DNA of 64,000 nt from IMG/VR virus record IMGVR_UViG_3300044974_001280, positions 1-64,000 of that record. One strand, given 5' to 3'. Positions 1 through 64,000 of this stretch are shown here, one piece after another. The notes under the pieces were generated by a model, which saw only the letters and a program-made list of their open reading frames with translations, did no database searches and was not told the origin of the DNA. Both the position numbers and the translations under genes were made by a program. Each line of letters starts with the position of its first letter. Positions within the stretch are counted from its first letter, which is position 1.

Positions 1-642
1 GGTTCGTCCGGAACCTCTGGTTCGAGTGGATCAAGTGGATCTTCCGGATCTTCGGGTTCTTCTGGATCCTCGGGCTCTTCGGGTTCATCTGGAACTAGAG
101 GGACTTCTGGAACCTCTGGTTCGAGTGGATCAAGTGGATCTTCTGGATCTTCGGGTTCCTCCGGAACAAGAGGAACTTCTGGAACCTCTGGTTCAAGTGG
201 CTCTTCTGGATCATCAGGCTCGTCTGGATCTTCGGGTTCTTCTGGAACATCCGGCTCGAGTGGTTCTTCTGGATCAAGTGGATCTTCGGGATCATCAGGG
301 TCTTCTGGTTCTTCTGGATCGTCAGGTTCTTCAGGAACCTCTGGTTCGAGTGGATCAAGTGGATCATCAGGATCCTCTGGCTCTTCTGGATCTTCGGGCT
401 CTTCAGGTTCATCTGGAACTAGAGGGACTTCTGGAACCTCTGGCTCTTCAGGATCTTCAGGCTCTTCAGGATCATCTGGCTCTTCAGGTTCCTCAGGATC
501 TTCAGGTTCCTCTGGAACTAGAGGGACTTCTGGAACCTCTGGCTCTTCAGGTTCATCTGGCTCTTCAGGGTCTTCAGGCTCTTCAGGTTCATCAGGAACC
601 TCTGGCTCCTCTGGAACCTCTGGTTCATCAGGAACCTCTGGT
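1..642 (+). repeat. 9-bp-period Gly-X-Y repeat (about 71 triplets, X/Y almost all Ser/Thr)
   Basis: GGN codon every third codon, with register kept from 1 to 642. Confidence 0.95.
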
Positions 643-3600
643 GAATCTTTAACTATCAACGATAACATAGATAATTATGTTTTAACAGCAACGGGTTTAA
701 CTAATGTAATTCAAGGAGAATCCTTGTTAACATTTGATGGTTCACTACCATCTCCCTTTTTGAACGTAAATGGTGTACACGTTGGCCCAGGTGGTGGTAA
801 TTGTTCAACTAATATCGCTATTGGTGAGTGTTCTCTCTCAAGTAACACTACAGGAATTAAAAATGTTGCCGTCGGATTTGGAAGCCTTTATTCGAGTTCT
901 TTCGGAATTGCCAATGTTGCGGTAGGTTACACTGCCCTCTATAATTTTACATACCCTTCTGATTCTTCGACTGCTTCTTTGGCCGTTGGTTACAAAGCTC
1001 TTTGTTCTTCTACAAATGGTAGAAGTAACACTGCGGTTGGCACCAGATCTATGTTGTCAAATTCAACAGGAGAACGTAATACTGCTTTGGGGTCTGATTC
1101 CCTAATAAGTAACTTAACCGGGTGCTTTAACACAGCCGTAGGTTTTAAAAGTTTGTATAGCAACCTAGGAGGATCTGCTAATATAGCCATTGGTAATCAA
1201 TCTCAATATTCTAACATAAGCGGAAGCTCTAATGTTGCTATTGGCAATTCAGCTTTGTCTTCGAATGCCGGAAATGCTAATGTTGCTATCGGTCAATCCG
1301 CTTTATGCTCGCAGAATTTTGCCTCCGCCTCAAACACCGCCAATGTTGCAGTTGGATATTTTGCCATGGCCTTTAATACAACGGGAAGTGGTAACGTCGC
1401 CTTAGGTACCAGAGCTCTGTTGTGTAATACGACTGGAAATTTTAATACTGCGGTAGGAATCTCTGCTTTAGCAGCAAACAACACTGGTAAATACAACACA
1501 GCCTTGGGCAGATATTCTCTTCGGTGTAATACCTCAGGAAATTTCAATACAGCAGTAGGTTTAAATGCTCTTTTTGCTAACACAACAGGCGCAAGCAACA
1601 CCGCAGTAGGTATCAGTGCTCTTCGATGTAACACAATAGGCACATGCAACACCGCACTAGGTACATCTGCTCTTTATGATAACACAACAGGCTCAGACAA
1701 CACCGCAGTAGGTACAAATTCTCTTCGATTTAACACAACAGGCACAAACAACACCGCAGTAGGTACAAATTCTCTTCGATGTAACACAATAGGTATAAAC
1801 AACATCGCAGTAGGTTCAAGTGCTCTTTGTTTAAACACAACAGGCGTAAACAACACCGCAGTAGGTTATAATGCTCTTCGATGTAACACTTCTGGTTCTA
1901 GCAACACTGCAATAGGGACCAATTCTCTTTTGGTTAATGTAACCGGAAACTCCAACACAGCTCAAGGTTTTTATTCTCTAAGATCCAATACCACAGGGGG
2001 TAATAATACTGCAGTAGGAGCTAGCTCTCTTAGATGTAACATAACAGGAAAATATAACGTAGCAATTGGATCAGGTTCTCTTTGTTGTAATTTAACAACA
2101 AACGGGAGTGTTGCAATAGGTGTAAATGCTCTAAACTTAAACCTAGTTTCTTATAATACCGCCGTAGGTGCTTTTTCACAAAGGTGCACCTCTACAGGTA
2201 CGGAAAATGTTTCTGTAGGATCAAGCACTTTGTTCAATAACACGACTGGTTCAGGTAACACCGCAGTAGGTACAAATTCATTGTGTTCAAATGTATCCGG
2301 TTCAAACAACGTAGCAGTAGGTAGATCTTCTTTATTAACAAATACTACCGGCGGATTTAACACTGCTATTGGATTTGATGCATTAAGAAGTCAGAATTTT
2401 GGTTCAACCTCTACAACTGCCAATGTAGCAGTTGGTTATGGGGCGTTAAAAACAAATTCTACAGGCACAAATAATACAGCTATAGGTACACGTTCGCTGG
2501 AACAAAATGATGCTAATTTTAATACTGCGATAGGTGCATCCGCTCTTCGATGTAACACAACAGGAATACAAAATGTTGCTGTTGGGGCAGGTGTATTGCT
2601 TGTTAACACGGGAGGATGTAATAACTCTGCTGTGGGTTTCTATGCTCTAAGATCAAATACAACAGGAGCCCTTAACACCGCAGTAGGTCAACGTGCTCTT
2701 TATTGTAACACAACAGGCTTAAATAACACCGCAGTAGGTAGCTCTTCTTTATTAACAAATACTACCGGCGGATTTAACACTGCTATTGGATTCCATGCAT
2801 TAAGAAGTCAAAATTTTGGTTCAACCTCTACAACTGCCAATGTAGCAGTTGGTTACAGAGCTTTAACAGTTAATACCACTGGTTGTTGCAATACAGCCTT
2901 AGGTAATAGATCTTTTCAAGCTAATACAATTGGAAACACTAATGTGGCCGTAGGATCTGATAGTTTATTTTCCAGCGTTTCAGCTAACAATAATGTGGCA
3001 GTGGGTATCAATACCCTCCGTAGTAATCTATCGAACGGTAACTTGGTTGCCGTAGGAGCAAATGCCCTTTGTTGTAATTGTGCTGCTAATAATGTGGCCG
3101 TTGGAGCTTTTGCTATGAGATATACCACAACAGGAACAGGGGTAGCTATTGGGTTCCAGGCACTAAGAGATAATGTAACTGGTGCCAATAATGTTGCTAT
3201 CGGTGCTAACGCGATGCGAGATAACAAAGGAGCTAATAATAACGTAGCAGTTGGATATCAAGCTCTCTTTTGCACAACGGGTTCTTCGAACGTTGCACTT
3301 GGCTTTTGTTCTCTAAGAAATAACCAAATCGGGGTCCACAATGTAGGAATAGGCTGCAATGTACAACTTCAAAATATATCAGGAGATAGAAATATAGCTG
3401 TAGGTACACTATCTCTTTCTTGTAATACCACCGGTAACTCGAATGTGGCAATAGGCTATCAATCTTTAAGAAATTCAAACTTCGGTTCCATCTCCACTAC
3501 TGCCAACGTGGCCGTGGGTTACTGCTCATTGGCATGTAATTGTATCGGAAATTCTAATGTAGCAGTTGGAACGAGAACTCTTATTAGCAATCAAACAGGT

Positions 3601-4878
3601 TCTTTTAATACTGCCATTGGGGCAAACGCCCTGAGATCTTTTGCCCCGACCCTCCCTGACACTGTTGGCAACACCGCTGTTGGAGCTTTCGCCTTAGAAA
3701 TCACAACCACAGGAGAAGGAAACGTGGCGGTGGGAAGCAATGCCTTAGATTCGAACGTCGTCGGTAATTTCAATGTGGCCATCGGAACATTCACCTTGTC
3801 CAATCAAAACTTTGATTCTGCCTCCAACACCGCTAATGTGGCGGTGGGTTACAGAGCTTTGGACTCTAATACAACAGGATGCTGGAACACAGCTCTGGGT
3901 ACCCGAGCTCTTGCTTCCAACACAACGGGTTGCGGAAATACGGCGGTGGGTTTAATGTCGCTTTTATGTAACACTTTTGGTAGTTTCAATACTGCCGTTG
4001 GTAATTGTACTTTAATAAGTAACACCACCGGGATTTGGAACACTGCTGTTGGAATGTGTAGTCTCACATGCAACACAACTGGTTGTAACAACACCGCTAT
4101 TGGGGTTGGTGCTCTTTTCTGTAATACAGGAGGGAATAGGAATGTTGCTATCGGTATAAATTCTTTATACTTTAACACTACAGGTTGCGAAAACGTTGCA
4201 GTTGGAAGTTATTCTTTAAAATGTAATAATTCGGGCATTAACAACATTGCAATTGGGATCTCATCTTTATGCCAAAATGAAAATGGTTTCCAAAATATCG
4301 CAATTGGAAACACGTCTCTCTTTTCTAACACAATTGGCTATAGAAATACTGCAGTAGGAAACTTGACATTAGGTTGTAATGTTACTGGTCGAGGTAACAC
4401 AGCAATAGGTCATTCTGCTCTTGGATGTCAAAACACAGACACCACAGGTTCTAACGCCAACGTAGGGGTTGGTTATGGAGCTTTAGAGTGTAATATAACA
4501 GGGAAGTGCAACACAGTAGTAGGCACATTCGCGGGTAGATGTAATCTTGCCTCGGGTAACACTTTTGTGGGCATCATGGCCGGCGCATCTGGCGGCACGG
4601 GCGCTTGCAACACCGCTATTGGAGCATGTGCCATGAGCACTAACTTGACAGGCAGTAGCAACGTAGTGGTAGGATTTAACCAACAAGCATGCAACCGAGT
4701 AGGTGTTTCCATGATTGGAGTGGGTGACACAGCCACCGGTAACAACCAGATGAGATTTGGAAGTACCACAGTAAACAACGGAGAAGTGGTAATGACTCCG
4801 TTATCTGTAGAAGGTTACTGGAAAGTCTTCATAAACGGTACAGAATATTGTTTATTATTACATTCAGGAGGGGTCTAA
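1..4878 (+). CDS. Large fibre/adhesin-like protein (5' partial): collagen-like G-S-S/G-T-S region followed by a long NTAVG beta-roll repeat domain; probable tail or head fibre
   Basis: Frame +1 is open from base 1 (GSSGTSGSS...) through GESLTINDNIDNYVLTATG into the track's 724..4878 ORF, so the true CDS starts before the window. It carries dozens of N(T/V)A(V/I)G repeats. Confidence 0.85.
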   Translation, partial: GSSGTSGSSGSSGSSGSSGSSGSSGSSGSSGTRGTSGTSGSSGSSGSSGSSGSSGTRGTSGTSGSSGSSGSSGSSGSSGSSGTSGSSGSSGSSGSSGSSGSSGSSGSSGSSGTSGSSGSSGSSGSSGSSGSSGSSGSSGTRGTSGTSGSSGSSGSSGSSGSSGSSGSSGSSGTRGTSGTSGSSGSSGSSGSSGSSGSSGTSGSSGTSGSSGTSGESLTINDNIDNYVLTATGLTNVIQGESLLTFDGSLPSPFLNVNGVHVGPGGGNCSTNIAIGECSLSSNTTGIKNVAVGFGSLYSSSFGIANVAVGYTALYNFTYPSDSSTASLAVGYKALCSSTNGRSNTAVGTRSMLSNSTGERNTALGSDSLISNLTGCFNTAVGFKSLYSNLGGSANIAIGNQSQYSNISGSSNVAIGNSALSSNAGNANVAIGQSALCSQNFASASNTANVAVGYFAMAFNTTGSGNVALGTRALLCNTTGNFNTAVGISALAANNTGKYNTALGRYSLRCNTSGNFNTAVGLNALFANTTGASNTAVGISALRCNTIGTCNTALGTSALYDNTTGSDNTAVGTNSLRFNTTGTNNTAVGTNSLRCNTIGINNIAVGSSALCLNTTGVNNTAVGYNALRCNTSGSSNTAIGTNSLLVNVTGNSNTAQGFYSLRSNTTGGNNTAVGASSLRCNITGKYNVAIGSGSLCCNLTTNGSVAIGVNALNLNLVSYNTAVGAFSQRCTSTGTENVSVGSSTLFNNTTGSGNTAVGTNSLCSNVSGSNNVAVGRSSLLTNTTGGFNTAIGFDALRSQNFGSTSTTANVAVGYGALKTNSTGTNNTAIGTRSLEQNDANFNTAIGASALRCNTTGIQNVAVGAGVLLVNTGGCNNSAVGFYALRSNTTGALNTAVGQRALYCNTTGLNNTAVGSSSLLTNTTGGFNTAIGFHALRSQNFGSTSTTANVAVGYRALTVNTTGCCNTALGNRSFQANTIGNTNVAVGSDSLFSSVSANNNVAVGINTLRSNLSNGNLVAVGANALCCNCAANNVAVGAFAMRYTTTGTGVAIGFQALRDNVTGANNVAIGANAMRDNKGANNNVAVGYQALFCTTGSSNVALGFCSLRNNQIGVHNVGIGCNVQLQNISGDRNIAVGTLSLSCNTTGNSNVAIGYQSLRNSNFGSISTTANVAVGYCSLACNCIGNSNVAVGTRTLISNQTGSFNTAIGANALRSFAPTLPDTVGNTAVGAFALEITTTGEGNVAVGSNALDSNVVGNFNVAIGTFTLSNQNFDSASNTANVAVGYRALDSNTTGCWNTALGTRALASNTTGCGNTAVGLMSLLCNTFGSFNTAVGNCTLISNTTGIWNTAVGMCSLTCNTTGCNNTAIGVGALFCNTGGNRNVAIGINSLYFNTTGCENVAVGSYSLKCNNSGINNIAIGISSLCQNENGFQNIAIGNTSLFSNTIGYRNTAVGNLTLGCNVTGRGNTAIGHSALGCQNTDTTGSNANVGVGYGALECNITGKCNTVVGTFAGRCNLASGNTFVGIMAGASGGTGACNTAIGACAMSTNLTGSSNVVVGFNQQACNRVGVSMIGVGDTATGNNQMRFGSTTVNNGEVVMTPLSVEGYWKVFINGTEYCLLLHSGGV
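1579..1884 (+). repeat. Six tandem 51-bp (17 aa) units of the fibre beta-roll
   Basis: Units of type aacacaacaggcNNNNNCaacaccgcagtaggt...ctctt start at 1579, 1630, 1681, 1732, 1783 and 1834. Confidence 0.9.
2314..2855 (+). repeat. 125-bp near-identical direct repeat (2314-2438 and 2731-2855)
   Basis: Manual alignment shows 4 mismatches; both copies encode SSLLTNTTGGFNTAIGF.ALRSQNFGSTSTTANVAVGY. Confidence 0.9.
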
Positions 4879-4909
4879 AAATTAACTTAACAAAATACTT
4901 GAAGTTGAA

Positions 4910-4937
4910 GGAACACTCTTGATTAATTGAGATAAAA
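4910..4937 (+). promoter_or_regulatory. Putative ECF-sigma (middle) promoter for the glycosylation cluster
   Basis: GGAAC-N17-ATAAAA, the same layout as 7 other intergenic sites. Confidence 0.55.
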
Positions 4938-4942
4938 AAAAG

Positions 4943-5599
4943 GTGAAAAAAGTACTCATCGGAACCCCATCCTACGACGGTCGAATTGACACCTGGTTTG
5001 CAGATTCTCTAGTAAGAACTATTAAACAGGCAGACCCCAAACTGATAAACATTCACGCCATTTATCCTTCATATGATTCTCTGGTCCAAAGGGCTAGAAA
5101 CGATCTGGTCAGAATGGCAATGGATGGTGGCTATGACACCCTCTTTTTTATTGATTCCGATGTGGAGTGGGAACCCGAATGGTTTTTTAGATTTTTGGCC
5201 AGACCTGAACCGATCGTGGGAGCAGCCTTGATCAAAAAATCTGATCAAGAGTCCTATACGGTCAAGATCATAAAAAAGAATCTGACCAAATCCGAGGATG
5301 ATGTATTAGTTCAGGTAGATGGTTTAGGAACAGGTTTTCTAAAGGTGGACCGATTTGCCTTGGAAAAACTCTGGTTGATGAGTGAACCTTACGTCCACGA
5401 CGGAGTTCCCAATCGGATGGTTTTTGATTTGAAGATTGTGGATGGTGATTTGATCTCCGAGGATTACGTCATGTGCCACAAATGGCAAAGTTTAGGCTAC
5501 AAAGTGTGGCTGGATCCTAGCATCACCATCAATCACAACGGGGTGAAAAAATATCAAGGCAACTTGTCCTCCTTCCTTCAAAGAAATGGCTATGTTTGA
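4943..5599 (+). CDS. GT-A fold glycosyltransferase (GT2-like)
   Basis: IGTPSY start, RARN, FFIDSD (DxD), GTGF and SEDY motifs. Confidence 0.8.
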   Translation: MKKVLIGTPSYDGRIDTWFADSLVRTIKQADPKLINIHAIYPSYDSLVQRARNDLVRMAMDGGYDTLFFIDSDVEWEPEWFFRFLARPEPIVGAALIKKSDQESYTVKIIKKNLTKSEDDVLVQVDGLGTGFLKVDRFALEKLWLMSEPYVHDGVPNRMVFDLKIVDGDLISEDYVMCHKWQSLGYKVWLDPSITINHNGVKKYQGNLSSFLQRNGYV

Positions 5600-6512
5600 A
5601 AAACCTATGGGTGGCACCGAACTGATGTTCGAAGAATTGAAAAGAAGATTACCTGATTCTGTTTGGGGTAATTACTCCATTTTTAATTATCTTCCCCAAG
5701 CTGATTTTACCAAAAAGACTATTTACTGGAATCAGCTTTCCTGGGATCAACAGGCGGTTCAATTTCTAAAGGATCGGGATCTGGTGGAAAAAATAGATCA
5801 TTTCGTCTTCGTCAGCCACTGGCAGGCGGAGCAATTCAGACAGAGGTACAATATTCCTGGTTATAAGACCCATGTCCTAAAGAATGCCTCTCTCGGAGTG
5901 GAAACCAGACCTGTAGGTCCCCGATCTATCGTCAAATTGTGTTACACTTCCACCCCTTGGAGAGGACTAAATGTTCTTCTGCGAGCCTGGGAAATACTTC
6001 AGCCCCAGAATTGTGAACTCCACGTCTTTTCTTCCTGCCACATTTACGGTCCAGAATTCGGTAAATCTGATGCCCAATACGCAACCTTATACGAAAAGTG
6101 CCGAACCACTCCTGGTATAGTTTATAGGGGCTCTATTCCCAATCCACAGCTAAGAGGGGAGTTACCGAATTTCGATCTGTTGGCCTACCCCTGTACCTTC
6201 GAGGAAACCTCCTGTATCGCCGTCATTGAATCTCTATCCGCCGGTTTAAGGGTTGTTTGTTCCAACCTGGGTGCCCTGCCTGAAACAACAGAGGGCTGGG
6301 CTCGGCTGTACCCTTATCTCATGGATCCCGAAACCCACGCCCGCAGATTTTCAAAAATTCTGAGTTCAGAAATAGAAAAGGTCAGAGACGGCGGTTGGGA
6401 TTCTTCTTTACAAGCTGTCCATTATTCTCGGGGTTGGAGTTGGGACGAGAGAATAAAAGAATGGGTCGATTTTTTTCATCAATTGGCGAATGAACTGGAC
6501 GAAAATTTTTGA
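5586..6512 (+). CDS. GT-B glycosyltransferase (GT4-like); may start at 5592
   Basis: GGTE, FVSHWQ, YTSTPWRGL and YPCTFEETSCIAVIES (EX7E) motifs. Confidence 0.85.
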   Translation: MAMFEKPMGGTELMFEELKRRLPDSVWGNYSIFNYLPQADFTKKTIYWNQLSWDQQAVQFLKDRDLVEKIDHFVFVSHWQAEQFRQRYNIPGYKTHVLKNASLGVETRPVGPRSIVKLCYTSTPWRGLNVLLRAWEILQPQNCELHVFSSCHIYGPEFGKSDAQYATLYEKCRTTPGIVYRGSIPNPQLRGELPNFDLLAYPCTFEETSCIAVIESLSAGLRVVCSNLGALPETTEGWARLYPYLMDPETHARRFSKILSSEIEKVRDGGWDSSLQAVHYSRGWSWDERIKEWVDFFHQLANELDENF

Positions 6513-7104
6513 AAAAATTCAACCTCAGACCTTTTTGGACATTGGAGCCAACGAAGGTAATTTTACCTCTACCCTTTTAAAATTTTATCCTGACTGCAAG
6601 TGTCTGATGGTAGAGCCCAACCCAGCTTGCCGTCCCTTCTTAGTTTCGATCGGTCACCCTTTTGAGATCGTTGCTGTTTCTGGCTCTAACGGTAAGGGTC
6701 TTCTTCATGTTGAAAACTCTAACTCTTTGGCAACAGGTGCTTCTTTGTACAAAGAAAACACTCAATTTTATGCCCCAGGAAAATCACACCAGACAGAAGT
6801 TCAATTGATTACCTTGGATTCTTTGAACCCTTTTCCTAACACCGAGATAGATCTCATTAAGATTGACACACAAGGGTCTGAATTGGACATTTTAAAGGGC
6901 GGGAAACTAACGATTCAACGCACAAAATTTCTCTTGCTGGAAGTATCTCTCTTAGAATATAATTTAAATGCTCCTTTGATAGATGAAGTTCTTGATTGGA
7001 CTTCTGCACACAATTTTAACTTATGTGAGATTGTAAATTATCACCGGCTAGCTAATAATCAAATATTTCAGCTAGATGTTTTATTGATGAGATCTAGCAT
7101 CTGA
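6490..7104 (+). CDS. FkbM-family SAM methyltransferase
   Basis: LDIGANEG, VEPNP and IKIDTQGSELDIL motifs. Confidence 0.9.
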   Translation: MNWTKIFEKIQPQTFLDIGANEGNFTSTLLKFYPDCKCLMVEPNPACRPFLVSIGHPFEIVAVSGSNGKGLLHVENSNSLATGASLYKENTQFYAPGKSHQTEVQLITLDSLNPFPNTEIDLIKIDTQGSELDILKGGKLTIQRTKFLLLEVSLLEYNLNAPLIDEVLDWTSAHNFNLCEIVNYHRLANNQIFQLDVLLMRSSI

Positions 7105-7115
7105 CCTGATATCTT

Positions 7116-7268
7116 GTGATTTACAATTTTAAATATTCCAACTACAATTCAAGGGGAGCAGTAATTGACTATCTAAAAGAAAACAATTTCGGCCGATCTA
7201 TAGACGTTGGAGCTTCCATGAATGGCTGGTCAAAAGATTTCACGACTCATTATGATGTATCCTGGTAA
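7116..7268 (+). pseudogene. 50 aa ORF, probable truncated class I methyltransferase fragment
   Basis: GTG..TAA encodes MIYNFKYSNYNSRGAVIDYLKENNFGRSIDVGASMNGWSKDFTTHYDVSW; IDVGAS resembles SAM motif I. Confidence 0.45.
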
Positions 7269-7303
7269 ATGATGATTTAGATTAAGAAACAATTCTAATT
7301 TTT

Positions 7304-7311
7304 GATATATA
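7304..7311 (+). promoter_or_regulatory. Putative late promoter GATATATA
   Basis: Recurrent motif, 16 nt upstream of the ATG. Confidence 0.7.
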
Positions 7312-7327
7312 GTAACAAAATAATCTT

Positions 7328-7684
7328 ATGGCAAATACACTTTTGTTTGGAAAAATAAGTCCTGTTTTGAGTGTACCACAACAAGCAAATCAATTCAGTC
7401 AAAATATCACTTTTTTAACGGCCGATTATATGGCCGCTATCGCTGATCCATATCCTCTCGGAGCGACACAAGTCAACTTTTCTGTCCTATACGGTAACTG
7501 TCAGTTCAATGAATCTAACGAAATTATAGGATTTACGACCCTCTCTAGATCTGGGATCAATCTATCAGGTTCAGTGATCCAAAGCTGGGGTGTTGATGAC
7601 AAGGTTGTTCTAAATGCTATTGCATCTGCTCAAGGAACATCTATAGTTTCGACCCAAATTGGAACAGTGGATTCTTTTTTCTAG
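7328..7684 (+). CDS. Hypothetical protein, possibly fibre-associated or virion
   Basis: Clean ORF behind a late motif; no family recognised. Confidence 0.6.
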   Translation: MANTLLFGKISPVLSVPQQANQFSQNITFLTADYMAAIADPYPLGATQVNFSVLYGNCQFNESNEIIGFTTLSRSGINLSGSVIQSWGVDDKVVLNAIASAQGTSIVSTQIGTVDSFF

Positions 7685-7704
7685 TTTTTTTAAATTTCTG
7701 ACCT

Positions 7705-8526
7705 TTGGTTCAAAAAATCTTTTACAACAGTTCAATGCCCAGAGCAGGGTCTACTCTGATCCAAAATATACTGGGTCAGAATCCTCTTATTTACCCAACT
7801 CCAACCTCTGGTGTTTTCGAGATGCTCGCCGGGGCTAGAACAATTTTCACAGATGGTATAGAATTTAAAGCTCAATCGGAACAGGAAATGCTGGAGGGGT
7901 TTAAAGGATTCTTGAAAGGGGGACTTTATGGATTCTATAACAATATTACAGATAAACCTTACGTGATGGAAAAGTGTCGGGGCTGGAATTCGGAATGGGA
8001 GTTTGTGAATGCCTTCGATCCCAATCCAAAGATGATCTGTATGATTAGGGATATTAGGGCGGTCTATGCTTCTTTAGAAAAGAAATTCAGACAACATCCC
8101 CTTTTGGATCATCATCTAGCCAACTGGGGTAATTTGTCTGGAACTACCACCGATAAAAGGATCCAGGTTTGGTCGACTTCTCCGCCTATTGGTCCTTCCA
8201 TGGATAGAATCTACCAAGTTTTGGTCCAAGGGTTGCACGAAAAAATTCTGTTTGTTAAATTTGAAGATCTCTGTCGGGATCCAGAGTTTCAGATGAAAAG
8301 AATTTATGAATATCTCGATCTTGAATTTTTTCATCATGATTTTTACAACATTCCACAAATAACCAAAGAAGACGACCGGTGGTACGGTATTTTTGGAGAT
8401 CACGTCATTAGAAAGGAATTAAAGCCAGTGAGGGATGATTTCAGAGAAGTTTTAGGAACTAATGCCTGTAAATTAATTGAGGACAGCTATGCCTGGTTTT
8501 TTAACGATTTCGAATATCAAAGATGA
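7705..8526 (+). CDS. PAPS-dependent sulfotransferase
   Basis: 5'-PSB loop SMPRAGSTL, 3'-PB motif IRDIRAVYAS, and KFEDLCRDP. Confidence 0.9.
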   Translation: MVQKIFYNSSMPRAGSTLIQNILGQNPLIYPTPTSGVFEMLAGARTIFTDGIEFKAQSEQEMLEGFKGFLKGGLYGFYNNITDKPYVMEKCRGWNSEWEFVNAFDPNPKMICMIRDIRAVYASLEKKFRQHPLLDHHLANWGNLSGTTTDKRIQVWSTSPPIGPSMDRIYQVLVQGLHEKILFVKFEDLCRDPEFQMKRIYEYLDLEFFHHDFYNIPQITKEDDRWYGIFGDHVIRKELKPVRDDFREVLGTNACKLIEDSYAWFFNDFEYQR

Positions 8527-9542
8527 AGGTAGGATATAAAACTTCTTCTGAAATCCAGATCTCTCCCGAGCAAAAAGGAGAGATGAATTTACCCAAAGCG
8601 ACTGCCCGTAATTCAGACACAATAGTATCAATAATCACACAACAACAACAGTCCATGGAACATAAATATTTAGTTTGGCACATCGAAGGAGGTTTGGGTA
8701 AAAATGTTGCGGCTACTTCTCTTCTTTTACCCCTGGTAGAGAGATATCCCGAGAGAAAAATAATTGTGGTGGCTTCTTACCCTGAGGTTTTTTTAAACAA
8801 TCCGAACATCTATCGAGTTTATCGAGTTGGTATGACACCGTATTTTTATGACGATTACATTTTGGGTAAGGACACTTTAGTTTTTCGGCAAGAGCCTTAT
8901 TTTCAAAGCGGGCATATTCTGAAACAGAAACATCTGATTCAAAATTGGGCGGATCTTCTAGGATTAGATCTGGTTCAAAATCCTCTGCCTGATTTGAGAT
9001 TTAATATGGTTCAAAGCCAATTAACGAGCAATTGGAAAAGGGAAAGACCCATCTGTCTTATTCAAACAAACGGAGGACCCTTAGAAAATCAAGCCTACAC
9101 CTATGCCTGGACCCGAGATATTCCTATCGATTGGGCAATCTATCTGGCCAACAAGCTTTCCGACGTGTACCACATCATACAGGTCACTAGACCAGGTTCT
9201 CCTCAAATTCCCGGAGCTGAAGTGATTACTTCTCACTTGACCTCCTCTGATCTTTTTTCGCTCCTCAAAATGTCGGAAAAAAGAATTCTGATCGATTCTT
9301 GTCTCCAGCACGCCGCGGCAGCCTTCGGACTTCATGCTTTTGTTTTTTGGATAGGAACATCACCTGAGAACTTTGGTTACGGCTTGCATACTAACATCAA
9401 AGCCCTCCCACCTACAGGACAAACAAAGATGGTGGACTCTTATCTCTTCGATTATTCTTTTGACGGCGTTCTACACGAATGCCCCTATCAAAACGTGAAT
9501 GATATGTTTGATCCCACCCACTTAGAACAGATCTTTGTATGA
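8523..9542 (+). CDS. GT9-like (heptosyltransferase-fold) glycosyltransferase
   Basis: GGLGK N-terminal loop, EVFLNNP and IDSCLQHAAAA motifs. Confidence 0.7.
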   Translation: MKVGYKTSSEIQISPEQKGEMNLPKATARNSDTIVSIITQQQQSMEHKYLVWHIEGGLGKNVAATSLLLPLVERYPERKIIVVASYPEVFLNNPNIYRVYRVGMTPYFYDDYILGKDTLVFRQEPYFQSGHILKQKHLIQNWADLLGLDLVQNPLPDLRFNMVQSQLTSNWKRERPICLIQTNGGPLENQAYTYAWTRDIPIDWAIYLANKLSDVYHIIQVTRPGSPQIPGAEVITSHLTSSDLFSLLKMSEKRILIDSCLQHAAAAFGLHAFVFWIGTSPENFGYGLHTNIKALPPTGQTKMVDSYLFDYSFDGVLHECPYQNVNDMFDPTHLEQIFV

Positions 9543-10000
9543 TCTATTGGTTTACCGGTCAGCCGGGGGCTGGAAAAACAACCCTGGCCAAAGCTTTGAA
9601 GGAGACTTTGGAAATGCAAAACTCGAAAGAGGTAATGCACATTGATGGGGATGATATTCGATCCATCTTTAACAACACAGATTACAGCAGAGCTGGACGA
9701 GAAAAAAACATTCAATTAGCTCAACAGATTTCTCATTTTTTATCTATCAAGGGTCTGGATGTTGTGGTTAGTCTGGTGTCACCTTATTTGGAACAGAGAG
9801 AAGAGTTCAAAAAAAGGATGGGCTCCTCCTTGCAAGAAATTTACGTGCACACAACTGAAATCAGAGGCAGAGAAAAATTCCACGTCGAAGACTACGAAAA
9901 ACCTGAAACTAATTTTATTGAAGTAGATACTACTAATACTTCTATCATCTCAAGTCTAAATCAATTCTATGACCAAAAAATTTTCCCTTTTCATCGGTAG
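9539..10000 (+). CDS. cysC: Adenylyl-sulfate (APS) kinase, compact form
   Basis: WFTGQPGAGKTT, IDGDDIR, DYSRAGREKNI, VSPY and YEKP motifs. Confidence 0.9.
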   Translation: MIYWFTGQPGAGKTTLAKALKETLEMQNSKEVMHIDGDDIRSIFNNTDYSRAGREKNIQLAQQISHFLSIKGLDVVVSLVSPYLEQREEFKKRMGSSLQEIYVHTTEIRGREKFHVEDYEKPETNFIEVDTTNTSIISSLNQFYDQKIFPFHR

Positions 10001-10325
10001 GTGGCAGCCTTTACACGAGGGACATAAACATATTTTTAATGAGAGATTAAAATTAGGTAAGAATGTCTGGATAGCTATTCGAGATGTTACGCCCGATGAA
10101 AACCAACCCTGGACTGCTTCAGAAATCAAAGACAATATAGAAAAAATTTACTCTCGGGAAATCTCGGAGGGAAGGATTATTGTTACCATAGTTCCTGATA
10201 TTGAATCTATTAACTATGGTAGAGGAGTAGGCTATGAGATTATAGAACACGTGGTCCCAGCTGAAATTGCTTCTATTTCTGCTACCAGCATCAGAGAACA
10301 GATGAGAAAAGAAGGAACTTTATAG
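9969..10325 (+). CDS. HxGH-family nucleotidyltransferase (cytidylyltransferase-like)
   Basis: FIGRWQPLHEGH and ISATSIR motifs. Confidence 0.8.
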   Translation: MTKKFSLFIGRWQPLHEGHKHIFNERLKLGKNVWIAIRDVTPDENQPWTASEIKDNIEKIYSREISEGRIIVTIVPDIESINYGRGVGYEIIEHVVPAEIASISATSIREQMRKEGTL

Positions 10326-10334
10326 ATATAAAAC

Positions 10335-10607
10335 ATGAACCAAGAATCTAAACTAACACCAGAAGAGTTAGAAAAAATCATCACTCTTAGAGACAGCATT
10401 AGAACCAATGTTGAAAAAATTGGCAAGATGAACATCCAAAAATACTTCCTTCAAAAGGAACTGGATTTTGTCAATGAACAATTGTCTGCCCTTTATGACG
10501 AAAGCATGACCCTGTCAGAGCAGGAAAAGGCATCGATTCAAGAAATTGTTACAAAATACGGCGAGGGTCAATTAGATTTCTCAACAGGAGTTTACTCTAA
10601 GTCATAA
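10335..10607 (+). CDS. Small coiled-coil hypothetical protein
   Basis: Heptad-rich, ending YGEGQLDFSTG. Confidence 0.65.
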   Translation: MNQESKLTPEELEKIITLRDSIRTNVEKIGKMNIQKYFLQKELDFVNEQLSALYDESMTLSEQEKASIQEIVTKYGEGQLDFSTGVYSKS

Positions 10608-10609
10608 AG

Positions 10610-11674
10610 ATGACTCCAGTAGAGGTTCTCAGAAGTACCAAAAGGCATCTATTAAAATCCCTGTGGGAAGTTCAAAAGGCACTGGATGAAGCTACCAATT
10701 CACAATTGAGAATTCTTTACGTGGCCCCTCATCTTTCTACAGGAGGTATGCCACAGTACCTATATAAACTCATTGAAATTTTCAATACCCAGGCGGATGT
10801 TTACTGTTTAGAATACAGCAACATCTCTGACGAGTACGTCGTGCAAAGAAACAAAATTCAAAAATTACTAGGCAGCAGATATTACCGGATAGACGATCAC
10901 GAGGACAAGAGTCAGTTTTTGCAAATTCTAGACGAGATCTGTCCAGATGTCATTCATTTTCAAGATTTTGTAGAATTCTTTTTGGATAGGAAAATCTGCG
11001 AACACGTCTATGCCTACAATCGGCCCTGGTACATCATGGAAACCCCTCACTCTTCGGCCAATGTACCGAGTGACAAATATTGGTTACCTGACAAACTAGT
11101 TATGGTCAATCAGTGGATGGCGGATAAATTTTCCGACTGTGGCATTCCGACCGATGTTTTAGAATACCCTATTGAGCATTTTGAAAGAAGAATCTCCCGA
11201 TCAGAAGCCCAAGGAATCCTGGGTTTAGACCCTGGAAAGAAACACGTTATCAATGTCGGTCTTTTCACTCCGGGAAAAAATCAAGGTGAACTGATATCCT
11301 TTGCTAGCCAGATGTTGGATTTGCCCGTTGAGTTTCATTTCATCGGCAACACGGCAGTTAATTTTCAAGAATATTGGCAGCCTCTCGTTTCAAATCTTCC
11401 TGAAAACTGTCGTGTGTGGGGAGAAAGAGGGGACGCCGAAATTTTTTATCAAGCGGCAGATCTGTTTGTTTTTAATTCAACTTGGGAACTGAATCCAATT
11501 GTTATTAAAGAATGTCTTTCTTGGCAACTTCCGATCCTCATGAGACGTCTGACCTCATACGGTGATTTCTACGACACTGATCCCTTAGTAACTTATTTAG
11601 AAGAAGGAACTACAGGCTTGGATTTTGAAACAAATCTTGATAGACTAAAAAATTTAGTGCAGCCAGAATCATGA
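10610..11674 (+). CDS. GT4-family glycosyltransferase
   Basis: PHLSTGGMPQY, VGLFTPGKNQ and ADLFVFNSTWELNPIVIKE motifs. Confidence 0.85.
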   Translation: MTPVEVLRSTKRHLLKSLWEVQKALDEATNSQLRILYVAPHLSTGGMPQYLYKLIEIFNTQADVYCLEYSNISDEYVVQRNKIQKLLGSRYYRIDDHEDKSQFLQILDEICPDVIHFQDFVEFFLDRKICEHVYAYNRPWYIMETPHSSANVPSDKYWLPDKLVMVNQWMADKFSDCGIPTDVLEYPIEHFERRISRSEAQGILGLDPGKKHVINVGLFTPGKNQGELISFASQMLDLPVEFHFIGNTAVNFQEYWQPLVSNLPENCRVWGERGDAEIFYQAADLFVFNSTWELNPIVIKECLSWQLPILMRRLTSYGDFYDTDPLVTYLEEGTTGLDFETNLDRLKNLVQPES

Positions 11675-12855
11675 AAAACAGAGGTATCAAAGTTTACACC
11701 GAGGTAATCAGACAGAAAAAATCCAGAGTTCCTGATCAAACGGGTTTTGTATTCACCTTTGATTATGGACCAAAAGTGGTGATGAGTGGTAATAATCCAG
11801 AGCTCAAAAGAACCGTTAAGTTTTGGGACAAAAAAAATTCTAAATACGAGTATATTGGTGAAATACAGCCTGGTCTTTTTACAACTTTGTTTAGAAAATG
11901 GTATACCCCCTGGGTAGCTGAAATTTTTGATGGAGAAGAAAAGATTTGGTCGTATGATTTCGAGGAAAATCTCAAGGGCCAAAAAATTTTAGTATCTATT
12001 GACAGTGCCTCTATAGGAGATACTCTAGCCTGGATGCCTGTTATAGCTAAATTTGGTCAAAAGCACGAAGCTGAACTACTGGTCAGTACTTTTTGGAATC
12101 CTCTTCTATCTAATTTTTTTGAGAGCATTCAATTCGTAAATCCTGGCTATCGTCATCCCTCCATTCACAGCATTTTCGGAATTGGTTGGTACGAGGAGGA
12201 CGATAGATACAAACACCCCAGAGATCCAAGAACCATTTCTCTCCAGCACGTGGCTTCGGATCTTCTAGGGATCGAAGAGACCTCAGAATTGCTGATGCCT
12301 AACATCTCAGCCCAACTGGGATCTCAGCCTCGTCCTATCGAAGAAAAATATGTTTGTATAGCAACTGAATCGACAGCTAACGCAAAACATTGGCACTATC
12401 CTGGAGGATGGCAAGAGATAGTTAATTATTTAAGAGAACTCGGTTACAAGGTTGTAGTAATTCATGAACAAGCCAACAGATTAGAAAATGTAGAGGATCG
12501 CACTGGTTCAATTGATCTTTGGGAAAGAATGGTAATGCTGCATCACGCAGAGTTTTTTATTGGGATAGGGTCTGGAATTTCTTGGTTGTCCTGGGCGGTG
12601 AACGTTCCTGTCGTCATGATCTCTGGATTTTCTCTCCCTTTTTGTGAATTTTCCACCCGAAATTATCGGGTGATAAATCCCCATGTGTGTCACGGATGTT
12701 TCAACGATCCAAGATTTAAATTCGATAAAGGAGACTGGAACTGGTGTCCTAAATTAAAAAACACGGAGAGAATTTTTGAGTGTACGCGTCAGATCACTCC
12801 TGGAATGGTTAAAGAGGCCATTCACAATCTAATTCAAGATATTTCTCAGGGCTAA
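11671..12855 (+). CDS. Autotransporter strand-loop-strand O-heptosyltransferase (TibC/Aah, BAHT family)
   Basis: SIGDTLAW catalytic-loop motif, GIGSGISWLSW, VMISGFS, and a four-Cys Fe site (CHGC...WCP...FECT). Confidence 0.85.
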   Translation: MKNRGIKVYTEVIRQKKSRVPDQTGFVFTFDYGPKVVMSGNNPELKRTVKFWDKKNSKYEYIGEIQPGLFTTLFRKWYTPWVAEIFDGEEKIWSYDFEENLKGQKILVSIDSASIGDTLAWMPVIAKFGQKHEAELLVSTFWNPLLSNFFESIQFVNPGYRHPSIHSIFGIGWYEEDDRYKHPRDPRTISLQHVASDLLGIEETSELLMPNISAQLGSQPRPIEEKYVCIATESTANAKHWHYPGGWQEIVNYLRELGYKVVVIHEQANRLENVEDRTGSIDLWERMVMLHHAEFFIGIGSGISWLSWAVNVPVVMISGFSLPFCEFSTRNYRVINPHVCHGCFNDPRFKFDKGDWNWCPKLKNTERIFECTRQITPGMVKEAIHNLIQDISQG

Positions 12856-12866
12856 TAATTTCTAGG

Positions 12867-12874
12867 GATATATA
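12867..12874 (+). promoter_or_regulatory. Putative late promoter GATATATA
   Basis: Recurrent motif upstream of a structural gene. Confidence 0.7.
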
Positions 12875-12903
12875 GGAAACGATGCTAAATAAAATCGTTT
12901 CTT

Positions 12904-15453
12904 ATGTCCATTGTTCCTCCTAATAAAGCTCCCTTTGAAGGTTTACCTGTCTACAATGGCAATGGCAAACAATTAAACATTACTGACCCCAGATATGCAT
13001 ATCAGGATAATCTCCCTAACACGGAGAAGGTAGTAGATTCTAGTACCAATAACCTTTACAGCACAATCGATGCAGCTACGGCTAGAGCCATTCAGATAGG
13101 ATGTAACGGACACCACGTTGTTTTAGGCAGCGATGGTGTTTATTACTATGCTCCCTGTGCTACTGAAACCTGGTTGGTAGAAAGACTTGAACAATTAGAC
13201 AGTGCTCTCAACTTCACCTATATTGGAAACTATCGGGTTTTAAGCTGGGATGCTCCTTTCTATTATGTCAATTCTTTTGATGGCTGGATCATAGATACGG
13301 CGGGTGCTGTTAATGCCTATCCCATTAACTTGGATACAGTCTCCAATGCACAGATCACCAATGACATTGCTATAGATTTTAGATATTCGGTGGACGGAGA
13401 GACATGGTCCTTGTGGGTACCAGTTGGAACAGCACTGACCGGTTACAATAAATCTTCCACTTCGGGGGAAAAAGCCGAGATTTTTTCCATTCCTCTTAAT
13501 CCAACTAAACCTTTCTATCCAGAATTTAGATTTACTTCGGTGGTGGTAAATCAGGATGGCACTATTGCCTATTCCACCGATCAGCCAATCGATCCCAGTG
13601 TAGTAATAGTTTCTTTTGATCTTGATTTGACATATAATACCAATGTAGTGGATGGACCTGATAAGTTGGTGATCCGCAATCCTGTCCCTCAATGTTCTCC
13701 CGAAAAATCAAATCGGCCAGTTGTTTTTAACGAATGTGGTCCCTTCACTTTTCAGCCCTACAACATTAACAAGGCGATCAATTTGTATCAGGATTTGAGC
13801 TTAATAGTCAACCGGATGTTTGGTTTTGAAACTAATTACTATTCGGTGCAACCACAGTCTAGATCCAAGGACGTTATTCTTAAGGAATGGACTTTATTTG
13901 ATGTGGTAGAGGAAAAATGTGTCAAGGTCATGGTTCCCCAGAATCAGTTCCCAGACAATAAGGTGAACTACGATCCCTTTGGTATTTCTTTTGAAGAGCC
14001 CTTTGAAGTTCATATCGACAAAATTTATTTCGAATCCCTTTTCGGAAGAGGATCCCAGCCCCGAAAGAGGGACATCATTTATTTTCCTTTAACCAATAGG
14101 ATCTATGAAATAAACTCAACCTACCTGTTCAGAGATTTCATGTACTCCCCTGTTTATTTCAAATTGGAACTCAAAAAGTACAACCCAAAATCAAATACTT
14201 ATTTCAGAGATCCTGCCTACAAGGAAGAACTGGATGGTATAGCGATCAACTCCCAAGAGCTTTTCGGTCAAGAAACAACCTCGCAAGAAGAACAGATCAC
14301 AAAACCTCAACAGTACGTCACAACCACCAATGAAAGGGGTATAGATCCAACTCGGGGTTATGTCTATCAGAATTTACCTATCATCAACTACGAATTGAAC
14401 AACAACTGGACCATTATTTTAAACCAGTATTACGACCTGAACGATGCCTTTTTGACGGACAGCAATTTTCAATTCGAACCCAACAAATACCGCAATGCGG
14501 TCAGATACAGAGTTGCTCCAAAACTGGATTCAAACGGAGAAATTGCTTATTCTTCTTGGTTTAGCCTCAAAAATTACGTCAACGAGAATTCATTGACTAA
14601 AAAACCATTCCCCCCGTTGGCAATGGTGAAAGAAGGTGAAACCGAGTCTAGAATAGTTTACAATACCTATCCCTACAAACACGGCTTGAGCGTCTGGAGA
14701 GGATTCGATTCTAACCCGGAGGGCTATGTGGCCATTAAATCTGATGCCAACCACAGTGGAGGATTTATGGTCTCTTCGGTCATAGATCCGTATAAATTTT
14801 CAGTGGTTAATCCCAATACTCCTTTCTCTCAGGGAACAACCCCTCTCAAAATGCAGAAGGCACAGGCCCGAAATTTAATTTCGGCAGATCTCATCAATAG
14901 TATAGGTCAACTAGAGGGTTTTAGGATCGACCTGATCCATTCGGGAGTTCAGGAACCTGGTAACACCAATTTCATTCAAGAAGGGTCGATTCAGATTTAT
15001 CTCAATTCTTTAACCTATAATTCCAAACTCCAATTCGTTCCCCAACTGGGAGACTGGTACGGGGTAGTAGTGAATATTTCTAATAAGTACCAACAAATGT
15101 CTATCAACATTTGGGGCTTATCCTATGATCCCAATAATCCACAAGAACAAACTTCTGAATTAATCCCTCTCCATCAGGATTTTGTGGCTTTAACCCAAAC
15201 CTACACCTTCGATTTACCCAGACAAATAGTAGAAGATGTAGCAAATCCTCTTTATGGCACCAATAATAACAGTTATCGTATTTACACCTCTCCGCTGTTG
15301 TTAAGCAACATCAGAATTTTCAATTCCATGATCGATATAGATAAACAATCGATTGTCCTGAACCAGAATGTGGTCAGAGATTCTCAGTTAGCCCAGATCA
15401 TCGACAACGCCAAACCAACCTTAGCTATTCCTAAAATTTTGAGAAAGGGGTAG
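12904..15453 (+). CDS. Large structural protein containing a T4 gp14-like neck domain
   Basis: Central DVILKEW...FEVHIDK...PRKRDIIYFPLTNRIYEI matches the gp14 pattern; located upstream of terminase. Confidence 0.6.
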   Translation: MSIVPPNKAPFEGLPVYNGNGKQLNITDPRYAYQDNLPNTEKVVDSSTNNLYSTIDAATARAIQIGCNGHHVVLGSDGVYYYAPCATETWLVERLEQLDSALNFTYIGNYRVLSWDAPFYYVNSFDGWIIDTAGAVNAYPINLDTVSNAQITNDIAIDFRYSVDGETWSLWVPVGTALTGYNKSSTSGEKAEIFSIPLNPTKPFYPEFRFTSVVVNQDGTIAYSTDQPIDPSVVIVSFDLDLTYNTNVVDGPDKLVIRNPVPQCSPEKSNRPVVFNECGPFTFQPYNINKAINLYQDLSLIVNRMFGFETNYYSVQPQSRSKDVILKEWTLFDVVEEKCVKVMVPQNQFPDNKVNYDPFGISFEEPFEVHIDKIYFESLFGRGSQPRKRDIIYFPLTNRIYEINSTYLFRDFMYSPVYFKLELKKYNPKSNTYFRDPAYKEELDGIAINSQELFGQETTSQEEQITKPQQYVTTTNERGIDPTRGYVYQNLPIINYELNNNWTIILNQYYDLNDAFLTDSNFQFEPNKYRNAVRYRVAPKLDSNGEIAYSSWFSLKNYVNENSLTKKPFPPLAMVKEGETESRIVYNTYPYKHGLSVWRGFDSNPEGYVAIKSDANHSGGFMVSSVIDPYKFSVVNPNTPFSQGTTPLKMQKAQARNLISADLINSIGQLEGFRIDLIHSGVQEPGNTNFIQEGSIQIYLNSLTYNSKLQFVPQLGDWYGVVVNISNKYQQMSINIWGLSYDPNNPQEQTSELIPLHQDFVALTQTYTFDLPRQIVEDVANPLYGTNNNSYRIYTSPLLLSNIRIFNSMIDIDKQSIVLNQNVVRDSQLAQIIDNAKPTLAIPKILRKG

Positions 15454-15459
15454 AGTTTG

Positions 15460-15467
15460 GATATATA
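15460..15467 (+). promoter_or_regulatory. Putative late promoter GATATATA
   Basis: Recurrent motif. Confidence 0.7.
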
Positions 15468-15498
15468 AATTTCAAACCGAGCCTAAAAGTTCTAAGCT

Positions 15499-16401
15499 AT
15501 GCCTAGAAGAAAACCAAAAGTTCCCAAAGAAGTCCAGGAAAAAATTAAGATTTCACTGGATAAAATCCTCCTGGACGAGAATTTGGATCAGAGTGTGGTG
15601 GAGGTGGGAGATCTACCTAGACTTAAAACCACAGGGGTTTTAGATTTTATTGATGTATCACAATCCACAGGAACCGACTCCAGAGATCTAGTGGAATCCA
15701 TGGCCAAATTTCACGTTGATGACAACCTGGTTGACGAGACAAGCTATATTCAGGCTAGAAAAAAACTAGATTCTTCAAATCTGGCTTTAATGATGATGCA
15801 GTTTAAAACTGCCCAACACGCCATCACTAAATTAGTAGAGGAAATAGATTTAGGAAACACCGCACCTAAGATGTTTGAAGTCTTAGCCCATTTGCAGGGA
15901 CAAATCATTCAGATGCCAAAAGATCTCCAGAATTACATTGAAAGATCCGAAAATTCCTACAAGAATTTGAACAAGGATCTGGAGAAAAAAACAACCTCCG
16001 GTTCCATTGATATTCATCAGCCCGGCATGGTGTCTACCCATACCCAGCCTTCTGGATTTCATAACGGTCATTCTCACCAAAATCCGAATTTTGGATCTGG
16101 CCAAGTGTACAGAAATCAAGACTCAAACCAAAATCAGGTTAACTCCCAAGATCAACCCGGAGCCCAACAGGGACAAAACCCTACTGGGAGGGACAACCTG
16201 ATTAAGGTCAGAGGAACTAAAAGTTTAATGGAAGGACTTAGAGACATTATCGGAGCTGAGATACAAGACGTTAACGTTGTGGAAGAACAGAGCGAAACCG
16301 CAGTCGTTAATGCCCGACAAAAAGTAGAATCGGATGGCTTGAAAAGCATTAGTGTGGCTGAAGAAAAAGGATTTGATATTGACGATGAACTTTTTCAATA
16401 A
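15499..16401 (+). CDS. Probable terminase small subunit (gp16-like)
   Basis: Directly upstream of TerL; APKMFEVL resembles the gp16 PR.(Y/F)EV motif. Confidence 0.5.
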   Translation: MPRRKPKVPKEVQEKIKISLDKILLDENLDQSVVEVGDLPRLKTTGVLDFIDVSQSTGTDSRDLVESMAKFHVDDNLVDETSYIQARKKLDSSNLALMMMQFKTAQHAITKLVEEIDLGNTAPKMFEVLAHLQGQIIQMPKDLQNYIERSENSYKNLNKDLEKKTTSGSIDIHQPGMVSTHTQPSGFHNGHSHQNPNFGSGQVYRNQDSNQNQVNSQDQPGAQQGQNPTGRDNLIKVRGTKSLMEGLRDIIGAEIQDVNVVEEQSETAVVNARQKVESDGLKSISVAEEKGFDIDDELFQ

Positions 16402-16408
16402 ATCTTAG

Positions 16409-18202
16409 ATGAAAGAACAAGTAGTAGAAAGAGATTCAAATTATTGGAGTACTCAGAAAATTCAAGAACTACTCAGAAAAGGTGAGGAAGAAGGACTGGA
16501 TTATAAATCGGTTGACAACCCCTTTCACGAGGGTGAGACAGATCTTAAAAGAGCCAATCTGCTGTATGAATACACTCCAGAGGAAATAGTTGAAATTCAA
16601 AAGTGCGCCCAGGATTCTGTTTATTTTGCTAAATATTGTCAGGTCATGACTGACGACGGTCTCAGGAACATTGAATTGAGGGACTATCAGAAATCCATTT
16701 TAAGAGAGTATCAAAGACATCGTTTTTCAATTTTACTCGCACCACGTCAGATAGGTAAGAGCGTTACCAGTTCCATGATTTTAGTCTGGTATTTGCTCTT
16801 TAACCACGATAAAAACGCCATGATTTTGGCCAACGTGGGCTCGACTGCAGAAGAATTGATGGATAAAATTAAGGGCATAGTTAAAGGATTGCCTTGGTTT
16901 CTAAAACCGGGCATGGTTGTTAATAATGTCATGTCCATGAAATTCGACAATGGGTGCAGGGCTATAGCTAAAACAACCACTAAAACTTCTGCCATTGGAT
17001 TTACCATCCATTTTCTCTACATGGATGAGTTTGCCCACATTCACCCCAATTTCATTGAATCTTTCTTCAGATCGACCTACCCTACTGTTTCATCTTCTAA
17101 AGTCTCAAGAATTATTATTACTTCTACCCCTAATGGCATGAACAAATTCTATGATTTGTACCAAGGGGCTTTAACGGGGGAAAATTCCTTCAATCCTATA
17201 AGGGTTGATTGGTGGCAAGTACCCGGCAGGGATGAGGACTGGAAAAATCAAGAAATAGCCAATCTGGGCAGTGAAGAACTCTTCAACCAAGAATATGGCA
17301 ATCAATTTCTTAGCTCAACTACTCTTCTTCTCAGCTCGGCAGATTTAAGAAAAATGAAATCTAACGAGGCTGAATACACCTGGAGGGAAATAGATGCTTT
17401 GAGCGATCAGAAATTGAAATACCACAACTTCAGATGGCACCCTAAATTCCAGCTAGGAAGTGATTCTCTAGATGGAAAAAGCTTTGTTATTTCGGTCGAT
17501 TTGGCCTCGGGAAGCAGAGGTGACTACACTGTCGTCAACATCTTTAGGGTTGTACCTCTCCCCAAATCTTACATCGAAGAAATGTATGATTATAGCGATG
17601 AGGCTGATTTTTTCGGGCTTCTTCAGGTTGGCATCCTCAGAGACAATGAGATAGAGATAGAAGATTTTAAGAGAATGCTAGAGGCCTTAATTCTAAAGGT
17701 TTTCGACAGGGAAAGACTTACAGTTATCTTGGAAATGAATTTTAAAGGAGAATTGTTACTGGATAAACTCCTCCTTCACGATGACATTTCTCTGGATATA
17801 TTTTTACACACCAAACACACTGAATCTGCCAGAACTCCTAAGCCTGGTATTAAATACAATGAAAAAAACAAGCTCAAATACTGTGAAAGGTTGAGATACC
17901 TGGCCCGCAATAATAAAATCATCCTGAACGAAAAAAACTGGACCATCCCTGAAATGTTCTCTTTTGGTCTTAATACTACCGGTACTTATTCGAGCCAGTC
18001 AGGTCATGACGATGTGGCTATGTCGGTGGTAAATCTTTCGGGCCTGTTTGAAAGTACAGCTTTCCACGATTTAGTGGGTCAGATTTATGATGAGATAGAC
18101 GAAAATTACAAATCCCTAATCGACAAAAAACTCTCAGCCAAAATGGGGGAATTTGGAAGTAAGGAAAGCGATTTTTATTCTTCTTTCAGCAAGCTTCTTT
18201 AG
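16409..18202 (+). CDS. terL: Terminase large subunit (T4 gp17-like)
   Basis: LRDYQ, PRQIGKS (Walker A), YMDEFAH (Walker B), TSTPNG, QEY and HDDVAM nuclease motifs. Confidence 0.95.
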   Translation: MKEQVVERDSNYWSTQKIQELLRKGEEEGLDYKSVDNPFHEGETDLKRANLLYEYTPEEIVEIQKCAQDSVYFAKYCQVMTDDGLRNIELRDYQKSILREYQRHRFSILLAPRQIGKSVTSSMILVWYLLFNHDKNAMILANVGSTAEELMDKIKGIVKGLPWFLKPGMVVNNVMSMKFDNGCRAIAKTTTKTSAIGFTIHFLYMDEFAHIHPNFIESFFRSTYPTVSSSKVSRIIITSTPNGMNKFYDLYQGALTGENSFNPIRVDWWQVPGRDEDWKNQEIANLGSEELFNQEYGNQFLSSTTLLLSSADLRKMKSNEAEYTWREIDALSDQKLKYHNFRWHPKFQLGSDSLDGKSFVISVDLASGSRGDYTVVNIFRVVPLPKSYIEEMYDYSDEADFFGLLQVGILRDNEIEIEDFKRMLEALILKVFDRERLTVILEMNFKGELLLDKLLLHDDISLDIFLHTKHTESARTPKPGIKYNEKNKLKYCERLRYLARNNKIILNEKNWTIPEMFSFGLNTTGTYSSQSGHDDVAMSVVNLSGLFESTAFHDLVGQIYDEIDENYKSLIDKKLSAKMGEFGSKESDFYSSFSKLL

Positions 18203-18235
18203 AATAAATAATTACAAAATTCCTGTTTTTTTGTG

Positions 18236-18243
18236 GATATATA
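18236..18243 (+). promoter_or_regulatory. Putative late promoter GATATATA
   Basis: Recurrent motif. Confidence 0.7.
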
Positions 18244-18269
18244 AGCTGAAAAATATCCTCTGTAAAATA

Positions 18270-21200
18270 ATGGCAAAGAAAATAAAATTAGATCTCTCTC
18301 AATTCAAAGCTTCTGGTGTTTATACGCTGGAGTTTGATGCCTCCGAAAACGTCATTCTCACCTCCCAAACAATCAGGCTGGTGGTAGGATTTTCTAATAA
18401 AGGACCATTTAATGCTCCTGTTTACATTCCAGACATCACCACTGCTATAGCCATTTTTGGTGATATTGATAAGACTTTAGAAAGTCAAGGTTCTTATTTT
18501 CAAAGATCTATTTTTACTTGTCTGCAAACAGGTCCAGTTTTTGCCTTGAATCTATTAAAGCTAAACAATGATGAAGATAGTCCTACGGCAGATAAGGTAA
18601 ACTATTTTGGCTTTTCTGTTGCAACAGATGAACCTAATGGGGTTTTAACCTCTAGGCTCTATTCATCTTTCTACAATAAAGAAAGATTTTGGTACGCCGA
18701 TGTAGATTATTTCTTGGCAACAATGTCAATTCCTGATCAAGGTAGAATTTTTAATTTAGTGAATCTGGGTCAAGAGCCCATGAGCGTTATCGTCAGAAAA
18801 TCTACTGATGCTAACCCACCTTTACAAGGCTATGATGTTTTTGCCATCGATTGGTACGGAGCTGACAATGTTCCTAGCTACGTTCATCCTTATGACTACA
18901 TTTCAGATTGGTTCATAGATATTATTGCGGTGTCTGGTAACTGGACTGATTATGCATCTTTGTCACAAGACCCCGAATGGGCAGAATATTTTACTAGAAA
19001 TGGATTTGTTAAAAGTAAAATCAACCAATTCTTAAGCCAACAAAACGTTAATATCATTTCACAAACTACGGGCTGTTTGATCGTTGACTTTGTAGATCTG
19101 AATGGTAATAACCAATTCATCCAGACCCTAGTCAATAATAACACTCCTTCAACGGGTCTATTTTGTGCGGTTGACGCAGAAGCTTTGGATTATTTGTGTC
19201 AAAATAGGTTTAAAGTCGATTTAGTCGGTAATTTTTTAATTGATGAACTAACTGGTGACAGAGATCTTGAAGATCCAACTCTGAACTTTTTGAGCTACGA
19301 CCAGCAGCTCGTTCAAGATTACGTTTATACCCAAAATTACATAGGAATTACTGGTGCTGGTGGGGTAACAGGGGGAACAGCCGCTATTGCCTATTCGGGA
19401 TTGAACGTTGGTACTTTGCACAGAATAGATGGCGTAACAGGATCTTATGGTATTCCTGCCTCAGCTCTAGTTCCTTACAGTTCCACAGCTACTTTCGGGG
19501 GTCTACATTACGTTAGAACCAATTCGGGCGTGACGGGGGGTGCAGTTGTGAATGTTTATATTACCAACGGAGGTACCGGTTACACTAGTGCACCAACAGT
19601 CACTTTCTCTGGACCTGGAACTGGTGCTGCTGCCACTGCGGTCATAACTGGAGATGCGGTTTCTAGCATTACTTTAACAGCTAGCGGATCTGGATACACG
19701 TCCGCTCCTTCGGTCACTTTTTCGGGAGGCGGAGGCACGGGAGCGGCCGCTTCTGCAGATATCTTAACAGAACCTTCTTTGACCTCTGCTCAAAAAACTT
19801 TACTGAAAGATTTCTTGACCCCTTCTGCTACCAGTTCGCCTTTCATAGTAGGAACGGTCACTATTCCTGCGGGAGCATCGGGTAATGTCGTAAATCAGTT
19901 CTCTTCAGGGAATTTGGTTAAATTAAAAGTATCAGGTGTAGCTGAAACCTCTGGTGATTTAACTATCACCTTTACCCATCCATTGGACACCGGATTTTAT
20001 TCGGCTCAAGGAATTTCAGTTCAACCTACTTTCTTAACTGCCGGTATTACTGGAAGTTTTGTTAATGCCTTCTATCAGCAATTTGGAGCATCAGATTATT
20101 TAAATATAGATGCAATTGCTTCCGTCACAGGGGCAGCTCAAAGTAATACCCTCGTCGGACAAATTTCAACTAGTTTGTATCAAAATATTCAATACGATGA
20201 AATCCAAGACGGAGATACGGTTTGGTTGAACTCGGAGGGATCTTCTATTTACTACCTCGACACACAGTTAACTGTAGATAGAGATCAATACAACGTGGCT
20301 TACGTCAGGGCATTCGATAATATTGCCAGACAAAACCCTGACGATTTGGTGAATTATCCTCCCTTCGGTTCTGTTTATGCATCAGACAACATTGGAATTG
20401 GTGTTACTGCAGGTAAGACCGATATAGTTTCATCTGTTGCTTCCATAAATCAGTTTTTGGATGTAGTTCCTGGAGCTACAGGGTCCAGATCTAATCCCAA
20501 CACTTTTCTTTTTGCCCCAGATCAGGCGAACGATAAAATTATTTCAGTTGGAGATTTGCTGGTTTCTACTGATTTGGAACTCTGTGAAACTGTGGGGGCC
20601 AACCGACAGTCCAGACTAACCAAGGTCACTTCAGTGGCTCAGACGACAACTTCAGGGATAGTAAGAGTCACATGTTCCAGACCAATCTATTTCTATGCTG
20701 GAGACCCCGTCCAAGTACAAAAATTCAAATCGATCCCTCAATTTACTAGATCCTTCGATTTCATTTATTTACAGGGTTACACTATGAGAGATGCTCAGAG
20801 ACCTAACGGTTCTGATCTAAGGGTCAACGAAATTTTAGATGTCTTATACAACACGAACTTGGCTGCGACTCTTGCCACTAAAGACGTCATTTCATTCCGT
20901 TACATTGTCGATACCTTCAGCGGAACTATTCAGCCTAATTCTAAATTCCAGCTTTCAAAATTGGCAATGATGAGACAAAAAGCTTTGGCCTTCATCAATG
21001 CTCCTTCTATGGCTCAATTCAGAGCCAGTACGGATCCCAGATTTACTAATGCACCAACAGCAACAGATCCATTCCCTCCTTTGGAAGCCAGATATATCGC
21101 AGAGGGTGGAAATCTATCTTTAAATCCCTCCTACACCTTTAGCTTACCAACCCAAGATTTAGGAGCATCGTATGCTGCTTTCTACACTCCTTACATCACG

Positions 21201-21815
21201 GTCAGAGAGAACAACAGAAATCTAAACGTTCCTCCAGCTGCTTACGTTTCGAACAACTTTGTCCGGAAGTTTGCCAACGGAGAACCTTACAACATTATAG
21301 CTGGTCAGAAAAGAGGTACGATCTCAGGAGGTACTATCGTAGGAGTAGAATACGACTTCACCAACGACGATAGGGGCTGGCTAGAACCTTTCGGTCTCAA
21401 TCCAATCATCAAGAAGAGAGGATTCGGGGTCGTTATTTTCGGAAACCAAACCGCTTATCAGGTTGTAAATTCTGCATTTAATCTTGTGCACGTTCGGGAT
21501 TTACTGATCAGTCTTGAAAACGACGTCGAAGAAATTCTCTCTAATTATCTCTTTGACTTCAACGAGGACTCAATTCGTTTAGAGATCAAGACTATCGTTG
21601 ATACCTATTTGGATGGAGTGAGAGCAGGGGGTGGTATTTATGCCTACCAAGTTATTATGGATGCTTCCAATAATCCTCCTTCTATTATCGATCAGAACAT
21701 CGGTATCATCGATGTGATAATCGAGCCAGCAAGGGGTATTCAAAAATTCATTAACAGAATCACAGTCACCCGAACCGGAGGCATAGCTGCAGGAGGTTTC
21801 ATCAACTTTGTGTAA
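18270..21815 (+). CDS. gp18: Contractile tail sheath protein (gp18-like) with large insertion domains
   Basis: ASGVYTLEFD and GFSNKGPFNAP at the N-terminus; VPPAAYV, GNQT, VHVRDLL and FDFN at the C-terminus. ATG 18270 is preferred over 18153 because it follows the promoter. Confidence 0.92.
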   Translation: MAKKIKLDLSQFKASGVYTLEFDASENVILTSQTIRLVVGFSNKGPFNAPVYIPDITTAIAIFGDIDKTLESQGSYFQRSIFTCLQTGPVFALNLLKLNNDEDSPTADKVNYFGFSVATDEPNGVLTSRLYSSFYNKERFWYADVDYFLATMSIPDQGRIFNLVNLGQEPMSVIVRKSTDANPPLQGYDVFAIDWYGADNVPSYVHPYDYISDWFIDIIAVSGNWTDYASLSQDPEWAEYFTRNGFVKSKINQFLSQQNVNIISQTTGCLIVDFVDLNGNNQFIQTLVNNNTPSTGLFCAVDAEALDYLCQNRFKVDLVGNFLIDELTGDRDLEDPTLNFLSYDQQLVQDYVYTQNYIGITGAGGVTGGTAAIAYSGLNVGTLHRIDGVTGSYGIPASALVPYSSTATFGGLHYVRTNSGVTGGAVVNVYITNGGTGYTSAPTVTFSGPGTGAAATAVITGDAVSSITLTASGSGYTSAPSVTFSGGGGTGAAASADILTEPSLTSAQKTLLKDFLTPSATSSPFIVGTVTIPAGASGNVVNQFSSGNLVKLKVSGVAETSGDLTITFTHPLDTGFYSAQGISVQPTFLTAGITGSFVNAFYQQFGASDYLNIDAIASVTGAAQSNTLVGQISTSLYQNIQYDEIQDGDTVWLNSEGSSIYYLDTQLTVDRDQYNVAYVRAFDNIARQNPDDLVNYPPFGSVYASDNIGIGVTAGKTDIVSSVASINQFLDVVPGATGSRSNPNTFLFAPDQANDKIISVGDLLVSTDLELCETVGANRQSRLTKVTSVAQTTTSGIVRVTCSRPIYFYAGDPVQVQKFKSIPQFTRSFDFIYLQGYTMRDAQRPNGSDLRVNEILDVLYNTNLAATLATKDVISFRYIVDTFSGTIQPNSKFQLSKLAMMRQKALAFINAPSMAQFRASTDPRFTNAPTATDPFPPLEARYIAEGGNLSLNPSYTFSLPTQDLGASYAAFYTPYITVRENNRNLNVPPAAYVSNNFVRKFANGEPYNIIAGQKRGTISGGTIVGVEYDFTNDDRGWLEPFGLNPIIKKRGFGVVIFGNQTAYQVVNSAFNLVHVRDLLISLENDVEEILSNYLFDFNEDSIRLEIKTIVDTYLDGVRAGGGIYAYQVIMDASNNPPSIIDQNIGIIDVIIEPARGIQKFINRITVTRTGGIAAGGFINFV

Positions 21816-21819
21816 AAAA

Positions 21820-21827
21820 GATATATA
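21820..21827 (+). promoter_or_regulatory. Putative late promoter GATATATA
   Basis: Recurrent motif. Confidence 0.7.
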
Positions 21828-21835
21828 AATGAATC

Positions 21836-22390
21836 ATGGCAGGTTTACCTCATTTTCAGAATTCTCTGTACTCTATTAACAAATACGAGCCAGTTTATCT
21901 CAACCAATTCGAAGTGGTTGTAATTCCTCCAGCAGCTGTGGCAGGGGGTCAGCTTCTTCTTGAACAAGTTATGAGCGTAACCGGAATGGACGTGGATAAA
22001 AACCCGTCCTTTGTTTTCCAGAAGTACAAGTTTGCCAAAAGAAACTATGCCGGTGGTAAGCCAGATAGTACCGTCTTCGATTTAGGCTTAAGATTCAATG
22101 TCAATTTGAACGATGACAATTCAATGTACACTTTCAAGACTTTAAGACAGTGGACCGATTTGATCTATAATCCTTTGACGGGAGCCATGGGCATTAAATT
22201 AGATTACACAGGCACTATCATCATTTCGATTTTTAATAAAAATGGTGATGTTTTCAGAAGGATTACCTGCCGAGATTGTTTTCCGCTCAAGGCAATCGAC
22301 CCCATGGAACTTGATTACACTAATGGCACAACCTTGTATGAAATCAACATGAATTGGGCAGTTGATTATTGGGAAGATCTTTTCCTCTAA
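21836..22390 (+). CDS. Tail tube protein (gp19-like), paralog 1
   Basis: Follows the sheath; EPVYLNQFEV, LRQW.DLIYNP.TG and DYW motifs. Confidence 0.8.
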   Translation: MAGLPHFQNSLYSINKYEPVYLNQFEVVVIPPAAVAGGQLLLEQVMSVTGMDVDKNPSFVFQKYKFAKRNYAGGKPDSTVFDLGLRFNVNLNDDNSMYTFKTLRQWTDLIYNPLTGAMGIKLDYTGTIIISIFNKNGDVFRRITCRDCFPLKAIDPMELDYTNGTTLYEINMNWAVDYWEDLFL

Positions 22391-22405
22391 AAAATAAAAT
22401 TCACT

Positions 22406-22987
22406 ATGTCCGGTTTACCACATTTCAATAATTCACTAGCAGCCAGGAACAATTTCGAGCCAGTTTTCTTAAACCAGTTCGAAGTTATCATTACCCCACC
22501 TGCTGCCGTGACTTTAGCAAATGTCAGATTTAACGGGGAGTCTATCATGACACAGCAGGTAAAAAGTATTGGTGGGAGTTTAGCAGTAGACATCCAGCCA
22601 GCCGCGCCGGTGACTCAATACTACAAATTCGCCGAAAGAAGATATGCCGGCGGTGAACCGTCAACTTCGGACGTAGAGTTTACCGTTAATTTCGAGGTGA
22701 ATTTAGATGAGAACAACTCGATGACTATTTACAAAATCCTGCGCCAATGGTCCGATTTGATCTACAATCCTTTGACAGGTGCGATGGGCCTAAAAAGAGA
22801 TTACGTTGGTCAAATGATTGTTTCTATTTTTAACAAACAAGGGGATGTATTCCGACGTCTAACTTTTAATAACTGTTTTTTGGTCAATCCTCTAACTACT
22901 ATGGCCCTTAGCTACGAGACTGGTGACGGCCTTTACGAGCTTGAAACAACCTGGAAGTCTGACTATTGGCAAGATCAGTTTTTATAA
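22406..22987 (+). CDS. Tail tube protein (gp19-like), paralog 2
   Basis: Clearly paralogous to the preceding gene. Confidence 0.8.
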   Translation: MSGLPHFNNSLAARNNFEPVFLNQFEVIITPPAAVTLANVRFNGESIMTQQVKSIGGSLAVDIQPAAPVTQYYKFAERRYAGGEPSTSDVEFTVNFEVNLDENNSMTIYKILRQWSDLIYNPLTGAMGLKRDYVGQMIVSIFNKQGDVFRRLTFNNCFLVNPLTTMALSYETGDGLYELETTWKSDYWQDQFL

Positions 22988-23014
22988 GAAACTTTTCTCT
23001 TTTTCTTTCTATGA
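22988..23014 (+). promoter_or_regulatory. Possible ECF-type promoter
   Basis: GAAAC-N16-CTATGA (weaker -10). Confidence 0.4.
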
Positions 23015-23073
23015 ATTAATATATTGGATCGTTGTGTTTTATAATCGGCTGATTCACAAAAATAATTGCATTC

Positions 23074-24156
23074 ATGGATTTATCAAACTTGTCTCCCGAA
23101 AACATACTTAAACAAAAGGAATTGGCCCACGGGATTGTTTATGATGATCCCATCCCAGAACCACAAAATTCTCCTCAATTAACGGCAGAGGATAAAATTG
23201 ATAGAGAGATCGAATCCATTAAAGTTAAAAAGGAAGAGATTCTGATGGAATCTTCCCTGGTCAAGCAAATCAAAAAAGCTCCCGATAGCAATCCTGCAAT
23301 TCCAGAGAACGGACCACCTCTTCAAACGGGCTGGAAAAACCTACCGGTTTCTATTCTACCTTCTGAAGGTTTTTTCTATCCACCTAATACCCAAATTGCA
23401 ATCAGATCAGCAGAGGTGAAGGAAATACGGCATTTTTCTTCTATTGATGAAAGTGATGTCTTAGATATCAACAGCAAGTTAAATATGATTCTATCGTCTT
23501 GCTCTGTTGTTAAATTTGGAAGTCATGGTGTGGTCTCCTACAAAGAATTGAAACAGGAAGACAGGTTCTTCATAGTTATGGCTATTAGAGATTTGACCTT
23601 CATTAAAGGGGAAAACAGAATCATTTTAAAACCTCAAACTGATTGCGGAGGACAGAAAGATTGTCCATTTTCCCAAGGTGTTGAACTCAGAACCGGTGTT
23701 TTATCCAGATACAAGATTCCTGATAAGCTGATGCAGTATTATTCCCCGGCTGATAGAAAATTCATTTTCCAAATTCCTAAAGTAGGTAAAAAGCTAAGCA
23801 TCACAATTCCCTCTATTGGTGTCATGGAAATATTTTCCAATTACACAAGTCAAAAAATTCAATCTGGGCAGGAGGTAGACGAAAGTTTTATTAAGATAGC
23901 CCCATATATCTACGAAAACTGGAAAGATTTAGACGTCAAGAAAATAGAGCAACTAGAAAAAGAATCTAGCAATTGGTCTAAGGAAGAGTTTTCGGTTTAT
24001 TTTGAAGTAGTTGATCAACTAAAAATTGGAACTAAACTGGAAGTCAGTTTGCCATGTTCAAAATGCGGTGCAGAGGAGGTCACCGCCAGAATCTCCTTTC
24101 CCCGAGGGTTCAGATCTCTTTTCGTTATTTCAGATATCTTTGGAGAACTTCTTTGA
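23074..24156 (+). CDS. Baseplate hub / tail assembly chaperone (gp26-like)
   Basis: LPSEGFFYP, DRFFIVMAIR and C-terminal CxxC; located after the tubes. Confidence 0.65.
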   Translation: MDLSNLSPENILKQKELAHGIVYDDPIPEPQNSPQLTAEDKIDREIESIKVKKEEILMESSLVKQIKKAPDSNPAIPENGPPLQTGWKNLPVSILPSEGFFYPPNTQIAIRSAEVKEIRHFSSIDESDVLDINSKLNMILSSCSVVKFGSHGVVSYKELKQEDRFFIVMAIRDLTFIKGENRIILKPQTDCGGQKDCPFSQGVELRTGVLSRYKIPDKLMQYYSPADRKFIFQIPKVGKKLSITIPSIGVMEIFSNYTSQKIQSGQEVDESFIKIAPYIYENWKDLDVKKIEQLEKESSNWSKEEFSVYFEVVDQLKIGTKLEVSLPCSKCGAEEVTARISFPRGFRSLFVISDIFGELL

Positions 24157-24328
24157 TATTAAATTCAGGCTTTGGAGAGAACACCGTTTGGATCCAGTCT
24201 GGATTGAATCTTTGCCTTATTACGAATATCAAATTTGGTTAGAAAAGTTGAACAAATCCATCGAAAAGGAAAACGCAGATAGAATGAGTGAGTCTGGTCA
24301 AGTCCAAGTTTTCAACTTTACCAAATAA
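24140..24328 (+). CDS. gp51-like small assembly protein (TTG start or frameshift product)
   Basis: LENFFDIKFRLWREH...IESLPYYEYQIWLEKL resembles gp51-like proteins; no ATG nearby. Confidence 0.55.
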   Translation: MENFFDIKFRLWREHRLDPVWIESLPYYEYQIWLEKLNKSIEKENADRMSESGQVQVFNFTK

Positions 24329-24376
24329 TTCCTATCCTTTTCTTTTAGAATATATAGTCTAAAAGAGACCTAAATT

Positions 24377-26053
24377 ATGGCAGACGATTCTCAAAAGATC
24401 TTGAAAGAATTATCCAGTTTGTCTTCTAACTTGGATGTTTTGAGTCGAGAGCTGAGACAGAACAACAAACTCTTGTCAGACCAAAAACAGGTTCAAACAA
24501 AAATTCTAGAGGACAAAGCAGACGAAAAAACGGAAGAAAAAGGAGATTCCAAACAACCCTTCGATCAAAAATTTTTCGAAAATTTTGCAAAATCTTTAGC
24601 CGATAATTTTCAGAAAGATCAGGGTAATTTGACCAGCTCTATTACTCAAACCCTAGGCAAAGAACTGTCTGGAATCCTGCAGAAAAAAGAGAACAAGCCT
24701 GCCCAGATCAAGCCTTTACCTGCCGGTGATAAAGAAAATAATCCCATCAATTTTTTATTGAATAGTCTTAAGTCACTCCCTAAAATGCAGGATGGAGGTA
24801 AAGTCACTTCTTCAGGAACTGCCATTGTGGGAGAAAAAGGACCAGAAGTTGTAAACCTGGTCCAAGGTAGTAAAGTCAGTCCTACTTCTAATTCTGGAAG
24901 CTTTGTAAATCAAGGAAACAAAAAATCAGGAGAAGAACTTGGGAAGCTCCTATCAAGTCCAGTCGATGGAAGTATGACCAAAAAAATAGACTACGCCTCA
25001 GAAAATAAAATTCAACCTACTGGGAAAAAAGAAATCACAAAGAACGGATCTACCGTAGCTCAGACATCCCTTTCTTCAATAGAAAGCTCAATCCAAAAAA
25101 ATGGTCCTCCGCCGATCAGAGATGTAGAAAAATTCGAAAATTTCAAAAACGTCTGGGGGATAAAAGTTCCAATGGATGTATTAAATAGTTACAGATACAG
25201 ATTATACCACGAAGATCCAGATTTTTATTCACAATATGATGATGGTAGTGATCTGGATTCAGATACTTTGAGACATTTCAAATACAGTACAGACTATCCT
25301 GAATATCTCCCTAATTCAACGGAACCCGGTCAAATTGATGAGACTTTAAAAAAGGGGATTGAGGATGATCCTGAATTAATGACCCCACAAGATGTGGCTA
25401 AACTAGCAACCCCGGTTAAAACTCCTCCTCCCGCCTCTAATGTTGATATGCAGTCCCCTTCTTCTAGTTCCTCTAAAAAGAAAGAAAAAAAAGGTGCAAA
25501 GGAAACAGTAGAGGGTGAGTTAGAAAGAAAGAGAAGAGATGGAAAAAAATTATCGGAAACTAAATTCGGCAAGACCGTTACTAATTCTGCAAAGTTGATA
25601 GGGGAAGTCGGAAAAGAAGTAGGGAAGAATTTTATCAATAATAAAATAGAATCCTTTACTGGGGTTTCTCCTACTTTTTTGAAAGAGAGGGTCAAAGAAT
25701 TTCAGGAGAGGCAGAAGGGAACTTCGGAGATCTCAAATGAGCAACAGCAGTTAAAAGTCATGGAAAAACCCAGAGTAGAAAATAAGGAGACCCAGCCTAA
25801 TCCTGTCCCTCAACAAGTCGAAAAAAGACAGGAAACAACTTCAGCCCAAACTGAAACAAAAACACCAACTACTTCTATACAATCACCCCAGACACAATCT
25901 CAACCTAAAATTAACGGCGGCCAAGAACCTATGGACTTGACTAAGGATATGAAAGAGTTAAAAGGTTTATTAGCAGGGATCTATAAATCCCTGCAGTCGC
26001 ATTTAGATATTTCATCCAATTCCCCCTATAGACCAAATTCCAATATCATTTAA
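24377..26053 (+). CDS. Tape-measure/hub-like low-complexity protein
   Basis: GG.VT...AIVGEKGPEVV motif typical of tape-measure proteins; follows the chaperones; AATATATA at 24349. Confidence 0.5.
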   Translation: MADDSQKILKELSSLSSNLDVLSRELRQNNKLLSDQKQVQTKILEDKADEKTEEKGDSKQPFDQKFFENFAKSLADNFQKDQGNLTSSITQTLGKELSGILQKKENKPAQIKPLPAGDKENNPINFLLNSLKSLPKMQDGGKVTSSGTAIVGEKGPEVVNLVQGSKVSPTSNSGSFVNQGNKKSGEELGKLLSSPVDGSMTKKIDYASENKIQPTGKKEITKNGSTVAQTSLSSIESSIQKNGPPPIRDVEKFENFKNVWGIKVPMDVLNSYRYRLYHEDPDFYSQYDDGSDLDSDTLRHFKYSTDYPEYLPNSTEPGQIDETLKKGIEDDPELMTPQDVAKLATPVKTPPPASNVDMQSPSSSSSKKKEKKGAKETVEGELERKRRDGKKLSETKFGKTVTNSAKLIGEVGKEVGKNFINNKIESFTGVSPTFLKERVKEFQERQKGTSEISNEQQQLKVMEKPRVENKETQPNPVPQQVEKRQETTSAQTETKTPTTSIQSPQTQSQPKINGGQEPMDLTKDMKELKGLLAGIYKSLQSHLDISSNSPYRPNSNII

Positions 26054-26092
26054 TTTTTTTTTTTTGAGAGGTTACATACACATCTTGTGATG

Positions 26093-26100
26093 TATATTTG
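26093..26100 (+). promoter_or_regulatory. Bacteroidota-type -7 element TAnnTTTG (putative early promoter)
   Basis: TATATTTG upstream of the dCMP deaminase-ECF sigma operon. Confidence 0.6.
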
Positions 26101-26123
26101 CATCTCTTCCCCAATCAATCCTT

Positions 26124-26732
26124 ATGTCAAAATTTCTCAAAATCGTCGGATTCGATGAAGTCTTTTCCGTCCTCCAAAGTCTACCCACTCAGGTTCCCGA
26201 GCACCCCCTGTTTTCTCATTCCTGGGTAGCTAAATTTAATCCTTTTGAATTGATTTTCTTCAATGATATTAACAGCGAAATCGACGAAACTTTTTATCAC
26301 CCTAAAAATATTAAGAACGATCGGGTATATTTAACTATGGCGGAAGTGTGGTCTAAAAATTCTCATTGTCAAAGAATGAAAGTCGGAGCACTTATAGTTA
26401 AAAATAGATCTATTATCTCAGATGGTTATAATGGATCCCCCTCAGGATTTCCCAATCCCTGTGAAGGCCCAGATAATGTCACTTTGCCATACGTTTTACA
26501 TGCCGAAGCAAACGCCATTACTAAACTAGCAAAAAGCACCCAAAGCTGTGAAGACTCAACTCTTTTTGTAACAGTTTCCCCCTGTTACGATTGCTCCAAA
26601 TTGATAATTCAATCCGGAGTAAAAAGATTGGTTTTTAGAGAACTATATCGCAAAACAGAATCCTTGAGTTTTCTCTATCAAGGAGGACTAGAAATTATTC
26701 GTCTTAAAAATCCAACTCTCCCCAATGATTAA
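26124..26732 (+). CDS. cd: dCMP deaminase
   Basis: VGALIV, GYNG, HAEANAI and SPCYDC motifs. Confidence 0.92.
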   Translation: MSKFLKIVGFDEVFSVLQSLPTQVPEHPLFSHSWVAKFNPFELIFFNDINSEIDETFYHPKNIKNDRVYLTMAEVWSKNSHCQRMKVGALIVKNRSIISDGYNGSPSGFPNPCEGPDNVTLPYVLHAEANAITKLAKSTQSCEDSTLFVTVSPCYDCSKLIIQSGVKRLVFRELYRKTESLSFLYQGGLEIIRLKNPTLPND

Positions 26733-27336
26733 AGAAAAAAACATTCAGGTTCTGGCCGAAAATTTTATCTCTCAACGCGACAACAAGACCTTTAAAATTC
26801 TCTACGACAGGATCAGACCTGGTGTTTTGAACCACTGTTACACTATTCTAAAAGACCTCGAGCTGGCAGAGGATGCATTTATGAATTCCATGGCCAAAGT
26901 CTGGGAAAAAATTGAACAGTATGATTTATCAAGAGGTAACTTTTCTACCTGGTGCTACAATATAGCTAGAAACGAATCTCTACTTCTACTTAAAAGCAGA
27001 AAAAAATACATTTCCAAATCTTCGGAAGATTTAGAAATAGATTCCACCCAAAACGAGGAGTCAGGGGGTTTTCATGATGTAGAAACAGATCCTTTATGGC
27101 ATTTCTTCTTCCAAAGTCCAAATATTGATGAACTTTATGATCAGATTGTTGATGAAATTAGAGAGCTCCCAATTCTTTACAAGGACATCATGATAGATAG
27201 AGAGATCAATGGCATGAAATACAAAGATATAGCAGACAAATACGACATTAAAAAAAGATCTATTGCCACAAGAATAAGAAGGGCTCGAACCAAAATCAAG
27301 AACAAGATCGAAAAGTTCAACAAAATGAAGAAATAG
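26725..27336 (+). CDS. ECF-type sigma-70 family RNA polymerase sigma factor
   Basis: Region 2 AEDAF...FSTWCYNIARN; region 4 YKDIA...IATRIRRARTKI. Confidence 0.9.
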   Translation: MIKEKNIQVLAENFISQRDNKTFKILYDRIRPGVLNHCYTILKDLELAEDAFMNSMAKVWEKIEQYDLSRGNFSTWCYNIARNESLLLLKSRKKYISKSSEDLEIDSTQNEESGGFHDVETDPLWHFFFQSPNIDELYDQIVDEIRELPILYKDIMIDREINGMKYKDIADKYDIKKRSIATRIRRARTKIKNKIEKFNKMKK

Positions 27337-27340
27337 TCCT

Positions 27341-27820
27341 ATGAAACATCTGTCAAAAATTTTTGTAATTTTTAGAATCTTTGGAGTGCTAAAGGATCTG
27401 AAGCTTTATTCAGATTTTCTCACCATAGTAAAGAACGAATCTCTCAACTCTCCCCAGTGGAGCAGACTGAAGCTCAGGAGGGATTGGATCGGAAGAATCT
27501 ATACCGTTGTAAATCTTCCTCCTGAAGTAACAATGTCCAGAGATTTTCCTAGAGAAGCCCGACCAGCTTTTGTATTCGAAGAAATCCGGCCCATCAACGA
27601 ATATCTAACGAAGCTGAATCTCCATGAAATCATTACTCCCCTGTTAAAACCAATTCCTGAAACAAATGATGATTCTTTTCTTATCATCTATTCTTTTGTG
27701 TTCAGAGAATTGAGTTGGTTTTGGCTCATTAGATTCTTCATCGAAATTTTTCTATTTATCTGGCTTTATAACCACCTAGATCAAGTAACCCAAATTTTAA
27801 ACCTTAATGCAATTGGATAA
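27341..27820 (+). CDS. Hypothetical membrane-associated protein
   Basis: Hydrophobic C-terminal helix. Confidence 0.6.
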   Translation: MKHLSKIFVIFRIFGVLKDLKLYSDFLTIVKNESLNSPQWSRLKLRRDWIGRIYTVVNLPPEVTMSRDFPREARPAFVFEEIRPINEYLTKLNLHEIITPLLKPIPETNDDSFLIIYSFVFRELSWFWLIRFFIEIFLFIWLYNHLDQVTQILNLNAIG

Positions 27821-28601
27821 ACTGAAGGAAGAGTACCAGCAAAAATTAGATTTTTTTAAAGACCCTAATTTCCTATTTGAAGAAAAAGCTCACGTTTATT
27901 CTTACGAAGGTTCTAAATTTGATTCCGTTACAACCTTTTTAAGGAGATTTAAAACCCCATTCGAAAGAAATTATTGGATTCAAAGAAAAGCACAGGAAAG
28001 AGGAGTAGATCCGTCAGTCATAGATGCGGAATGGACCCAACTGGCCACTCACGCCGCTGCTCTTGGTACCAAAGTACATAAATGGATTGAGGATTTTTGG
28101 TCTGGATTGGAACCAGAGTTACCAGAAAACCCAGAAGAATTACAGAGGGTCAATTCTTTCTTAGATCTATACGAGGCCAGATTATCAAAACTAGTTCCCC
28201 TGGAATCTGAATTGAAAATTTTTTCCAAAAAATGGAGATTAGCTGGAACGATAGATCAACCTTTTTTAATGTGGGACGAAAAGTCGGGTAAGCCTCTTTT
28301 TTTGCTTGGAGACTGGAAAACGAACAAGGATTTCAAAGACGATAATCATCCCAAGGGTAGGTACAAGAAATTGCTCCACCCTTTTGTGGATCTTTTTGAA
28401 AATTCTTTGAATGAATATTCTATCCAGATCAGTCTCTATCGTTTGATTTTAGAAGAAGAACTAGGTATAGAAACTCACAGTGGTTTTTTGGTACATCTAG
28501 GACCAGAAGGGTCAAAAATTTATCAAGTTAAGGATCTTAGGGAGAGACTTAAAGTTTACCTGCAACACAACAGAGAAAACATGGATATTTTCGATGTTTG
28601 A
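27807..28601 (+). CDS. PD-(D/E)XK exonuclease
   Basis: SVTT, GTKVH, E...AGTID...DWKT and QISLY motifs. Confidence 0.85.
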   Translation: MQLDKLKEEYQQKLDFFKDPNFLFEEKAHVYSYEGSKFDSVTTFLRRFKTPFERNYWIQRKAQERGVDPSVIDAEWTQLATHAAALGTKVHKWIEDFWSGLEPELPENPEELQRVNSFLDLYEARLSKLVPLESELKIFSKKWRLAGTIDQPFLMWDEKSGKPLFLLGDWKTNKDFKDDNHPKGRYKKLLHPFVDLFENSLNEYSIQISLYRLILEEELGIETHSGFLVHLGPEGSKIYQVKDLRERLKVYLQHNRENMDIFDV

Positions 28602-28603
28602 TT

Positions 28604-28630
28604 GAAACAAATCCAAACCCAATCGTAAAA
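28604..28630 (+). promoter_or_regulatory. Putative ECF-type promoter
   Basis: GAAAC-N16-GTAAAA. Confidence 0.55.
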
Positions 28631-28645
28631 TAAAAAAAACATAAA

Positions 28646-29158
28646 ATGGCAAAGAAAAAAACAGATACTCTCAAAGGTACCGTTGTCCAATTACAATCTG
28701 AGGATTTAGGAGAAACCATCTTGAATTCCCTTGATCAGGCAAGAATAGAAGCATGTCAAAAAAATCTAGACGAGACAAAAGAAAGAATTTCAAAAAAAGT
28801 CTATGCAGTTAAATTTGATGCTCAGGAGGATTTAAATAGATTTATTGATTTTATTAATAATAAAGCTCAGTGGAAAGAGAAAGAAGCCTTGGGTGTCATT
28901 GAAATCAACAAGGTTTTAGAAAAAGCCCAGCGGGAAGGAATTCAACAAAACGCTCTTTATCTTCAAGCCTTACCTTTAGAAGCCAGCTATTATTTCTTGA
29001 GCAAAATCACGGGTTCTGGTTTGGAGGAAGCTAAAAAATATATTGCTATGCTCAAACCTTTTGACGTAGCACTTAGTTCGGTTAAAGCTGACGCCGTAGA
29101 AATTCAGAATTTAGAGAAAGAATTAGCTGCAGCTCAGCAAGGAATAGAAATCTCCTAG
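28646..29158 (+). CDS. Hypothetical helical protein
   Basis: Clean ORF with an A-rich leader. Confidence 0.7.
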   Translation: MAKKKTDTLKGTVVQLQSEDLGETILNSLDQARIEACQKNLDETKERISKKVYAVKFDAQEDLNRFIDFINNKAQWKEKEALGVIEINKVLEKAQREGIQQNALYLQALPLEASYYFLSKITGSGLEEAKKYIAMLKPFDVALSSVKADAVEIQNLEKELAAAQQGIEIS

Positions 29159-29182
29159 ATCAGAGAAATCTATCCTTCGTCG

Positions 29183-29211
29183 AAAGTCCAGTTCCCAACT
29201 GGACTTTTTTT
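29183..29211 (+). terminator. Intrinsic terminator
   Basis: AAAGTCCAGTT-CCC-AACTGGACTTT stem-loop plus T tract. Confidence 0.85.
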
Positions 29212-29226
29212 GTGAGAAAAAATGTG

Positions 29227-29234
29227 GATATATA
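29227..29234 (+). promoter_or_regulatory. Putative late promoter GATATATA
   Basis: Recurrent motif. Confidence 0.7.
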
Positions 29235-29254
29235 AACAAACTAAAAAAACATTT

Positions 29255-29545
29255 ATGATGCAAAAATTAAAAGAACATTCCTGGCTTATCACAATGTGCC
29301 TATTGTTCTTTGTTTTTTTTAAACAATGCGGAGTTTCCTCCACCTTGAAAAAGACAAACAAGAGGCTGGAATATCTGACTGAAGAAGTGTCAAAATTGAA
29401 GGACACCGTTGCCACTAAACAAGATCTAGAAATTGAAGGGCTTAGAGCAGAAAAAAGAATGATCCAATCAACAGATCGAAGAATGATGGATGTGAACAGA
29501 CAGTCTGAAATAGATTCAAAACTCAAAAATTTAGAAAATAGATGA
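29255..29545 (+). CDS. Membrane-anchored coiled-coil protein (spanin-like candidate)
   Basis: N-terminal TM helix ending KQCG, then coiled coil; ATG 29255 lies after the promoter. Confidence 0.55.
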   Translation: MMQKLKEHSWLITMCLLFFVFFKQCGVSSTLKKTNKRLEYLTEEVSKLKDTVATKQDLEIEGLRAEKRMIQSTDRRMMDVNRQSEIDSKLKNLENR

Positions 29546-30339
29546 ACCAATCTTGGGTCCGAGGGTTTATTATCACAACTTTTGTCTCTTTGTACCTAGT
29601 TGTGTCAATCATCTCGACTATACACGTGATAGATTTTTTCAGACTCTCCAACCCTAATTGGCTGGCAGTTTCGTTGGCTATTGCTTTTGAATTGGGAGCA
29701 GCTGCTTCTTTGGCTTCTTTGATTGCCTTGGATAAAATGAACAAAGCCCTGATTTGGTTTCTTTTTATTCTTCTAACTGCCATGCAGATGATGGGAAACA
29801 CCTACTATGCCTTTACCCATTTGAACGACTACCAAGCTTGGGTTGATCTCTTTGGTCTGAATGAAGAGGACGTCCTTTATCAAAAGCGGTTTCTCTCTAT
29901 CATCAGTGGGGCTATCCTCCCCATCGTGGCTTTAGGATTTATCAAATCTCTGGTCGATTATATTCGTCCGTCTGAAATAAACACCATAGAACAAAAAAGC
30001 GATTTATTATTCACCTCCGAAGAAGTTACTCAGGAAAAAGAGGATCCTACACCCCCCATCGAAACAGAGACCGTCGAAGAAGGAGTAGAAGAAAAAGTCG
30101 AGAAAGTTGACGATATTGTCTTCGACGGGGGCGGCTCTATTTTTGGAAACCCCACACCTCCTGAGCCAGAATCAGAATCCCAAGAAGAACCAAAACCAGA
30201 TGAGATTATTGAAGAGGTACCAGAGGCACCAGAACCCGGTGGAGTTACTTTTATAGAAAATTCTCCGACTTCAATTAATTATGCTAAAGCAAAGTCCTCA
30301 CACCAATCGGTCTACATCGATCCTACAAAAATAATCTAA
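29542..30339 (+). CDS. Multi-TM membrane protein with acidic Pro-rich tail
   Basis: About 4 hydrophobic helices; overlaps the upstream stop. Confidence 0.65.
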   Translation: MNQSWVRGFIITTFVSLYLVVSIISTIHVIDFFRLSNPNWLAVSLAIAFELGAAASLASLIALDKMNKALIWFLFILLTAMQMMGNTYYAFTHLNDYQAWVDLFGLNEEDVLYQKRFLSIISGAILPIVALGFIKSLVDYIRPSEINTIEQKSDLLFTSEEVTQEKEDPTPPIETETVEEGVEEKVEKVDDIVFDGGGSIFGNPTPPEPESESQEEPKPDEIIEEVPEAPEPGGVTFIENSPTSINYAKAKSSHQSVYIDPTKII

Positions 30340-30340
30340 C

Positions 30341-31015
30341 ATGTCTCAAAACTCAATCACCGGCGGAGATCTTGATATTTTTGGTGGTTCTTCTACCAAC
30401 GAATCTCCCCAACCCCTCTTTGGAGAAGGAACTGCTATTTCGGGTTTAGACCCTGGACCTAGTGCTACCTTCGAAACCCGCTATACCTTAATAGCCCTGA
30501 ACCCCAGCGGTCTTGAGAGAGTTAACTTGACATTTTCTGACGTCAATGATCCTAACAACATTCGATTTTATAACACCTCTATGAATGTTGCATGGCAGGA
30601 TGTTACCGAGCAAAAGTTAAATCTAAGCGACTTCTTTTACCCTCTACAAGATTTTTCAGGTTATCAGCAACAGACTTTTGTCATTTCCCCTAATACCTCT
30701 GTTAATTTAGATCAAGGAGATTTCGACACTACCCTTGGGGAGATAGGTCTTTTAATGGCCAGAGCCCAGTTCAATGCTGATGCAGAACCGGAACAACGTC
30801 TTCTATATTGGCAATACGGAGGAGATGACCGTTATATTATGGCAGATTTTATGATGCTAACTGGCCAAGTTAAAAACGGATTTCCTTGGAAGGGCTGGCA
30901 AACAAGTAACAACGTTAGCCAAGAAATAGGCTATACAGGAGCCGCTACTGGTGGATTTATTTTTTCGAATCCGACCGAGTATTCTGTAAAATTAACAATA
31001 TTAACAGCAAGCTAA
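30341..31015 (+). CDS. Hypothetical structural protein, paralog of next gene
   Basis: Shared ending: M.LTG...GW...GG..F.NP...VKL.IL. Confidence 0.65.
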   Translation: MSQNSITGGDLDIFGGSSTNESPQPLFGEGTAISGLDPGPSATFETRYTLIALNPSGLERVNLTFSDVNDPNNIRFYNTSMNVAWQDVTEQKLNLSDFFYPLQDFSGYQQQTFVISPNTSVNLDQGDFDTTLGEIGLLMARAQFNADAEPEQRLLYWQYGGDDRYIMADFMMLTGQVKNGFPWKGWQTSNNVSQEIGYTGAATGGFIFSNPTEYSVKLTILTAS

Positions 31016-31557
31016 TGGCAACTAGACCTATCCCTTGTCCTCCTGCAGTTCCTAATGGCTGGGTTTTTTTTAAGGACCAATTTGTGTTAGAACAAGACTA
31101 CCAATACACCACTTTTTTTAATTTCAAAGATTTGGCTTTTGGAGTTGTAGCATATTCCAGGCTTAGAATTAGTTTAAAAAGAGGCAGATCTGTTAAATTA
31201 AGTCAATCCAATATTGGAACTGAAGGTTTTGTTCGATGGATAGCAGTAAAAGTGCAGTATCCAGCTCCTAAGAATCCTATCCTTTATGCATCTCAAACCC
31301 CAATTATTCCAGGTGTTCCAACTCCTACCAATGGCACACCCCAAATTCAGAAATATATCACCTGGACCTATCAGGGTAGAACTTTAAATCTGGGAGATAT
31401 GATGGTGCTTACAGGTAATCCTTTAGGGTCGACTGATTCTGAAGTTACTGGTTGGAACCTGAGTGAGGATGATTTCCTATTTGCTGGAGGCGGAATTACT
31501 TTCACGAATCCTCATTCAGATTTTGATGTCAAACTAGAAATTTTAGTTGCAAAATGA
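31015..31557 (+). CDS. Hypothetical structural protein, paralog of previous gene
   Basis: As above; coupled by a TAATG overlap. Confidence 0.65.
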   Translation: MATRPIPCPPAVPNGWVFFKDQFVLEQDYQYTTFFNFKDLAFGVVAYSRLRISLKRGRSVKLSQSNIGTEGFVRWIAVKVQYPAPKNPILYASQTPIIPGVPTPTNGTPQIQKYITWTYQGRTLNLGDMMVLTGNPLGSTDSEVTGWNLSEDDFLFAGGGITFTNPHSDFDVKLEILVAK

Positions 31558-31591
31558 ATATATACTAAACAAATTTTCAAGTTTGTCTTTA

Positions 31592-31599
31592 GATATATA
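31592..31599 (+). promoter_or_regulatory. Putative late promoter GATATATA
   Basis: Recurrent motif. Confidence 0.7.
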
Positions 31600-31626
31600 A
31601 AATGTAAAAAAACAAAATAAATCAAA

Positions 31627-34335
31627 ATGGATTTACTCACACAACTCAAAACCCTCAAAGAAAATTCTCAGAATCCTGAGGTTGTTCTTTTTTGCGAAAA
31701 TAGCATCAGGGAGATACAGCAAGGTAACAGCAACCTAAATGAAACAATGCTGTTTGATCAGGTTCAATCTTTGCAAAACACACAGCAGTCAACGGAGAAA
31801 AATCCTTTGGAAATCATTAGAGAGCAAGAAATGTCAACCTCTAAGAATGCTGCCACTAGAATTCTTGAATCATGGGGTGGTATAGGTTCTAAAACTTTCA
31901 AAAGTGCTGGTAGCTATGTCGATGGTGTTGAGGAGAAAAAACAGGTCTCACATCAGAACATCAATGAGGGCATTTCTTCTTTTGCATCTCAAGACGCAGG
32001 AGTAGCTTCTCTGATGAAATCTCAAGAAGTTCACAATCTTGGAATTTTAGAATCCATTTTGAGCCTTAAGGATGCAGGAATCTTCGAGCATCCTTCTGTT
32101 AAGATCCTGGCAGAAAGATACTATCATTTGTTGAAAGGGAAAAATCTGCCTGAATTTATTATAGCAGAATCTTTTCTTGGAGAACTAGGTAACTTCAACT
32201 GGGATCAGGACGTTAAACGGATGTACGAAGGTATTTCGAATAAAATTTCTAATTTGAGACCTGAAATCGAAGTGGCCAAAGCTTTGTACGCAATCAGTCA
32301 AAATGGAACACCTGATTTTTACTCTCCAGTAACAGAATCTCTGAACAAATGGCTGGTGTCTGAAAACAAATCGATTTCTCTACTTTCTCAAGAGATTTCT
32401 AGATGGCAGTTCAATCCTATTGTTAAAAATCTCCTAAACAATCTTTCTCTGATGGAAAGTACAAGCCGTCAGCTTCATGTTCCTGTTAGTTCTGGTAACA
32501 GTGAAGTGAGTAAAGTTTATTCTCCTGTTTTTGTAGAAGGTGGAAAAACCCTATTTGTTCTGGGCAAAAATGTTTTCGAAGCAACTTCAAATGGAATTTC
32601 AAAGCTCAGACACGGTCAAATAGCTTCTCTGCCAAACCGGTATCTGTCCTTGTTAGAGTCCTATGCTAATTTGAACACCAAGGCTGATGAAAAAGGTCTT
32701 TCGATTTACTTAGGCAAAACCAGAATTCTTTTGGTGGAAGAGAGCGAAAAAACTTCGGTTTACTTCGGTGGTAAGAAATTGAACTTCTCTGACTATAATC
32801 AATTTGCTCGAATTCTGTCGATTGAGATGAGCAAAACTTTGGGTCTCAACGAGAACAAGATCATCAGAGACGTTATCAATATCTATGAGAATTTCAGTAG
32901 CATCGTGGAATTGGATTTCGCCAAAACTATTTCTTCTAAATTGTATGAAGGTGCCGCAGTACATTTGATGAAATGGGACGGTAAGATCTATTTGAACAAG
33001 ATCAACGAGTCAATGAGAGAAGATTCTTTCTATGTTGTGAATGGCAATCAGGCTACATCAATGGTGAAAGAATTCTTGAAATATGATATTTCTGAAGGTC
33101 TCACTCAATTTTTAGATGGTGAGAATAGAGTTAAATCTGTTATGATGAACGATAGAAAAGTTCTGATGGAGAATATAGCTCTAGTTGAAACTCAGATCCA
33201 GAAGATTGAGAACCAGATGTCAAAAAGTCCTTTGTTTGCAAATTCTCAAGAAATGCAAAATGCCAAATACCTCTTAGAAAGAGAGCTTGGAATTCTGAGA
33301 CAGAAATGGTCGGTTGTGAATGAAGAAATTAAGAAAATTGAATCTGCTCCAGATCCAATTCATAACATGAACGAGGACGATGATTTCAATGTGGGGGAAT
33401 ACGTAAAGGTGAAAGAATCAGGCAACACGGGTAAAATCATTTCTATCAACGGTTCATCTGGTTCCTATACTGTCTTAATGGACAACGGCAGAACTGGAGA
33501 ATTTAGATTGGATGAAATCATCAATCTAGACGATGCGCTGGCTGCCGCTGGTGACGAGAACGAAGCCGAAGCAGAAACCCAAGAAGAATTGAAAGAAGGA
33601 ACTCAGCCTTTAGCATCGGCTCCAGGTTCGTCAAAAACGGGTAAATTAGACAAATCTGTTGCTGCCACTATGAGAAAAAGTACCACAAAAGCTCCTGCAG
33701 GTTCTCATCAAAACGAAGCTGGAAAAAAGGACATTGAAGATCTGGATGACGCCAATCTAGAAGAAGCACCAGCAGGTCAAAAACTAACAAAATATAAGGC
33801 TTACAAAAAAGCTGGATATAACCTGGCTGAATCTAAAGGCACAGGTAAATCCACTTCAGCCCCAGAAACCAGTTGGGAATCAGCAAAGGCAAAGGAAATG
33901 AATCTGGCAGTTGCCCCAGGTAAAACAAACTATGACTCCAGTTATTTCTACAAGACAAAAGTCACTCAAGGGGAATCTAAGAATCCCGAAGTGATGAAAA
34001 CGGACCCCAATTTTGCTGCTGCTCCAGGTACTCAAGGAGCTGGTAAAGATCTGAAGTACAGAGTCAGCTCGGAGATGGGTTACAACGTAGATGAAATGGC
34101 GGAGATCGAAAAGACCAATCAAGAGTTGGCAAAAGCCCCTGGTCCTATTGGAACATACGGCAAAAAATTCGGCGCCAGAACCATCCACGGAAAACCAGGT
34201 AAACCCGAGGTCATGAACATCGATCCTAATTTTGCTAATGCCCCAGGAATGAACTCAAAAGGTGAAGTTGATTACGATCTAAATGACGAAATGGGTTACA
34301 ATCTGGACGAAAGCCAGGAGTCAAAAAAAAACTGA
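31627..34335 (+). CDS. Large probable prohead core/internal protein with a KOW/SH3-like domain and C-terminal APG...GYN repeats
   Basis: Many (L/I)NE-type protease sites; FNVGEYVKV...GKII; repeated APG and GYN(L/V) motifs. Confidence 0.6.
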   Translation: MDLLTQLKTLKENSQNPEVVLFCENSIREIQQGNSNLNETMLFDQVQSLQNTQQSTEKNPLEIIREQEMSTSKNAATRILESWGGIGSKTFKSAGSYVDGVEEKKQVSHQNINEGISSFASQDAGVASLMKSQEVHNLGILESILSLKDAGIFEHPSVKILAERYYHLLKGKNLPEFIIAESFLGELGNFNWDQDVKRMYEGISNKISNLRPEIEVAKALYAISQNGTPDFYSPVTESLNKWLVSENKSISLLSQEISRWQFNPIVKNLLNNLSLMESTSRQLHVPVSSGNSEVSKVYSPVFVEGGKTLFVLGKNVFEATSNGISKLRHGQIASLPNRYLSLLESYANLNTKADEKGLSIYLGKTRILLVEESEKTSVYFGGKKLNFSDYNQFARILSIEMSKTLGLNENKIIRDVINIYENFSSIVELDFAKTISSKLYEGAAVHLMKWDGKIYLNKINESMREDSFYVVNGNQATSMVKEFLKYDISEGLTQFLDGENRVKSVMMNDRKVLMENIALVETQIQKIENQMSKSPLFANSQEMQNAKYLLERELGILRQKWSVVNEEIKKIESAPDPIHNMNEDDDFNVGEYVKVKESGNTGKIISINGSSGSYTVLMDNGRTGEFRLDEIINLDDALAAAGDENEAEAETQEELKEGTQPLASAPGSSKTGKLDKSVAATMRKSTTKAPAGSHQNEAGKKDIEDLDDANLEEAPAGQKLTKYKAYKKAGYNLAESKGTGKSTSAPETSWESAKAKEMNLAVAPGKTNYDSSYFYKTKVTQGESKNPEVMKTDPNFAAAPGTQGAGKDLKYRVSSEMGYNVDEMAEIEKTNQELAKAPGPIGTYGKKFGARTIHGKPGKPEVMNIDPNFANAPGMNSKGEVDYDLNDEMGYNLDESQESKKN

Positions 34336-34508
34336 AAAAAATCCTGAGCCGAGTTTGGTCTTTCGCTCCTTCCAGCCCGGATCAAAACGACAAGCCTAAG
34401 CCTTTTGTGGTAGACTACAAAAAAGGCATGAGCTTTGCCCCCACCGGCAAGAATGAGGGTGAAAACCTCATCTCTGATGAGGATGGTGATTTTTCAGAAA
34501 AAGAATAA
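34329..34508 (+). CDS. Putative -1 frameshift extension (59 codons) of the 902 aa protein
   Basis: Slippery A_AAA_AAC precedes the TGA; the -1 frame is open with SFAP motifs and ends at TAA 34506-34508. Confidence 0.55.
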   Translation, partial: KLKKILSRVWSFAPSSPDQNDKPKPFVVDYKKGMSFAPTGKNEGENLISDEDGDFSEKE

Positions 34509-34511
34509 ATG

Positions 34512-34539
34512 GGAACTTTTCTAATTTTAGTTGATATAA
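34512..34539 (+). promoter_or_regulatory. Putative ECF-type promoter for the late sigma gene
   Basis: GGAAC-N17-ATATAA, overlapping a GATATAAA late-like site. Confidence 0.5.
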
Positions 34540-34563
34540 AAAAAACAAGATATGTTTTTTTAA

Positions 34564-34923
34564 ATGTCGAAGATCTATGTAACTAATCAAAATCTGATGG
34601 AGGCAATTCTTGAATCTAAAGAGAAGGGAGAATTAACACCAGCAGCCATAGAAATGTTCACTCTGATGATCTCGGGCATTTCTAAAAAAATGTCTTATAA
34701 GGATCCTGATGATAAAGATGATTGTATGGCTTTTGCCATGGAGGATCTTTGCAAATATTGGAATAGATTCGACCCAGAAAAATCCAACAATCCTTTTTCC
34801 TATTACACCCAAATAGCCAAAAATGGGTTTGCAAAAGGCTGGAAAAAAATACATCCCCCCAAATCACCTAAGACTATTCCTTTTTCTCACATCACGGGAG
34901 AAGATAATTCTTATAATGTGTAA
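34564..34923 (+). CDS. gp55: Late-transcription sigma factor (T4 gp55-like), minimal
   Basis: YVTN...FDPEKSNNPFSYYTQIA motif. Confidence 0.85.
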   Translation: MSKIYVTNQNLMEAILESKEKGELTPAAIEMFTLMISGISKKMSYKDPDDKDDCMAFAMEDLCKYWNRFDPEKSNNPFSYYTQIAKNGFAKGWKKIHPPKSPKTIPFSHITGEDNSYNV

Positions 34924-35405
34924 TGACTGATATCAAAAAAATCAAGCCAAATGGCAATTTTAAATCTGGCGTATTTGCCCCTTTAAATCCAGAAAAATAC
35001 ATCGGAGATATCAATAACATCATTTGCAGATCAAGCTGGGAATACAGGTTCTGTAAATACTGTGATTCGAATCCACTGATTTTAAAATGGTCTTCTGAGC
35101 CCCTGCCAATTCCTTACTACAACCCTTTAGATCAGAAAGATCATAAATATCATGTTGACTTTTACATGAGGGTCCAGCAGGAAAACGGGGAACAGCAGGA
35201 ATGGCTTATCGAGGTAAAGCCCCAGAGACAGCACGAAAAACCAGTTTTCGAAGGAAGCAAAACCAACGAAAAATTGAAATCCTACAACGATAAGATGAAA
35301 GTCTGGATCACCAATCAGGCTAAATTTAAAGCGGCAAAAATCTGGGCAGAAGCGAGAGGAATGAAATTTGGAGTAGTAAACGAGAATTTCCTATTTAACA
35401 AGTAA
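34923..35405 (+). CDS. gp4: Head completion nuclease (T4 gp4-like)
   Basis: NPEKYIGD, RSSWE, WSSE..IPY, Y.VDF, IEVKP and NQAK motifs. Confidence 0.9.
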   Translation: MTDIKKIKPNGNFKSGVFAPLNPEKYIGDINNIICRSSWEYRFCKYCDSNPLILKWSSEPLPIPYYNPLDQKDHKYHVDFYMRVQQENGEQQEWLIEVKPQRQHEKPVFEGSKTNEKLKSYNDKMKVWITNQAKFKAAKIWAEARGMKFGVVNENFLFNK

Positions 35406-35440
35406 AAAATACCGACTGGAAAAAGCAATATCATCCAACG

Positions 35441-35448
35441 GATATATA
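35441..35448 (+). promoter_or_regulatory. Putative late promoter GATATATA
   Basis: Recurrent motif. Confidence 0.7.
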
Positions 35449-35506
35449 CTTGCTGTAAATCGAAATAAAATTCACGTCGGTGGTAAAAAGGAGGAATAGT
35501 TTCTAA

Positions 35507-37111
35507 ATGGCAGGTTTTAGCGAGAATCCAAACACCAATCCAATCTTTCAGAAGATTAGGGATTCGGTTAAAAATCTGAGTAATTTCGGGATCCGATATG
35601 GTGACATGGTTGTCAAAAATTCTCAGGCTATTGGGGCCACTGAAGCTGAATTTTTGAAAAAAGGACCTATTGAGGATGAAACCACCTTCTTTTCTTTAGG
35701 TCGCCAAGACACAACCACCAGGCAGTATATTTCTTATTTTGATAAAGACTATGCGGGAAAAAGAGATTATCTGAGAAAATTCTCTTTGAACCCTGAGATA
35801 GAATACATTTTAGACACTGTCTGTGATGAATCTATTACTTACGATTCTTATAATTTCTTTGCCTATCCAGCTTTTCTGAACCTATCTAATCTTAAAAAGT
35901 CCGTTATCGATCGCATCGATTCGACTTATAAGAAACTGTATGACATGTTCGGTTTCAACGATGACATTTCGGCCTGGCAGTATTTCAGGCAAATGCTGGT
36001 GGATGGATTTATTGCCTTTGAGATTGTCTTTGATGATAGCGGCAGAAACATCATCGGATTTAAAGAGCTAGATGCCACGACCCTCATGCCTTCTGTGGAA
36101 AAACAGAAAGACGGAACTTTTTTGAATGTTTGGTATCAATACCCTAAAGATGAAAGAAAAAGAAGAATGTTGTACGACTCTCAGGTCATCTACATTTCTT
36201 ACGCCAAAGGCAATTCTATTTCTAGAGTTAGCTACACAGAAAGACTGATTAGACCTTACAATGTCTTGAGAATTATCGAATACACCAGAGTTATTTGGTC
36301 GGTCATGAATGCTTCTTTTAGGATGAAGATGACCATTCCGGTGGGATCTAGATCCCAACAGAAAGCAATGCAAACTCTGGGAGAATTGATGTCTATCTAC
36401 AAAGAGGACATCCAGTTTAACGACGAGAGTGGAGAACTTTCTGTTAACGGCCAACCCAAGATTCAGTTCTATAAGAACTATCTAATGCCCAAAGGAGCAG
36501 GAGGCACCCCTTCTATTGAGCCTCTAAACACGGCAGGCCCCAATCTGAATGATCCTGCCCCATTAGCCTATTTTTTCGATAAATTAGTGCAGGAATCAAA
36601 AATTCCTTTTTCCCGGTTTCAGGGGCCTGATGGCGGATCTATTGGAAAATACGCTAATGCTGCCGAAGGTTTAGATAAAGAAGAAATCAGATTCTCTAAA
36701 TTTATTATGAGGCTTAGATCTGTATTTCAGGATATCCTGGTTAAGCCTCTATGGATTCAAATCTGTAAAGATTTTCCCCAACTAGAAAAGGATTACACTT
36801 TTAAATCCCAATTAGGTCTAAGCTATGTTTCAGATAACCCCTTCCGGGTTAACCAGGAGATTGAAACCATTACGAAGAGAAAAGAATTTATAGATTCTCT
36901 TTATACCCTCACCGACGAGGAAGGAAATCCTTTCTTTTCTATCTCATATCTAGTGGAAAACTACATGGGTCTTACTGAGGATGATATAGCTTCTAATAAA
37001 AAAGCCAGAAGTGATAACAAATTAAAATCTGCTGAAGAAGCTGCGGCTGCCAGCGCATCTCCGCCAGCGGGCGAGTCCGAGCCAGAAGTAGCACCAGAAA
37101 CCCCAGTATAA
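35507..37111 (+). CDS. Portal protein (gp20-like), paralog 1
   Basis: EIEYILDTVCDE, WQYFRQMLVDG, SY.ERLIRPYN.LR, KIPFSRF and EEIRF.KFI.RLR motifs. Confidence 0.85.
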   Translation: MAGFSENPNTNPIFQKIRDSVKNLSNFGIRYGDMVVKNSQAIGATEAEFLKKGPIEDETTFFSLGRQDTTTRQYISYFDKDYAGKRDYLRKFSLNPEIEYILDTVCDESITYDSYNFFAYPAFLNLSNLKKSVIDRIDSTYKKLYDMFGFNDDISAWQYFRQMLVDGFIAFEIVFDDSGRNIIGFKELDATTLMPSVEKQKDGTFLNVWYQYPKDERKRRMLYDSQVIYISYAKGNSISRVSYTERLIRPYNVLRIIEYTRVIWSVMNASFRMKMTIPVGSRSQQKAMQTLGELMSIYKEDIQFNDESGELSVNGQPKIQFYKNYLMPKGAGGTPSIEPLNTAGPNLNDPAPLAYFFDKLVQESKIPFSRFQGPDGGSIGKYANAAEGLDKEEIRFSKFIMRLRSVFQDILVKPLWIQICKDFPQLEKDYTFKSQLGLSYVSDNPFRVNQEIETITKRKEFIDSLYTLTDEEGNPFFSISYLVENYMGLTEDDIASNKKARSDNKLKSAEEAAAASASPPAGESEPEVAPETPV

Positions 37112-37116
37112 TAGAC

Positions 37117-38742
37117 ATGGCAGGATTTTTAGATAATGCTCAGGAAAAATCTTTTTTGGGGGTTCTGTACAGAAACCTCGGAAAGATTAGTAAATTCGGG
37201 ATGCAATATGAAGATATGGTTATCCGTAATTCTCAGGCCATTGGTGCTACCGAATCGACCTTTTTTAACAATCAAGGCACTGGTTTTACCGAAAATGATG
37301 CCTTTTTCTGGACTTTAGGTTACCAGGATACCAGAATCAGAAAATACATCGCCTATTTTGATAAGGATTATCTTGGTAAAAGAGAATTCCTTCGCAAATT
37401 TGCTCTCAACGGAGAAATAGATTTCATTCTAGACACCGTTACTGATGATGCGATAAACTACGATGACAAGAATTTTTTCTGCTACCCCAGTTTGGTGAAT
37501 ATTGAGCTGAAAGACAACGTCAGGGAGAGAGTGGAAGAAAATTTTAGAACCTTATATAATCTTTTTGGCTTTCAACAAAGCATTCTGGCTTGGCAGTACT
37601 TCAAGCAGTTTTTGGTTGATGGTTTTTTGGCTTTTGAGATTGTTTATTCTACAGATGGCAAGAAAATAGTTGGATTCAAAGAACTAGACGCCACCTCACT
37701 TCAGCCGGCCACTGAAAAACAGCCCAACGGGGAATTCCAACAAATTTGGATCCAATATCCTCAGGACAACCGAATGACCAGAAAGCTGAAATCGGAACAG
37801 GTTATTTACTTGTCTTACGCCAAGGGCAATGCTGTCTCCAGAGTTAGCTACACAGAAAGGCTCATTCGTTCCTATAACATTTTAAGGGTGATGGAAAATA
37901 CGAGAGTTATTTGGAATGTCATGAATGCATCCTATCGACTGAAGTTCATTATCCCTGTTGGTACTCAATCCATGCAAAAAGGCATGCAGACTCTTGGTCA
38001 ATTGATGTCCCAGTACAAGGAGGAGATCCAGATCAACGACACTTCGGGGGAACTAACGGTCAATGGTGCACCCAGAGTCCAGTTTTATAAAAACTATCTG
38101 TTCCCTGAGAAGGACGGCGAATCTCCTGATATTAGCACACTCAACCCCAGCGGACCGGATTTTAACGTGATGGAAAATGTTGTTTATTTTTACAACAAAT
38201 TGAAGTTGGATTCTAAAATCCCTTACGCCAGGTTTTCAGCCAGATCCGGAACCCCTGCTAATTATCAGATTAGCATAGATCAGTTGGAGAGGGACGAAAT
38301 TCGATATGAAAAATTTGTAACTCGTCTGAGATCTGTTTTCCAGGAGATCCTAGTTAAACCTCTTTATATCCAAATGTGTCTAGATTTTCCTGTTTTGTCA
38401 AAGGATCGTACTTTTAAGGTAAATTTGGGTTTAGATTATGTGAAGGAAAATGTCTTCGAACAAATGATTCAGTTGTCCAACTATTCCAAGAGAGCATCTT
38501 TTATTTCCAGCATGGGTGAGATAAAAATGAAAGTGGGGGAAGAGGAATTACCCTATTTTGACAAAGAATGGCTTATCAAAAGATGGCTGGGTCTTAGTAT
38601 GGATGAATACAGGATGAACGAAAAGTACAAGAAGGAAGAGAAGGAAGAAGCAGATAAATTAAAGAAAGATCAAGAGAAAGAAGGAGAGAAGAAAGGAGAA
38701 GGGGGAGAGGGACAAGCAGAAACACCTAGTTTTACCCTATAA
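37117..38742 (+). CDS. Portal protein (gp20-like), paralog 2
   Basis: Same motif set, collinear with paralog 1. Confidence 0.85.
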   Translation: MAGFLDNAQEKSFLGVLYRNLGKISKFGMQYEDMVIRNSQAIGATESTFFNNQGTGFTENDAFFWTLGYQDTRIRKYIAYFDKDYLGKREFLRKFALNGEIDFILDTVTDDAINYDDKNFFCYPSLVNIELKDNVRERVEENFRTLYNLFGFQQSILAWQYFKQFLVDGFLAFEIVYSTDGKKIVGFKELDATSLQPATEKQPNGEFQQIWIQYPQDNRMTRKLKSEQVIYLSYAKGNAVSRVSYTERLIRSYNILRVMENTRVIWNVMNASYRLKFIIPVGTQSMQKGMQTLGQLMSQYKEEIQINDTSGELTVNGAPRVQFYKNYLFPEKDGESPDISTLNPSGPDFNVMENVVYFYNKLKLDSKIPYARFSARSGTPANYQISIDQLERDEIRYEKFVTRLRSVFQEILVKPLYIQMCLDFPVLSKDRTFKVNLGLDYVKENVFEQMIQLSNYSKRASFISSMGEIKMKVGEEELPYFDKEWLIKRWLGLSMDEYRMNEKYKKEEKEEADKLKKDQEKEGEKKGEGGEGQAETPSFTL

Positions 38743-38752
38743 ATTTCAATGA

Positions 38753-39751
38753 ATGAATTTACTAAAATTATTTTCCACCCAAAGGATCTTGGTGGTTGGA
38801 GATTCGATTCTAGATCACTATGTCTATGGTAAAGTTCACCGGGTTTCCCCTGAGGCACCAGTCCCGGTTGTTCTCAAGAACAGAGAAGAGTATTTTCTAG
38901 GAGGAGCGGCAAACGTGGCTCAGAACATCACCGCCTTCGGAGCTAAGTGTACCCTGTTGTCCTTGATAGGGCCCGACGTCGAAAGCAAAATTCTTTTGCA
39001 AAAATGCCTGGATGAAAACATCGAGCCTCTTTTTATTGAAGAAAGAGGAAGACCGACAACCAAAAAAACAAGAGTTTTAGGCAATAGACATCAGATTGTT
39101 AGAATCGATGTGGAAGAATCCAGAGATTTATCTTTGGGCTCCAGTTTAAAAATCATGAAAATTTTCGAAGAACAAATTCAATCCCACGATGGGGTCATTT
39201 TCCAAGATTACGGTAAAGGACTATTTACAAATTCCCTTCTGAATCAGCTTGTTCAGATTTGTCAAAAACACGACAAAAAGATTCTGGTGGATCCTAAAGA
39301 GCCAGATCTTTTTCGCTACCAAGGTGCCTGTTTTATCAAGCCCAATCTGGCAGAGTTCAAAGCCATGTTAAAACTAAAGACCGAGGATGAATTAGAAATC
39401 CATCAAATCTCTGATTATGCCCAACGAGCCCTGGAAGAATTTGATTATAATTTCTTTTTGATCACTCTGTCTGAACGGGGTATTTTATTAGTGGGCAGAG
39501 ACTTTTCCCGACATCTCCCAGGTATCAATGTGGATGTCTCGGATGTGTCAGGAGCAGGAGACACAGTTTCTGCTGTTTTTGGTTTGGGTTTTTTCTCTAG
39601 CCTTAAAAATCCAAAGCCTGGACTGGAGCTACACCACATAGCCGAACTGTCCAATTTGGCTGGATCTCTGGTGTGCAGACACTCTGGAGCGGTTCCTGTT
39701 GATCCTGAAGAATTACAAAAATTATTTGAAAAAAGTTCGTTTTTTTCCTGA
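38753..39751 (+). CDS. rfaE: D-glycero-D-manno-heptose-7-phosphate kinase (RfaE/HldE domain I, PfkB fold)
   Basis: VGD.ILDHY.YG...RVSPEAPVPV, GGAANVA, DYGKG, VDPK, KPN and DVSGAGDT motifs. Confidence 0.9.
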   Translation: MNLLKLFSTQRILVVGDSILDHYVYGKVHRVSPEAPVPVVLKNREEYFLGGAANVAQNITAFGAKCTLLSLIGPDVESKILLQKCLDENIEPLFIEERGRPTTKKTRVLGNRHQIVRIDVEESRDLSLGSSLKIMKIFEEQIQSHDGVIFQDYGKGLFTNSLLNQLVQICQKHDKKILVDPKEPDLFRYQGACFIKPNLAEFKAMLKLKTEDELEIHQISDYAQRALEEFDYNFFLITLSERGILLVGRDFSRHLPGINVDVSDVSGAGDTVSAVFGLGFFSSLKNPKPGLELHHIAELSNLAGSLVCRHSGAVPVDPEELQKLFEKSSFFS

Positions 39752-39780
39752 ATGGATTTTTTTTCTACGCAGTTTAGTTC

Positions 39781-39788
39781 TACATTTA
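39781..39788 (+). promoter_or_regulatory. Near-consensus Bacteroidota -7 element (TACATTTA)
   Basis: One mismatch to TAnnTTTG; ends 5 nt before the ATG. Confidence 0.35.
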
Positions 39789-39792
39789 CATC

Positions 39793-41130
39793 ATGATAAA
39801 CGAACTAAAAATCCTCTCCACCCTTGAATCCCTCACGGGCAACGGGTCCCAAAAAGAGAAGCAAAGACTTCTTTCCGAAAATCTCACCGAAGTAATGTCT
39901 TACTTGCTGGATGTGTGCTTCAATCCATTTGTGACTACTAAGTTACACAAGCTGGATCTACAGCCAACCCCGACAGGGGAATTTCCTGGTTTCGAGACCT
40001 TTAAATCCGTAATGGAAAACTTGAAATCGGCCCCGGCTGCCAACGACAACCTTAGAGGTCAAGCCACATCACTCATCAATTCCCGTCTTTCAGAAGATCC
40101 AATCGAAGACAAACAGCTTCGGGAAATTCTAATGAAGATTTTTACCAAAAGAATGAACTCCGGAATTGGTGCCAAACTCATCAACAAAGCTTTAGGTACA
40201 GAGCTAATTCCGGACCCATCTTTGATGCTGGCCACTGATGATCAAAAGGAAGTTCTGGACTGGGATAAGATCTATTGTGAAGAGAAATATGACGGGGTAA
40301 GAGTAATAGCAGTTGGTGATAAAGATAAGGGATTCCAATTTTACACCAGAGCCTTTAACGAGTTGGATAAAAGCAGACTTTCTTCTATCGAACGGGATTT
40401 GATTCAAATCTTACACAATGCTAATATCGTAGGGGAGATATTTTTTGATGGTGAATTGACAGACCTAAATAGAAAGTCGGTTTCAGGAAAGGTAACACAA
40501 ATTCTGAAGGGCACAGCACCCAAGGATATAGATAAGGAATTCATGTTCAACGTGTTCGACATAGAAAAGGCCTCAGTGCTCAAAATTGGCAATGGAACCA
40601 CCCCCTTTCTCAAAAGAAGAAAAGAACTGGAATTCTTAACTTCCTTTCTGTCCCCTAATTCCCAGGTTAAACTTGCTCGTCAGTGGGTAGTTGATTCAAT
40701 GGAGGAAACCCAAAAGATTTATGGTCTAATCATTTCTATGGGTGGAGAAGGGGTCATTCTAAAACCAGGTAATCACGTGTACGAGTGTAAACGAAGTAGA
40801 AGCTGGGTTAAATTGAAGCAAGTCCAAGATTGTGATTTGGAAATCATCGGTTGGTATCCAGGAGAAGGTAAGAGAGAGGGATTGATCGGGGGTTTCATTT
40901 GTACCGATGCTTCCAGAACTTTACAAGTAAAAATAGGATCTGGATTTACCGATGCCGATTTAAAAACTCTCAGTTCCAATCCAGATCAATTCATTGGTCG
41001 GGTTGCTGCCGTTCAATTCAACGAGCCCATCACAGACAAATTTGGCAATCGGAGCTTATTTCTTCCCCGTTTCATCGAAGTTAGATCCGATAAGAATCAA
41101 GCTGATGATATGTCCCCCTTTTTCAAATAG
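39793..41130 (+). CDS. lig: ATP-dependent DNA ligase
   Basis: EEKYDGVR, DGEL, EGVILK, WVKLK, GSGF and LFLPRF motifs. Confidence 0.95.
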   Translation: MINELKILSTLESLTGNGSQKEKQRLLSENLTEVMSYLLDVCFNPFVTTKLHKLDLQPTPTGEFPGFETFKSVMENLKSAPAANDNLRGQATSLINSRLSEDPIEDKQLREILMKIFTKRMNSGIGAKLINKALGTELIPDPSLMLATDDQKEVLDWDKIYCEEKYDGVRVIAVGDKDKGFQFYTRAFNELDKSRLSSIERDLIQILHNANIVGEIFFDGELTDLNRKSVSGKVTQILKGTAPKDIDKEFMFNVFDIEKASVLKIGNGTTPFLKRRKELEFLTSFLSPNSQVKLARQWVVDSMEETQKIYGLIISMGGEGVILKPGNHVYECKRSRSWVKLKQVQDCDLEIIGWYPGEGKREGLIGGFICTDASRTLQVKIGSGFTDADLKTLSSNPDQFIGRVAAVQFNEPITDKFGNRSLFLPRFIEVRSDKNQADDMSPFFK

Positions 41131-41133
41131 GAG

Positions 41134-41161
41134 GAAACAAATCTTTGACTTTTTTGTAAAA
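41134..41161 (+). promoter_or_regulatory. Putative ECF-type promoter
   Basis: GAAAC-N17-GTAAAA. Confidence 0.6.
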
Positions 41162-41175
41162 AGACAAAGACAAAT

Positions 41176-42126
41176 ATGGTCAACCAACTTCTTACTGAAA
41201 AGCTCAGGCCCCGGGAGCTAAAACACATGATTCTTCCTGAAAGGATCCGGGTTCTCTTCGAAAATAAACCCTTGAGCCAAAATTTACTTCTGGCGGGTTC
41301 TCCTGGGTGTGGCAAAACAACACTCGCCAAAATTTTAGCTACTGGATCTCCCTATTTGTTCATCAATGTTTCCGACGAAAGCTCTGTTGATGTTATCAGA
41401 ACAAAGATCAACGACTTTTGTTCTACCCTCAGTGTGATGGATGGCAAATCAACCTTTAAAGTTGTCATTCTGGACGAGTTTGATGGAGCATCGGATCAGT
41501 TCTATAAAGCTCTCAGAGGAACCATTGAGAAATTTGCCAAAAACGCCAGATTTGTAGCTACCTGTAATTGGATTACGAAGGTTCCTGATGCTATTCAATC
41601 TAGATTTGAAGTCATTAATTTTGACCCAGTTAACCAGCAGGAAGAAGATCAATTGAAGTCAGAATGGAAAGCCAGAATATCTTTGATCCTCTCCAAATTA
41701 AACATCCAGATTCAGCCCGATGCCTTGGATGTCTTTGAAAGAGACTATTTTCCGGATTTAAGATCTGCCTTGAATAAAATTCAATCTTGGTCTATCGAAG
41801 GAATCTCTGAAGTTGATGCCAAAAAAATCCAGGACACTGCTTTTTCCTATGAAGAGCTCTATCAGTTAATTTGTTCCTCTCAGGATCCGATCAAAAATTA
41901 TCAGTTTGTGATCGGTCAATATTCTGGTAAAGTTGACACAGTCATGCAGGCTCTGGGCAGTGAATTTATCAATTGGTTGATTCGGCATAGACCTGAATTA
42001 TCCAAGACTATCCCCATGATTTTAGTCATGGTGGCAGAACACCAGGCCCAAAGATCATCAGTGATAGATCCTATCGTCTCTCTTTTGGCTCTAATCTTCA
42101 AAATACAGAAACAAATACAAGCCTAA
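41176..42126 (+). CDS. gp44: Sliding clamp loader AAA+ subunit (gp44/RFC-like)
   Basis: EKLRP, GSPGCGKTT, ILDEFD, QSR and PDLR motifs. Confidence 0.92.
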   Translation: MVNQLLTEKLRPRELKHMILPERIRVLFENKPLSQNLLLAGSPGCGKTTLAKILATGSPYLFINVSDESSVDVIRTKINDFCSTLSVMDGKSTFKVVILDEFDGASDQFYKALRGTIEKFAKNARFVATCNWITKVPDAIQSRFEVINFDPVNQQEEDQLKSEWKARISLILSKLNIQIQPDALDVFERDYFPDLRSALNKIQSWSIEGISEVDAKKIQDTAFSYEELYQLICSSQDPIKNYQFVIGQYSGKVDTVMQALGSEFINWLIRHRPELSKTIPMILVMVAEHQAQRSSVIDPIVSLLALIFKIQKQIQA

Positions 42127-42431
42127 TGGAATTATTACCAGAAGAAATACGAAAAGGCAGCTACATGTACAGGCTGGTAAAGAGAGGAAAAAAAGCTCTG
42201 TGGTACGAGCAATTTTGTTTGGACTCTGAAAAAATCGTTGCCTGGGAGGTTTTCAAAATAAAAATAGATCCGCCTAAAGAACTTTTTGGAGTTCAGATGG
42301 GGGAAAGGGAGATTTTTCCAGGTAATGAAGATTTTGGCAAATGGGCTTGGGCACCTTTCAATTTCGATATAGCTGCCACTTATTACGAAAGATTAGAACA
42401 AGGTTTGCACCCTAAAGATTGCGAGATTTAA
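42126..42431 (+). CDS. Hypothetical protein
   Basis: Coupled ORF; E.FP..EDFGKWAW motif, family not named. Confidence 0.65.
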   Translation: MELLPEEIRKGSYMYRLVKRGKKALWYEQFCLDSEKIVAWEVFKIKIDPPKELFGVQMGEREIFPGNEDFGKWAWAPFNFDIAATYYERLEQGLHPKDCEI

Positions 42432-42440
42432 TAAAATTTT

Positions 42441-43019
42441 ATGAGACAGTCCCAGTACGACAAGGAATTTCCTATATACAATTACACCTTTTTCCAAAAA
42501 CCAATCAAGAGGCTGATTATCTGTGGACCCGGTGGATCTGGTAAGGACTATTACCGCTATCATCTACAAAAAAAGGGATTCAAATATTCCATCCCCTGGA
42601 CTTCTAGACCTATCAGGCTTGGGGAAGTGCAAGGAGTAGATTACTTTTTTGTCTCTCCTGAAGAAGCTTCTGCTGCTATTGCCCAGGAATCTTTTTACGA
42701 GTATAATTTTTTTGCTAGCTGGTTTTACGGAACACCTAAAGCCGAATTTTATGCTAGTAATTTATTCATTATGACCCCTTCTGGAATTGCCAAGCTCCAT
42801 CAAAAAGACAGGTCAGAGTCCTTTATTCTGTACTTGGATATAGATCTGGAGGTTCGTCGAGCTAGGATGCAAAATAGAAATGATGCCGATTCCGTGGAGA
42901 GAAGACTTAAAACAGACAGTGAGGATTTTTCAGATTTCGTGAATTTTGATTTGTCAATTACAGATCCCTCCTATAAAATAACTGACGAAATTTGGTCAGA
43001 CCCTTCCTACTATAAATAA
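42441..43019 (+). CDS. gmk: Guanylate kinase-like protein
   Basis: GPGGSGKD, TSRPIRLGEVQGVDYFFV and YGT motifs. Confidence 0.85.
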   Translation: MRQSQYDKEFPIYNYTFFQKPIKRLIICGPGGSGKDYYRYHLQKKGFKYSIPWTSRPIRLGEVQGVDYFFVSPEEASAAIAQESFYEYNFFASWFYGTPKAEFYASNLFIMTPSGIAKLHQKDRSESFILYLDIDLEVRRARMQNRNDADSVERRLKTDSEDFSDFVNFDLSITDPSYKITDEIWSDPSYYK

Positions 43020-43024
43020 AAAAT

Positions 43025-44176
43025 ATGTTAAACGTTCTTATTGATGGACACTATTTGTTCCATAAAACTTTTGGTATTTTCAGTGGTTACGGCACGAAAG
43101 AACCCAATGAAATTCTAGGCCACAAAAACGACAGGGCTATGTTCATCAGAAAGCTGGCAACCGACCTGTGTTCATCTCTGAAACAAATCCCTATTACCGG
43201 GAGAGTGGTGTTTGTTTCTGATTCAAGAAGTTGGAGAAAAGATATTCCAATCGAAGGTGGGGGATACAAATCCAATCGGGTTAAGAGTCCCCAGGTCGAT
43301 TGGAGCATTTTCTTTAATTTAATTAATGAATTTGGTCAACATCTAGAGCAGAAAGGTTTTATTTTTTCAAAAGTGGAGGGAGCAGAGGGAGATGATCTTC
43401 TCTATTTCTGGTCCAAATATTTCAATGAAAAAGGAGAAAATTGTCTCATTGTTTCGGGTGATAAGGACATGGATCAACTTGCACGTTGGACAGAAGATAG
43501 CTGGACAGTCGTTTGGAGTTCTAACTCTAAAAATAACACCTTTAGAGTTCCTCTGGGTTGGGGCTCAGAGTATTTGAACAAAAAGACCGAAATTACGGTT
43601 TTTGATCTAGGTGAATCTATTTCACCAGAAAAGAAAAAAATTCAAGAACTAGTTGGCAAGTGTAACATTGAGGAAATAGATGCCCAGACTTTTGTTTTTT
43701 TAAAAATGATGGAAGGTGATAAGGGTGATGCCGTTCCCAGCGTTTGGGAAGTTAAAAGCCCGGACGGGAAAACCTTCAGAATCACTCCTAAAAAAGCCCA
43801 ACAAATTTTAGACTCAGTCAGAGAATCGGGATGGAGCATTTCAGATTTTCAATTGTTGTTGATGGATGAAGCTTTTCTGGAATGGATTAGCGGGTTTGTT
43901 CTAAGATTCATGAAAGATTTAGATAACGAAACCAACAGACAGAAAGTTGTCGATAATTTTCAAAGAAATTTCTCTTTAATGTGGTTGGATACCTCAGTTA
44001 TTCCAGAGGCTGTTGCAGATAGAGTCACTTCCCAAATTAAAGGGTATTCTATCCTACCCAACTCAAGTGTTCCTTCAGATTGGAAAATTTTGTTGGAAGG
44101 TACAGAGTGGTTGGAAAGTAAAGCTCCTTCTTATTTAGACCCTTTTTCAAATTATCAGTCCAATGGATTTATTTGA
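43025..44176 (+). CDS. rnh: 5'-3' exonuclease / T4 RNase H-like (FEN family)
   Basis: IDG, SWRK, YKSNR, EGDD, SGDKDMDQL and GDKGDAVP motifs. Confidence 0.88.
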   Translation: MLNVLIDGHYLFHKTFGIFSGYGTKEPNEILGHKNDRAMFIRKLATDLCSSLKQIPITGRVVFVSDSRSWRKDIPIEGGGYKSNRVKSPQVDWSIFFNLINEFGQHLEQKGFIFSKVEGAEGDDLLYFWSKYFNEKGENCLIVSGDKDMDQLARWTEDSWTVVWSSNSKNNTFRVPLGWGSEYLNKKTEITVFDLGESISPEKKKIQELVGKCNIEEIDAQTFVFLKMMEGDKGDAVPSVWEVKSPDGKTFRITPKKAQQILDSVRESGWSISDFQLLLMDEAFLEWISGFVLRFMKDLDNETNRQKVVDNFQRNFSLMWLDTSVIPEAVADRVTSQIKGYSILPNSSVPSDWKILLEGTEWLESKAPSYLDPFSNYQSNGFI

Positions 44177-44588
44177 GCTAGTTAAATCGGTTTTTAAATC
44201 CGACGAAGAGTGGAAAAAGGTGCCAAGAAGTGTGAAGACAAAACATTTTTTCATGGTTAATAGAATTATGTCCATCCAGTTTCCGATTCATGCCCATCTA
44301 TTTAACCACTCCAAGATCGAAATGGTGCCAGTAGTGGATTGGTGGCACGGATTTTTATGCAATGCTTTTAAAAAACCACCCACCTGGATCTATACAACTG
44401 GACCTAAAAAAAATGCGGTTCAGGCAGTAGAGAAAAATCATGACACAGAAGAATTCATTAGAACCAAATACGAATTAAGCTCCAGGGATCTGAAACAGCT
44501 CCAGACCTTTTACCCTGAATCTTACTCCCAGTGGATGGACTCAATCTCTGACCAATTGGGAAGAAATAAAAAACAATCGGATATATAA
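44163..44588 (+). CDS. Possible clamp loader small subunit (gp62-like)
   Basis: FMVNRIMS resembles the gp62 core; near gp44. Confidence 0.4.
   Translation: MDLFELVKSVFKSDEEWKKVPRSVKTKHFFMVNRIMSIQFPIHAHLFNHSKIEMVPVVDWWHGFLCNAFKKPPTWIYTTGPKKNAVQAVEKNHDTEEFIRTKYELSSRDLKQLQTFYPESYSQWMDSISDQLGRNKKQSDI
44580..44587 (+). promoter_or_regulatory. Putative late promoter GATATATA
   Basis: Recurrent motif. Confidence 0.65.
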
Positions 44589-44598
44589 ACCAACTATC

Positions 44599-45135
44599 AT
44601 GGAAAAGCAGCACCAAAAAATTGTCAAAACCATTATTAAAAACTTGGATTGGGATTCTATTTCTCGAATTCATGACTCTTTTAAGTATGGGGTAGGACAA
44701 TCTAATCAAGTCTTACCTGGGATGAAGAGAAAAGATTTTTCTCAAGGCATCACCAAAAAAGACATTCAGGACGAGCTCACTGTGGTTCTACAATATGTTA
44801 TCGACAACGATTTTCAAACCTATATTTACGGACCCTGGATAATTTCTTGGTACAATCAGGAATGGGGAGAAAAGATCGTGCAAGAAACAAAGTCAAACGG
44901 AGAAGAAGATATTCAGATAGAAATTGAGGTTGATCAAGATTCCAAACTGGAAGTTGCCTATGCTCCTCAGAGAATTTGTGTCACGATGGACACGGAAATC
45001 TTCAGTGATAGTACAGGTTCAGTGTCCGAGAGTACAACTCTTCAGAAAATGCTCGATAAAGCTATTTCTCAAGAAAAATATGAAATCGCCCAGAAAATTC
45101 AGGAAATCCTGAAATTGACAGAGATAGATTCCTAA
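44599..45135 (+). CDS. Hypothetical protein with C-terminal UVR (UvrB/C) motif
   Basis: LQKMLDKAISQEKYEIAQKIQE. Confidence 0.65.
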   Translation: MEKQHQKIVKTIIKNLDWDSISRIHDSFKYGVGQSNQVLPGMKRKDFSQGITKKDIQDELTVVLQYVIDNDFQTYIYGPWIISWYNQEWGEKIVQETKSNGEEDIQIEIEVDQDSKLEVAYAPQRICVTMDTEIFSDSTGSVSESTTLQKMLDKAISQEKYEIAQKIQEILKLTEIDS

Positions 45136-45150
45136 AAAAAAGAAAAAAAC

Positions 45151-45633
45151 TTGAAACATATCCTCAGCCTGCATGAATTTTTCGACACAGGAATCTTCGG
45201 AGACACTTACGGCTATGGGGGAGCAAATGGAATTTTTAAGGTTGCCTATAAACCATATAAAGATCTCTCCGTTTCGGTAGGTCCGGATCCCAAAGTTCCC
45301 CGCAACATTCCTGGTTCTAAATTTCAGGTGGGAGACATCGTCATTGGAATGCCGATCGAGGGCAAGAAAAAAGTTGCCGGCATGGTGGTGAAAAATGTGC
45401 TGGCACCAGACCAAAAAAGCTACAAATATTTCGTCCAGGTCCACACTAAAGGGAAAAAAGAACAGAAAGTAATGGAACTGGTTCCTGATTCTGTCGAGTT
45501 TGTAGATATGGGGGACAAGGGACATCGCCAGATTGTTTCTCAGTATAAGTTCAACGATCTACCAGGAGATGTGTACAATTCTAAAACAGTCTACAACAAT
45601 CCTGGTTTGGGGATAGAGGCTGTTGGTTCTTAA
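45151..45633 (+). CDS. Hypothetical protein with CTS-like N-terminus and SH3-like core
   Basis: MKHILSLHEF; FQVGDIV. Confidence 0.65.
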   Translation: MKHILSLHEFFDTGIFGDTYGYGGANGIFKVAYKPYKDLSVSVGPDPKVPRNIPGSKFQVGDIVIGMPIEGKKKVAGMVVKNVLAPDQKSYKYFVQVHTKGKKEQKVMELVPDSVEFVDMGDKGHRQIVSQYKFNDLPGDVYNSKTVYNNPGLGIEAVGS

Positions 45634-45635
45634 GG

Positions 45636-45663
45636 GAAACTTTTTGTTCATCTTCCTGTAAAA
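45636..45663 (+). promoter_or_regulatory. Putative ECF-type promoter
   Basis: GAAAC-N17-GTAAAA. Confidence 0.6.
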
Positions 45664-45669
45664 ATTCAG

Positions 45670-46554
45670 ATGATTCTCAGTAAAACAAGACACGGCTTGG
45701 GTGTCGTGTATCGACATTCTAATTCAGGATTGGAACCTCAGGAAGAAGCTTTAAATTTTTTAAATGTGATGCTTCGGAAGGTCTCCCAGAACAATAAGCA
45801 CGGAATTGATGTTACCTGTCTTGAGCTAAAAGAGTCGGATTTTCCCAAATTTTTCTACGACAGAACCTCTGAGTGTGATCCTTTGCAAGAAAGGATTCAC
45901 GAGCTTTCAGGCTTCTTAAAAGCCTCGAACCATCGTCTTTTTTTCTTCCTGTCTTCCTATTACTACTTCGGGAGTCAGTTGACCCAGCCCGTTGAAGACA
46001 CCCGAAAGATTGTGCAAAACATCTACCATTTGCTCGAGGATCTCGGAATTCAATATCCTGCTGTCATTCTGAAGATCGGATCTGCCTATGGGAAAAGAAA
46101 AGAAACGATGGCCAGATTTGTTGAAGAAATAAATTGTTTAGAACCAGAGGTCAGAAAAGTGCTGGCGGTAACAAATGACGATAAACCATCTCTCTTCTCG
46201 GTTACCGATCTGCTGTCCGGGATTTTTTATTCCTCTGGAATTCCCATTTGTTTTCGTACTTTGGCCCACAATTTTAACACCGGAGACTTATCGGTCAGAG
46301 AGGCTCTTTTTCTGAGCTGCTCGACCTGGCAAAAGGGGATTAAACCAATTTTTCTGCATGCAGAAAGTCTCAAAGTTGATCCAAAGGGGTTTCCTTTGAG
46401 TCCCTTGCCTTCCGAGGATTTAAAATACAGAATTCCTGTTTTTGGTTTGGATGTGGATGTTGTGATAGAATGTCCCACCTCTTTTGAGACTGCCGTTAAA
46501 TATCTAGGAGCATATCAGAGTCTTAAACCTTTGGTAATTGATAAAGACTGGTGA
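45670..46554 (+). CDS. Divergent UV-damage endonuclease (UvsE/UvdE-like)
   Basis: IGSAYG.R..T..RF, TNDDKPSLFSV.DL, STW...KP and DVVIE motifs; several metal ligands substituted. Confidence 0.65.
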   Translation: MILSKTRHGLGVVYRHSNSGLEPQEEALNFLNVMLRKVSQNNKHGIDVTCLELKESDFPKFFYDRTSECDPLQERIHELSGFLKASNHRLFFFLSSYYYFGSQLTQPVEDTRKIVQNIYHLLEDLGIQYPAVILKIGSAYGKRKETMARFVEEINCLEPEVRKVLAVTNDDKPSLFSVTDLLSGIFYSSGIPICFRTLAHNFNTGDLSVREALFLSCSTWQKGIKPIFLHAESLKVDPKGFPLSPLPSEDLKYRIPVFGLDVDVVIECPTSFETAVKYLGAYQSLKPLVIDKDW

Positions 46555-46586
46555 AATTTTATCAGAGCTAGATCAAAAAATTTTCT

Positions 46587-46594
46587 TAAATTTG
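46587..46594 (+). promoter_or_regulatory. Bacteroidota-type -7 element TAAATTTG
   Basis: Perfect TAnnTTTG, ending 5 nt before the ATG. Confidence 0.55.
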
Positions 46595-46598
46595 CTGC

Positions 46599-47402
46599 AT
46601 GCCAGAATTAGCCGAAGTCAGATTGACCTCAGAGTACGTCAGTCAAGTTTCAGATAGAATTGTTTTTCATTCTGTTTGGAAAAATCCAGTTCACAAAGGA
46701 AAAGAAGTAGAAATTAGAACTCCTTTTTCTCTGCGGGCAGAGTCCAGAGGGAAGGAGATGAGACTGACTATTTCTCCAGCCCCCAATTTTTTTTCTGATG
46801 CTACCCAAGAAAAAAAGACCCTCTATTTAATGATGACCATGGGCATGTCCGGTCATTTCAAATGGGCGCCGAAGATCGATGAAATGCCTAAACACACCCA
46901 TTTAAGTTTCAATTCTAACTTGGGAAATCTGTGCTTCGTAGATGTCAGAAGATTTGGCAAGTGGTCTTTTGGATCTTGGAATCCTCAAAGAGGTCCAGAC
47001 CCAACCCAAGAGTTTTTCCTCTTCTCTGAGCATGTGACCAAAAATATGTTCACTAAGGCTTTTCAAAAACCGATTCACGAGGTTCTCATGGACCAGTCCT
47101 ACTTTAACGGAATTGGTAATTATCTTAGGGCTGAGATTTTATACAGAACTGAATGTGACCCCTTTTCTTCGGCTACATTAGCTTTACAGGCTCACCCCGA
47201 AATCCTAACTCTCTGCCGGGATCTCCCTTTGCAGGCCTATGCCTTGGGAGGGGGAAGATTAAAAGACTGGGAGAATCCCGCTGGCGTGCCCGTGCCCGAA
47301 GGATGGAATTCATTCATGCTCTGCTACGGCAACCCGGTCATGTCCAGAATAAAAGATAGAAACGGCAGAACTTTCTGGTACGATCCTAAATGGAACTCTT
47401 AA
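46599..47402 (+). CDS. nei: Fpg/Nei DNA glycosylase, NEIL1-like (no Zn finger)
   Basis: MPELAEV, RGKE, GMSG, DVRRFG and H2TH FNGIGNYLRAEILY; no CxxC finger. Confidence 0.9.
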   Translation: MPELAEVRLTSEYVSQVSDRIVFHSVWKNPVHKGKEVEIRTPFSLRAESRGKEMRLTISPAPNFFSDATQEKKTLYLMMTMGMSGHFKWAPKIDEMPKHTHLSFNSNLGNLCFVDVRRFGKWSFGSWNPQRGPDPTQEFFLFSEHVTKNMFTKAFQKPIHEVLMDQSYFNGIGNYLRAEILYRTECDPFSSATLALQAHPEILTLCRDLPLQAYALGGGRLKDWENPAGVPVPEGWNSFMLCYGNPVMSRIKDRNGRTFWYDPKWNS

Positions 47403-47417
47403 ATAAAAAATAAAAAA

Positions 47418-48122
47418 ATGATCCCTTCCTACACTCTTGAAAAGCACCTTTACTTCGACGTCGAAACTGCGGGAATTACCCCAGATTTGCAAACTCTTCA
47501 GCAAACAAACCCCAGATTGGCAAAACTCTGGGAAAGAAGGGTCAAATACTACAGATCCTACCCCGAATACGCCCAAGCCACTTCGGATGCTATTTTCTTG
47601 GATAAAGCTGGGCTAGAACCAGAATTTGCCCGGGTTGTCTGTGTTTCTTTTGGTCAGATAGATTCAGATGGAAAAAGTAGATTCGTTTCTTTCTCAGGGG
47701 AAGAAGAGGCAGAAATCCTCGCCAAATCCAAAAAAGTTATTATCAACGCCCAGGGCAAAAACATGAAGCTGGCAGGCCATAATATCAAAGGCTTCGATGT
47801 GCCCTGTCTGTGCAAAAGGATGCTTTTCAACGGAATCAAACCCCCAGCCTTACTTCAGGTTTGGGATAAAAAACCCTGGGACATTCCCTTTTTGGACACC
47901 TCTGAAGTGTTTGCCTTTGGGAGCTGGTCCCAACAGAAATACTTGAGCCTAGATCTATTGGCCTGCTCTTTGGATGTTGTTTCCCCGAAAGAGGATATCG
48001 ATGGCTCACAGGTTCATCGGGTTTTCTGGGAAGAAAAAGATCACGCCAAAATCTCTCAATATTGCGAAAAGGATGTTGAAACTGTCATCAACGTGCTTCA
48101 AAAGGTTGCCCGGTTGGAATAA
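47418..48122 (+). CDS. Stand-alone DEDD 3'-5' exonuclease (PolB-exo-like)
   Basis: FDVET, GHNIKGFDVP, LDT and YCEKDV motifs. Confidence 0.88.
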   Translation: MIPSYTLEKHLYFDVETAGITPDLQTLQQTNPRLAKLWERRVKYYRSYPEYAQATSDAIFLDKAGLEPEFARVVCVSFGQIDSDGKSRFVSFSGEEEAEILAKSKKVIINAQGKNMKLAGHNIKGFDVPCLCKRMLFNGIKPPALLQVWDKKPWDIPFLDTSEVFAFGSWSQQKYLSLDLLACSLDVVSPKEDIDGSQVHRVFWEEKDHAKISQYCEKDVETVINVLQKVARLE

Positions 48123-48148
48123 AAAATTTTAATTTAACAGACACTGAG

Positions 48149-48183
48149 ACTGGTTTAGATATATACTCTAAACCAGTTTTTTT
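48149..48183 (+). terminator. Intrinsic terminator whose stem/loop contains a GATATATA late motif
   Basis: ACTGGTTTAGA-TATATAC-TCTAAACCAGT plus T run; GATATATA at 48158-48165. Confidence 0.8.
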
Positions 48184-48888
48184 GTGGCCTACATTTCAGA
48201 TTTTGAAAATTTTCTTCTAGTTGAATCCGATTCAACTTCCCAGCCTGTTTTTAACGGGATCTGGGATCCTATGGTAGACGGAAAGGGAAAAAGACACTGG
48301 AGGTTGAATGTGTTAGTCTTATCCAAACTCAAAAAGATAGCAGAGGAGGCTCACGATCACTGCCGGGGGAATTTCCAAACTGAATTAAAGGATGTGGTTC
48401 TACTGTGTCCTGCTAATTTTACGAATTCCGAGGACGATCTGGATCTGGTTCTGCTCGTGGAAAAAAGAGGGAATTTAAAAAAAGGATCCAGATCAGAAAT
48501 GGAAGACCAAATGAACGAACATCTCTCTGACTACGTGGCTGAAAAAAACCCCCGTCTTAGAGGCAAAGAGGTGGAGATAGAAGCTTCTACATCCGATTAC
48601 TTTCCTAAAAGGCTAGGAGTTTATTCACTTTTTGACAACAAGTGGCTCCAATCACCTCCCTCTGATCAGGATTTAGATTTTGTGGGGGTATCAGTCAAAA
48701 AAATTATCGGAGCAATCAAAAAACTAGATTCTTCTTCTTTATCAGAGACCCCCCGAAAAAAAATTCAGAAAATATCCAGACAGATCCAGAGACTCAAAAG
48801 ATCCGGTCCAACTGGCATAGGGTCCTACAATCATCTGTTGTCGGGTGGATATATACACAAAATAATGGATCTCCTTTCCAAAAAATAA
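48184..48888 (+). CDS. Degenerate nucleotidyltransferase-like protein with CTS-like N-terminus
   Basis: MAYISDFENF; DVVLL...AN...DDLDL...GVYSL..NKW pattern but lacking the GS motif. Confidence 0.5.
   Translation: MAYISDFENFLLVESDSTSQPVFNGIWDPMVDGKGKRHWRLNVLVLSKLKKIAEEAHDHCRGNFQTELKDVVLLCPANFTNSEDDLDLVLLVEKRGNLKKGSRSEMEDQMNEHLSDYVAEKNPRLRGKEVEIEASTSDYFPKRLGVYSLFDNKWLQSPPSDQDLDFVGVSVKKIIGAIKKLDSSSLSETPRKKIQKISRQIQRLKRSGPTGIGSYNHLLSGGYIHKIMDLLSKK
48848..48855 (+). promoter_or_regulatory. Putative late promoter GATATATA (inside upstream CDS)
   Basis: Recurrent motif, about 40 nt before ATG 48896. Confidence 0.55.
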
Positions 48889-48895
48889 TTTTCTT

Positions 48896-51397
48896 ATGTA
48901 CACCATTCTCGACACAAAAAAAATCATCAAGGGCAGTTATGCTGACCCTAAAAAAGAACCTGGTATTTTTCCAATTGTTAATTTACCACTGGACGACGAG
49001 GGCGAGGACATGGAGTTAAACGACTTTCAGTGGGTTGCCCCAACAGATAGATGGTTGGAGTGGTTAAAAGAAAACCCCAGAGATTGGCAAGCCGAGAGCG
49101 AAGATTCTCGATATGAATTCGACTATATTCTGGTTGAATCATATTCAACAGAGGAAGATCCCTACCTATTTCTATTTCAACCTCAAAATTACGACCAGCC
49201 CACATCAGAAAGTTATCTCCAGTCCTTCGATGAGTTTGCCCAGATCTACGAGGAGGAATTGGACGGTGGATCGGAGGAATTAACAGGCAGAGCGGTCAAA
49301 CTTGCCTTTGCCTTAGAGAAATTAAACAAAGAAGGCAAACTGAAAGAGGAGCTCAACCCCAGCGAGCTAGACAAAGCTAAAGAATATGCCATCATTTTCG
49401 ACCCGGTCGACTCCGCCAAGAACGAGGTCATTCCAAGCGGGAGAAACGCAGTCCGATTTAAACTTCTCTCTCAAGATGAAGACACAATTTCAGTTGGTAA
49501 AATAGATTATTCCCTGTTGACCGACGAAGACCTGCCCGACAATATGACAGCTGAAGAGCAGAGTGAGTGGATGAAAGGGTTACTTGATGAGGCAGGAGAC
49601 ATAGGAAAGGCAGGGATCTGGGGTTTAACTGCCTATGGTGTAGCAACAACTGTAGGTGGAACAGTCGGTACCTATCTTAGTTATAAGGGTATTCAGAAGT
49701 GGATGCGAAGAGGAACTACAACACCTCCTCCAGGTGGTACCCCTCCAGCCGGTCCTGGTTTAGTATCCAGAATTGGAACCTGGCTCAGCGGACGTAGAGC
49801 CTGGCTTAGCGGAACACGAGCAGCCTCAGGACTAAGATCACTTCACGTTGCGGCAGCTGGAATTCCAAGACTTGGCTCTTTATTTGGAGGAGCCGCATCC
49901 GCTGCTGCCGGAGGGTCAGCTGCAGTTGGAGCCGGTATAGCTGCTGGTGTTTTAGCAATAGTTTCAGCTGCCCAACAAGTTTATAATTGGTCGTCTACCA
50001 ATCAAGCTCCCACATACAGTAAACTGAAATCTTTCGCCAAAGATTCTTTCGTTCCTAGAAACACTCCTGCCGGTGGTTTAATTACTGTGTGTTGGACCGC
50101 AGACGGAGGGAAAGGTTTTTGGGGAAATATAACAAATATCTTCAAAGACGATACTAGAACAACCATGAATCTAATGAAGCTGGCAAACACGGATAAAAAA
50201 GCTGTTTTTCTCCTTCTCTCTGTCAACTCTGAACAAATCCAAAAAGAGAGGAACCAGTACGATGCTATTCTTTTTTCTTTCGATCTAGATTCTGCTTTTG
50301 AACACGGATATTTGGATAACGACGATTTAGAATTCCAAATCATTAGGATCAAACCTCTCAGTGATTTCTCGACCCCGACCTCGTTTGTCGCCTACTGTGA
50401 ATGGTCGGAACTAAAATCAGCTTTTGATTCGGCTCCAGATAGTCCGTTTGTTGTTCCGGCAGATGCTCCTGACAGCTATGTCTTTAATTATCAGCAAGGA
50501 GATCAGAGAGCCAATATACAAGGTTCTCTTCTATCAGCTGAAACCATAGCTTCTCAACGTAGTTTGTTTGAGAGTGATTCGGCAGATCTTTCGGATGTTG
50601 TCTTTATTAGTAACACCTCGGTTCTGGAAGGCAACAAGGCTTTAGGCTTCAATGAATTCTGGAGATCTAACTCTATCTCTCTGTTCGAAGAAGACAAAAA
50701 TTCAGCAGATGAGAGCAAAAAAGATTCTAAATCGGTTCAATTAGGAATCTCGAAAGATTCGGATTATTCACAAACCGAAATCATAGTGTACGAGGTCAGT
50801 AGTAACGAATTTGCCAACCCCAATGCCAGCGGAAACCCTCCAGAAGTTAACTACTTTATAGTAGACAAAAGAAGCTTATCAGCCACTGATGGCCAATCTG
50901 TGAAAGTTGAATCGTCGGCAGGAAAAAGATTCCAGGATGCTAAATACGGTTTAGCAATTTATAAAGAAGAGACCGAAGACACAAAACAGAAAAAAGGGGA
51001 AGGAGATGAAGAAGATGAGGAATCTTTAGCCCCAATTCCACCAACAGATGGCAAAAAAGACACAGGTTCATTACTCACCTCTCCTGATGATGTTTCAATC
51101 AAGGATAGAAGAAGAAGAACTGTTATTAAAGACAAACCAACCAATAGGGAGGAAGATGTCAATATTATAGATGATATTCTTACAAACGATGATAAAAAGT
51201 CTTTAGGTATTCAGGATTGGAAAACCCTCACAAAAATAGTTCTAGTTAAAGATAAAGAAGGTTATCCAGAAAAAGTCATTCTGAAAAATCAAACCCAAGG
51301 CAGAGATAGAACTAGAAGAATTAAGAGAGGTGAATCAGGATTTGAAACCGCTGTTAAGATAGCTGATAAGGTTAAAAGTTCAATCAAATACAAATAA
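48896..51397 (+). CDS. Large hypothetical protein with Gly/Ala-rich hydrophobic segments (possible ejected/membrane-inserting protein)
   Basis: GGAASAAAGGSAAVGAGIAAGVLAIV segment; internal F.EF motifs. Confidence 0.65.
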   Translation: MYTILDTKKIIKGSYADPKKEPGIFPIVNLPLDDEGEDMELNDFQWVAPTDRWLEWLKENPRDWQAESEDSRYEFDYILVESYSTEEDPYLFLFQPQNYDQPTSESYLQSFDEFAQIYEEELDGGSEELTGRAVKLAFALEKLNKEGKLKEELNPSELDKAKEYAIIFDPVDSAKNEVIPSGRNAVRFKLLSQDEDTISVGKIDYSLLTDEDLPDNMTAEEQSEWMKGLLDEAGDIGKAGIWGLTAYGVATTVGGTVGTYLSYKGIQKWMRRGTTTPPPGGTPPAGPGLVSRIGTWLSGRRAWLSGTRAASGLRSLHVAAAGIPRLGSLFGGAASAAAGGSAAVGAGIAAGVLAIVSAAQQVYNWSSTNQAPTYSKLKSFAKDSFVPRNTPAGGLITVCWTADGGKGFWGNITNIFKDDTRTTMNLMKLANTDKKAVFLLLSVNSEQIQKERNQYDAILFSFDLDSAFEHGYLDNDDLEFQIIRIKPLSDFSTPTSFVAYCEWSELKSAFDSAPDSPFVVPADAPDSYVFNYQQGDQRANIQGSLLSAETIASQRSLFESDSADLSDVVFISNTSVLEGNKALGFNEFWRSNSISLFEEDKNSADESKKDSKSVQLGISKDSDYSQTEIIVYEVSSNEFANPNASGNPPEVNYFIVDKRSLSATDGQSVKVESSAGKRFQDAKYGLAIYKEETEDTKQKKGEGDEEDEESLAPIPPTDGKKDTGSLLTSPDDVSIKDRRRRTVIKDKPTNREEDVNIIDDILTNDDKKSLGIQDWKTLTKIVLVKDKEGYPEKVILKNQTQGRDRTRRIKRGESGFETAVKIADKVKSSIKYK

Positions 51398-51430
51398 TCT
51401 CAAAAATTTAAAATTTCAGAAATTAGAATA

Positions 51431-51438
51431 GATATATA
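51431..51438 (+). promoter_or_regulatory. Putative late promoter GATATATA
   Basis: Recurrent motif. Confidence 0.7.
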
Positions 51439-51462
51439 ATTCTAAATAAAAAATAACAGCCC

Positions 51463-53493
51463 ATGAGTCTAGGTCCTTTTGGAGAAGATATGGTTTTCAT
51501 TCTGGAAAAACAGAATCACCATGTTAATGTTTCGAAACAGAAAGTAGATGGGGACAATGTTTACACATTGAAAGGAATTGCTGCTCAATTTGGTAAAGAA
51601 AACAACAACAATAGAATCTACGAAGAAGCAGAATATCTACCCCATCTTGACTACTTGAACGAGAAAATCAAACAAAAAAGATTGGTTGGTGAACTAGATC
51701 ACCCCGAGAAATTTGATGTCTCTCTCAGAAACATTTCACACATCATCGAAAATCTCGAGTATGATAAAAACGGTCGGGTACTGAACATTAAAGTCAAGTT
51801 GCTTGATACTCCCGCAGGTCAGATTGCCAAGAAGCTGGTTGATGCCGGTGTTCCTCTTTCTATTTCTTCAAGAGCTGCTGGTAATGTGGGTCCGGATAAA
51901 AAGGTTCAGATCAAAAAGATCTTCACTTACGACCTAGTCGCAGATCCTGGTTTTCAAGACGCCCAATTAGAAAGAGTCTATGAAAGCGCGGGCTTTTCTT
52001 TTTCGGAATTCGCCGACAAGACTAAAAATTCCATTGTGAGCCATTTAGAGTGTATCAATGAATCTTTGGGTCTAAAAAATAACGATTCAGTAAAGATATA
52101 TAGAGTCGAAAATAACGAAGAATTCGAAAAAATATTCACAACAGAAAAAAATAACATCGATATTATGGAGTCACAAAAAAGAGAATTCGTTACGGCCGAA
52201 GAGCTCAACAAATATTCTATTTTTCTGAAAAAGAAAATGGAGGAAATGGAAATGCAAATTCAGGAGATGAAGAGCAGTTCACCACAGTCAAGCAATGCAT
52301 CTGAAAATGCTCAGCTGTTGGAGAGAATTGACCGTCTAGAAGAATATTCCGAATATCTAGCCGAAAATTTAGAGGATGCTATCAAATACGGCGAATATTT
52401 GGCTGAAAATTTGGACGACTCCATCAATTACAGCAAGTATCTGGCCGAGAGCCTGGATAAATCGATCTCTTACTCGAAGTATTTGGCCGAGAATGTAGAC
52501 AACTCTATTTCTTATTCAGAATACGTAGCAGAGAATGTGGATAGAACCATCAACTACTCGAAATATTTGGCAGAAAAGATCGACGATGGTATTCAGTACA
52601 GCGAGTATGTGGCTGAAAACCTAGGTAACAGTATTGCCTACTCTGAATATCTGGCCGAAAACGTCGACAGAGGAATTGCCTACTCTGAATATCTGGCCGA
52701 GAAGGTTGATAGGAACATTTCGTACTCTGAATATCTGGCCGAGTATATCGATAAAGACATCGCCTACTCTGAATATCTAGGAGAAAAAATAGATCAAGGT
52801 ATTTCTTACTCTGAATATCTGGCTGAAAAACTAGATCAGGGTATCTCTTATTCGGAATATCTGGCTGAAAATGTGAACAGGACTATCTCTTACTCTGAAT
52901 ACATTGCAGAAAAATTAAACGGCACAATTGAATTTGGTGAGGCACTATCAGAAAAAGTTGGTTATCCAACCCATCTGAATTCCAGAGCCAGATCAGAAGC
53001 AAATCTTGCCGCTAAAACTGAATTATTTGAATCAGGATTTGCCGGGGATTATAATAACCTCGGAAGTCAAATCGATTCATTAATCGAATCGGTCCAAACC
53101 CAAAAGACCGAATTAACCCGGGCCCAACTGGTTGGAAGGCCCTCTGCCCACACTCCAAAGGCAGAAGAGATGCTCAACGAGAATCAATCAGCCACCATTT
53201 CCTCCTCAGGTCATAAATTTATCGACGAAATGCCGGAAAATTATGCTCCAATTTGGGAATCTCTCAACGAAGGACAGAAGCAATCTATTATTGCTCAGTC
53301 CGCTTTCTATCGATTGGAGACACCTTATCAGATCAACAATTTCTGGTCTACTCGTAACTTGAGGAAAGAAACGGTGACTATGCAGAGACTCGATGAGAAT
53401 CAACAAACCCATGCTCTTCCCCAGTCGACGACTCGTGCTTATGGAAGTGATTACCTAAACTGGGTAGCTCAATCACTGGAGAAAAGATTCTAA
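51463..53493 (+). CDS. gp21: Prohead protease (gp21-like) fused to a scaffold-like region
   Basis: N.N.RIY, GELDHP, LLDTPAG, ISSR and TYDLVADPGF, followed by coiled-coil repeats; upstream of the capsid gene. Confidence 0.9.
   Translation: MSLGPFGEDMVFILEKQNHHVNVSKQKVDGDNVYTLKGIAAQFGKENNNNRIYEEAEYLPHLDYLNEKIKQKRLVGELDHPEKFDVSLRNISHIIENLEYDKNGRVLNIKVKLLDTPAGQIAKKLVDAGVPLSISSRAAGNVGPDKKVQIKKIFTYDLVADPGFQDAQLERVYESAGFSFSEFADKTKNSIVSHLECINESLGLKNNDSVKIYRVENNEEFEKIFTTEKNNIDIMESQKREFVTAEELNKYSIFLKKKMEEMEMQIQEMKSSSPQSSNASENAQLLERIDRLEEYSEYLAENLEDAIKYGEYLAENLDDSINYSKYLAESLDKSISYSKYLAENVDNSISYSEYVAENVDRTINYSKYLAEKIDDGIQYSEYVAENLGNSIAYSEYLAENVDRGIAYSEYLAEKVDRNISYSEYLAEYIDKDIAYSEYLGEKIDQGISYSEYLAEKLDQGISYSEYLAENVNRTISYSEYIAEKLNGTIEFGEALSEKVGYPTHLNSRARSEANLAAKTELFESGFAGDYNNLGSQIDSLIESVQTQKTELTRAQLVGRPSAHTPKAEEMLNENQSATISSSGHKFIDEMPENYAPIWESLNEGQKQSIIAQSAFYRLETPYQINNFWSTRNLRKETVTMQRLDENQQTHALPQSTTRAYGSDYLNWVAQSLEKRF
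52345..52932 (+). repeat. 14 tandem 42-bp (14 aa) repeats YSEYLAE(N/K)xDxxIx
   Basis: Direct translation; tactctgaatatctggccga recurs. Confidence 0.92.
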
Positions 53494-53519
53494 AAAAAAA
53501 CAAAAAAAACAATAAAAAA

Positions 53520-55241
53520 ATGAAACTAATTAACGAAGCCGAGATTTTTGATACCTGGGCACCTATTATTGAACAAAAAGCTGGTATCACTGATCCCTCA
53601 AAACAAACTTGGTTGGCAAAATATTGCCACTACCACTCCCTCAACGAGTCTGCCGGTGCATATCAGTCGTTGAATGTCGTCAACGGTATGGGTGCCGTTA
53701 CACCTCCTACCTTCCCAGCAGCAACAGCAGCCGGTTCTCTTGGCGGTCTAACTCCTAACCAAGGATTCTACAGCCAGTCTTGGCAAGGATCTGGCGATAA
53801 GTTCCCTTCACTTCTTCCTTTGGCTATTCAGGTAGCTGCGAAGACTGTAGGTTTCGACATCGTTCCAGTTATTCCAATGTCCGGTCCTTCTGGCGTTTTG
53901 TCCTACCTTGACTATGTGTATGCCGGTGGTAAGATCAGCCCGCAAAACGCCGGAACTACAGCTGCCGAGGCTTTGGCAAATGCTCCTACAATGATCAAAT
54001 TGCAAATCACTACCCAGACGAACATGTCTTTACTAGAGGTAGGACCAAATACACCAGGTACAGATTATTACATCTCCAACGCCAGTGCTTCAGCTACTGA
54101 ATACATCACTGCTAGGTTTGTAGGCTACTCTAGAATTGATGGATTTCCAATTTTTGAAATCACAGCAATGACCGCAGGTGAAACTGTTGCCTCCGTTCTT
54201 AGCGGAGGTGCTTTCATTGGTACTACAATTGCCGGAGATGAAGTTGGTAGTACCACAGCTACTGCTTCTCTGGTTAAGGCTCTAGAGGATCACATTCAGG
54301 GTTTCTCTGGTGCAGGTTTTTATGACGATCAGAATTGGCAAGGTCCCTTCACCGATGGCACACAGACTTACAATCCGATGCTAAGAAGTGTAGGTGAAGA
54401 AAACTACTACAATTTGATGGGTCTAACGACTTTCACTAAGTTCGTAGAAGCCGACACCTTCCAGGTAGCCGCTTCCGTTACCACGGAGCAAATCCAGGAT
54501 CTCAACAAGCAATTCGGAATCGATGTTATCTCAATGATCGAAAACGCATTGGTGAATGAGGTTTCTCAGGCTATCAACAAGCACATCTTGTCAAGGGCAT
54601 TTGCTTTAGGATGGTCTAACACCTATGCTTTCTTCCAAACAGAAGCACAGAATTTGAACTTGAGCCTAGTATTGGGTGGTGCAACAGGAACTACCCTTGC
54701 CTATGTTACTAAAACTGACGGAACCCAATCAATGTCTATCCCAGCCGGGCCTGCTAATGGAGGTTACGAGAATTTGTCAACTCTACAGAGAAGGCTTTTC
54801 TCCCGGATCTTGGCAGCTGCCAACATGGTAGCTAACAGAGGTAGAAGAGGTCCTGCTAACTTCATTGTTACCAACGCTAATTTGGCTTCGGCAATGCAGG
54901 ACATCAGCCAATTCACTTTCGCTCCTTTCACTAACACCTTGACTCAGAACAATGGTACTCTGTATCCAGTAGGTTCTTTGGCAGGTATGACTGTCTACGT
55001 CGATCAAAACATGAGATTCTCCGATAACCGTATCCTAGTCGGTAGAAAAGGTGGAGACGACGAGCCAGGTCTAAAATTCATGCCTTACATGATGGCTGAA
55101 TCTATCCAGACTATCTCCGAGGGAACTATGTCTCCTAAAATCGCGGTCAAGTCTCGTTACGCTCTAGTAGAAGCTGGTTTCCACCCAGAAACCATGTATG
55201 CTACTTTCTTCGTACAAGTTCCGGTTGGAGGTATCAACTAA
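53520..55241 (+). CDS. gp23: Major capsid protein (gp23-like)
   Basis: PMSGPSG, EQIQDL, EV...INK, ANRGRRGPANF, PY and KSRY motifs. Confidence 0.92.
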   Translation: MKLINEAEIFDTWAPIIEQKAGITDPSKQTWLAKYCHYHSLNESAGAYQSLNVVNGMGAVTPPTFPAATAAGSLGGLTPNQGFYSQSWQGSGDKFPSLLPLAIQVAAKTVGFDIVPVIPMSGPSGVLSYLDYVYAGGKISPQNAGTTAAEALANAPTMIKLQITTQTNMSLLEVGPNTPGTDYYISNASASATEYITARFVGYSRIDGFPIFEITAMTAGETVASVLSGGAFIGTTIAGDEVGSTTATASLVKALEDHIQGFSGAGFYDDQNWQGPFTDGTQTYNPMLRSVGEENYYNLMGLTTFTKFVEADTFQVAASVTTEQIQDLNKQFGIDVISMIENALVNEVSQAINKHILSRAFALGWSNTYAFFQTEAQNLNLSLVLGGATGTTLAYVTKTDGTQSMSIPAGPANGGYENLSTLQRRLFSRILAAANMVANRGRRGPANFIVTNANLASAMQDISQFTFAPFTNTLTQNNGTLYPVGSLAGMTVYVDQNMRFSDNRILVGRKGGDDEPGLKFMPYMMAESIQTISEGTMSPKIAVKSRYALVEAGFHPETMYATFFVQVPVGGIN

Positions 55242-55265
55242 TCCATCGGATCAAATACGTCAACA

Positions 55266-55299
55266 AAAATCCCAGTGTTTTTCACTGGGATTTTTTTTT
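55266..55299 (+). terminator. Intrinsic terminator after the capsid gene
   Basis: AAAATCCCAGTG-TTTTT-CACTGGGATTTT plus T run. Confidence 0.9.
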
Positions 55300-55331
55300 G
55301 CAGTATTGTCTTGGATTATATTCGATGGAAG

Positions 55332-55339
55332 GATATATA
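55332..55339 (+). promoter_or_regulatory. Putative late promoter GATATATA
   Basis: Recurrent motif. Confidence 0.7.
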
Positions 55340-55359
55340 CTTAGAAAATAATAAAGGGT

Positions 55360-56052
55360 ATGTCATACATTTTAGATTTTGAATCTTATGATTCTGGAAG
55401 AAAAAAATCTGAGGACACTCTGGATGAAAAATCTCTACTAGCTCTAGAATCCTGGATTGAAGACCTGAACGAATCTCGACTACTGGACGAAATAAAAAAC
55501 AGATTTTCCAAACTGTTGGGCGGTTTTTCTAATATCAATGCAATAGACGAAATTAGAAAAGGTATGCTGAAACTGAAAAAAGAAATTCTGGAGAAAAAAT
55601 ACGAAACCCAAGAAGAGATCTCAGATTTAGAATTAAAACTTGAGCAACTAGAGCAGAAGAAAACTAAAACATCTACCGATAAAACAGCTATTGAGGCAGT
55701 CGAAAAAGAAATTATAGCCAAAAAAGAAGAGTATAGAGCTTTCTTAAAAAGTCAAAACGACAGAATGCAGAAAGGCAAAGAACTGCTCCAGAAAACAATA
55801 AGCAAAAAAGACCGGCTCAAGAGGTACTTAGAATCTGTCGAGACTGATGATAAATTAGAAATCTCTGAGTATGAGTACGAGCTGGCCAAAAAACACTCGG
55901 CCGATGCGGCTGAAATCTCTAAATTAAAGAATCGAATAGATAAGGCAAAAAAAGATGCCAAAGATCTATTAAGCTCTTTAAGAAAAAAGCCCAGTCCGGG
56001 CGCAAGAGGTTCAACAAACTCGTCAAGCTCTGGTTGGGGATTTTTTCCTTGA
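55360..56052 (+). CDS. Coiled-coil protein with CTS-like N-terminus
   Basis: MSYILDFESY; LNES site. Confidence 0.7.
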   Translation: MSYILDFESYDSGRKKSEDTLDEKSLLALESWIEDLNESRLLDEIKNRFSKLLGGFSNINAIDEIRKGMLKLKKEILEKKYETQEEISDLELKLEQLEQKKTKTSTDKTAIEAVEKEIIAKKEEYRAFLKSQNDRMQKGKELLQKTISKKDRLKRYLESVETDDKLEISEYEYELAKKHSADAAEISKLKNRIDKAKKDAKDLLSSLRKKPSPGARGSTNSSSSGWGFFP

Positions 56053-56103
56053 GAATCTAGGTAATATAATTCCTTAAAATCAAACACAAATTAGTTAAAA
56101 GTT

Positions 56104-57048
56104 ATGTTGTACACATTCGAACAATGGGATCAAAACCTAAAACATAAAACCGGATCGGTCGAAGAGAGTGTTTCCCTTCAGGGGATTCTGAAGTGGTTTT
56201 CAAACACTTTTGGCGGGGACAAAAATAAAATCGATCTGCTCATTTCGGATCTCCAGGAGATAGAATACAAATTTGCCGAAGAATGGAATGAGATTCAGGT
56301 GGATATCGACGAACTAGAAGTACAGAAAGCTCAGATCAAAAACGACCCAGCCGAAATTAGAAAACTAGAAAGGTTAATCGAAAGAAACGATAGATTGTTG
56401 GATGCCTTAACCAAAAAGAAAAGAACTGCAATCTCAGAAATAGAAAGCAAAATAGAAAAAATAACCGACAAGAAACCAAAATTGGTTTCTTATTGGAATT
56501 TGCAGAAAACCAAAGCCGAGGCAGAAATAGCAGAAAATTTGTATCAATTGGCTAAAAAATTATCCAGGGAAGAAGTAGCAGAAGAACTTTACTCCAAGTA
56601 CAAAGAAGCTTCTCTCAGGGCAAAAAAGAAAGACGAGGAATTTAAAAGAAAATTTGGAAACCTAAAAATGCCATCAGGCCTAAAAACAAGAGTACCTAAA
56701 GAAGACAAAGAAACCTCTAAAAGAACTTCAGTGCCGGCAGAAATCTCCCACAAGTACACTGCGGAGTTTGAAGAATCGATGGATTTTCCTCCCCTCGAGT
56801 TCGATCGTTATGTTAAGGGACTAGATAAGAAGGTAGTTCAGCAGCTCAAGAAATATTTAATTGAGCAAAGGAATGAAAGGTATGTCTTGATCGATAGTAG
56901 AGAAGCCAAAGTCAGCGAGATGAAAAAAACTATGAGTGCCGTAGAGGCCAAAGAAATCCAAGCCAGATTCATAGAATTCAGGAAATCTACCATGGAGCAG
57001 ATCCGTCAGCTTCGCACAAAAATAACTATTTGCAATAGATATGATTAA
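56104..57048 (+). CDS. Coiled-coil protein with CTS-like N-terminus, likely paralog of previous gene
   Basis: MLYTFEQW; shared FS...GG...ID pattern. Confidence 0.7.
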   Translation: MLYTFEQWDQNLKHKTGSVEESVSLQGILKWFSNTFGGDKNKIDLLISDLQEIEYKFAEEWNEIQVDIDELEVQKAQIKNDPAEIRKLERLIERNDRLLDALTKKKRTAISEIESKIEKITDKKPKLVSYWNLQKTKAEAEIAENLYQLAKKLSREEVAEELYSKYKEASLRAKKKDEEFKRKFGNLKMPSGLKTRVPKEDKETSKRTSVPAEISHKYTAEFEESMDFPPLEFDRYVKGLDKKVVQQLKKYLIEQRNERYVLIDSREAKVSEMKKTMSAVEAKEIQARFIEFRKSTMEQIRQLRTKITICNRYD

Positions 57049-57301
57049 AAAATTTGACTCCTTTAGACTGAACGAGGATGTGAACAAGGACCTCTCTACA
57101 GCTAAAAAGCTTGTTAACGATCAGATGGATCTGATTCGTCAGGAGATTAGCAATGAAAAATCGCAGGAGGATCCACTCCAAAAGATCGGCAGTATTAAGA
57201 AGCAAGCCACGCTATATGCAGCCTTGCCTGCTCTGTTGAATAAACTAGCTGCTGCCATGGATGCAAAACAAAAATCAGGAGATAAAACAAACGTCTATTA
57301 A
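57041..57301 (+). CDS. Small protein with CTS-like N-terminus
   Basis: MIKKFDSFRLNED. Confidence 0.7.
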   Translation: MIKKFDSFRLNEDVNKDLSTAKKLVNDQMDLIRQEISNEKSQEDPLQKIGSIKKQATLYAALPALLNKLAAAMDAKQKSGDKTNVY

Positions 57302-57302
57302 T

Positions 57303-59771
57303 ATGAACAATTATTTCAGGAGTAACCCAGTAGCACATCAATTTCTTATCAGTACTCTGAATTTAAACGAGAATGCCTCGGTCGACAATTTGTTGAAGAA
57401 AACCACAGAGGCAGCTTTGGACACTTTCAAAAAGATCGTTTTTGATTTAACCACCAAAGAGAACAGAAACCCAGATAAATTTAGGAGTATGCTCAATGAG
57501 GTTGGGTCTGCCAAAGGGGTTAGAGGAATGATCGCCAAGATGAAAGATTTCGCAGAAGAAGCTGATATTTCTGATTCAAAATTAGCCCAGGTAAAGCAGA
57601 TCTATCTGGATGCCTTGGGACAAGTGGGAGAGGCTTTAAAAAGATTGGTTGAGATAGATGGTAAAATGGGAGCCATGATTTTGGATCACTATCGGCTCAT
57701 GGCAAAGAGACTTATCTCGGCCATGGATGATATTGCCTCTGCCTATTCTAAGAAGATTCTTCTAACTGAAAATTTTAGGACTGCCCTGAATTTGCCCCTT
57801 AACGAATCAGAAAACGTTGGGTTCCACGGGAGGATCAACAAGCTGAAGAAAAAGTTGGTTAATCTTATTTCAGATGCACAGGGAAAAGATGCCAAAAACG
57901 GATATGGCAGAGACTGGCAAAGGCTTTTCTCTGGGATCCACCAAAAACTCGAGGCCCTGATCAGCGATAAATCAGTTGTCTCCGAGCGGGAAAAGAAAAG
58001 TTTGCTAGAGATAGAAAAGCAGTCCGATAATTTAGCGGAAGAATATTACAACTACAAGATTAAGGCGGCTGAATTGACGATGAAGAAAATTATTGATGAT
58101 GATGAATTAGTAACCAAGTTTTCCGATGTAACTGATCTGTTGACCAAATCTTTAGATCTTATAGCCAAGGCTAACGTGCAAGAAGTTCTGATCGACCAGA
58201 AAATCAGAGAGGAATTGGAAGAGGTTGAAAACAAGATCGTGCAGAAGGTTTTTCCCGTCCGCCCGGGAGCGAAAGATTCTGATCTGAAGTTCAAAAAATC
58301 AGGTCTCATCTCTGCTGTGCAAAAGGCCTTAATGTCTGCATTTCCCTCTGTCAAAAAACTGCTTTCTGACCACGAGAAAGACAGTGGCACTTTTGGTCCG
58401 GCTACATCCCTGGCTATCAAATCCATCCAGACCTCATTGGGTAACAAAAATGCTAATGGTGACCTGGATAAACCCCTGCTGGATCTGATCTTGACTATGG
58501 AACAGGTAGCCGACGTGGACAAGAAAAAGATTTCAGCCGCTCTTAAATCGCTCAAAAGCTCCTATGCCATGTCAGAATCAAGAGTCCTGCAGATGTCCGA
58601 TTTCTCCAGACTTTCCGAGGCGGTTTATATCGATGATGATGACTTGCAAAAAGAAATCGAAAGAGGTCAGGAGGAACTGAAGAAATCTGGGTCTGGAAGT
58701 CTTTCTCATCTAGCCTCGGACGAAACGACGGGTGCGGATACAGCTCTGGCCAAGAAGCTGGCCAAATTACTGAGAGGAGGTGGTTTTAATAAAAACGCCG
58801 AAGAAGAGGATTTTTTAAAAGACGATGGCACCTTTAAGAATTCTTACCCCACCCGTTTTATCGAGTCTTGGCTCCAGTGCCTTTCTGCCACCAAAGAATC
58901 CAAAGACAAGCCTGGTTTCTTCTGGATCCAAGGACCTGATGAAAAAATTGGAGCACTATATTCAACCAAAAGAATTGCAGGAAACGTTAAAAAACCCTAT
59001 AACTGGGCCAAATGGAAAGAGATTTCAGGTGATGATTCTCAGGAAGAGAGAGAAAGGTTTGCCCGTTGGTATACCTCCTATTTCTCAGGTTTCGGGGGAC
59101 TCATGGACAAACAGAGATTGAATGTTGCCTCAGAGATTCTAACCTACTACGGAGATCCAAAAAACAGTACTGAGGCACCTGAAAATCTTCAATCTGAATT
59201 TAAAGACTACTGCTCAGTTTACGATGGTCTGAAAGATGTTCTGAGAAGCGGCAGAACTTCAAGGGACTCAGAACCCTATCAGTATTTTGCCCAAGGCTTG
59301 TTGACGAAAGAGACCATGAAGAAAATCTCTGAAGCTGTTTCTAAATTTTCTCAGTTGGACAAATCGGATCCAGATTTGACTTTTTATGATTTTATGATCT
59401 TAACAGTGTGTGTGTTTTTAACGGCTTCCTGTGTTGCCTGGGACGAGTCTAATAGAAAGTGGGCTCCTGCCTTTTCTATTTTGACCGACGGTGCACTATC
59501 TGATTCGGTTGTTAACAGAATCCTAGACGACCAGATTCACGATGCAGATCCCAGCGCACCCGTTCCTCAGATGTCAAAAGAATCTGGAGCCATGGTTATC
59601 AGCAAGGGCTACGATGGAAAAATCAAGACCATTTTCAAACAGAACTACAACAGAGCCCAAAAAGTATTAGAACCCCTGGTACAAAGACACGCGGACCGGA
59701 TGAACTATGTTGACAAAGACGATATAGAAAATTTCGATCGAGAAAATGTGTATGTAATTCCGAATTCTTAA
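57303..59771 (+). CDS. Large helical protein with a peptidoglycan-binding-like domain
   Basis: AVQKAL...GTFGPAT..AIKSIQ...GDLD pattern; LNE sites; ATG 57303 follows the upstream stop. Confidence 0.6.
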   Translation: MNNYFRSNPVAHQFLISTLNLNENASVDNLLKKTTEAALDTFKKIVFDLTTKENRNPDKFRSMLNEVGSAKGVRGMIAKMKDFAEEADISDSKLAQVKQIYLDALGQVGEALKRLVEIDGKMGAMILDHYRLMAKRLISAMDDIASAYSKKILLTENFRTALNLPLNESENVGFHGRINKLKKKLVNLISDAQGKDAKNGYGRDWQRLFSGIHQKLEALISDKSVVSEREKKSLLEIEKQSDNLAEEYYNYKIKAAELTMKKIIDDDELVTKFSDVTDLLTKSLDLIAKANVQEVLIDQKIREELEEVENKIVQKVFPVRPGAKDSDLKFKKSGLISAVQKALMSAFPSVKKLLSDHEKDSGTFGPATSLAIKSIQTSLGNKNANGDLDKPLLDLILTMEQVADVDKKKISAALKSLKSSYAMSESRVLQMSDFSRLSEAVYIDDDDLQKEIERGQEELKKSGSGSLSHLASDETTGADTALAKKLAKLLRGGGFNKNAEEEDFLKDDGTFKNSYPTRFIESWLQCLSATKESKDKPGFFWIQGPDEKIGALYSTKRIAGNVKKPYNWAKWKEISGDDSQEERERFARWYTSYFSGFGGLMDKQRLNVASEILTYYGDPKNSTEAPENLQSEFKDYCSVYDGLKDVLRSGRTSRDSEPYQYFAQGLLTKETMKKISEAVSKFSQLDKSDPDLTFYDFMILTVCVFLTASCVAWDESNRKWAPAFSILTDGALSDSVVNRILDDQIHDADPSAPVPQMSKESGAMVISKGYDGKIKTIFKQNYNRAQKVLEPLVQRHADRMNYVDKDDIENFDRENVYVIPNS

Positions 59772-59803
59772 TTGCAAAAGGACTTAGTTTGAATTTTTAT
59801 TCT

Positions 59804-59811
59804 TATATTTG
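59804..59811 (+). promoter_or_regulatory. Bacteroidota-type -7 element TATATTTG
   Basis: Perfect TAnnTTTG upstream of ATG 59834. Confidence 0.55.
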
Positions 59812-59833
59812 GGTTCTTTATAAACCCATAATT

Positions 59834-60199
59834 ATGAATAGAAATTGGTTTTCTATTTTTTTAGCTGTGACAATTTCTTGCACAGCCGATCCTCAGCCCA
59901 TTCAAACAGAAATTCGCCCTGTCGACAAAACTGTTTATTTTCAGGATAAAATGCTCCAGACTGCCAGAATTTTAGAAAAGTCTGGCATCGATTTCAAATC
60001 TTCAGGAAAACTTCTTCATGCCCTGTATTTGTACAAAGAAAGGTACGGCACCATCGAGTTTGAAAAATTTCACGCCCAACTTCAGCAGGCAAACGGGTGG
60101 GGCAAGGCTAAAATTCTCAAAAAGAATCGAAAATTTGTCAGGATTGCAAAAGAAGTGAATCTAGACCTGACCAAGTTAGATTACATTAAATCCTTGTAA
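59834..60199 (+). CDS. Putative lipoprotein
   Basis: MNRNWFSIFLAVTISC signal peptide with lipobox-like ISC; this start is preferred over 59789. Confidence 0.6.
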   Translation: MNRNWFSIFLAVTISCTADPQPIQTEIRPVDKTVYFQDKMLQTARILEKSGIDFKSSGKLLHALYLYKERYGTIEFEKFHAQLQQANGWGKAKILKKNRKFVRIAKEVNLDLTKLDYIKSL

Positions 60200-60203
60200 A
60201 GGG

Positions 60204-60231
60204 GAAATTATTTCCCCTCTTGTTTCTATAA
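60204..60231 (+). promoter_or_regulatory. Putative ECF-type promoter
   Basis: GAAAT-N17-CTATAA. Confidence 0.45.
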
Positions 60232-60247
60232 AACAGAAACATCCGCG

Positions 60248-60790
60248 GTGATTAAAATTTTCGAAGGAGCTAGAAATTCAGGGAAAACATATCTGTCCTC
60301 TGAATTTTCTAAAATGTCCAACCTCCCCCTCTTTAAATTCCAATTCTCAGATTGGTTTGGCCTGCTGAATCTGACCGATCAAGATCCCAAGACCCACTAT
60401 TTTGCCCTGGGCAAAGAGCTCATGCTGCTCCAGACCAACAAAGAAGGTCTTTTAGCTGATTTAATCCTAGATAGAGGATTTTTAACTGTTTTTACCTGGG
60501 CTATTCTCAGTAGCAGAACCACTGAAGAAAATGCCATGACCCAATTTGATCTGCTTCAAACCATGGGTCTTCTAACCAATCTGCAGATCTTCCTGGTTGT
60601 TGGTAAAAATCCTAGTCAAGACCCCAGGAATAAGGACCACTGGGATTTCAGAGACGGCCAAGACGACGAGGCCAGAATCCTACTGAAGCTCTTGTCTCAC
60701 CTGAAAAAAATTGCTCCTCAGGTTCCCGTAATTGAGATCCAGAATGATTTTAGCCCTCGTACTCTTGCCCAATTAAGACAAAATTTTTAA
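60248..60790 (+). CDS. P-loop nucleotide kinase (dTMP-kinase-like)
   Basis: IFEGARNSGKT and LDRGFLT motifs. Confidence 0.75.
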   Translation: MIKIFEGARNSGKTYLSSEFSKMSNLPLFKFQFSDWFGLLNLTDQDPKTHYFALGKELMLLQTNKEGLLADLILDRGFLTVFTWAILSSRTTEENAMTQFDLLQTMGLLTNLQIFLVVGKNPSQDPRNKDHWDFRDGQDDEARILLKLLSHLKKIAPQVPVIEIQNDFSPRTLAQLRQNF

Positions 60791-60791
60791 T

Positions 60792-62195
60792 ATGTGTGGA
60801 ATTTTACTTTCCTTATCCGGGACCGACTCTGTTTTGAATAGCATCTCCCATCGGGGAATAGAAAGGAACACCCTAGAAAGAGATGGTGTTTTTTTAACCC
60901 ACCATCGTCTGCCCATTCAGACAGAGGCAGGAGACGGCTGGAAGCAACCTCTAGAAATTTCTCCTGGCATTTTCTTGATGTACAACGGAGAGATCTTTAA
61001 CTATGATAAATCTCTTTACACCTCTGATATTGATTATCTGTCCCGCCTTTTTGGGACTTGGACGGGAGGGGATTTTCAGATGTTCTGTGCAATTTTTCTA
61101 GCCCGTATTCAGAACTGGGATGGTTTTTGGTCCGTAGTCATCTACGATTCAAAGCAGAAGAATGTTATTTGCTTTACTGACCCTTTGGGTAAAAAATGTT
61201 TGTATAAGAACGAGGACGGGGAATTGTCTTCTGAAATTAAGTCCCTGGTGACCGAGTTTTCTCCACTTGATGTTTCCTATTTAAGTTCGGTAAAGAAATT
61301 TGGTTACGTGCCAAACGGTGACACTCCTTACCGAAATGTGAAGAGGCTGCTTCCCAACACAATCTATTCTTATTCTCTTCAGAGTCCTGATTTTGTCACA
61401 GTCTTTCCTCACTATTACAGATTTTTGAATTTTCCTCTTGCTGAATTATCTAATGCCTCCTACGATGAGCACATGGAGTGGTTATGGAACAAACTTTTCG
61501 AATCCGTTCAGAACAGACTTCTGTCTAAAAATTATCCTATTTCTCTCCTGGTGTCAGGGGGTTTAGATTCTTCTATCATAGCTGGTATTTTATCCGAATT
61601 AAAAGCTAGTACTACCTGGTTTAGTATCGAAAACGGAGAAAGAGAATACGTGGATCTTCTCTCCAAACATCTGGGACAAGAGGTTGTGTTTTTGGACTAC
61701 GAGGTTCAAAACGAAAAAAACGCCGAAATTTACGCCAGATGGAACGAGGGCCCGGTCGATCTAGGCTCGGTTATTCCCCAATATTATTTGTTCGAGTCCA
61801 TTAAGAAATTTGGTCAGCATCGGATAGTTCTGAGCGGGGATGGAGCAGATGAACTGTTTGGAGGTTATTCTCGCATTTTGGATTACGATTCCCAACAATC
61901 AGATGTCTTTCAAGAACTGTCTTTTTATCATTTACCCAGATTGGATAAACTCTCTATGGCTCACACTCTAGAACTGAGAAACCCTTTTTTGCACCTCGAT
62001 CTAGTCAGATTTGCCTTGTATCTGCCTTTGGAATGGAGAACAGGCAAAAAAATTCTTAAAGACACTTTTGGTCCTTTGCTCCCTTCTGCAATAATCGATA
62101 GACCCAAGGAGGCCCTTAAAAATCCTTTAATCAAACAGGATAAAATCAAATACAGACTCTGGGTAGCGGATCTCTTTGAAAACAATCATATTTAA
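60792..62195 (+). CDS. asnB: Asparagine synthetase B-like glutamine amidotransferase
   Basis: MCGI, HRG, NGEIFN, SGGLDSS, SGDGADELFGGY and E.R.PFL motifs. Confidence 0.9.
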   Translation: MCGILLSLSGTDSVLNSISHRGIERNTLERDGVFLTHHRLPIQTEAGDGWKQPLEISPGIFLMYNGEIFNYDKSLYTSDIDYLSRLFGTWTGGDFQMFCAIFLARIQNWDGFWSVVIYDSKQKNVICFTDPLGKKCLYKNEDGELSSEIKSLVTEFSPLDVSYLSSVKKFGYVPNGDTPYRNVKRLLPNTIYSYSLQSPDFVTVFPHYYRFLNFPLAELSNASYDEHMEWLWNKLFESVQNRLLSKNYPISLLVSGGLDSSIIAGILSELKASTTWFSIENGEREYVDLLSKHLGQEVVFLDYEVQNEKNAEIYARWNEGPVDLGSVIPQYYLFESIKKFGQHRIVLSGDGADELFGGYSRILDYDSQQSDVFQELSFYHLPRLDKLSMAHTLELRNPFLHLDLVRFALYLPLEWRTGKKILKDTFGPLLPSAIIDRPKEALKNPLIKQDKIKYRLWVADLFENNHI

Positions 62196-62206
62196 AATCT
62201 TTTGGA

Positions 62207-62214
62207 GATATATA
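62207..62214 (+). promoter_or_regulatory. Putative late promoter GATATATA
   Basis: Recurrent motif. Confidence 0.7.
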
Positions 62215-62257
62215 AGTCAGATGTTGCATCTACCTTATAAAAAACCAAAAGATTGTT

Positions 62258-63001
62258 ATGATTAAAAAGTTTTCTGAATTTAGAAATAGGGTCACACCAG
62301 GTCCCGATGACCAACCTGAACTCAATGAAGGAATAGGAGATTGGCTAGGTCAAACCTTTGGCAGTATTTGGGGAGGAGCCAAGGATCTATTGACCAAAAA
62401 AATAACAGCTCATCTGCTCAGTAAACTTGGTATCGAGGAGAATAGCATTTTCGCAGAGCTGGTGAGCAAATTCGTTCAGCAAATCCCAATCAGTGACTAT
62501 TACGGTATTTTGTTCAATTCTAAACTGAACGCCAAATACTTGGCTCCCAAAATGGCTGAAGCGGCAATGGAATTTATTTCAGGCCAGGGTTACGATGGTA
62601 TAGCTCAGTCTTTAGGTTTTAATCGTGATGGATTAATATACCAATTATTAAGGGAGACCTTCACTAACGAGGCAGCTAAATTGAATTTTAAAAAGAATTT
62701 AGAAAATTTCTTCCTATCGGTGTTTCAAGGATTTCCATCCACTAGTGCGACTGAATTTGAAAAAAGTTTGACTAGTTCTGAAAAATCCGCCTTAACGAGG
62801 CCTCTTCTTCAAACAGCCAAAGATAAAGGAATAAAGATGGATAAATCTGCTAGGGGAGAAGGAAATATTCTGACTAATTTCCTTACTAACATGCAGAATG
62901 CTAACCAGGCTAACTCTGCCCAAATTGCATCTTCCTCAACCACTTACAATCAAGGTCTAACTGCTCAGCAGTATGAAGATTTAATAAAATTCAGATCTTA
63001 A
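62258..63001 (+). CDS. Hypothetical protein with CTS-like N-terminus
   Basis: MIKKFSEFR...ELNEG. Confidence 0.7.
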   Translation: MIKKFSEFRNRVTPGPDDQPELNEGIGDWLGQTFGSIWGGAKDLLTKKITAHLLSKLGIEENSIFAELVSKFVQQIPISDYYGILFNSKLNAKYLAPKMAEAAMEFISGQGYDGIAQSLGFNRDGLIYQLLRETFTNEAAKLNFKKNLENFFLSVFQGFPSTSATEFEKSLTSSEKSALTRPLLQTAKDKGIKMDKSARGEGNILTNFLTNMQNANQANSAQIASSSTTYNQGLTAQQYEDLIKFRS

Positions 63002-63019
63002 AAATATAACCCCGAATTT

Positions 63020-63376
63020 ATGAACATTAACGACGTTGCCCAAAGAGAAATTTTAGATTTCAAACAGTTCAGAGGAAAGGTAATGGATGACACCTACAAA
63101 CCTTTCGATCCTCAGAATCAGAAGGACTCTTATTCTAGAACAGGACTGCACCCCATCAAAAGGGAACCTGCTTATGATTTCGTAGGGTACGCGGACGCCA
63201 TCTTTTCTCCTGACAAGGCTGGTATTGGCCTGCCTGGTTACAACGCAGGACAAAGCAGACAGTACATCAACGCTATCGGTGGTCCTGGTCTGGCACAAAC
63301 CCCTGCTACTAACGAGTCTGAAAATCAGGAAATTGACGAACCTATAATTTTAGGTCTCAGAGATTTTAGAGGCTAG
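63020..63376 (+). CDS. Hypothetical protein
   Basis: ILDFKQF motif near the N-terminus. Confidence 0.65.
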   Translation: MNINDVAQREILDFKQFRGKVMDDTYKPFDPQNQKDSYSRTGLHPIKREPAYDFVGYADAIFSPDKAGIGLPGYNAGQSRQYINAIGGPGLAQTPATNESENQEIDEPIILGLRDFRG

Positions 63377-63391
63377 GTTTGATTCAAGCCC

Positions 63392-63418
63392 GAAATTTTT
63401 TTTCATTCTGACGTAAGA
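63392..63418 (+). promoter_or_regulatory. Putative ECF-type promoter
   Basis: GAAAT-N16-GTAAGA. Confidence 0.45.
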
Positions 63419-63423
63419 CGAGC

Positions 63424-64000
63424 ATGGAAAAAATTAGACTCGTTCACATTCTGACTGAATTAGATCACACAAGAGAAATAGCATCCGTAAATTCTCTATC
63501 GGTCTTGCCGAGTGTGGGAATAGAATACATTCAACAGGTAAATCAAAGATACACTGGTGACGATTGGAAGTTAGTTAAAGCTTTATCTCAAAATGAACAT
63601 ACCCGACACGGAGCAGGACATTATGGGGCTTTTCAATCTTTCAAGAAAGCCATTTTGGAAAATTTCACTCCTGATCTGGACGCCTTGATATTATGTGAGT
63701 GTGACTGCGTGCTTGAAGTATCCCCCGAGGCTTTCTTGATTAACGTTAAAAGAGGTTTAGAATTTTGTCAAACACACCAACTAAATTATTTTTCTTTGGG
63801 TGGGAGGTTTGCTTTAGGACATCTTCAATCTCCTATTTTAGAAACAGATCCCAGGTTCGAAGATTTTTACGTCACTAATAAAATTATTCTGGCCCATTGT
63901 ATAGTCTTAACCCCAATAGGCCGAGAATTTTATTTGAATGTACTGCAGGGAGATTCTTGGGACAGTCCAGATCTATGGTTTTTTGAAATCAATTGGAAGC
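63424..64000 (+). CDS. Probable GT25-like glycosyltransferase (3' partial, not in the ORF track)
   Basis: My translation: MEKIRLVHILTE...GHYGAFQSFKKAI...LILCECDCVL, similar to the GT25 G..GC..SH...ILEDD pattern. Confidence 0.5.
   Translation, partial: MEKIRLVHILTELDHTREIASVNSLSVLPSVGIEYIQQVNQRYTGDDWKLVKALSQNEHTRHGAGHYGAFQSFKKAILENFTPDLDALILCECDCVLEVSPEAFLINVKRGLEFCQTHQLNYFSLGGRFALGHLQSPILETDPRFEDFYVTNKIILAHCIVLTPIGREFYLNVLQGDSWDSPDLWFFEINWK

What the first reader, a model, noticed from the sequence alone, without database searches (positions are those of the whole stretch)
38753..39751. Stand-alone heptose-7-phosphate kinase behind the portal genes
Seen: an RfaE/HldE domain I kinase starts 10 nt after portal 2, with no terminator between them. 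Known: it catalyses step 2 of ADP-heptose synthesis. Inference: it is probably on the late portal transcript and supplies donor sugar to the two heptosyltransferase-like genes about 26-30 kb upstream. This independently supports heptose as the transferred sugar.
Basis: partly seen in the sequence, partly recalled or inferred. Interest (0 to 1): 0.65.

Follow-up and report, generated by a model that had tools for sequence, protein, structure and literature searches.

The report
Lone heptose kinase behind phage portals
A large lake-water phage carries a single, intact enzyme of the ADP-heptose sugar pathway right behind its two portal genes. It always occurs together with a phage enzyme that attaches heptose to proteins, so the phage probably boosts the host's heptose supply to sugar-coat something of its own.

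Summary
ORF 38753-39751 (+, 332 aa) is an HldA/RfaE-domain-I type heptose-7-phosphate kinase. It starts 10 nt after the second of two T4-type portal genes, and all catalytic motifs are intact. It is under purifying selection (dN/dS about 0.08).

- Co-transcription with the portals is inferred, not shown. A strongly over-represented late-promoter-like motif (RATATATA) sits before portal 1, and none follows until 44.58 kb. The same layout holds in relatives. No RNA data exist.
- The link to heptosyltransferases is supported. ORF 11671-12855 is a genuine TibC/Aah-type protein O-heptosyltransferase (BAHT) with all key residues. ORF 8523-9542 has a GT9 fold.
- All 13 related phage records that have the kinase and cover the region have the BAHT. 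So does an unrelated 735-kb phage that carries such a kinase.
- The reverse does not hold. BAHT occurs without the kinase in at least three phages, and 33 of 80 related loci lack the kinase. It is an optional booster.
- No gmhA, gmhB, hldC or hldD is found in the 230-kb record, so the host must supply the other steps.

The acceptor protein and the host are unknown. The kinase is a new member of a known kind; the phage heptosylation module is the more novel part.

The parts
38753..39751 (+). [quoted passage not shown]
   Evidence: TIGR02198 scores 303 bits (cut-off 345); PfkB 107 bits; the best PDB match is HldA 4e84. The motifs RVSPEAPVPVV, LGGAANVA, KPNLAE (NxxE) and DVSGAGDT are intact. dN/dS is 0.08 against a 97% variant.
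38743..38752 (+). 10-nt spacer between the portal 2 stop and the kinase start
   Evidence: Read directly from the sequence. The spacer is 9-12 nt in all 34 related loci with a full-length kinase, at 43-100% kinase identity.
37117..38742 (+). Portal paralogue 2 (T4 gp20 type)
   Evidence: Portal_T4, E 3.3e-60; 52% identical to portal 1.
35507..37111 (+). Portal paralogue 1 (T4 gp20 type)
   Evidence: Portal_T4, E 3.2e-62.
35441..35449 (+). Late-promoter-like motif (G/A)(G/A)ATATATA, 59 nt before portal 1. It is the nearest such motif upstream of the kinase.
   Evidence: RATATATA occurs 17 times in the window, all on the + strand, against 3.0 expected; 0 of 100 shuffles reach 17. It precedes the neck, sheath, tube, portal and prohead-protease genes. 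The next site downstream is at 44580. A motif about 1.7 kb upstream of portal 2 is conserved in relatives, with none between portal 2 and the ligase.
39752..39792 (+). 41-nt spacer between kinase and DNA ligase, with an A/U-rich hairpin
   Evidence: The fold is -14.5 kcal/mol, z -1.07 against shuffles, and is not a canonical terminator. No promoter-like motif is present.
39793..41130 (+). ATP-dependent DNA ligase, the downstream neighbour. It follows portal 2 directly in relatives that lack the kinase.
   Evidence: DNA_ligase_A_M, E 1e-19. The portal 2 to ligase gap is 34-39 nt in 32 kinase-less loci and 106 nt in one (L040).
11671..12855 (+). BAHT: TibC/Aah-type protein O-heptosyltransferase (394 aa, P0125), the presumed consumer of ADP-heptose
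   Evidence: TIGR04414 scores 300 bits (cut-off 200); TibC 4rb4 E 4e-64. The equivalents of TibC D110, T226, K230, R286, W305 and Cys339/342/358/370 are all conserved, and the P300 position is Gly.
10610..11674 (+). GT4 glycosyltransferase, overlapping the BAHT start by 4 nt and conserved with it
   Evidence: Glycos_transf_1. It is conserved next to BAHT in 9 of 10 relatives and fused to BAHT in one 769-aa protein in G006.
10335..10607 (+). Conserved 90-aa ORF heading the orf90-GT4-BAHT block
   Evidence: Present at 43-53% identity in all 10 relatives examined. No family match.
8523..9542 (+).
   Evidence: No Pfam, NCBIfam or PDB sequence match. The AlphaFold model (pLDDT 72.6) best matches GT9 3tov (E 2e-11), WaaF 1psw, WaaC and TibC. 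It is absent from the 10 relatives examined.
9969..10325 (+). 118-aa minimal nucleotidyltransferase (HEGH and SATSIR motifs), the only conceivable phage substitute for HldC
   Evidence: CTP_transf_like, 26 bits. The best NCBIfam matches are NMN adenylyltransferases, with no rfaE_dom_II match. It overlaps the APS kinase gene and is absent from relatives.
34564..34923 (+). Small sigma-70 region-2-only protein, a candidate late sigma factor (gp55-like)
   Evidence: Sigma70_r2, 22 bits, below the cut-off. The same weak hit appears at the same position in relatives.

Best explanation
The gene encodes an active, stand-alone HldA-type kinase. [quoted passage not shown] It was acquired once by this lineage of freshwater jumbo phages (distant relatives of the Lak/huge-phage group). 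It was inserted at the module boundary between the duplicated portal genes and the DNA ligase. It is probably transcribed from the late-type promoter in front of portal 1, so it is made while virions are built. Because the phage has no GmhA, GmhB, HldC or HldD, the host must supply the other steps, and the kinase only raises flux through the committed ATP-dependent step. The extra ADP-heptose most likely feeds the phage's own conserved GT4 + BAHT pair, which sits next to the neck and terminase genes, and in this phage also a GT9-fold enzyme. These enzymes would O-heptosylate a phage protein that has not been identified. The kinase is a dispensable booster: related phages keep the BAHT without it. 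Shown: gene identity, intact motifs, purifying selection, synteny, and co-occurrence. Inferred: substrate, timing of expression, the link to BAHT, the acceptor, and the host.
For: Identity: TIGR02198 303 bits against 58 bits for the next kinase family, and HldA 4e84 at E 5.7e-46. All 61 columns that are invariant across 18 phage and cellular HldA homologues are, by construction of that list, kept by the window protein. They include the SPEAPVP lid, the R100/T102/T103/K105/R107 cluster, NxxE and GAGD. Selection: 29 synonymous against 9 non-synonymous changes versus a 97% variant, dN/dS 0.08, similar to the ligase (0.06) and the AAA ATPase (0.07). One origin: 13 full-length phage kinases form one clade (SH-aLRT 100). 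They always sit 9-12 nt after portal 2, even at 43-49% identity. Timing: the promoter-like motif is 5.6-fold over-represented, occurs only on the + strand, and precedes structural genes. One stands before portal 1 and none before 44.58 kb. The pattern is conserved in relatives. Consumer: the BAHT is above its curated cut-off with all TibC functional residues, and P0124 has a GT9 fold. Co-occurrence: BAHT is found in 13 of 13 related records that carry the kinase and cover the region. The 735-kb phage LR756501 also has the kinase (306 bits) plus BAHT (307 bits), and it too lacks gmhA and hldC. Pathway context: stand-alone GmhA, GmhB-like and HldC genes exist in 9-10 of 10 Bacteroidota genomes that carry similar stand-alone kinases.
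Against: The kinase misses the curated equivalog cut-off (303 against 345 bits), and no activity has been measured. No RNA data exist, and other promoter classes were not modelled. The genes that would share the transcript are DNA-metabolism genes, which are not typical late genes. BAHT occurs without the kinase in G006 (a GT4-BAHT fusion, in a fragment only), LR756504 and Mel-JY01. 33 of 80 related loci have no kinase at this site. The co-occurrence is largely one phylogenetic lineage, so it amounts to about two independent observations. T4-like cyanophages carry distant kinase-like genes without any BAHT. The kinase lies 26 kb from the BAHT. No acceptor has been identified: the giant repeat fibre next to the sugar cluster is found only in the closest relatives. 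The record is about 85% complete, so missing pathway genes could lie in the unseen 15%. The host is unidentified and the kinase tree does not name a donor.
Confidence: 0.55

Rival explanations
1. The kinase remodels the host envelope rather than phage proteins. It would raise ADP-heptose for host LPS core or capsule during infection, for example to keep the outer membrane intact, to mask receptors or to exclude superinfecting phages. This is what is usually proposed for the LPS-type genes of T4-like cyanophages.
For: T4-like cyanophages carry kinase-like genes next to nucleotidyltransferase and phosphoheptose isomerase genes and have no BAHT. So phage heptose-pathway genes do exist without protein heptosyltransferases. 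The phage depends on host enzymes for the rest of the pathway, so the product enters the host pool. BAHT-bearing phages can do without the kinase.
Against: Among this lineage and the huge phages examined, every genome with this kinase type also has a BAHT. The cyanophage proteins are only 25-31% identical and are differently organised. The gene's placement after the portal genes, downstream of a late-type promoter motif, suits virion assembly better than early host takeover.
Confidence: 0.22
2. The protein is a diverged pfkB kinase with another substrate, such as another sugar phosphate or a nucleoside. It would serve the nucleotide and DNA-metabolism genes that follow it (ligase, clamp-loader-like ATPase, guanylate kinase, 5'-3' exonuclease).
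For: It scores below the curated equivalog threshold. Its downstream neighbours are DNA and nucleotide enzymes. The phage clade sits on a long stem of 1.59 substitutions per site. Five relatives carry a shortened 256-aa variant at the same site.
Against: The score for the heptose kinase family is five times that of any other kinase family. The HldA-specific SPEAPVP lid and the basic R/T/K cluster are invariant. In relatives without the kinase the ligase simply abuts portal 2, which marks the kinase as an insertion at a module boundary and not part of the replication block.
Confidence: 0.1
3. The kinase is a passenger gene with no role in the phage: a recently captured host gene that is decaying or neutral.
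For: It is absent from 33 of 80 related loci and is shortened in 5. It diverges faster than its neighbours: 43-49% identity where portal 2 is about 80% and the ligase 56-76%.
Against: dN/dS is about 0.08. Catalytic motifs are intact in all full-length copies. The gene forms a single clade, is retained at one site across deep divergence and is found in at least 20 lake metagenome runs. No cellular homologue is closer than about 44%.
Confidence: 0.05

Closest known systems
[quoted passage not shown] Burkholderia cenocepacia HldA, PDB 4e84) and the N-terminal kinase domain of E. coli HldE/RfaE
   Same: Same pfkB fold family and the same length as stand-alone HldA. It is the best structural relative (E 5.7e-46). 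The SPEAPVP lid, GG, NxxE and DVSGAGD motifs are conserved.
   Different: It is encoded by a phage, about 40-44% identical to the nearest cellular proteins, and below the curated equivalog cut-off (303 against 345 bits). It has a 7-9 residue insertion after the GAGD helix in this sub-clade. No pathway partners are encoded in the same genome.
Heptose/LPS-type auxiliary genes of T4-like cyanophages (e.g. P-SSM2, S-SSM7, S-CAM1: 'putative carbohydrate kinase' next to a nucleotidyltransferase and a phosphoheptose isomerase)
   Same: A phage-borne pfkB kinase of the HldE-like kind, in a large myovirus with a T4-type portal.
   Different: The cyanophage proteins are only 25-31% identical and shorter. 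They sit beside nucleotidyltransferase and GmhA-like genes, as annotated in those records. No BAHT homologue was found in any Synechococcus or Prochlorococcus phage record. Here the kinase is the only pathway enzyme and it co-occurs with a BAHT.
TibC/Aah bacterial autotransporter heptosyltransferases (BAHT family; Yao et al. 2014, PMC4358343)
   Same: The phage ORF 11671-12855 is above the family cut-off. It keeps the catalytic Asp, the ADP-heptose-binding Thr/Lys/Arg/Trp and the four iron-finger cysteines. These enzymes use ADP-heptose, the end product of the pathway in which the kinase acts.
   Different: It is encoded in a phage next to neck and terminase genes, and is paired or fused with a GT4 enzyme. 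There is no autotransporter substrate. The stereoselectivity position (Pro in TibC, Ser in Aah) is Gly. The acceptor is unknown.
Huge phage LR756501/LR756503 (735 kb, metagenomic)
   Same: It carries an HldA-type kinase (306 bits, 38% identical) and a BAHT (307 bits) but no gmhA or hldC. Its portal is distantly related (34%).
   Different: The kinase and BAHT lie about 370 kb apart, in a genome three times larger. The kinase is not known to be adjacent to a portal gene.

Membership tests
HldA / RfaE domain I heptose-7-phosphate kinase (TIGR02198) | Whole-protein score at or above the curated equivalog cut-off (345 bits) | tested here: not met
   303.3 bits, E 1.7e-90, covering profile positions 3-313 of 315. 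The same value was obtained in the genome search.
HldA / RfaE domain I heptose-7-phosphate kinase (TIGR02198) | Ribokinase/pfkB catalytic motifs: GG dipeptide, NxxE, and DxxGAGD with the catalytic Asp | tested here: met
   LGGAANVA, KPNLAE and DVSGAGDT are present and invariant across phage and cellular homologues.
HldA / RfaE domain I heptose-7-phosphate kinase (TIGR02198) | Subfamily-specific N-terminal R(V/I)SPEAPVP segment and a conserved basic R/T/K cluster | tested here: met
   RVSPEAPVPVV at residues 30-40. R100, T102, T103, K105, R107, R117, D119 and E121 are invariant columns in alignment A2. That these residues bind the heptose phosphate is my inference; it was not checked against a ligand-bound structure.
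HldA / RfaE domain I heptose-7-phosphate kinase (TIGR02198) | The closest solved structure is an HldA | tested here: met
   4e84 (B. cenocepacia HldA) at E 5.7e-46. The next match (sugar kinase PH1459) is at E 3.8e-07.
HldA / RfaE domain I heptose-7-phosphate kinase (TIGR02198) | [quoted passage not shown] | not testable with these tools
   This needs an enzyme assay or complementation.
Bifunctional HldE (kinase + adenylyltransferase) | C-terminal cytidylyltransferase-like adenylyltransferase domain (rfaE domain II) | tested here: not met
   The protein is 332 aa and its HldE match covers only positions 5-313 of 475. No TIGR02199 match at E <= 1 anywhere in the 230-kb record.
Complete phage-encoded ADP-heptose pathway | gmhA, gmhB, hldC (and hldD) in the same genome | tested here: not met
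   No match for SIS_2, TIGR00441, TIGR00213, TIGR02199 or Epimerase in the record, which is about 85% complete. The two CTP_transf_like hits are an NMNAT-like 118-aa protein and an RNA-ligase-like 649-aa protein.
BAHT (TibC/Aah protein O-heptosyltransferase, TIGR04414), for ORF 11671-12855 | Score above the curated cut-off; catalytic Asp; ADP-heptose-binding Thr, Lys, Arg and Trp; four iron-finger Cys | tested here: met
   300.4 bits against a cut-off of 200. D117, T235, K239 and the Arg and Trp equivalents are present, and the C-x2-C...C...C pattern aligns to TibC Cys339/342/358/370. The residue roles come from PMC4358343.
BAHT (TibC/Aah protein O-heptosyltransferase, TIGR04414), for ORF 11671-12855 | A beta-helical autotransporter substrate encoded nearby; dodecameric assembly | tested here: inconclusive
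   There is no autotransporter. A giant repeat fibre (1-4878) lies upstream but is found only in the closest relatives. The oligomeric state cannot be tested here.
GT9 heptosyltransferases, for ORF 8523-9542 | Sequence membership in Glyco_transf_9; GT-B fold of the GT9 type | tested here: inconclusive
   No Pfam or NCBIfam match. The predicted fold best matches GT9 3tov (E 2e-11, TM 0.61), WaaF, WaaC and TibC. The Atlas neighbours include a cluster in which 45% of members carry PF01075. Donor sugar is unknown.

The most novel reading that the evidence does not exclude
This lineage of freshwater jumbo phages, and independently a 735-kb huge phage, runs its own protein O-heptosylation system. 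The system consists of a TibC-type BAHT paired or fused with a GT4 enzyme next to the neck and packaging genes, backed by a phage HldA kinase expressed with the portal genes. Virion proteins would then be decorated with heptose-based glycans. That would be the first BAHT-type glycosylation outside bacterial autotransporters, and a new chemistry for phage virion glycosylation. The lone kinase would mark step 2 as the flux-limiting step that phages choose to reinforce.
Probability: 0.4. Interest if true: 0.72.

Novelty: new member of a known kind. Interest (0 to 1): 0.48.

Why it matters
Phage-borne sugar-pathway genes are usually read as host LPS remodelling. Here a lone heptose kinase is tied by genome content to a protein O-heptosyltransferase of the TibC/Aah family, which until now has been described for bacterial adhesins. 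If the link is real, it points to heptose glycans on phage particles, a modification that could affect host recognition, stability or evasion of grazers and defences. It also singles out the kinase step as the control point of ADP-heptose supply. The system is abundant in lakes (20 or more metagenome runs). It is directly testable by heterologous expression in E. coli, which already makes ADP-heptose.

Tried and rejected
- T4-type late promoter TATAAATA. The sequence CTATAAAT overlaps the portal 2 stop just before the kinase, but TATAAAT is not enriched before genes (5 of 31 + strand sites). I dropped it in favour of the strongly enriched RATATATA motif.
- RNA evidence. The look-up of sequencing runs found 20 lake-water DNA runs and no RNA run. 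Read laying was therefore not used, because contigs cannot show transcripts.
- Host identification. There are no tRNA genes. The kinase tree places the phage clade next to a mixed Verrucomicrobiota/Omnitrophota/Nitrospirota group, not inside Bacteroidota, so no donor can be named. Bacteroidota remain only a weak guess. It rests on the rarity of Shine-Dalgarno motifs and on the portal's affinity to Lak/Prevotella and Tenacibaculum phages.
- The 118-aa nucleotidyltransferase as a phage HldC. There is no rfaE_dom_II match, its best matches are NMN adenylyltransferases, it is absent from relatives, and it overlaps the APS kinase gene. This is not supported.
- The 649-aa CTP_transf_like ORF at 126.8 kb as HldC. 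It is RNA-ligase-like. Rejected.
- The giant repeat fibre (1-4878) as the conserved BAHT acceptor. It is present only in the two closest relatives examined, so it cannot be the lineage-wide acceptor. The 849-aa neck-like protein shows no obvious repeat.
- Megablast against GenBank phages found nothing.
- Literature searches found no report of phage BAHTs or of a lone phage HldA.
- The careful tree search did not finish in time, so a quick IQ-TREE tree was used.
- Complex prediction and the large representative search were not used. The family scans left no doubt about identity, and no acceptor candidate justified a complex job.
Full report
**Source**

The window is the first 64 kb of a 230,445-bp IMG/VR virus record. 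The record is linear and CheckV estimates it at about 85% complete. It is 39.8% G+C, has about 273 ORFs of which 253 lie on the + strand, and has no tRNA genes. The same sequence is held almost whole by 20 lake-water metagenome runs, and none is an RNA run. Its portal is most like those of metagenomic huge phages (LR756500 at 45%; LR756504, LR756501 and LR756502 at 34-37%). More distant matches are the Lak phages of Prevotella, Sphingomonas phage PAU and Tenacibaculum phage PTm1.

**Observation**

- ORF 38753-39751 (+) encodes 332 aa.
- It matches PfkB (107 bits) and NCBIfam TIGR02198 rfaE_dom_I at 303.3 bits over 311 of 315 profile positions. The next non-heptose kinase family scores 58 bits, but the curated cut-off of 345 bits is not met.
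- The best solved structure is B. cenocepacia HldA, 4e84 (E 5.7e-46).
- There is no adenylyltransferase domain.
- The two preceding ORFs are both T4 gp20-type portals and are 52% identical.
- Portal 2 stops at 38742 and the kinase starts at 38753, a 10-nt spacer.
- No terminator-like site lies at this junction. Such sites in 31-45 kb are at chance level, and the junction does not fold better than shuffled sequence.

**Is the gene functional?**

- The motifs RVSPEAPVPVV, LGGAANVA, DYGKG, VDPK, KPNLAE (NxxE) and DVSGAGDT are intact. They are invariant across phage orthologues and cellular HldA homologues.
- Against a 97%-identical natural variant there are 29 synonymous and 9 non-synonymous changes. 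That gives dN/dS 0.08, similar to the ligase (0.06) and the AAA ATPase (0.07).

**Comparative genomics of the locus**

Eighty related loci were fetched with portal 2 (73-100% identity).
- 39 have a kinase directly after portal 2. The 34 complete cases show 43-100% kinase identity and a spacer of 9-12 nt.
- 5 have a shortened 256-aa variant (28-29% identity).
- 33 have no kinase. The ligase follows portal 2 after 34-39 nt in 32 of them and after 106 nt in L040.
- 3 are uninformative.

The 13 full-length phage kinases sampled form one clade (SH-aLRT 100) on a long stem. Their sister group is taxonomically mixed, so no donor can be named (quick tree). The nearest cellular proteins are about 40-44% identical, mostly from Bacteroidota. 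The gene is therefore an old, single insertion at the boundary between the portal module and the replication module. It has been retained in part of the lineage and lost or reduced elsewhere.

**Transcription (inferred)**

- A de novo k-mer scan of intergenic DNA found (G/A)(G/A)ATATATA. Of 38 GATATATA sites in the genome, 22 lie in the 3.7% of the genome that is intergenic.
- In the window, RATATATA occurs 17 times, all on the + strand, against 3.0 expected. None of 100 shuffles reaches 17.
- The motif lies mostly 15-30 nt before the starts of the neck-like, tail sheath, tail tube, portal 1 and prohead-protease genes, among others. It is missing from the block of small ORFs at 190-224 kb.
- A small sigma-70 region-2-only protein is encoded at 34564-34923 (below cut-off). 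I read the motif as a late-type promoter, by analogy with T4 gp55 and its TATAAATA promoters. That analogy comes from my own knowledge.
- One motif stands at 35441-35449 before portal 1, and the next is at 44580.
- In every relative with enough sequence, a motif lies about 1.7 kb upstream of portal 2 and none lies between portal 2 and the ligase.
- The kinase-ligase spacer holds only an A/U-rich hairpin that is not distinguishable from shuffles.

So the kinase is probably on the portal transcript. By the same reasoning the ligase, the clamp-loader-like ATPase, the guanylate kinase and the 5'-3' exonuclease would be too. Other promoter classes were not modelled, and no RNA data exist.

**The rest of the pathway**

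- The 230-kb record has no match at E <= 1 to gmhA (SIS_2, TIGR00441), gmhB (TIGR00213), hldC (TIGR02199) or an epimerase/hldD (PF01370).
- Two cytidylyltransferase-like hits exist. One is a 118-aa protein at 9969-10325 with HEGH and SATSIR motifs. Its best matches are NMN adenylyltransferases, it overlaps an APS kinase gene, and it is absent from relatives. The other is a 649-aa RNA-ligase-like ORF at 126.8 kb. Neither looks like HldC.
- The phage therefore needs host GmhA, GmhB and HldC.
- In ten Bacteroidota genomes that carry similar stand-alone kinases, stand-alone HldC (9/10), GmhA (9/10 strong) and GmhB-like genes (9/10, below cut-off) are present. An unbundled host pathway of this kind does exist, but the host of this phage is not known.

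**The consumers**

- ORF 11671-12855 scores 300 bits on TIGR04414 (cut-off 200) and matches TibC at E 4e-64.
- Using the residue roles given by Yao et al. (PMC4358343), these TibC residues all have equivalents: the catalytic Asp110, the sugar-binding Thr226, Lys230, Arg286 and Trp305, and the iron-finger Cys339/342/358/370. The stereoselectivity position (Pro300 in TibC, Ser294 in Aah) is Gly. The choice between ADP-D,D- and ADP-L,D-heptose is therefore open.
- The BAHT overlaps a GT4 gene (10610-11674). The block orf90-GT4-BAHT-neck-like 849 aa-orf300-large terminase is conserved in 9 of 10 relatives examined.
- In G006 the GT4 and BAHT are fused into one 769-aa protein.
- In Microcystis phage Mel-JY01 the BAHT is the C-terminal part of a 1,226-aa protein that is annotated only as an FkbM methyltransferase.
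- ORF 8523-9542 has no sequence-family match. It folds (pLDDT 72.6) into a GT-B structure that best matches GT9 enzymes: 3tov at E 2e-11, then WaaF, WaaC and TibC.
- That ORF belongs to a phage-specific variable cluster not found in the relatives examined. The cluster comprises a GT4, an FkbM methyltransferase, a sulfotransferase, the GT9-fold protein, an APS kinase and the mini nucleotidyltransferase.

**Co-occurrence**

- All 13 related records that carry the kinase (full-length or shortened) and cover the region have a BAHT above the cut-off.
- G006 lacks the kinase at the locus and anywhere in its 51.5-kb fragment, yet it has the GT4-BAHT fusion.
- Among six GenBank genomes, LR756501 has both the kinase (306 bits) and a BAHT (307 bits) and, like this phage, has no gmhA or hldC. 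LR756504 and Mel-JY01 have a BAHT only. Three genomes have neither.
- BAHT homologues occur in only 4 of 50,697 GenBank phage records.
- T4-like cyanophages carry distant kinase-like genes (25-31% identity) beside nucleotidyltransferase and phosphoheptose isomerase genes but no BAHT.

In this clade the kinase implies a BAHT, but a BAHT does not imply the kinase. Because most of the records are kin, this amounts to about two independent observations.

**Conclusion**

The most likely reading (about 0.55) is a late-expressed flux booster for host-dependent ADP-heptose synthesis that serves a phage protein O-heptosylation module. The acceptor is not identified. The giant fibre at 1-4878 is an attractive target in this phage: it has a (GSS)n collagen-like region followed by about 80 copies of a 17-residue repeat. 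It is present only in the closest relatives, however.

The rivals are host LPS or capsule remodelling (0.22), a different kinase substrate (0.10) and a neutral passenger gene (0.05).

The kinase itself is a new member of a known kind, namely phage auxiliary genes for heptose nucleotides. The linked BAHT module in phages appears not to have been described in the literature I could search.

Noticed in passing
window 35507-38742: Two tandem T4 gp20-type portal paralogues, 52% identical. They are conserved as a pair in all related loci looked at. LR756501 also shows two portal-like places. How two portals are used is unexplained.
   Followed up: partly
window, 17 sites (e.g. 12867, 15460, 18236, 21820, 35441, 51431); 48 ATATATA sites in G000: The motif (G/A)(G/A)ATATATA occurs only on the + strand. 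It lies mostly 15-30 nt before structural gene starts and is absent from the small-ORF block at 190-224 kb. It is a probable late promoter. The site at 18236 suggests that the tail sheath gene really starts after it and not at the TTG at 18153.
   Followed up: partly
window 1-4878 (+), open at the record's 5' end: A giant virion fibre-like protein of more than 1,625 aa. It has a (GSS/GTS)n collagen-like region followed by about 80 copies of a 17-residue repeat of the NTAVGxxALxxNTTGxx type, rich in Ser/Thr and N-x-T sites. It sits directly upstream of the sugar-modification cluster. A related protein occurs only in the two closest relatives.
   Followed up: partly
window 7705-10325: A sulfotransferase (7705-8526), an APS kinase (9539-10000) and an overlapping 118-aa HxGH nucleotidyltransferase (9969-10325). 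Together they look like a small PAPS-making and sulfating module, which would point to sulfated glycans. The mini nucleotidyltransferase might act as a sulfate adenylyltransferase, but that is speculation.
   Followed up: no
window 8523-9542 (P0124): This protein belongs to a very large, well conserved family (more than 3,600 proteins at E <= 0.001, 56-66% identity among the top hits, freshwater and marine, one from Tara) with no Pfam domain and 'hypothetical' names. The model shows a GT9-type GT-B fold.
   Followed up: partly
L129 8500-10809 (G006); L218 4750-8430 (Microcystis phage Mel-JY01, PP395634.1): BAHT domains fused to partners: GT4-BAHT (769 aa) in G006, and a 1,226-aa protein in a cultured Microcystis phage that is annotated only as 'methyltransferase FkbM'. 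Mel-JY01 is a cultured system in which phage BAHT function could be tested.
   Followed up: partly
L067-L069, L075, L076 (e.g. L067 7627-8397): Five relatives carry a shortened 256-aa kinase-like gene at the same site. It has the PEAPVP and DVSGAGDT motifs but lacks profile positions 65-94, and the GG dipeptide is replaced by GM. It sits on a very long branch. Its function is unclear.
   Followed up: no
window 34564-35405: A sigma-70 region-2-only protein of 119 aa (a weak hit) is immediately followed by a TnsA-like endonuclease (E 1.5e-18). Both are conserved upstream of the portals in relatives.
   Followed up: no
G000 126811-128760 (L003 61-2010): A 649-aa ORF combines a weak RNA-ligase-like region with a cytidylyltransferase-like segment. 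Mel-JY01 has a 639-aa 'cytidylyltransferase like protein' near its BAHT.
   Followed up: no
window 39793-44176 and relatives L005/L006: Downstream of the kinase lies a DNA-metabolism block: ATP-dependent ligase, clamp-loader-like AAA, guanylate kinase and 5'-3' exonuclease. Relatives also have UvdE and Fpg/Nei-type repair genes.
   Followed up: no

What the first reader, a model, noticed from the sequence alone, without database searches (positions are those of the whole stretch)
45151..63376. Family of proteins with a T4-like capsid-targeting sequence
Seen: N-termini MKHILSLHEF, MAYISDFENF, MSYILDFESY, MLYTFEQW, MIKKFDSF, MIKKFSEF and ILDFKQF, often followed by (L/I)xE. Internal copies occur in 48896 (LQSFDEF, LGFNEF) and 57303 (LQMSDF). 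Most of these genes are downstream of GATATATA. Known: T4 internal proteins use MKTYQEFIAE-like signals that gp21 cleaves after E. Inference: a large cargo of packaged, injected proteins, which are candidates for anti-defence or host-takeover effectors.
Basis: partly seen in the sequence, partly recalled or inferred. Interest (0 to 1): 0.6.

Follow-up and report, generated by a model that had tools for sequence, protein, structure and literature searches.

The report
Capsid-targeting leaders on jumbo-phage proteins
An uncultured 230-kb freshwater phage puts a short T4-like "address label plus cut site" on the front of about 25 unrelated proteins, including enzymes, which most likely loads them into the capsid; this points to which proteins the phage may deliver to its host along with its DNA.

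Summary
The window is the first 64 kb of a 230,445-bp lake-water jumbo phage. Its head module is T4-type: a gp21-like S77 protease fused to a scaffold, and a gp23-like capsid protein.

The N-terminal motif is hydrophobic-xx-F/Y-xx-F/Y/W, usually followed by L/I/V-N-E.
- It is about three-fold enriched at N-termini: 34 genes against 10.4 expected, P 5e-9.
- The enrichment recurs in two related whole genomes (P 1e-13 and 8e-15).
- It sits on about 22 unrelated protein families.
- Orthologues in 80 related loci keep it while the mature parts diverge to 23-45% identity.
- Conservation is at the amino-acid level, not the nucleotide level.

The motif has the T4 capsid-targeting architecture: aromatics three apart, then L/I-x-E. 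The capsid protein carries an invariant LNE|S at the likely end of its propeptide. GATATATA is a late-type promoter shared with structural genes. Carriers are basic (median pI 8.6 against 5.5).

Outside the window, carriers include an adenylate kinase, a RimK-like ligase, a lysozyme-domain protein and peptidoglycan-binding proteins.

Packaging, cleavage and injection are inferred, not shown. The carriers beside the capsid gene may be prohead-core proteins. The 63020 copy is not a leader.

The parts
45151..45633 (+). 160-aa basic protein (pI 9.1). Short leader at 45151-45177 (MKHILSLHE|FFD); orthologues read MKHIKTINE|FFD.
48158..48165 (+). GATATATA late-type promoter, 26 nt before gene 48184. 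Further copies in or near the finding are at 44580, 48848, 51431, 55332 and 62207.
48184..48888 (+). 234-aa protein with leader at 48184-48225 (MAYISDFENFLLVE|S). The mature part has a Pol-beta-type nucleotidyltransferase-like fold. Model residues 1-24 are disordered.
48896..51397 (+). 833-aa head-module protein with two internal leader-like units that may be cut out: 49214-49252 (YLQSFDEFAQIYE) and 50624-50689 (ALGFNEF...SLFE). Both are conserved in about 40 orthologues and are bounded by xxE.
51463..53493 (+). 676-aa prohead protease-scaffold fusion. It has 29 L/I-x-E sites, 4.3 per 100 aa against a genome mean of 1.3.
51496..52140 (+). gp21-like S77 protease domain carrying GELDHP and ISSRAAG. 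It aligns with T4 gp21 at 29% identity over 111 residues.
52345..52932 (+). Fourteen tandem 14-residue repeats (42-bp period) with core YSEYLAE, predicted as one long helix. Every orthologue with a complete protease gene has 10-14 copies.
53520..55241 (+). gp23-like major capsid protein. The likely propeptide is 53520-53648 (residues 1-43), ending in an invariant HSLNE|SAGAY. This is the last Glu before the conserved core. The N-terminus aligns with the T4 gp23 propeptide.
55360..56052 (+). 230-aa K/E-rich protein with leader at about 55360-55428 (MSYILDFESY...LDE|K). Orthologues read ...HKQFLIE|RD. Possibly a prohead-core protein.
56104..57048 (+). 314-aa K/E-rich protein with leader at about 56104-56166 (MLYTFEQW...VEE|S). 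Orthologues read MTLKFKEWEELNE|A.
57041..57301 (+). 86-aa protein with leader at 57041-57076 (MIKKFDSFRLNE|D).
57303..59771 (+). 822-aa protein. The true start is at 57303, judged from orthologues. A different 23-aa leader ending in LNLNE|N lies at 57303-57371. An internal unit lies at 58569-58619 (MSE|SRVLQMSDFSRLSE|A).
62258..63001 (+). 247-aa protein with leader at 62258-62329 (MIKKFSEF...ELNE|G), close to T4 IPI (MKTFKEF...ITE|A).
63020..63376 (+). 118-aa protein. The conserved REILDFKQF at 63044-63070 (the cited ILDFKQF is residues 11-17) is not N-terminal and has no cleavage motif. Probably not a leader.

Best explanation
The motif is a T4-type capsid-targeting propeptide. It is a short N-terminal amphipathic stretch with a hydrophobic residue and two aromatic residues, each three apart. 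I propose that it binds the prohead core while the head is being built. After the shell closes, the gp21-like protease cuts behind the next L/I/V-x-E, most often L/I/V-N-E, and frees the mature protein inside the head.

About 25 proteins of this phage carry it, and 30-45 in larger relatives.
- Some are probably core or scaffold components: 55360, 56104 and 57041. The two roughly 830-aa proteins also belong here; their internal copies look like linkers that are cut out.
- The rest are basic internal proteins and enzymes: an adenylate kinase, a RimK-like ATP-grasp ligase, a lysozyme-domain protein, peptidoglycan-binding proteins and a nucleotidyltransferase-fold protein. These would travel with the DNA and could act in the next host.

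Shown here: the motif, its enrichment, its conservation, its portability, the cognate protease and capsid protein, and the shared promoter.
Inferred: binding to the core, cleavage, presence in virions, and ejection.
For: 1. T4-type head machinery is adjacent. The protease matches Pfam S77 (4e-8) and phrog_207 (1e-37) and aligns with T4 gp21 including the His and Ser motifs. The capsid protein matches Pfam Gp23 (2e-39) and aligns with T4 gp23 over its full length, propeptide included.
2. The architecture matches the T4 targeting sequences read from the T4 record and their mapped determinants.
3. N-terminal enrichment is found in three genomes. The compact form [FYW]xx[FYW][LIVM]xE, which T4's YQEFIAE fits, occurs at N-termini 26 times against 5.7 expected (P 4e-10).
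4. The cut motif prefers N before E (46% against 9%). The capsid protein has an invariant LNE|S at the likely end of its propeptide.
5. Orthologues keep the leader and cut site while the mature parts diverge. The conserved mature sequence begins right after the E, for example ...LNE|GGAAI...NE|SDGFGT...NE|MKYGQP and FLNE|RELPD.
6. The mature parts are unrelated apart from one paralogue group. In the adenylate kinase the leader precedes a Pfam ADK domain that begins at residue 26.
7. Codons differ between leaders, so selection acts on the peptide.
8. The leader genes share the GATATATA promoter with neck, sheath, tube, portal and protease genes.
9. Carriers are basic, as T4 internal proteins are: median pI 8.6 against 5.5, P 6e-6.
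10. The leader is disordered in the model of the 48184 protein.
Against: - There is no proteomic, structural or genetic evidence. The phage is uncultured.
- The capsid-protein cut site is inferred, not mapped. BLAST places the T4 cut site about 20 residues further on, in a stretch that has no Glu here.
- Some carriers lack a nearby hydrophobic-x-E: 131843, 158793 and 165306.
- The leader-like start of the ClpB-like gene 166327 is absent from three orthologues.
- An encapsidated adenylate kinase or RimK-like ligase has no precedent known to me.
- Leader genes are no more variable between genomes than other genes. This differs from the fast-changing T-even internal-protein loci.
- 'Late' timing of the promoter rests on the genes it precedes. 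RNA contigs could not show transcript starts.
Confidence: 0.75

Rival explanations
1. The leaders are assembly propeptides of prohead-core and scaffold proteins only. The carriers help build the head and are then degraded or expelled, so little or nothing is delivered to the host.
For: The in-window carriers 55360, 56104 and 57041 flank the capsid gene. 55360 and 56104 are K/E-rich (27-29%), and 55360 has twice the mean density of L/I-x-E sites. T4 gp22, gp67 and gp68 behave this way.
Against: Many carriers are folded enzymes or wall-binding proteins with few internal cut sites, and they lie far from the head module. Their mature parts are conserved and basic. That fits retained internal proteins better than disposable scaffold.
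Confidence: 0.12
2. The N-terminal motif is a signal for something other than the capsid. Examples would be recognition by a phage chaperone or unfoldase, a regulated pro-sequence, or docking at a membrane or assembly site. In that case the E-containing motif is not a prohead-protease site.
For: Enzymes such as an adenylate kinase are unexpected capsid cargo. No binding partner was demonstrated; the complex prediction could not be run. An amphipathic helix can serve many purposes.
Against: The same motif occurs inside two head-module proteins, bounded by xxE. The preferred hydrophobic-N-E equals the invariant site in the capsid-protein propeptide. The close match to the experimentally defined T4 signal, together with the T4-type protease, makes an unrelated function unparsimonious. 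The leader has no hydrophobic core of the Sec or Tat type (read from the sequences).
Confidence: 0.1
3. The similarity reflects a nucleotide-level cause: shared 5' gene ends spread by recombination, a translation-initiation constraint, or wrong start-codon calls. It is not a peptide signal.
For: The three tandem paralogues 147039, 148157 and 148953 do share nearly identical 5' DNA. My gene calls take the longest frame, and a few starts had to be moved.
Against: Leaders of unrelated genes use different codons for the conserved residues. The motif survives at 23-45% identity of the rest of the protein. The reversed motif and shuffles show no comparable enrichment. Internal copies exist far from any start codon.
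Confidence: 0.03

Closest known systems
Capsid targeting sequences of T4 internal proteins IPI, IPII, IPIII (also Alt and gp24 propeptides), cut by gp21 after L/I-x-E
   Same: - An N-terminal label of 10-20 residues.
- Aromatic or hydrophobic residues three apart (T4 Y4 and F7), followed by L/I-x-E.
- A cognate S77 protease and a gp23-type capsid protein.
- Portability onto unrelated, mostly basic proteins.
- Some sequences are close: 62258 starts MIKKFSEF and T4 IPI starts MKTFKEF; a relative has MEKLKSFSEFLAE|A and T4 has MKTYQEFIAE|A.
   Different: - About 25-45 carriers per genome instead of a handful.
- Often one helical turn longer, with three hydrophobic positions.
- N is preferred before the E.
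- Carriers include metabolic and ligase-type enzymes.
- Internal copies that may be cut out occur in two large head proteins.
- The protease is fused to a repeat scaffold.
- The phages are only distantly related to T4 (capsid protein 22% identical).
- Nothing has been tested experimentally.
Propeptides of head and ejection proteins of phiKZ-like giant phages (phiKZ, 201phi2-1, SPN3US)
   Same: Many internal head and ejection proteins are processed by a gp21-related prohead protease after Glu. The propeptides are thought to target the proteins into the prohead (PMC5694885).
   Different: Those propeptides are mostly over 100 residues long, with cut motif A/S/G-x-E and no shared short N-terminal consensus. 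Here the leaders are 9-28 residues with a clear consensus and L/I/V-N-E.
T4 scaffolding core protein gp22, and the 'prohead core scaffolding protein and protease' of Tenacibaculum phage PTm1
   Same: A helical scaffold, rich in cut sites, that the protease degrades. T4 gp22 has 16 L/I-x-E sites. PTm1 also fuses protease and scaffold, with internal repeats.
   Different: Here the scaffold part is 14 near-perfect 14-residue repeats with core YSEYLAE, which has the same pattern as the T4 targeting heptad. PTm1's repeats differ, and no clear leader family was seen in its capsid locus.
Cargo-loading peptides of encapsulins, and head-incorporation of Dar proteins in phage P1
   Same: A short portable tag, or a dedicated partner, loads unrelated cargo into an HK97-fold shell.
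   Different: The encapsulin tag is C-terminal and is not removed. I did not test the P1 Dar system here and name it from general knowledge only. There is no sequence relation to either.

Membership tests
T4-type capsid targeting sequence (gp21-processed N-terminal propeptide) | Lies at the extreme N-terminus and is about 10-20 residues long | tested here: met
   Predicted leaders are 9-28 residues. The motif starts at residue 2-4 in most carriers. 63020 fails this.
T4-type capsid targeting sequence (gp21-processed N-terminal propeptide) | Two aromatic or hydrophobic targeting residues three apart (T4 Y4 and F7) | tested here: met
   The [FY]xx[FYW] core is conserved in carriers and their orthologues. 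The T4 determinants are taken from PMC9026906 and the T4 sequences.
T4-type capsid targeting sequence (gp21-processed N-terminal propeptide) | Ends in the protease motif L/I-x-E | tested here: met
   The motif is present after most leaders. The residue before E is N in 46% against 9% in the background. Conserved mature sequence starts right after the E. A few carriers lack it.
T4-type capsid targeting sequence (gp21-processed N-terminal propeptide) | A cognate gp21-family (S77) prohead protease with catalytic His and Ser, and a gp23-type capsid protein with a propeptide | tested here: met
   Pfam and PHROG hits, pairwise alignments with T4 gp21 and gp23, and invariant GELDHP and SSR columns.
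T4-type capsid targeting sequence (gp21-processed N-terminal propeptide) | Portable: found on proteins that are otherwise unrelated | tested here: met
   All-against-all comparison of the mature parts finds only one paralogue group and one weak pair between two K/E-rich proteins. The leader is added in front of recognised enzyme domains.
T4-type capsid targeting sequence (gp21-processed N-terminal propeptide) | Made together with head proteins (late) | tested here: inconclusive
   The promoter motif is shared with structural genes. Timing was not measured; RNA contigs show only that the scaffold and capsid genes are in metatranscriptomes.
T4-type capsid targeting sequence (gp21-processed N-terminal propeptide) | The leader directs the protein into the prohead and is removed there; the mature protein is found in virions and ejected | not testable with these tools
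   Needs virion mass spectrometry or a reporter fusion.
phiKZ/SPN3US-type long propeptides | Propeptides mostly over 100 residues, cut after A/S/G-x-E | tested here: not met
   Leaders are 9-28 residues and the position three before the cut is L/I/V. Family features are from PMC5694885.

The most novel reading that the evidence does not exclude
The docking site for the leaders is the protease's own scaffold arm. That arm carries 14 helical repeats with core YSEYLAE, the same pattern as the compact leaders (FSDFLIE, FCNFLNE) and the T4 signal (YQEFIAE). On this reading each leader is a single-copy mimic of a scaffold repeat. It would co-assemble with the scaffold and be cut by the same protease at the same position.

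The phage clade would then use a simple, readable code to load dozens of proteins into its head for delivery into freshwater Bacteroidota-like hosts. These would include an adenylate kinase, a RimK-like ATP-grasp ligase and a nucleotidyltransferase-fold protein.
Probability: 0.25. Interest if true: 0.8.

Novelty: new variant of a known kind. Interest (0 to 1): 0.62.

Why it matters
If the leaders work as in T4, the internal and injected proteome of an uncultured, widespread clade of lake jumbo phages can be read straight from sequence. Packaged proteins are the first phage proteins to meet the host. Examples are T4 IPI against restriction and Alt acting on RNA polymerase. A motif-defined list of 25-45 candidates per genome is therefore a direct route to new takeover or counter-defence functions, including unexpected enzyme cargo.

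The finding also extends the T4 targeting code to phages whose capsid protein is only 22% identical to T4's. It gives a compact consensus that could be tried for loading foreign proteins into capsids. It also links the signal to a repeat scaffold fused to the protease, which bears on the open question of what the targeting sequence binds.

Tried and rejected
There is no result in either direction.
2. A position matrix built only from the 361 scaffold repeat units (ISYSEYLAE) does not score N-termini above internal segments in any of three genomes. Leaders as a class are therefore not shown to resemble the repeat beyond the loose pattern [FYW]xx[FYW][LIVM]xE. That pattern is enriched.
3. The ClpB-like AAA+ gene 166327 was considered as cargo. 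Its leader-like start is missing in three orthologues, so I dropped it.
4. 63020 was rejected as a leader.
5. Tenacibaculum phage PTm1 is the nearest cultured relative found, with capsid protein 31% identical. Its capsid locus shows a protease-scaffold fusion and INE sites in the capsid protein but no clear leader family. LR756500 (44% identical) has degenerate copies of the same 14-residue repeat and at most one leader-like start in 30 kb.
6. I tested whether leader genes are more variable between genomes, as T-even internal-protein loci are. They are not.
7. The monomer model of the protease-scaffold has low confidence (mean pLDDT 52). I used it only for 'long helix'.
8. Foldseek on the 48184 model gave only weak matches (E 3e-3, TM about 0.25) to CD-NTases, TENT5 and MNT. 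The fold class is a lead, not an assignment.
9. An Atlas feature search of the 45151 protein gave nothing usable; the best score of 0.84 is within chance.
10. RNA runs are held as contigs only, so transcript starts at GATATATA could not be seen.
11. There is no bS21 gene, so this is not one of the published bS21 phage clades.
12. The paper library holds no description of targeting-sequence-like leader families in metagenomic phages.

Full report
**What the window is.** It is the first 64 kb of a single 230,445-bp IMG/VR virus record with a CheckV completeness estimate of 85%. Nearly all genes are on the + strand and GC is about 0.40. PHROG scans identify a neck protein, large terminase, tail sheath, tail tube, two tandem portal paralogues and a DNA ligase upstream of the finding. 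The same DNA occurs in at least 14 lake-water metagenome samples. The capsid protein is 70-85% identical to those of 80 IMG/VR loci. It is 44% identical to the uncultured phage LR756500, 43% to Lak megaphages and 31% to Tenacibaculum phage PTm1. This is therefore an uncultured freshwater jumbo phage. The host is not established; Bacteroidota are likely by analogy only.

**The head module is T4-type.**
- Gene 51463-53493 matches Pfam Peptidase_S77 and phrog_207. It aligns with T4 gp21 across GELDHP/GELNHP and the SSR serine motif. Both are invariant in 28 orthologues.
- Its C-terminal half holds fourteen 14-residue repeats (42-bp period) with core YSEYLAE. The repeats are kept at 10-14 copies in every orthologue with a complete gene and are predicted as one long helix.
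- With 29 L/I-x-E sites, this protein has the highest site density of any protein over 150 residues in the genome. That fits a scaffold that its own protease dismantles.
- Gene 53520-55241 matches Pfam Gp23 and aligns with T4 gp23 from residue 1.
- Its first 52 residues are almost invariant in the clade and end in HSLNE|SAGAY. E43 is the last Glu before the conserved core. I take LNE43 as the maturation site. This is an inference, and the BLAST alignment puts the T4 site a little further on.

**The observation.** All the cited N-termini exist, and the motif is not confined to the stated interval.
- Genome-wide, [ILVM]xx[FY]xx[FYW] starts in the first 15 residues of 34 genes against 10.4 expected (P 5e-9). 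No shuffle out of 500 reached this. The commonest register is M-x-x-hydrophobic-x-x-F-x-x-F, with 10 genes against 0.7 expected. The reversed motif is not comparably enriched.
- Two related genomes that I fetched whole show the same thing: 44 against 11.2, and 59 against 17.7.
- After the aromatic pair comes L/I/V-x-E within a few residues. In 190 distinct leaders the middle residue is N in 46% against 9% in the background. The next residue is mostly A, S, D, K or G.

**It is a peptide signal, and it is portable.**
- Orthologues of 48184, 55360, 56104, 57041 and 62258 in the 80 loci keep the leader and the cut motif while the rest is only 23-45% identical.
- Outside the window the same holds for 119543, 124859, 125449, 128800, 131843, 132590, 141865, 145554, 161302 and 163487. 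The conserved mature sequence typically begins immediately after the E.
- Codons for the conserved residues differ between genes.
- Mature parts are unrelated except for one paralogue group (147039, 148157, 148953, 158793) and a weak match between 55360 and 56104.
- In the adenylate kinase the leader precedes a Pfam ADK domain that begins at residue 26. All five relatives examined keep it as ...F(L)NE|RELPD.

**Internal copies.** The two copies in the 833-aa protein (48896) and the one in the 822-aa protein (true start 57303) are conserved in about 35-40 orthologues. They are bounded by xxE, often as ...NE|S-x-V-L-S-F-x-D-F-...-x-E|. They look like linkers that carry the same binding motif and are cut out. 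The 57303 protein has its own conserved 23-residue leader of a different kind, which also ends in LNE.

**Comparison with T4.** The T4 record gives IPII and IPIII as MKTYQEFIAE|A and IPI as MKTFKEF...ITE|A. It gives gp22 as MLKEQLIAE.. and gp24 as MAKINELLRE... According to PMC9026906, targeting by the IPIII signal depends mainly on residues 4 and 7, and processing on residues 8 and 10. The protease cuts after L/I-x-E. The leaders here have exactly this layout, and some are close in sequence. The compact heptad [FYW]xx[FYW][LIVM]xE, which T4's YQEFIAE fits, is found at N-termini 26 times in the three genomes against 5.7 expected.

**Expression and properties.**
- GATATATA occurs 47 times, almost always 9-75 nt upstream of a start in the right orientation. 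It precedes neck, sheath, tube, portal, protease-scaffold and endolysin-like genes, and about 17 leader genes. Association with the leader has odds ratio 5.5, P 4e-6. It behaves like a late promoter in the manner of T4's TATAAATA, but timing was not measured.
- Lake metatranscriptome contigs cover the scaffold part and the capsid gene.
- Carriers are basic, with median pI 8.6 against 5.5 (P 6e-6). This fits proteins that lie with DNA.

**What the carriers are.**
- In the window: two K/E-rich proteins and an 86-aa protein beside the capsid gene, plausibly core components; a nucleotidyltransferase-fold protein (48184) whose G[GS] motif is lost in this genome; and proteins of unknown function.
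- Elsewhere: an adenylate kinase, a RimK-like ATP-grasp ligase, a lysozyme-domain protein and two peptidoglycan-binding-domain proteins.
- None was identified as an anti-defence protein.

**Verdict.** The T4-like targeting interpretation is the best explanation (0.75). Packaging, cleavage and injection remain inferences, and part of the family is probably structural. The idea that the leaders dock on the YSEYLAE scaffold repeats is attractive but unsupported beyond a shared loose pattern. The complex prediction could not be run. The paper library holds no description of such a leader family in metagenomic phages.

Noticed in passing
window 35507-37111 and 37117-38742: Two tandem portal-protein paralogues (both phrog_213), 52% identical. 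Only the first has a GATATATA in front (35441).
   Followed up: partly
window 7304, 12867, 15460, 18236, 21820, 29227, 31592, 35441, 44580, 48158, 48848, 51431, 55332, 62207; 47 copies in the genome: GATATATA, usually preceded by G or A, is a strongly over-represented and correctly oriented promoter-like motif in front of structural, lysis and leader genes. It is presumably the late promoter of this phage clade. Relative G001 has 37 copies on + and 8 on -.
   Followed up: partly
window 53492-53520: A 29-nt run, nearly all A, fills the gap between the protease-scaffold stop and the capsid-protein start. An RNA contig spans the junction. It may be a translation-initiation region that lacks a Shine-Dalgarno sequence.
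   Followed up: no
window 52345-52932: Fourteen near-perfect 14-residue repeats (core YSEYLAE) form the C-terminal arm of the protease. They are kept at 10-14 copies across the clade and are degenerate in LR756500.
   Followed up: yes
window 48184-48888 and orthologues, e.g. L036:4358-5149: Orthologues carry a classic Pol-beta nucleotidyltransferase signature (TGS...SDLDVHV). The window's copy and its closest relatives have lost the G[GS] part, so it may be inactive.
   Followed up: partly
window 45670-48122: A DNA-repair cluster sits between leader genes. It comprises a UvdE-like UV endonuclease (Pfam 5e-12), a protein starting MPELAEV in the manner of Fpg/Nei glycosylases, and a 234-aa protein that looks like an exonuclease by eye. 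Only the first was tested.
   Followed up: no
genome 147039-149936 (- strand; L085:3039-5936): Three tandem paralogues have identical leaders (MKHLQSFSLFE|A), each with its own GATATATA 12-13 nt before a GTG start. A fourth, diverged copy is at 158793.
   Followed up: partly
genome 161302-162768 (L085:17302-18768) and 141865-142497 (L084:17865-18497): A RimK-like ATP-grasp ligase (with a weak, sub-threshold Pfam Zn_protease match in its C-terminal part, E 0.007) and an adenylate kinase both carry conserved leaders. They would be unprecedented capsid cargo.
   Followed up: partly
window 51400-57400: Lake metatranscriptome contigs from four runs in at least three studies match 52.2-55.2 kb at 99% or more, and match almost nothing of 55.3-57.4 kb. 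The phage appears to be active in situ. RNA libraries can contain DNA, so this is weak evidence.
   Followed up: partly
window 45019-45525 (- strand): A 168-aa antisense frame overlaps gene 45151 and is longer than it. A longest-frame gene caller picks the wrong strand here. The orthologues support the + strand gene.
   Followed up: yes
window 59789-60199: A small protein has an internal start, MNRNWFSIFLAVTISC..., that reads like a lipoprotein signal peptide. It lies between the head-module genes and an asparagine-synthase-like gene (60792-62195).
   Followed up: no
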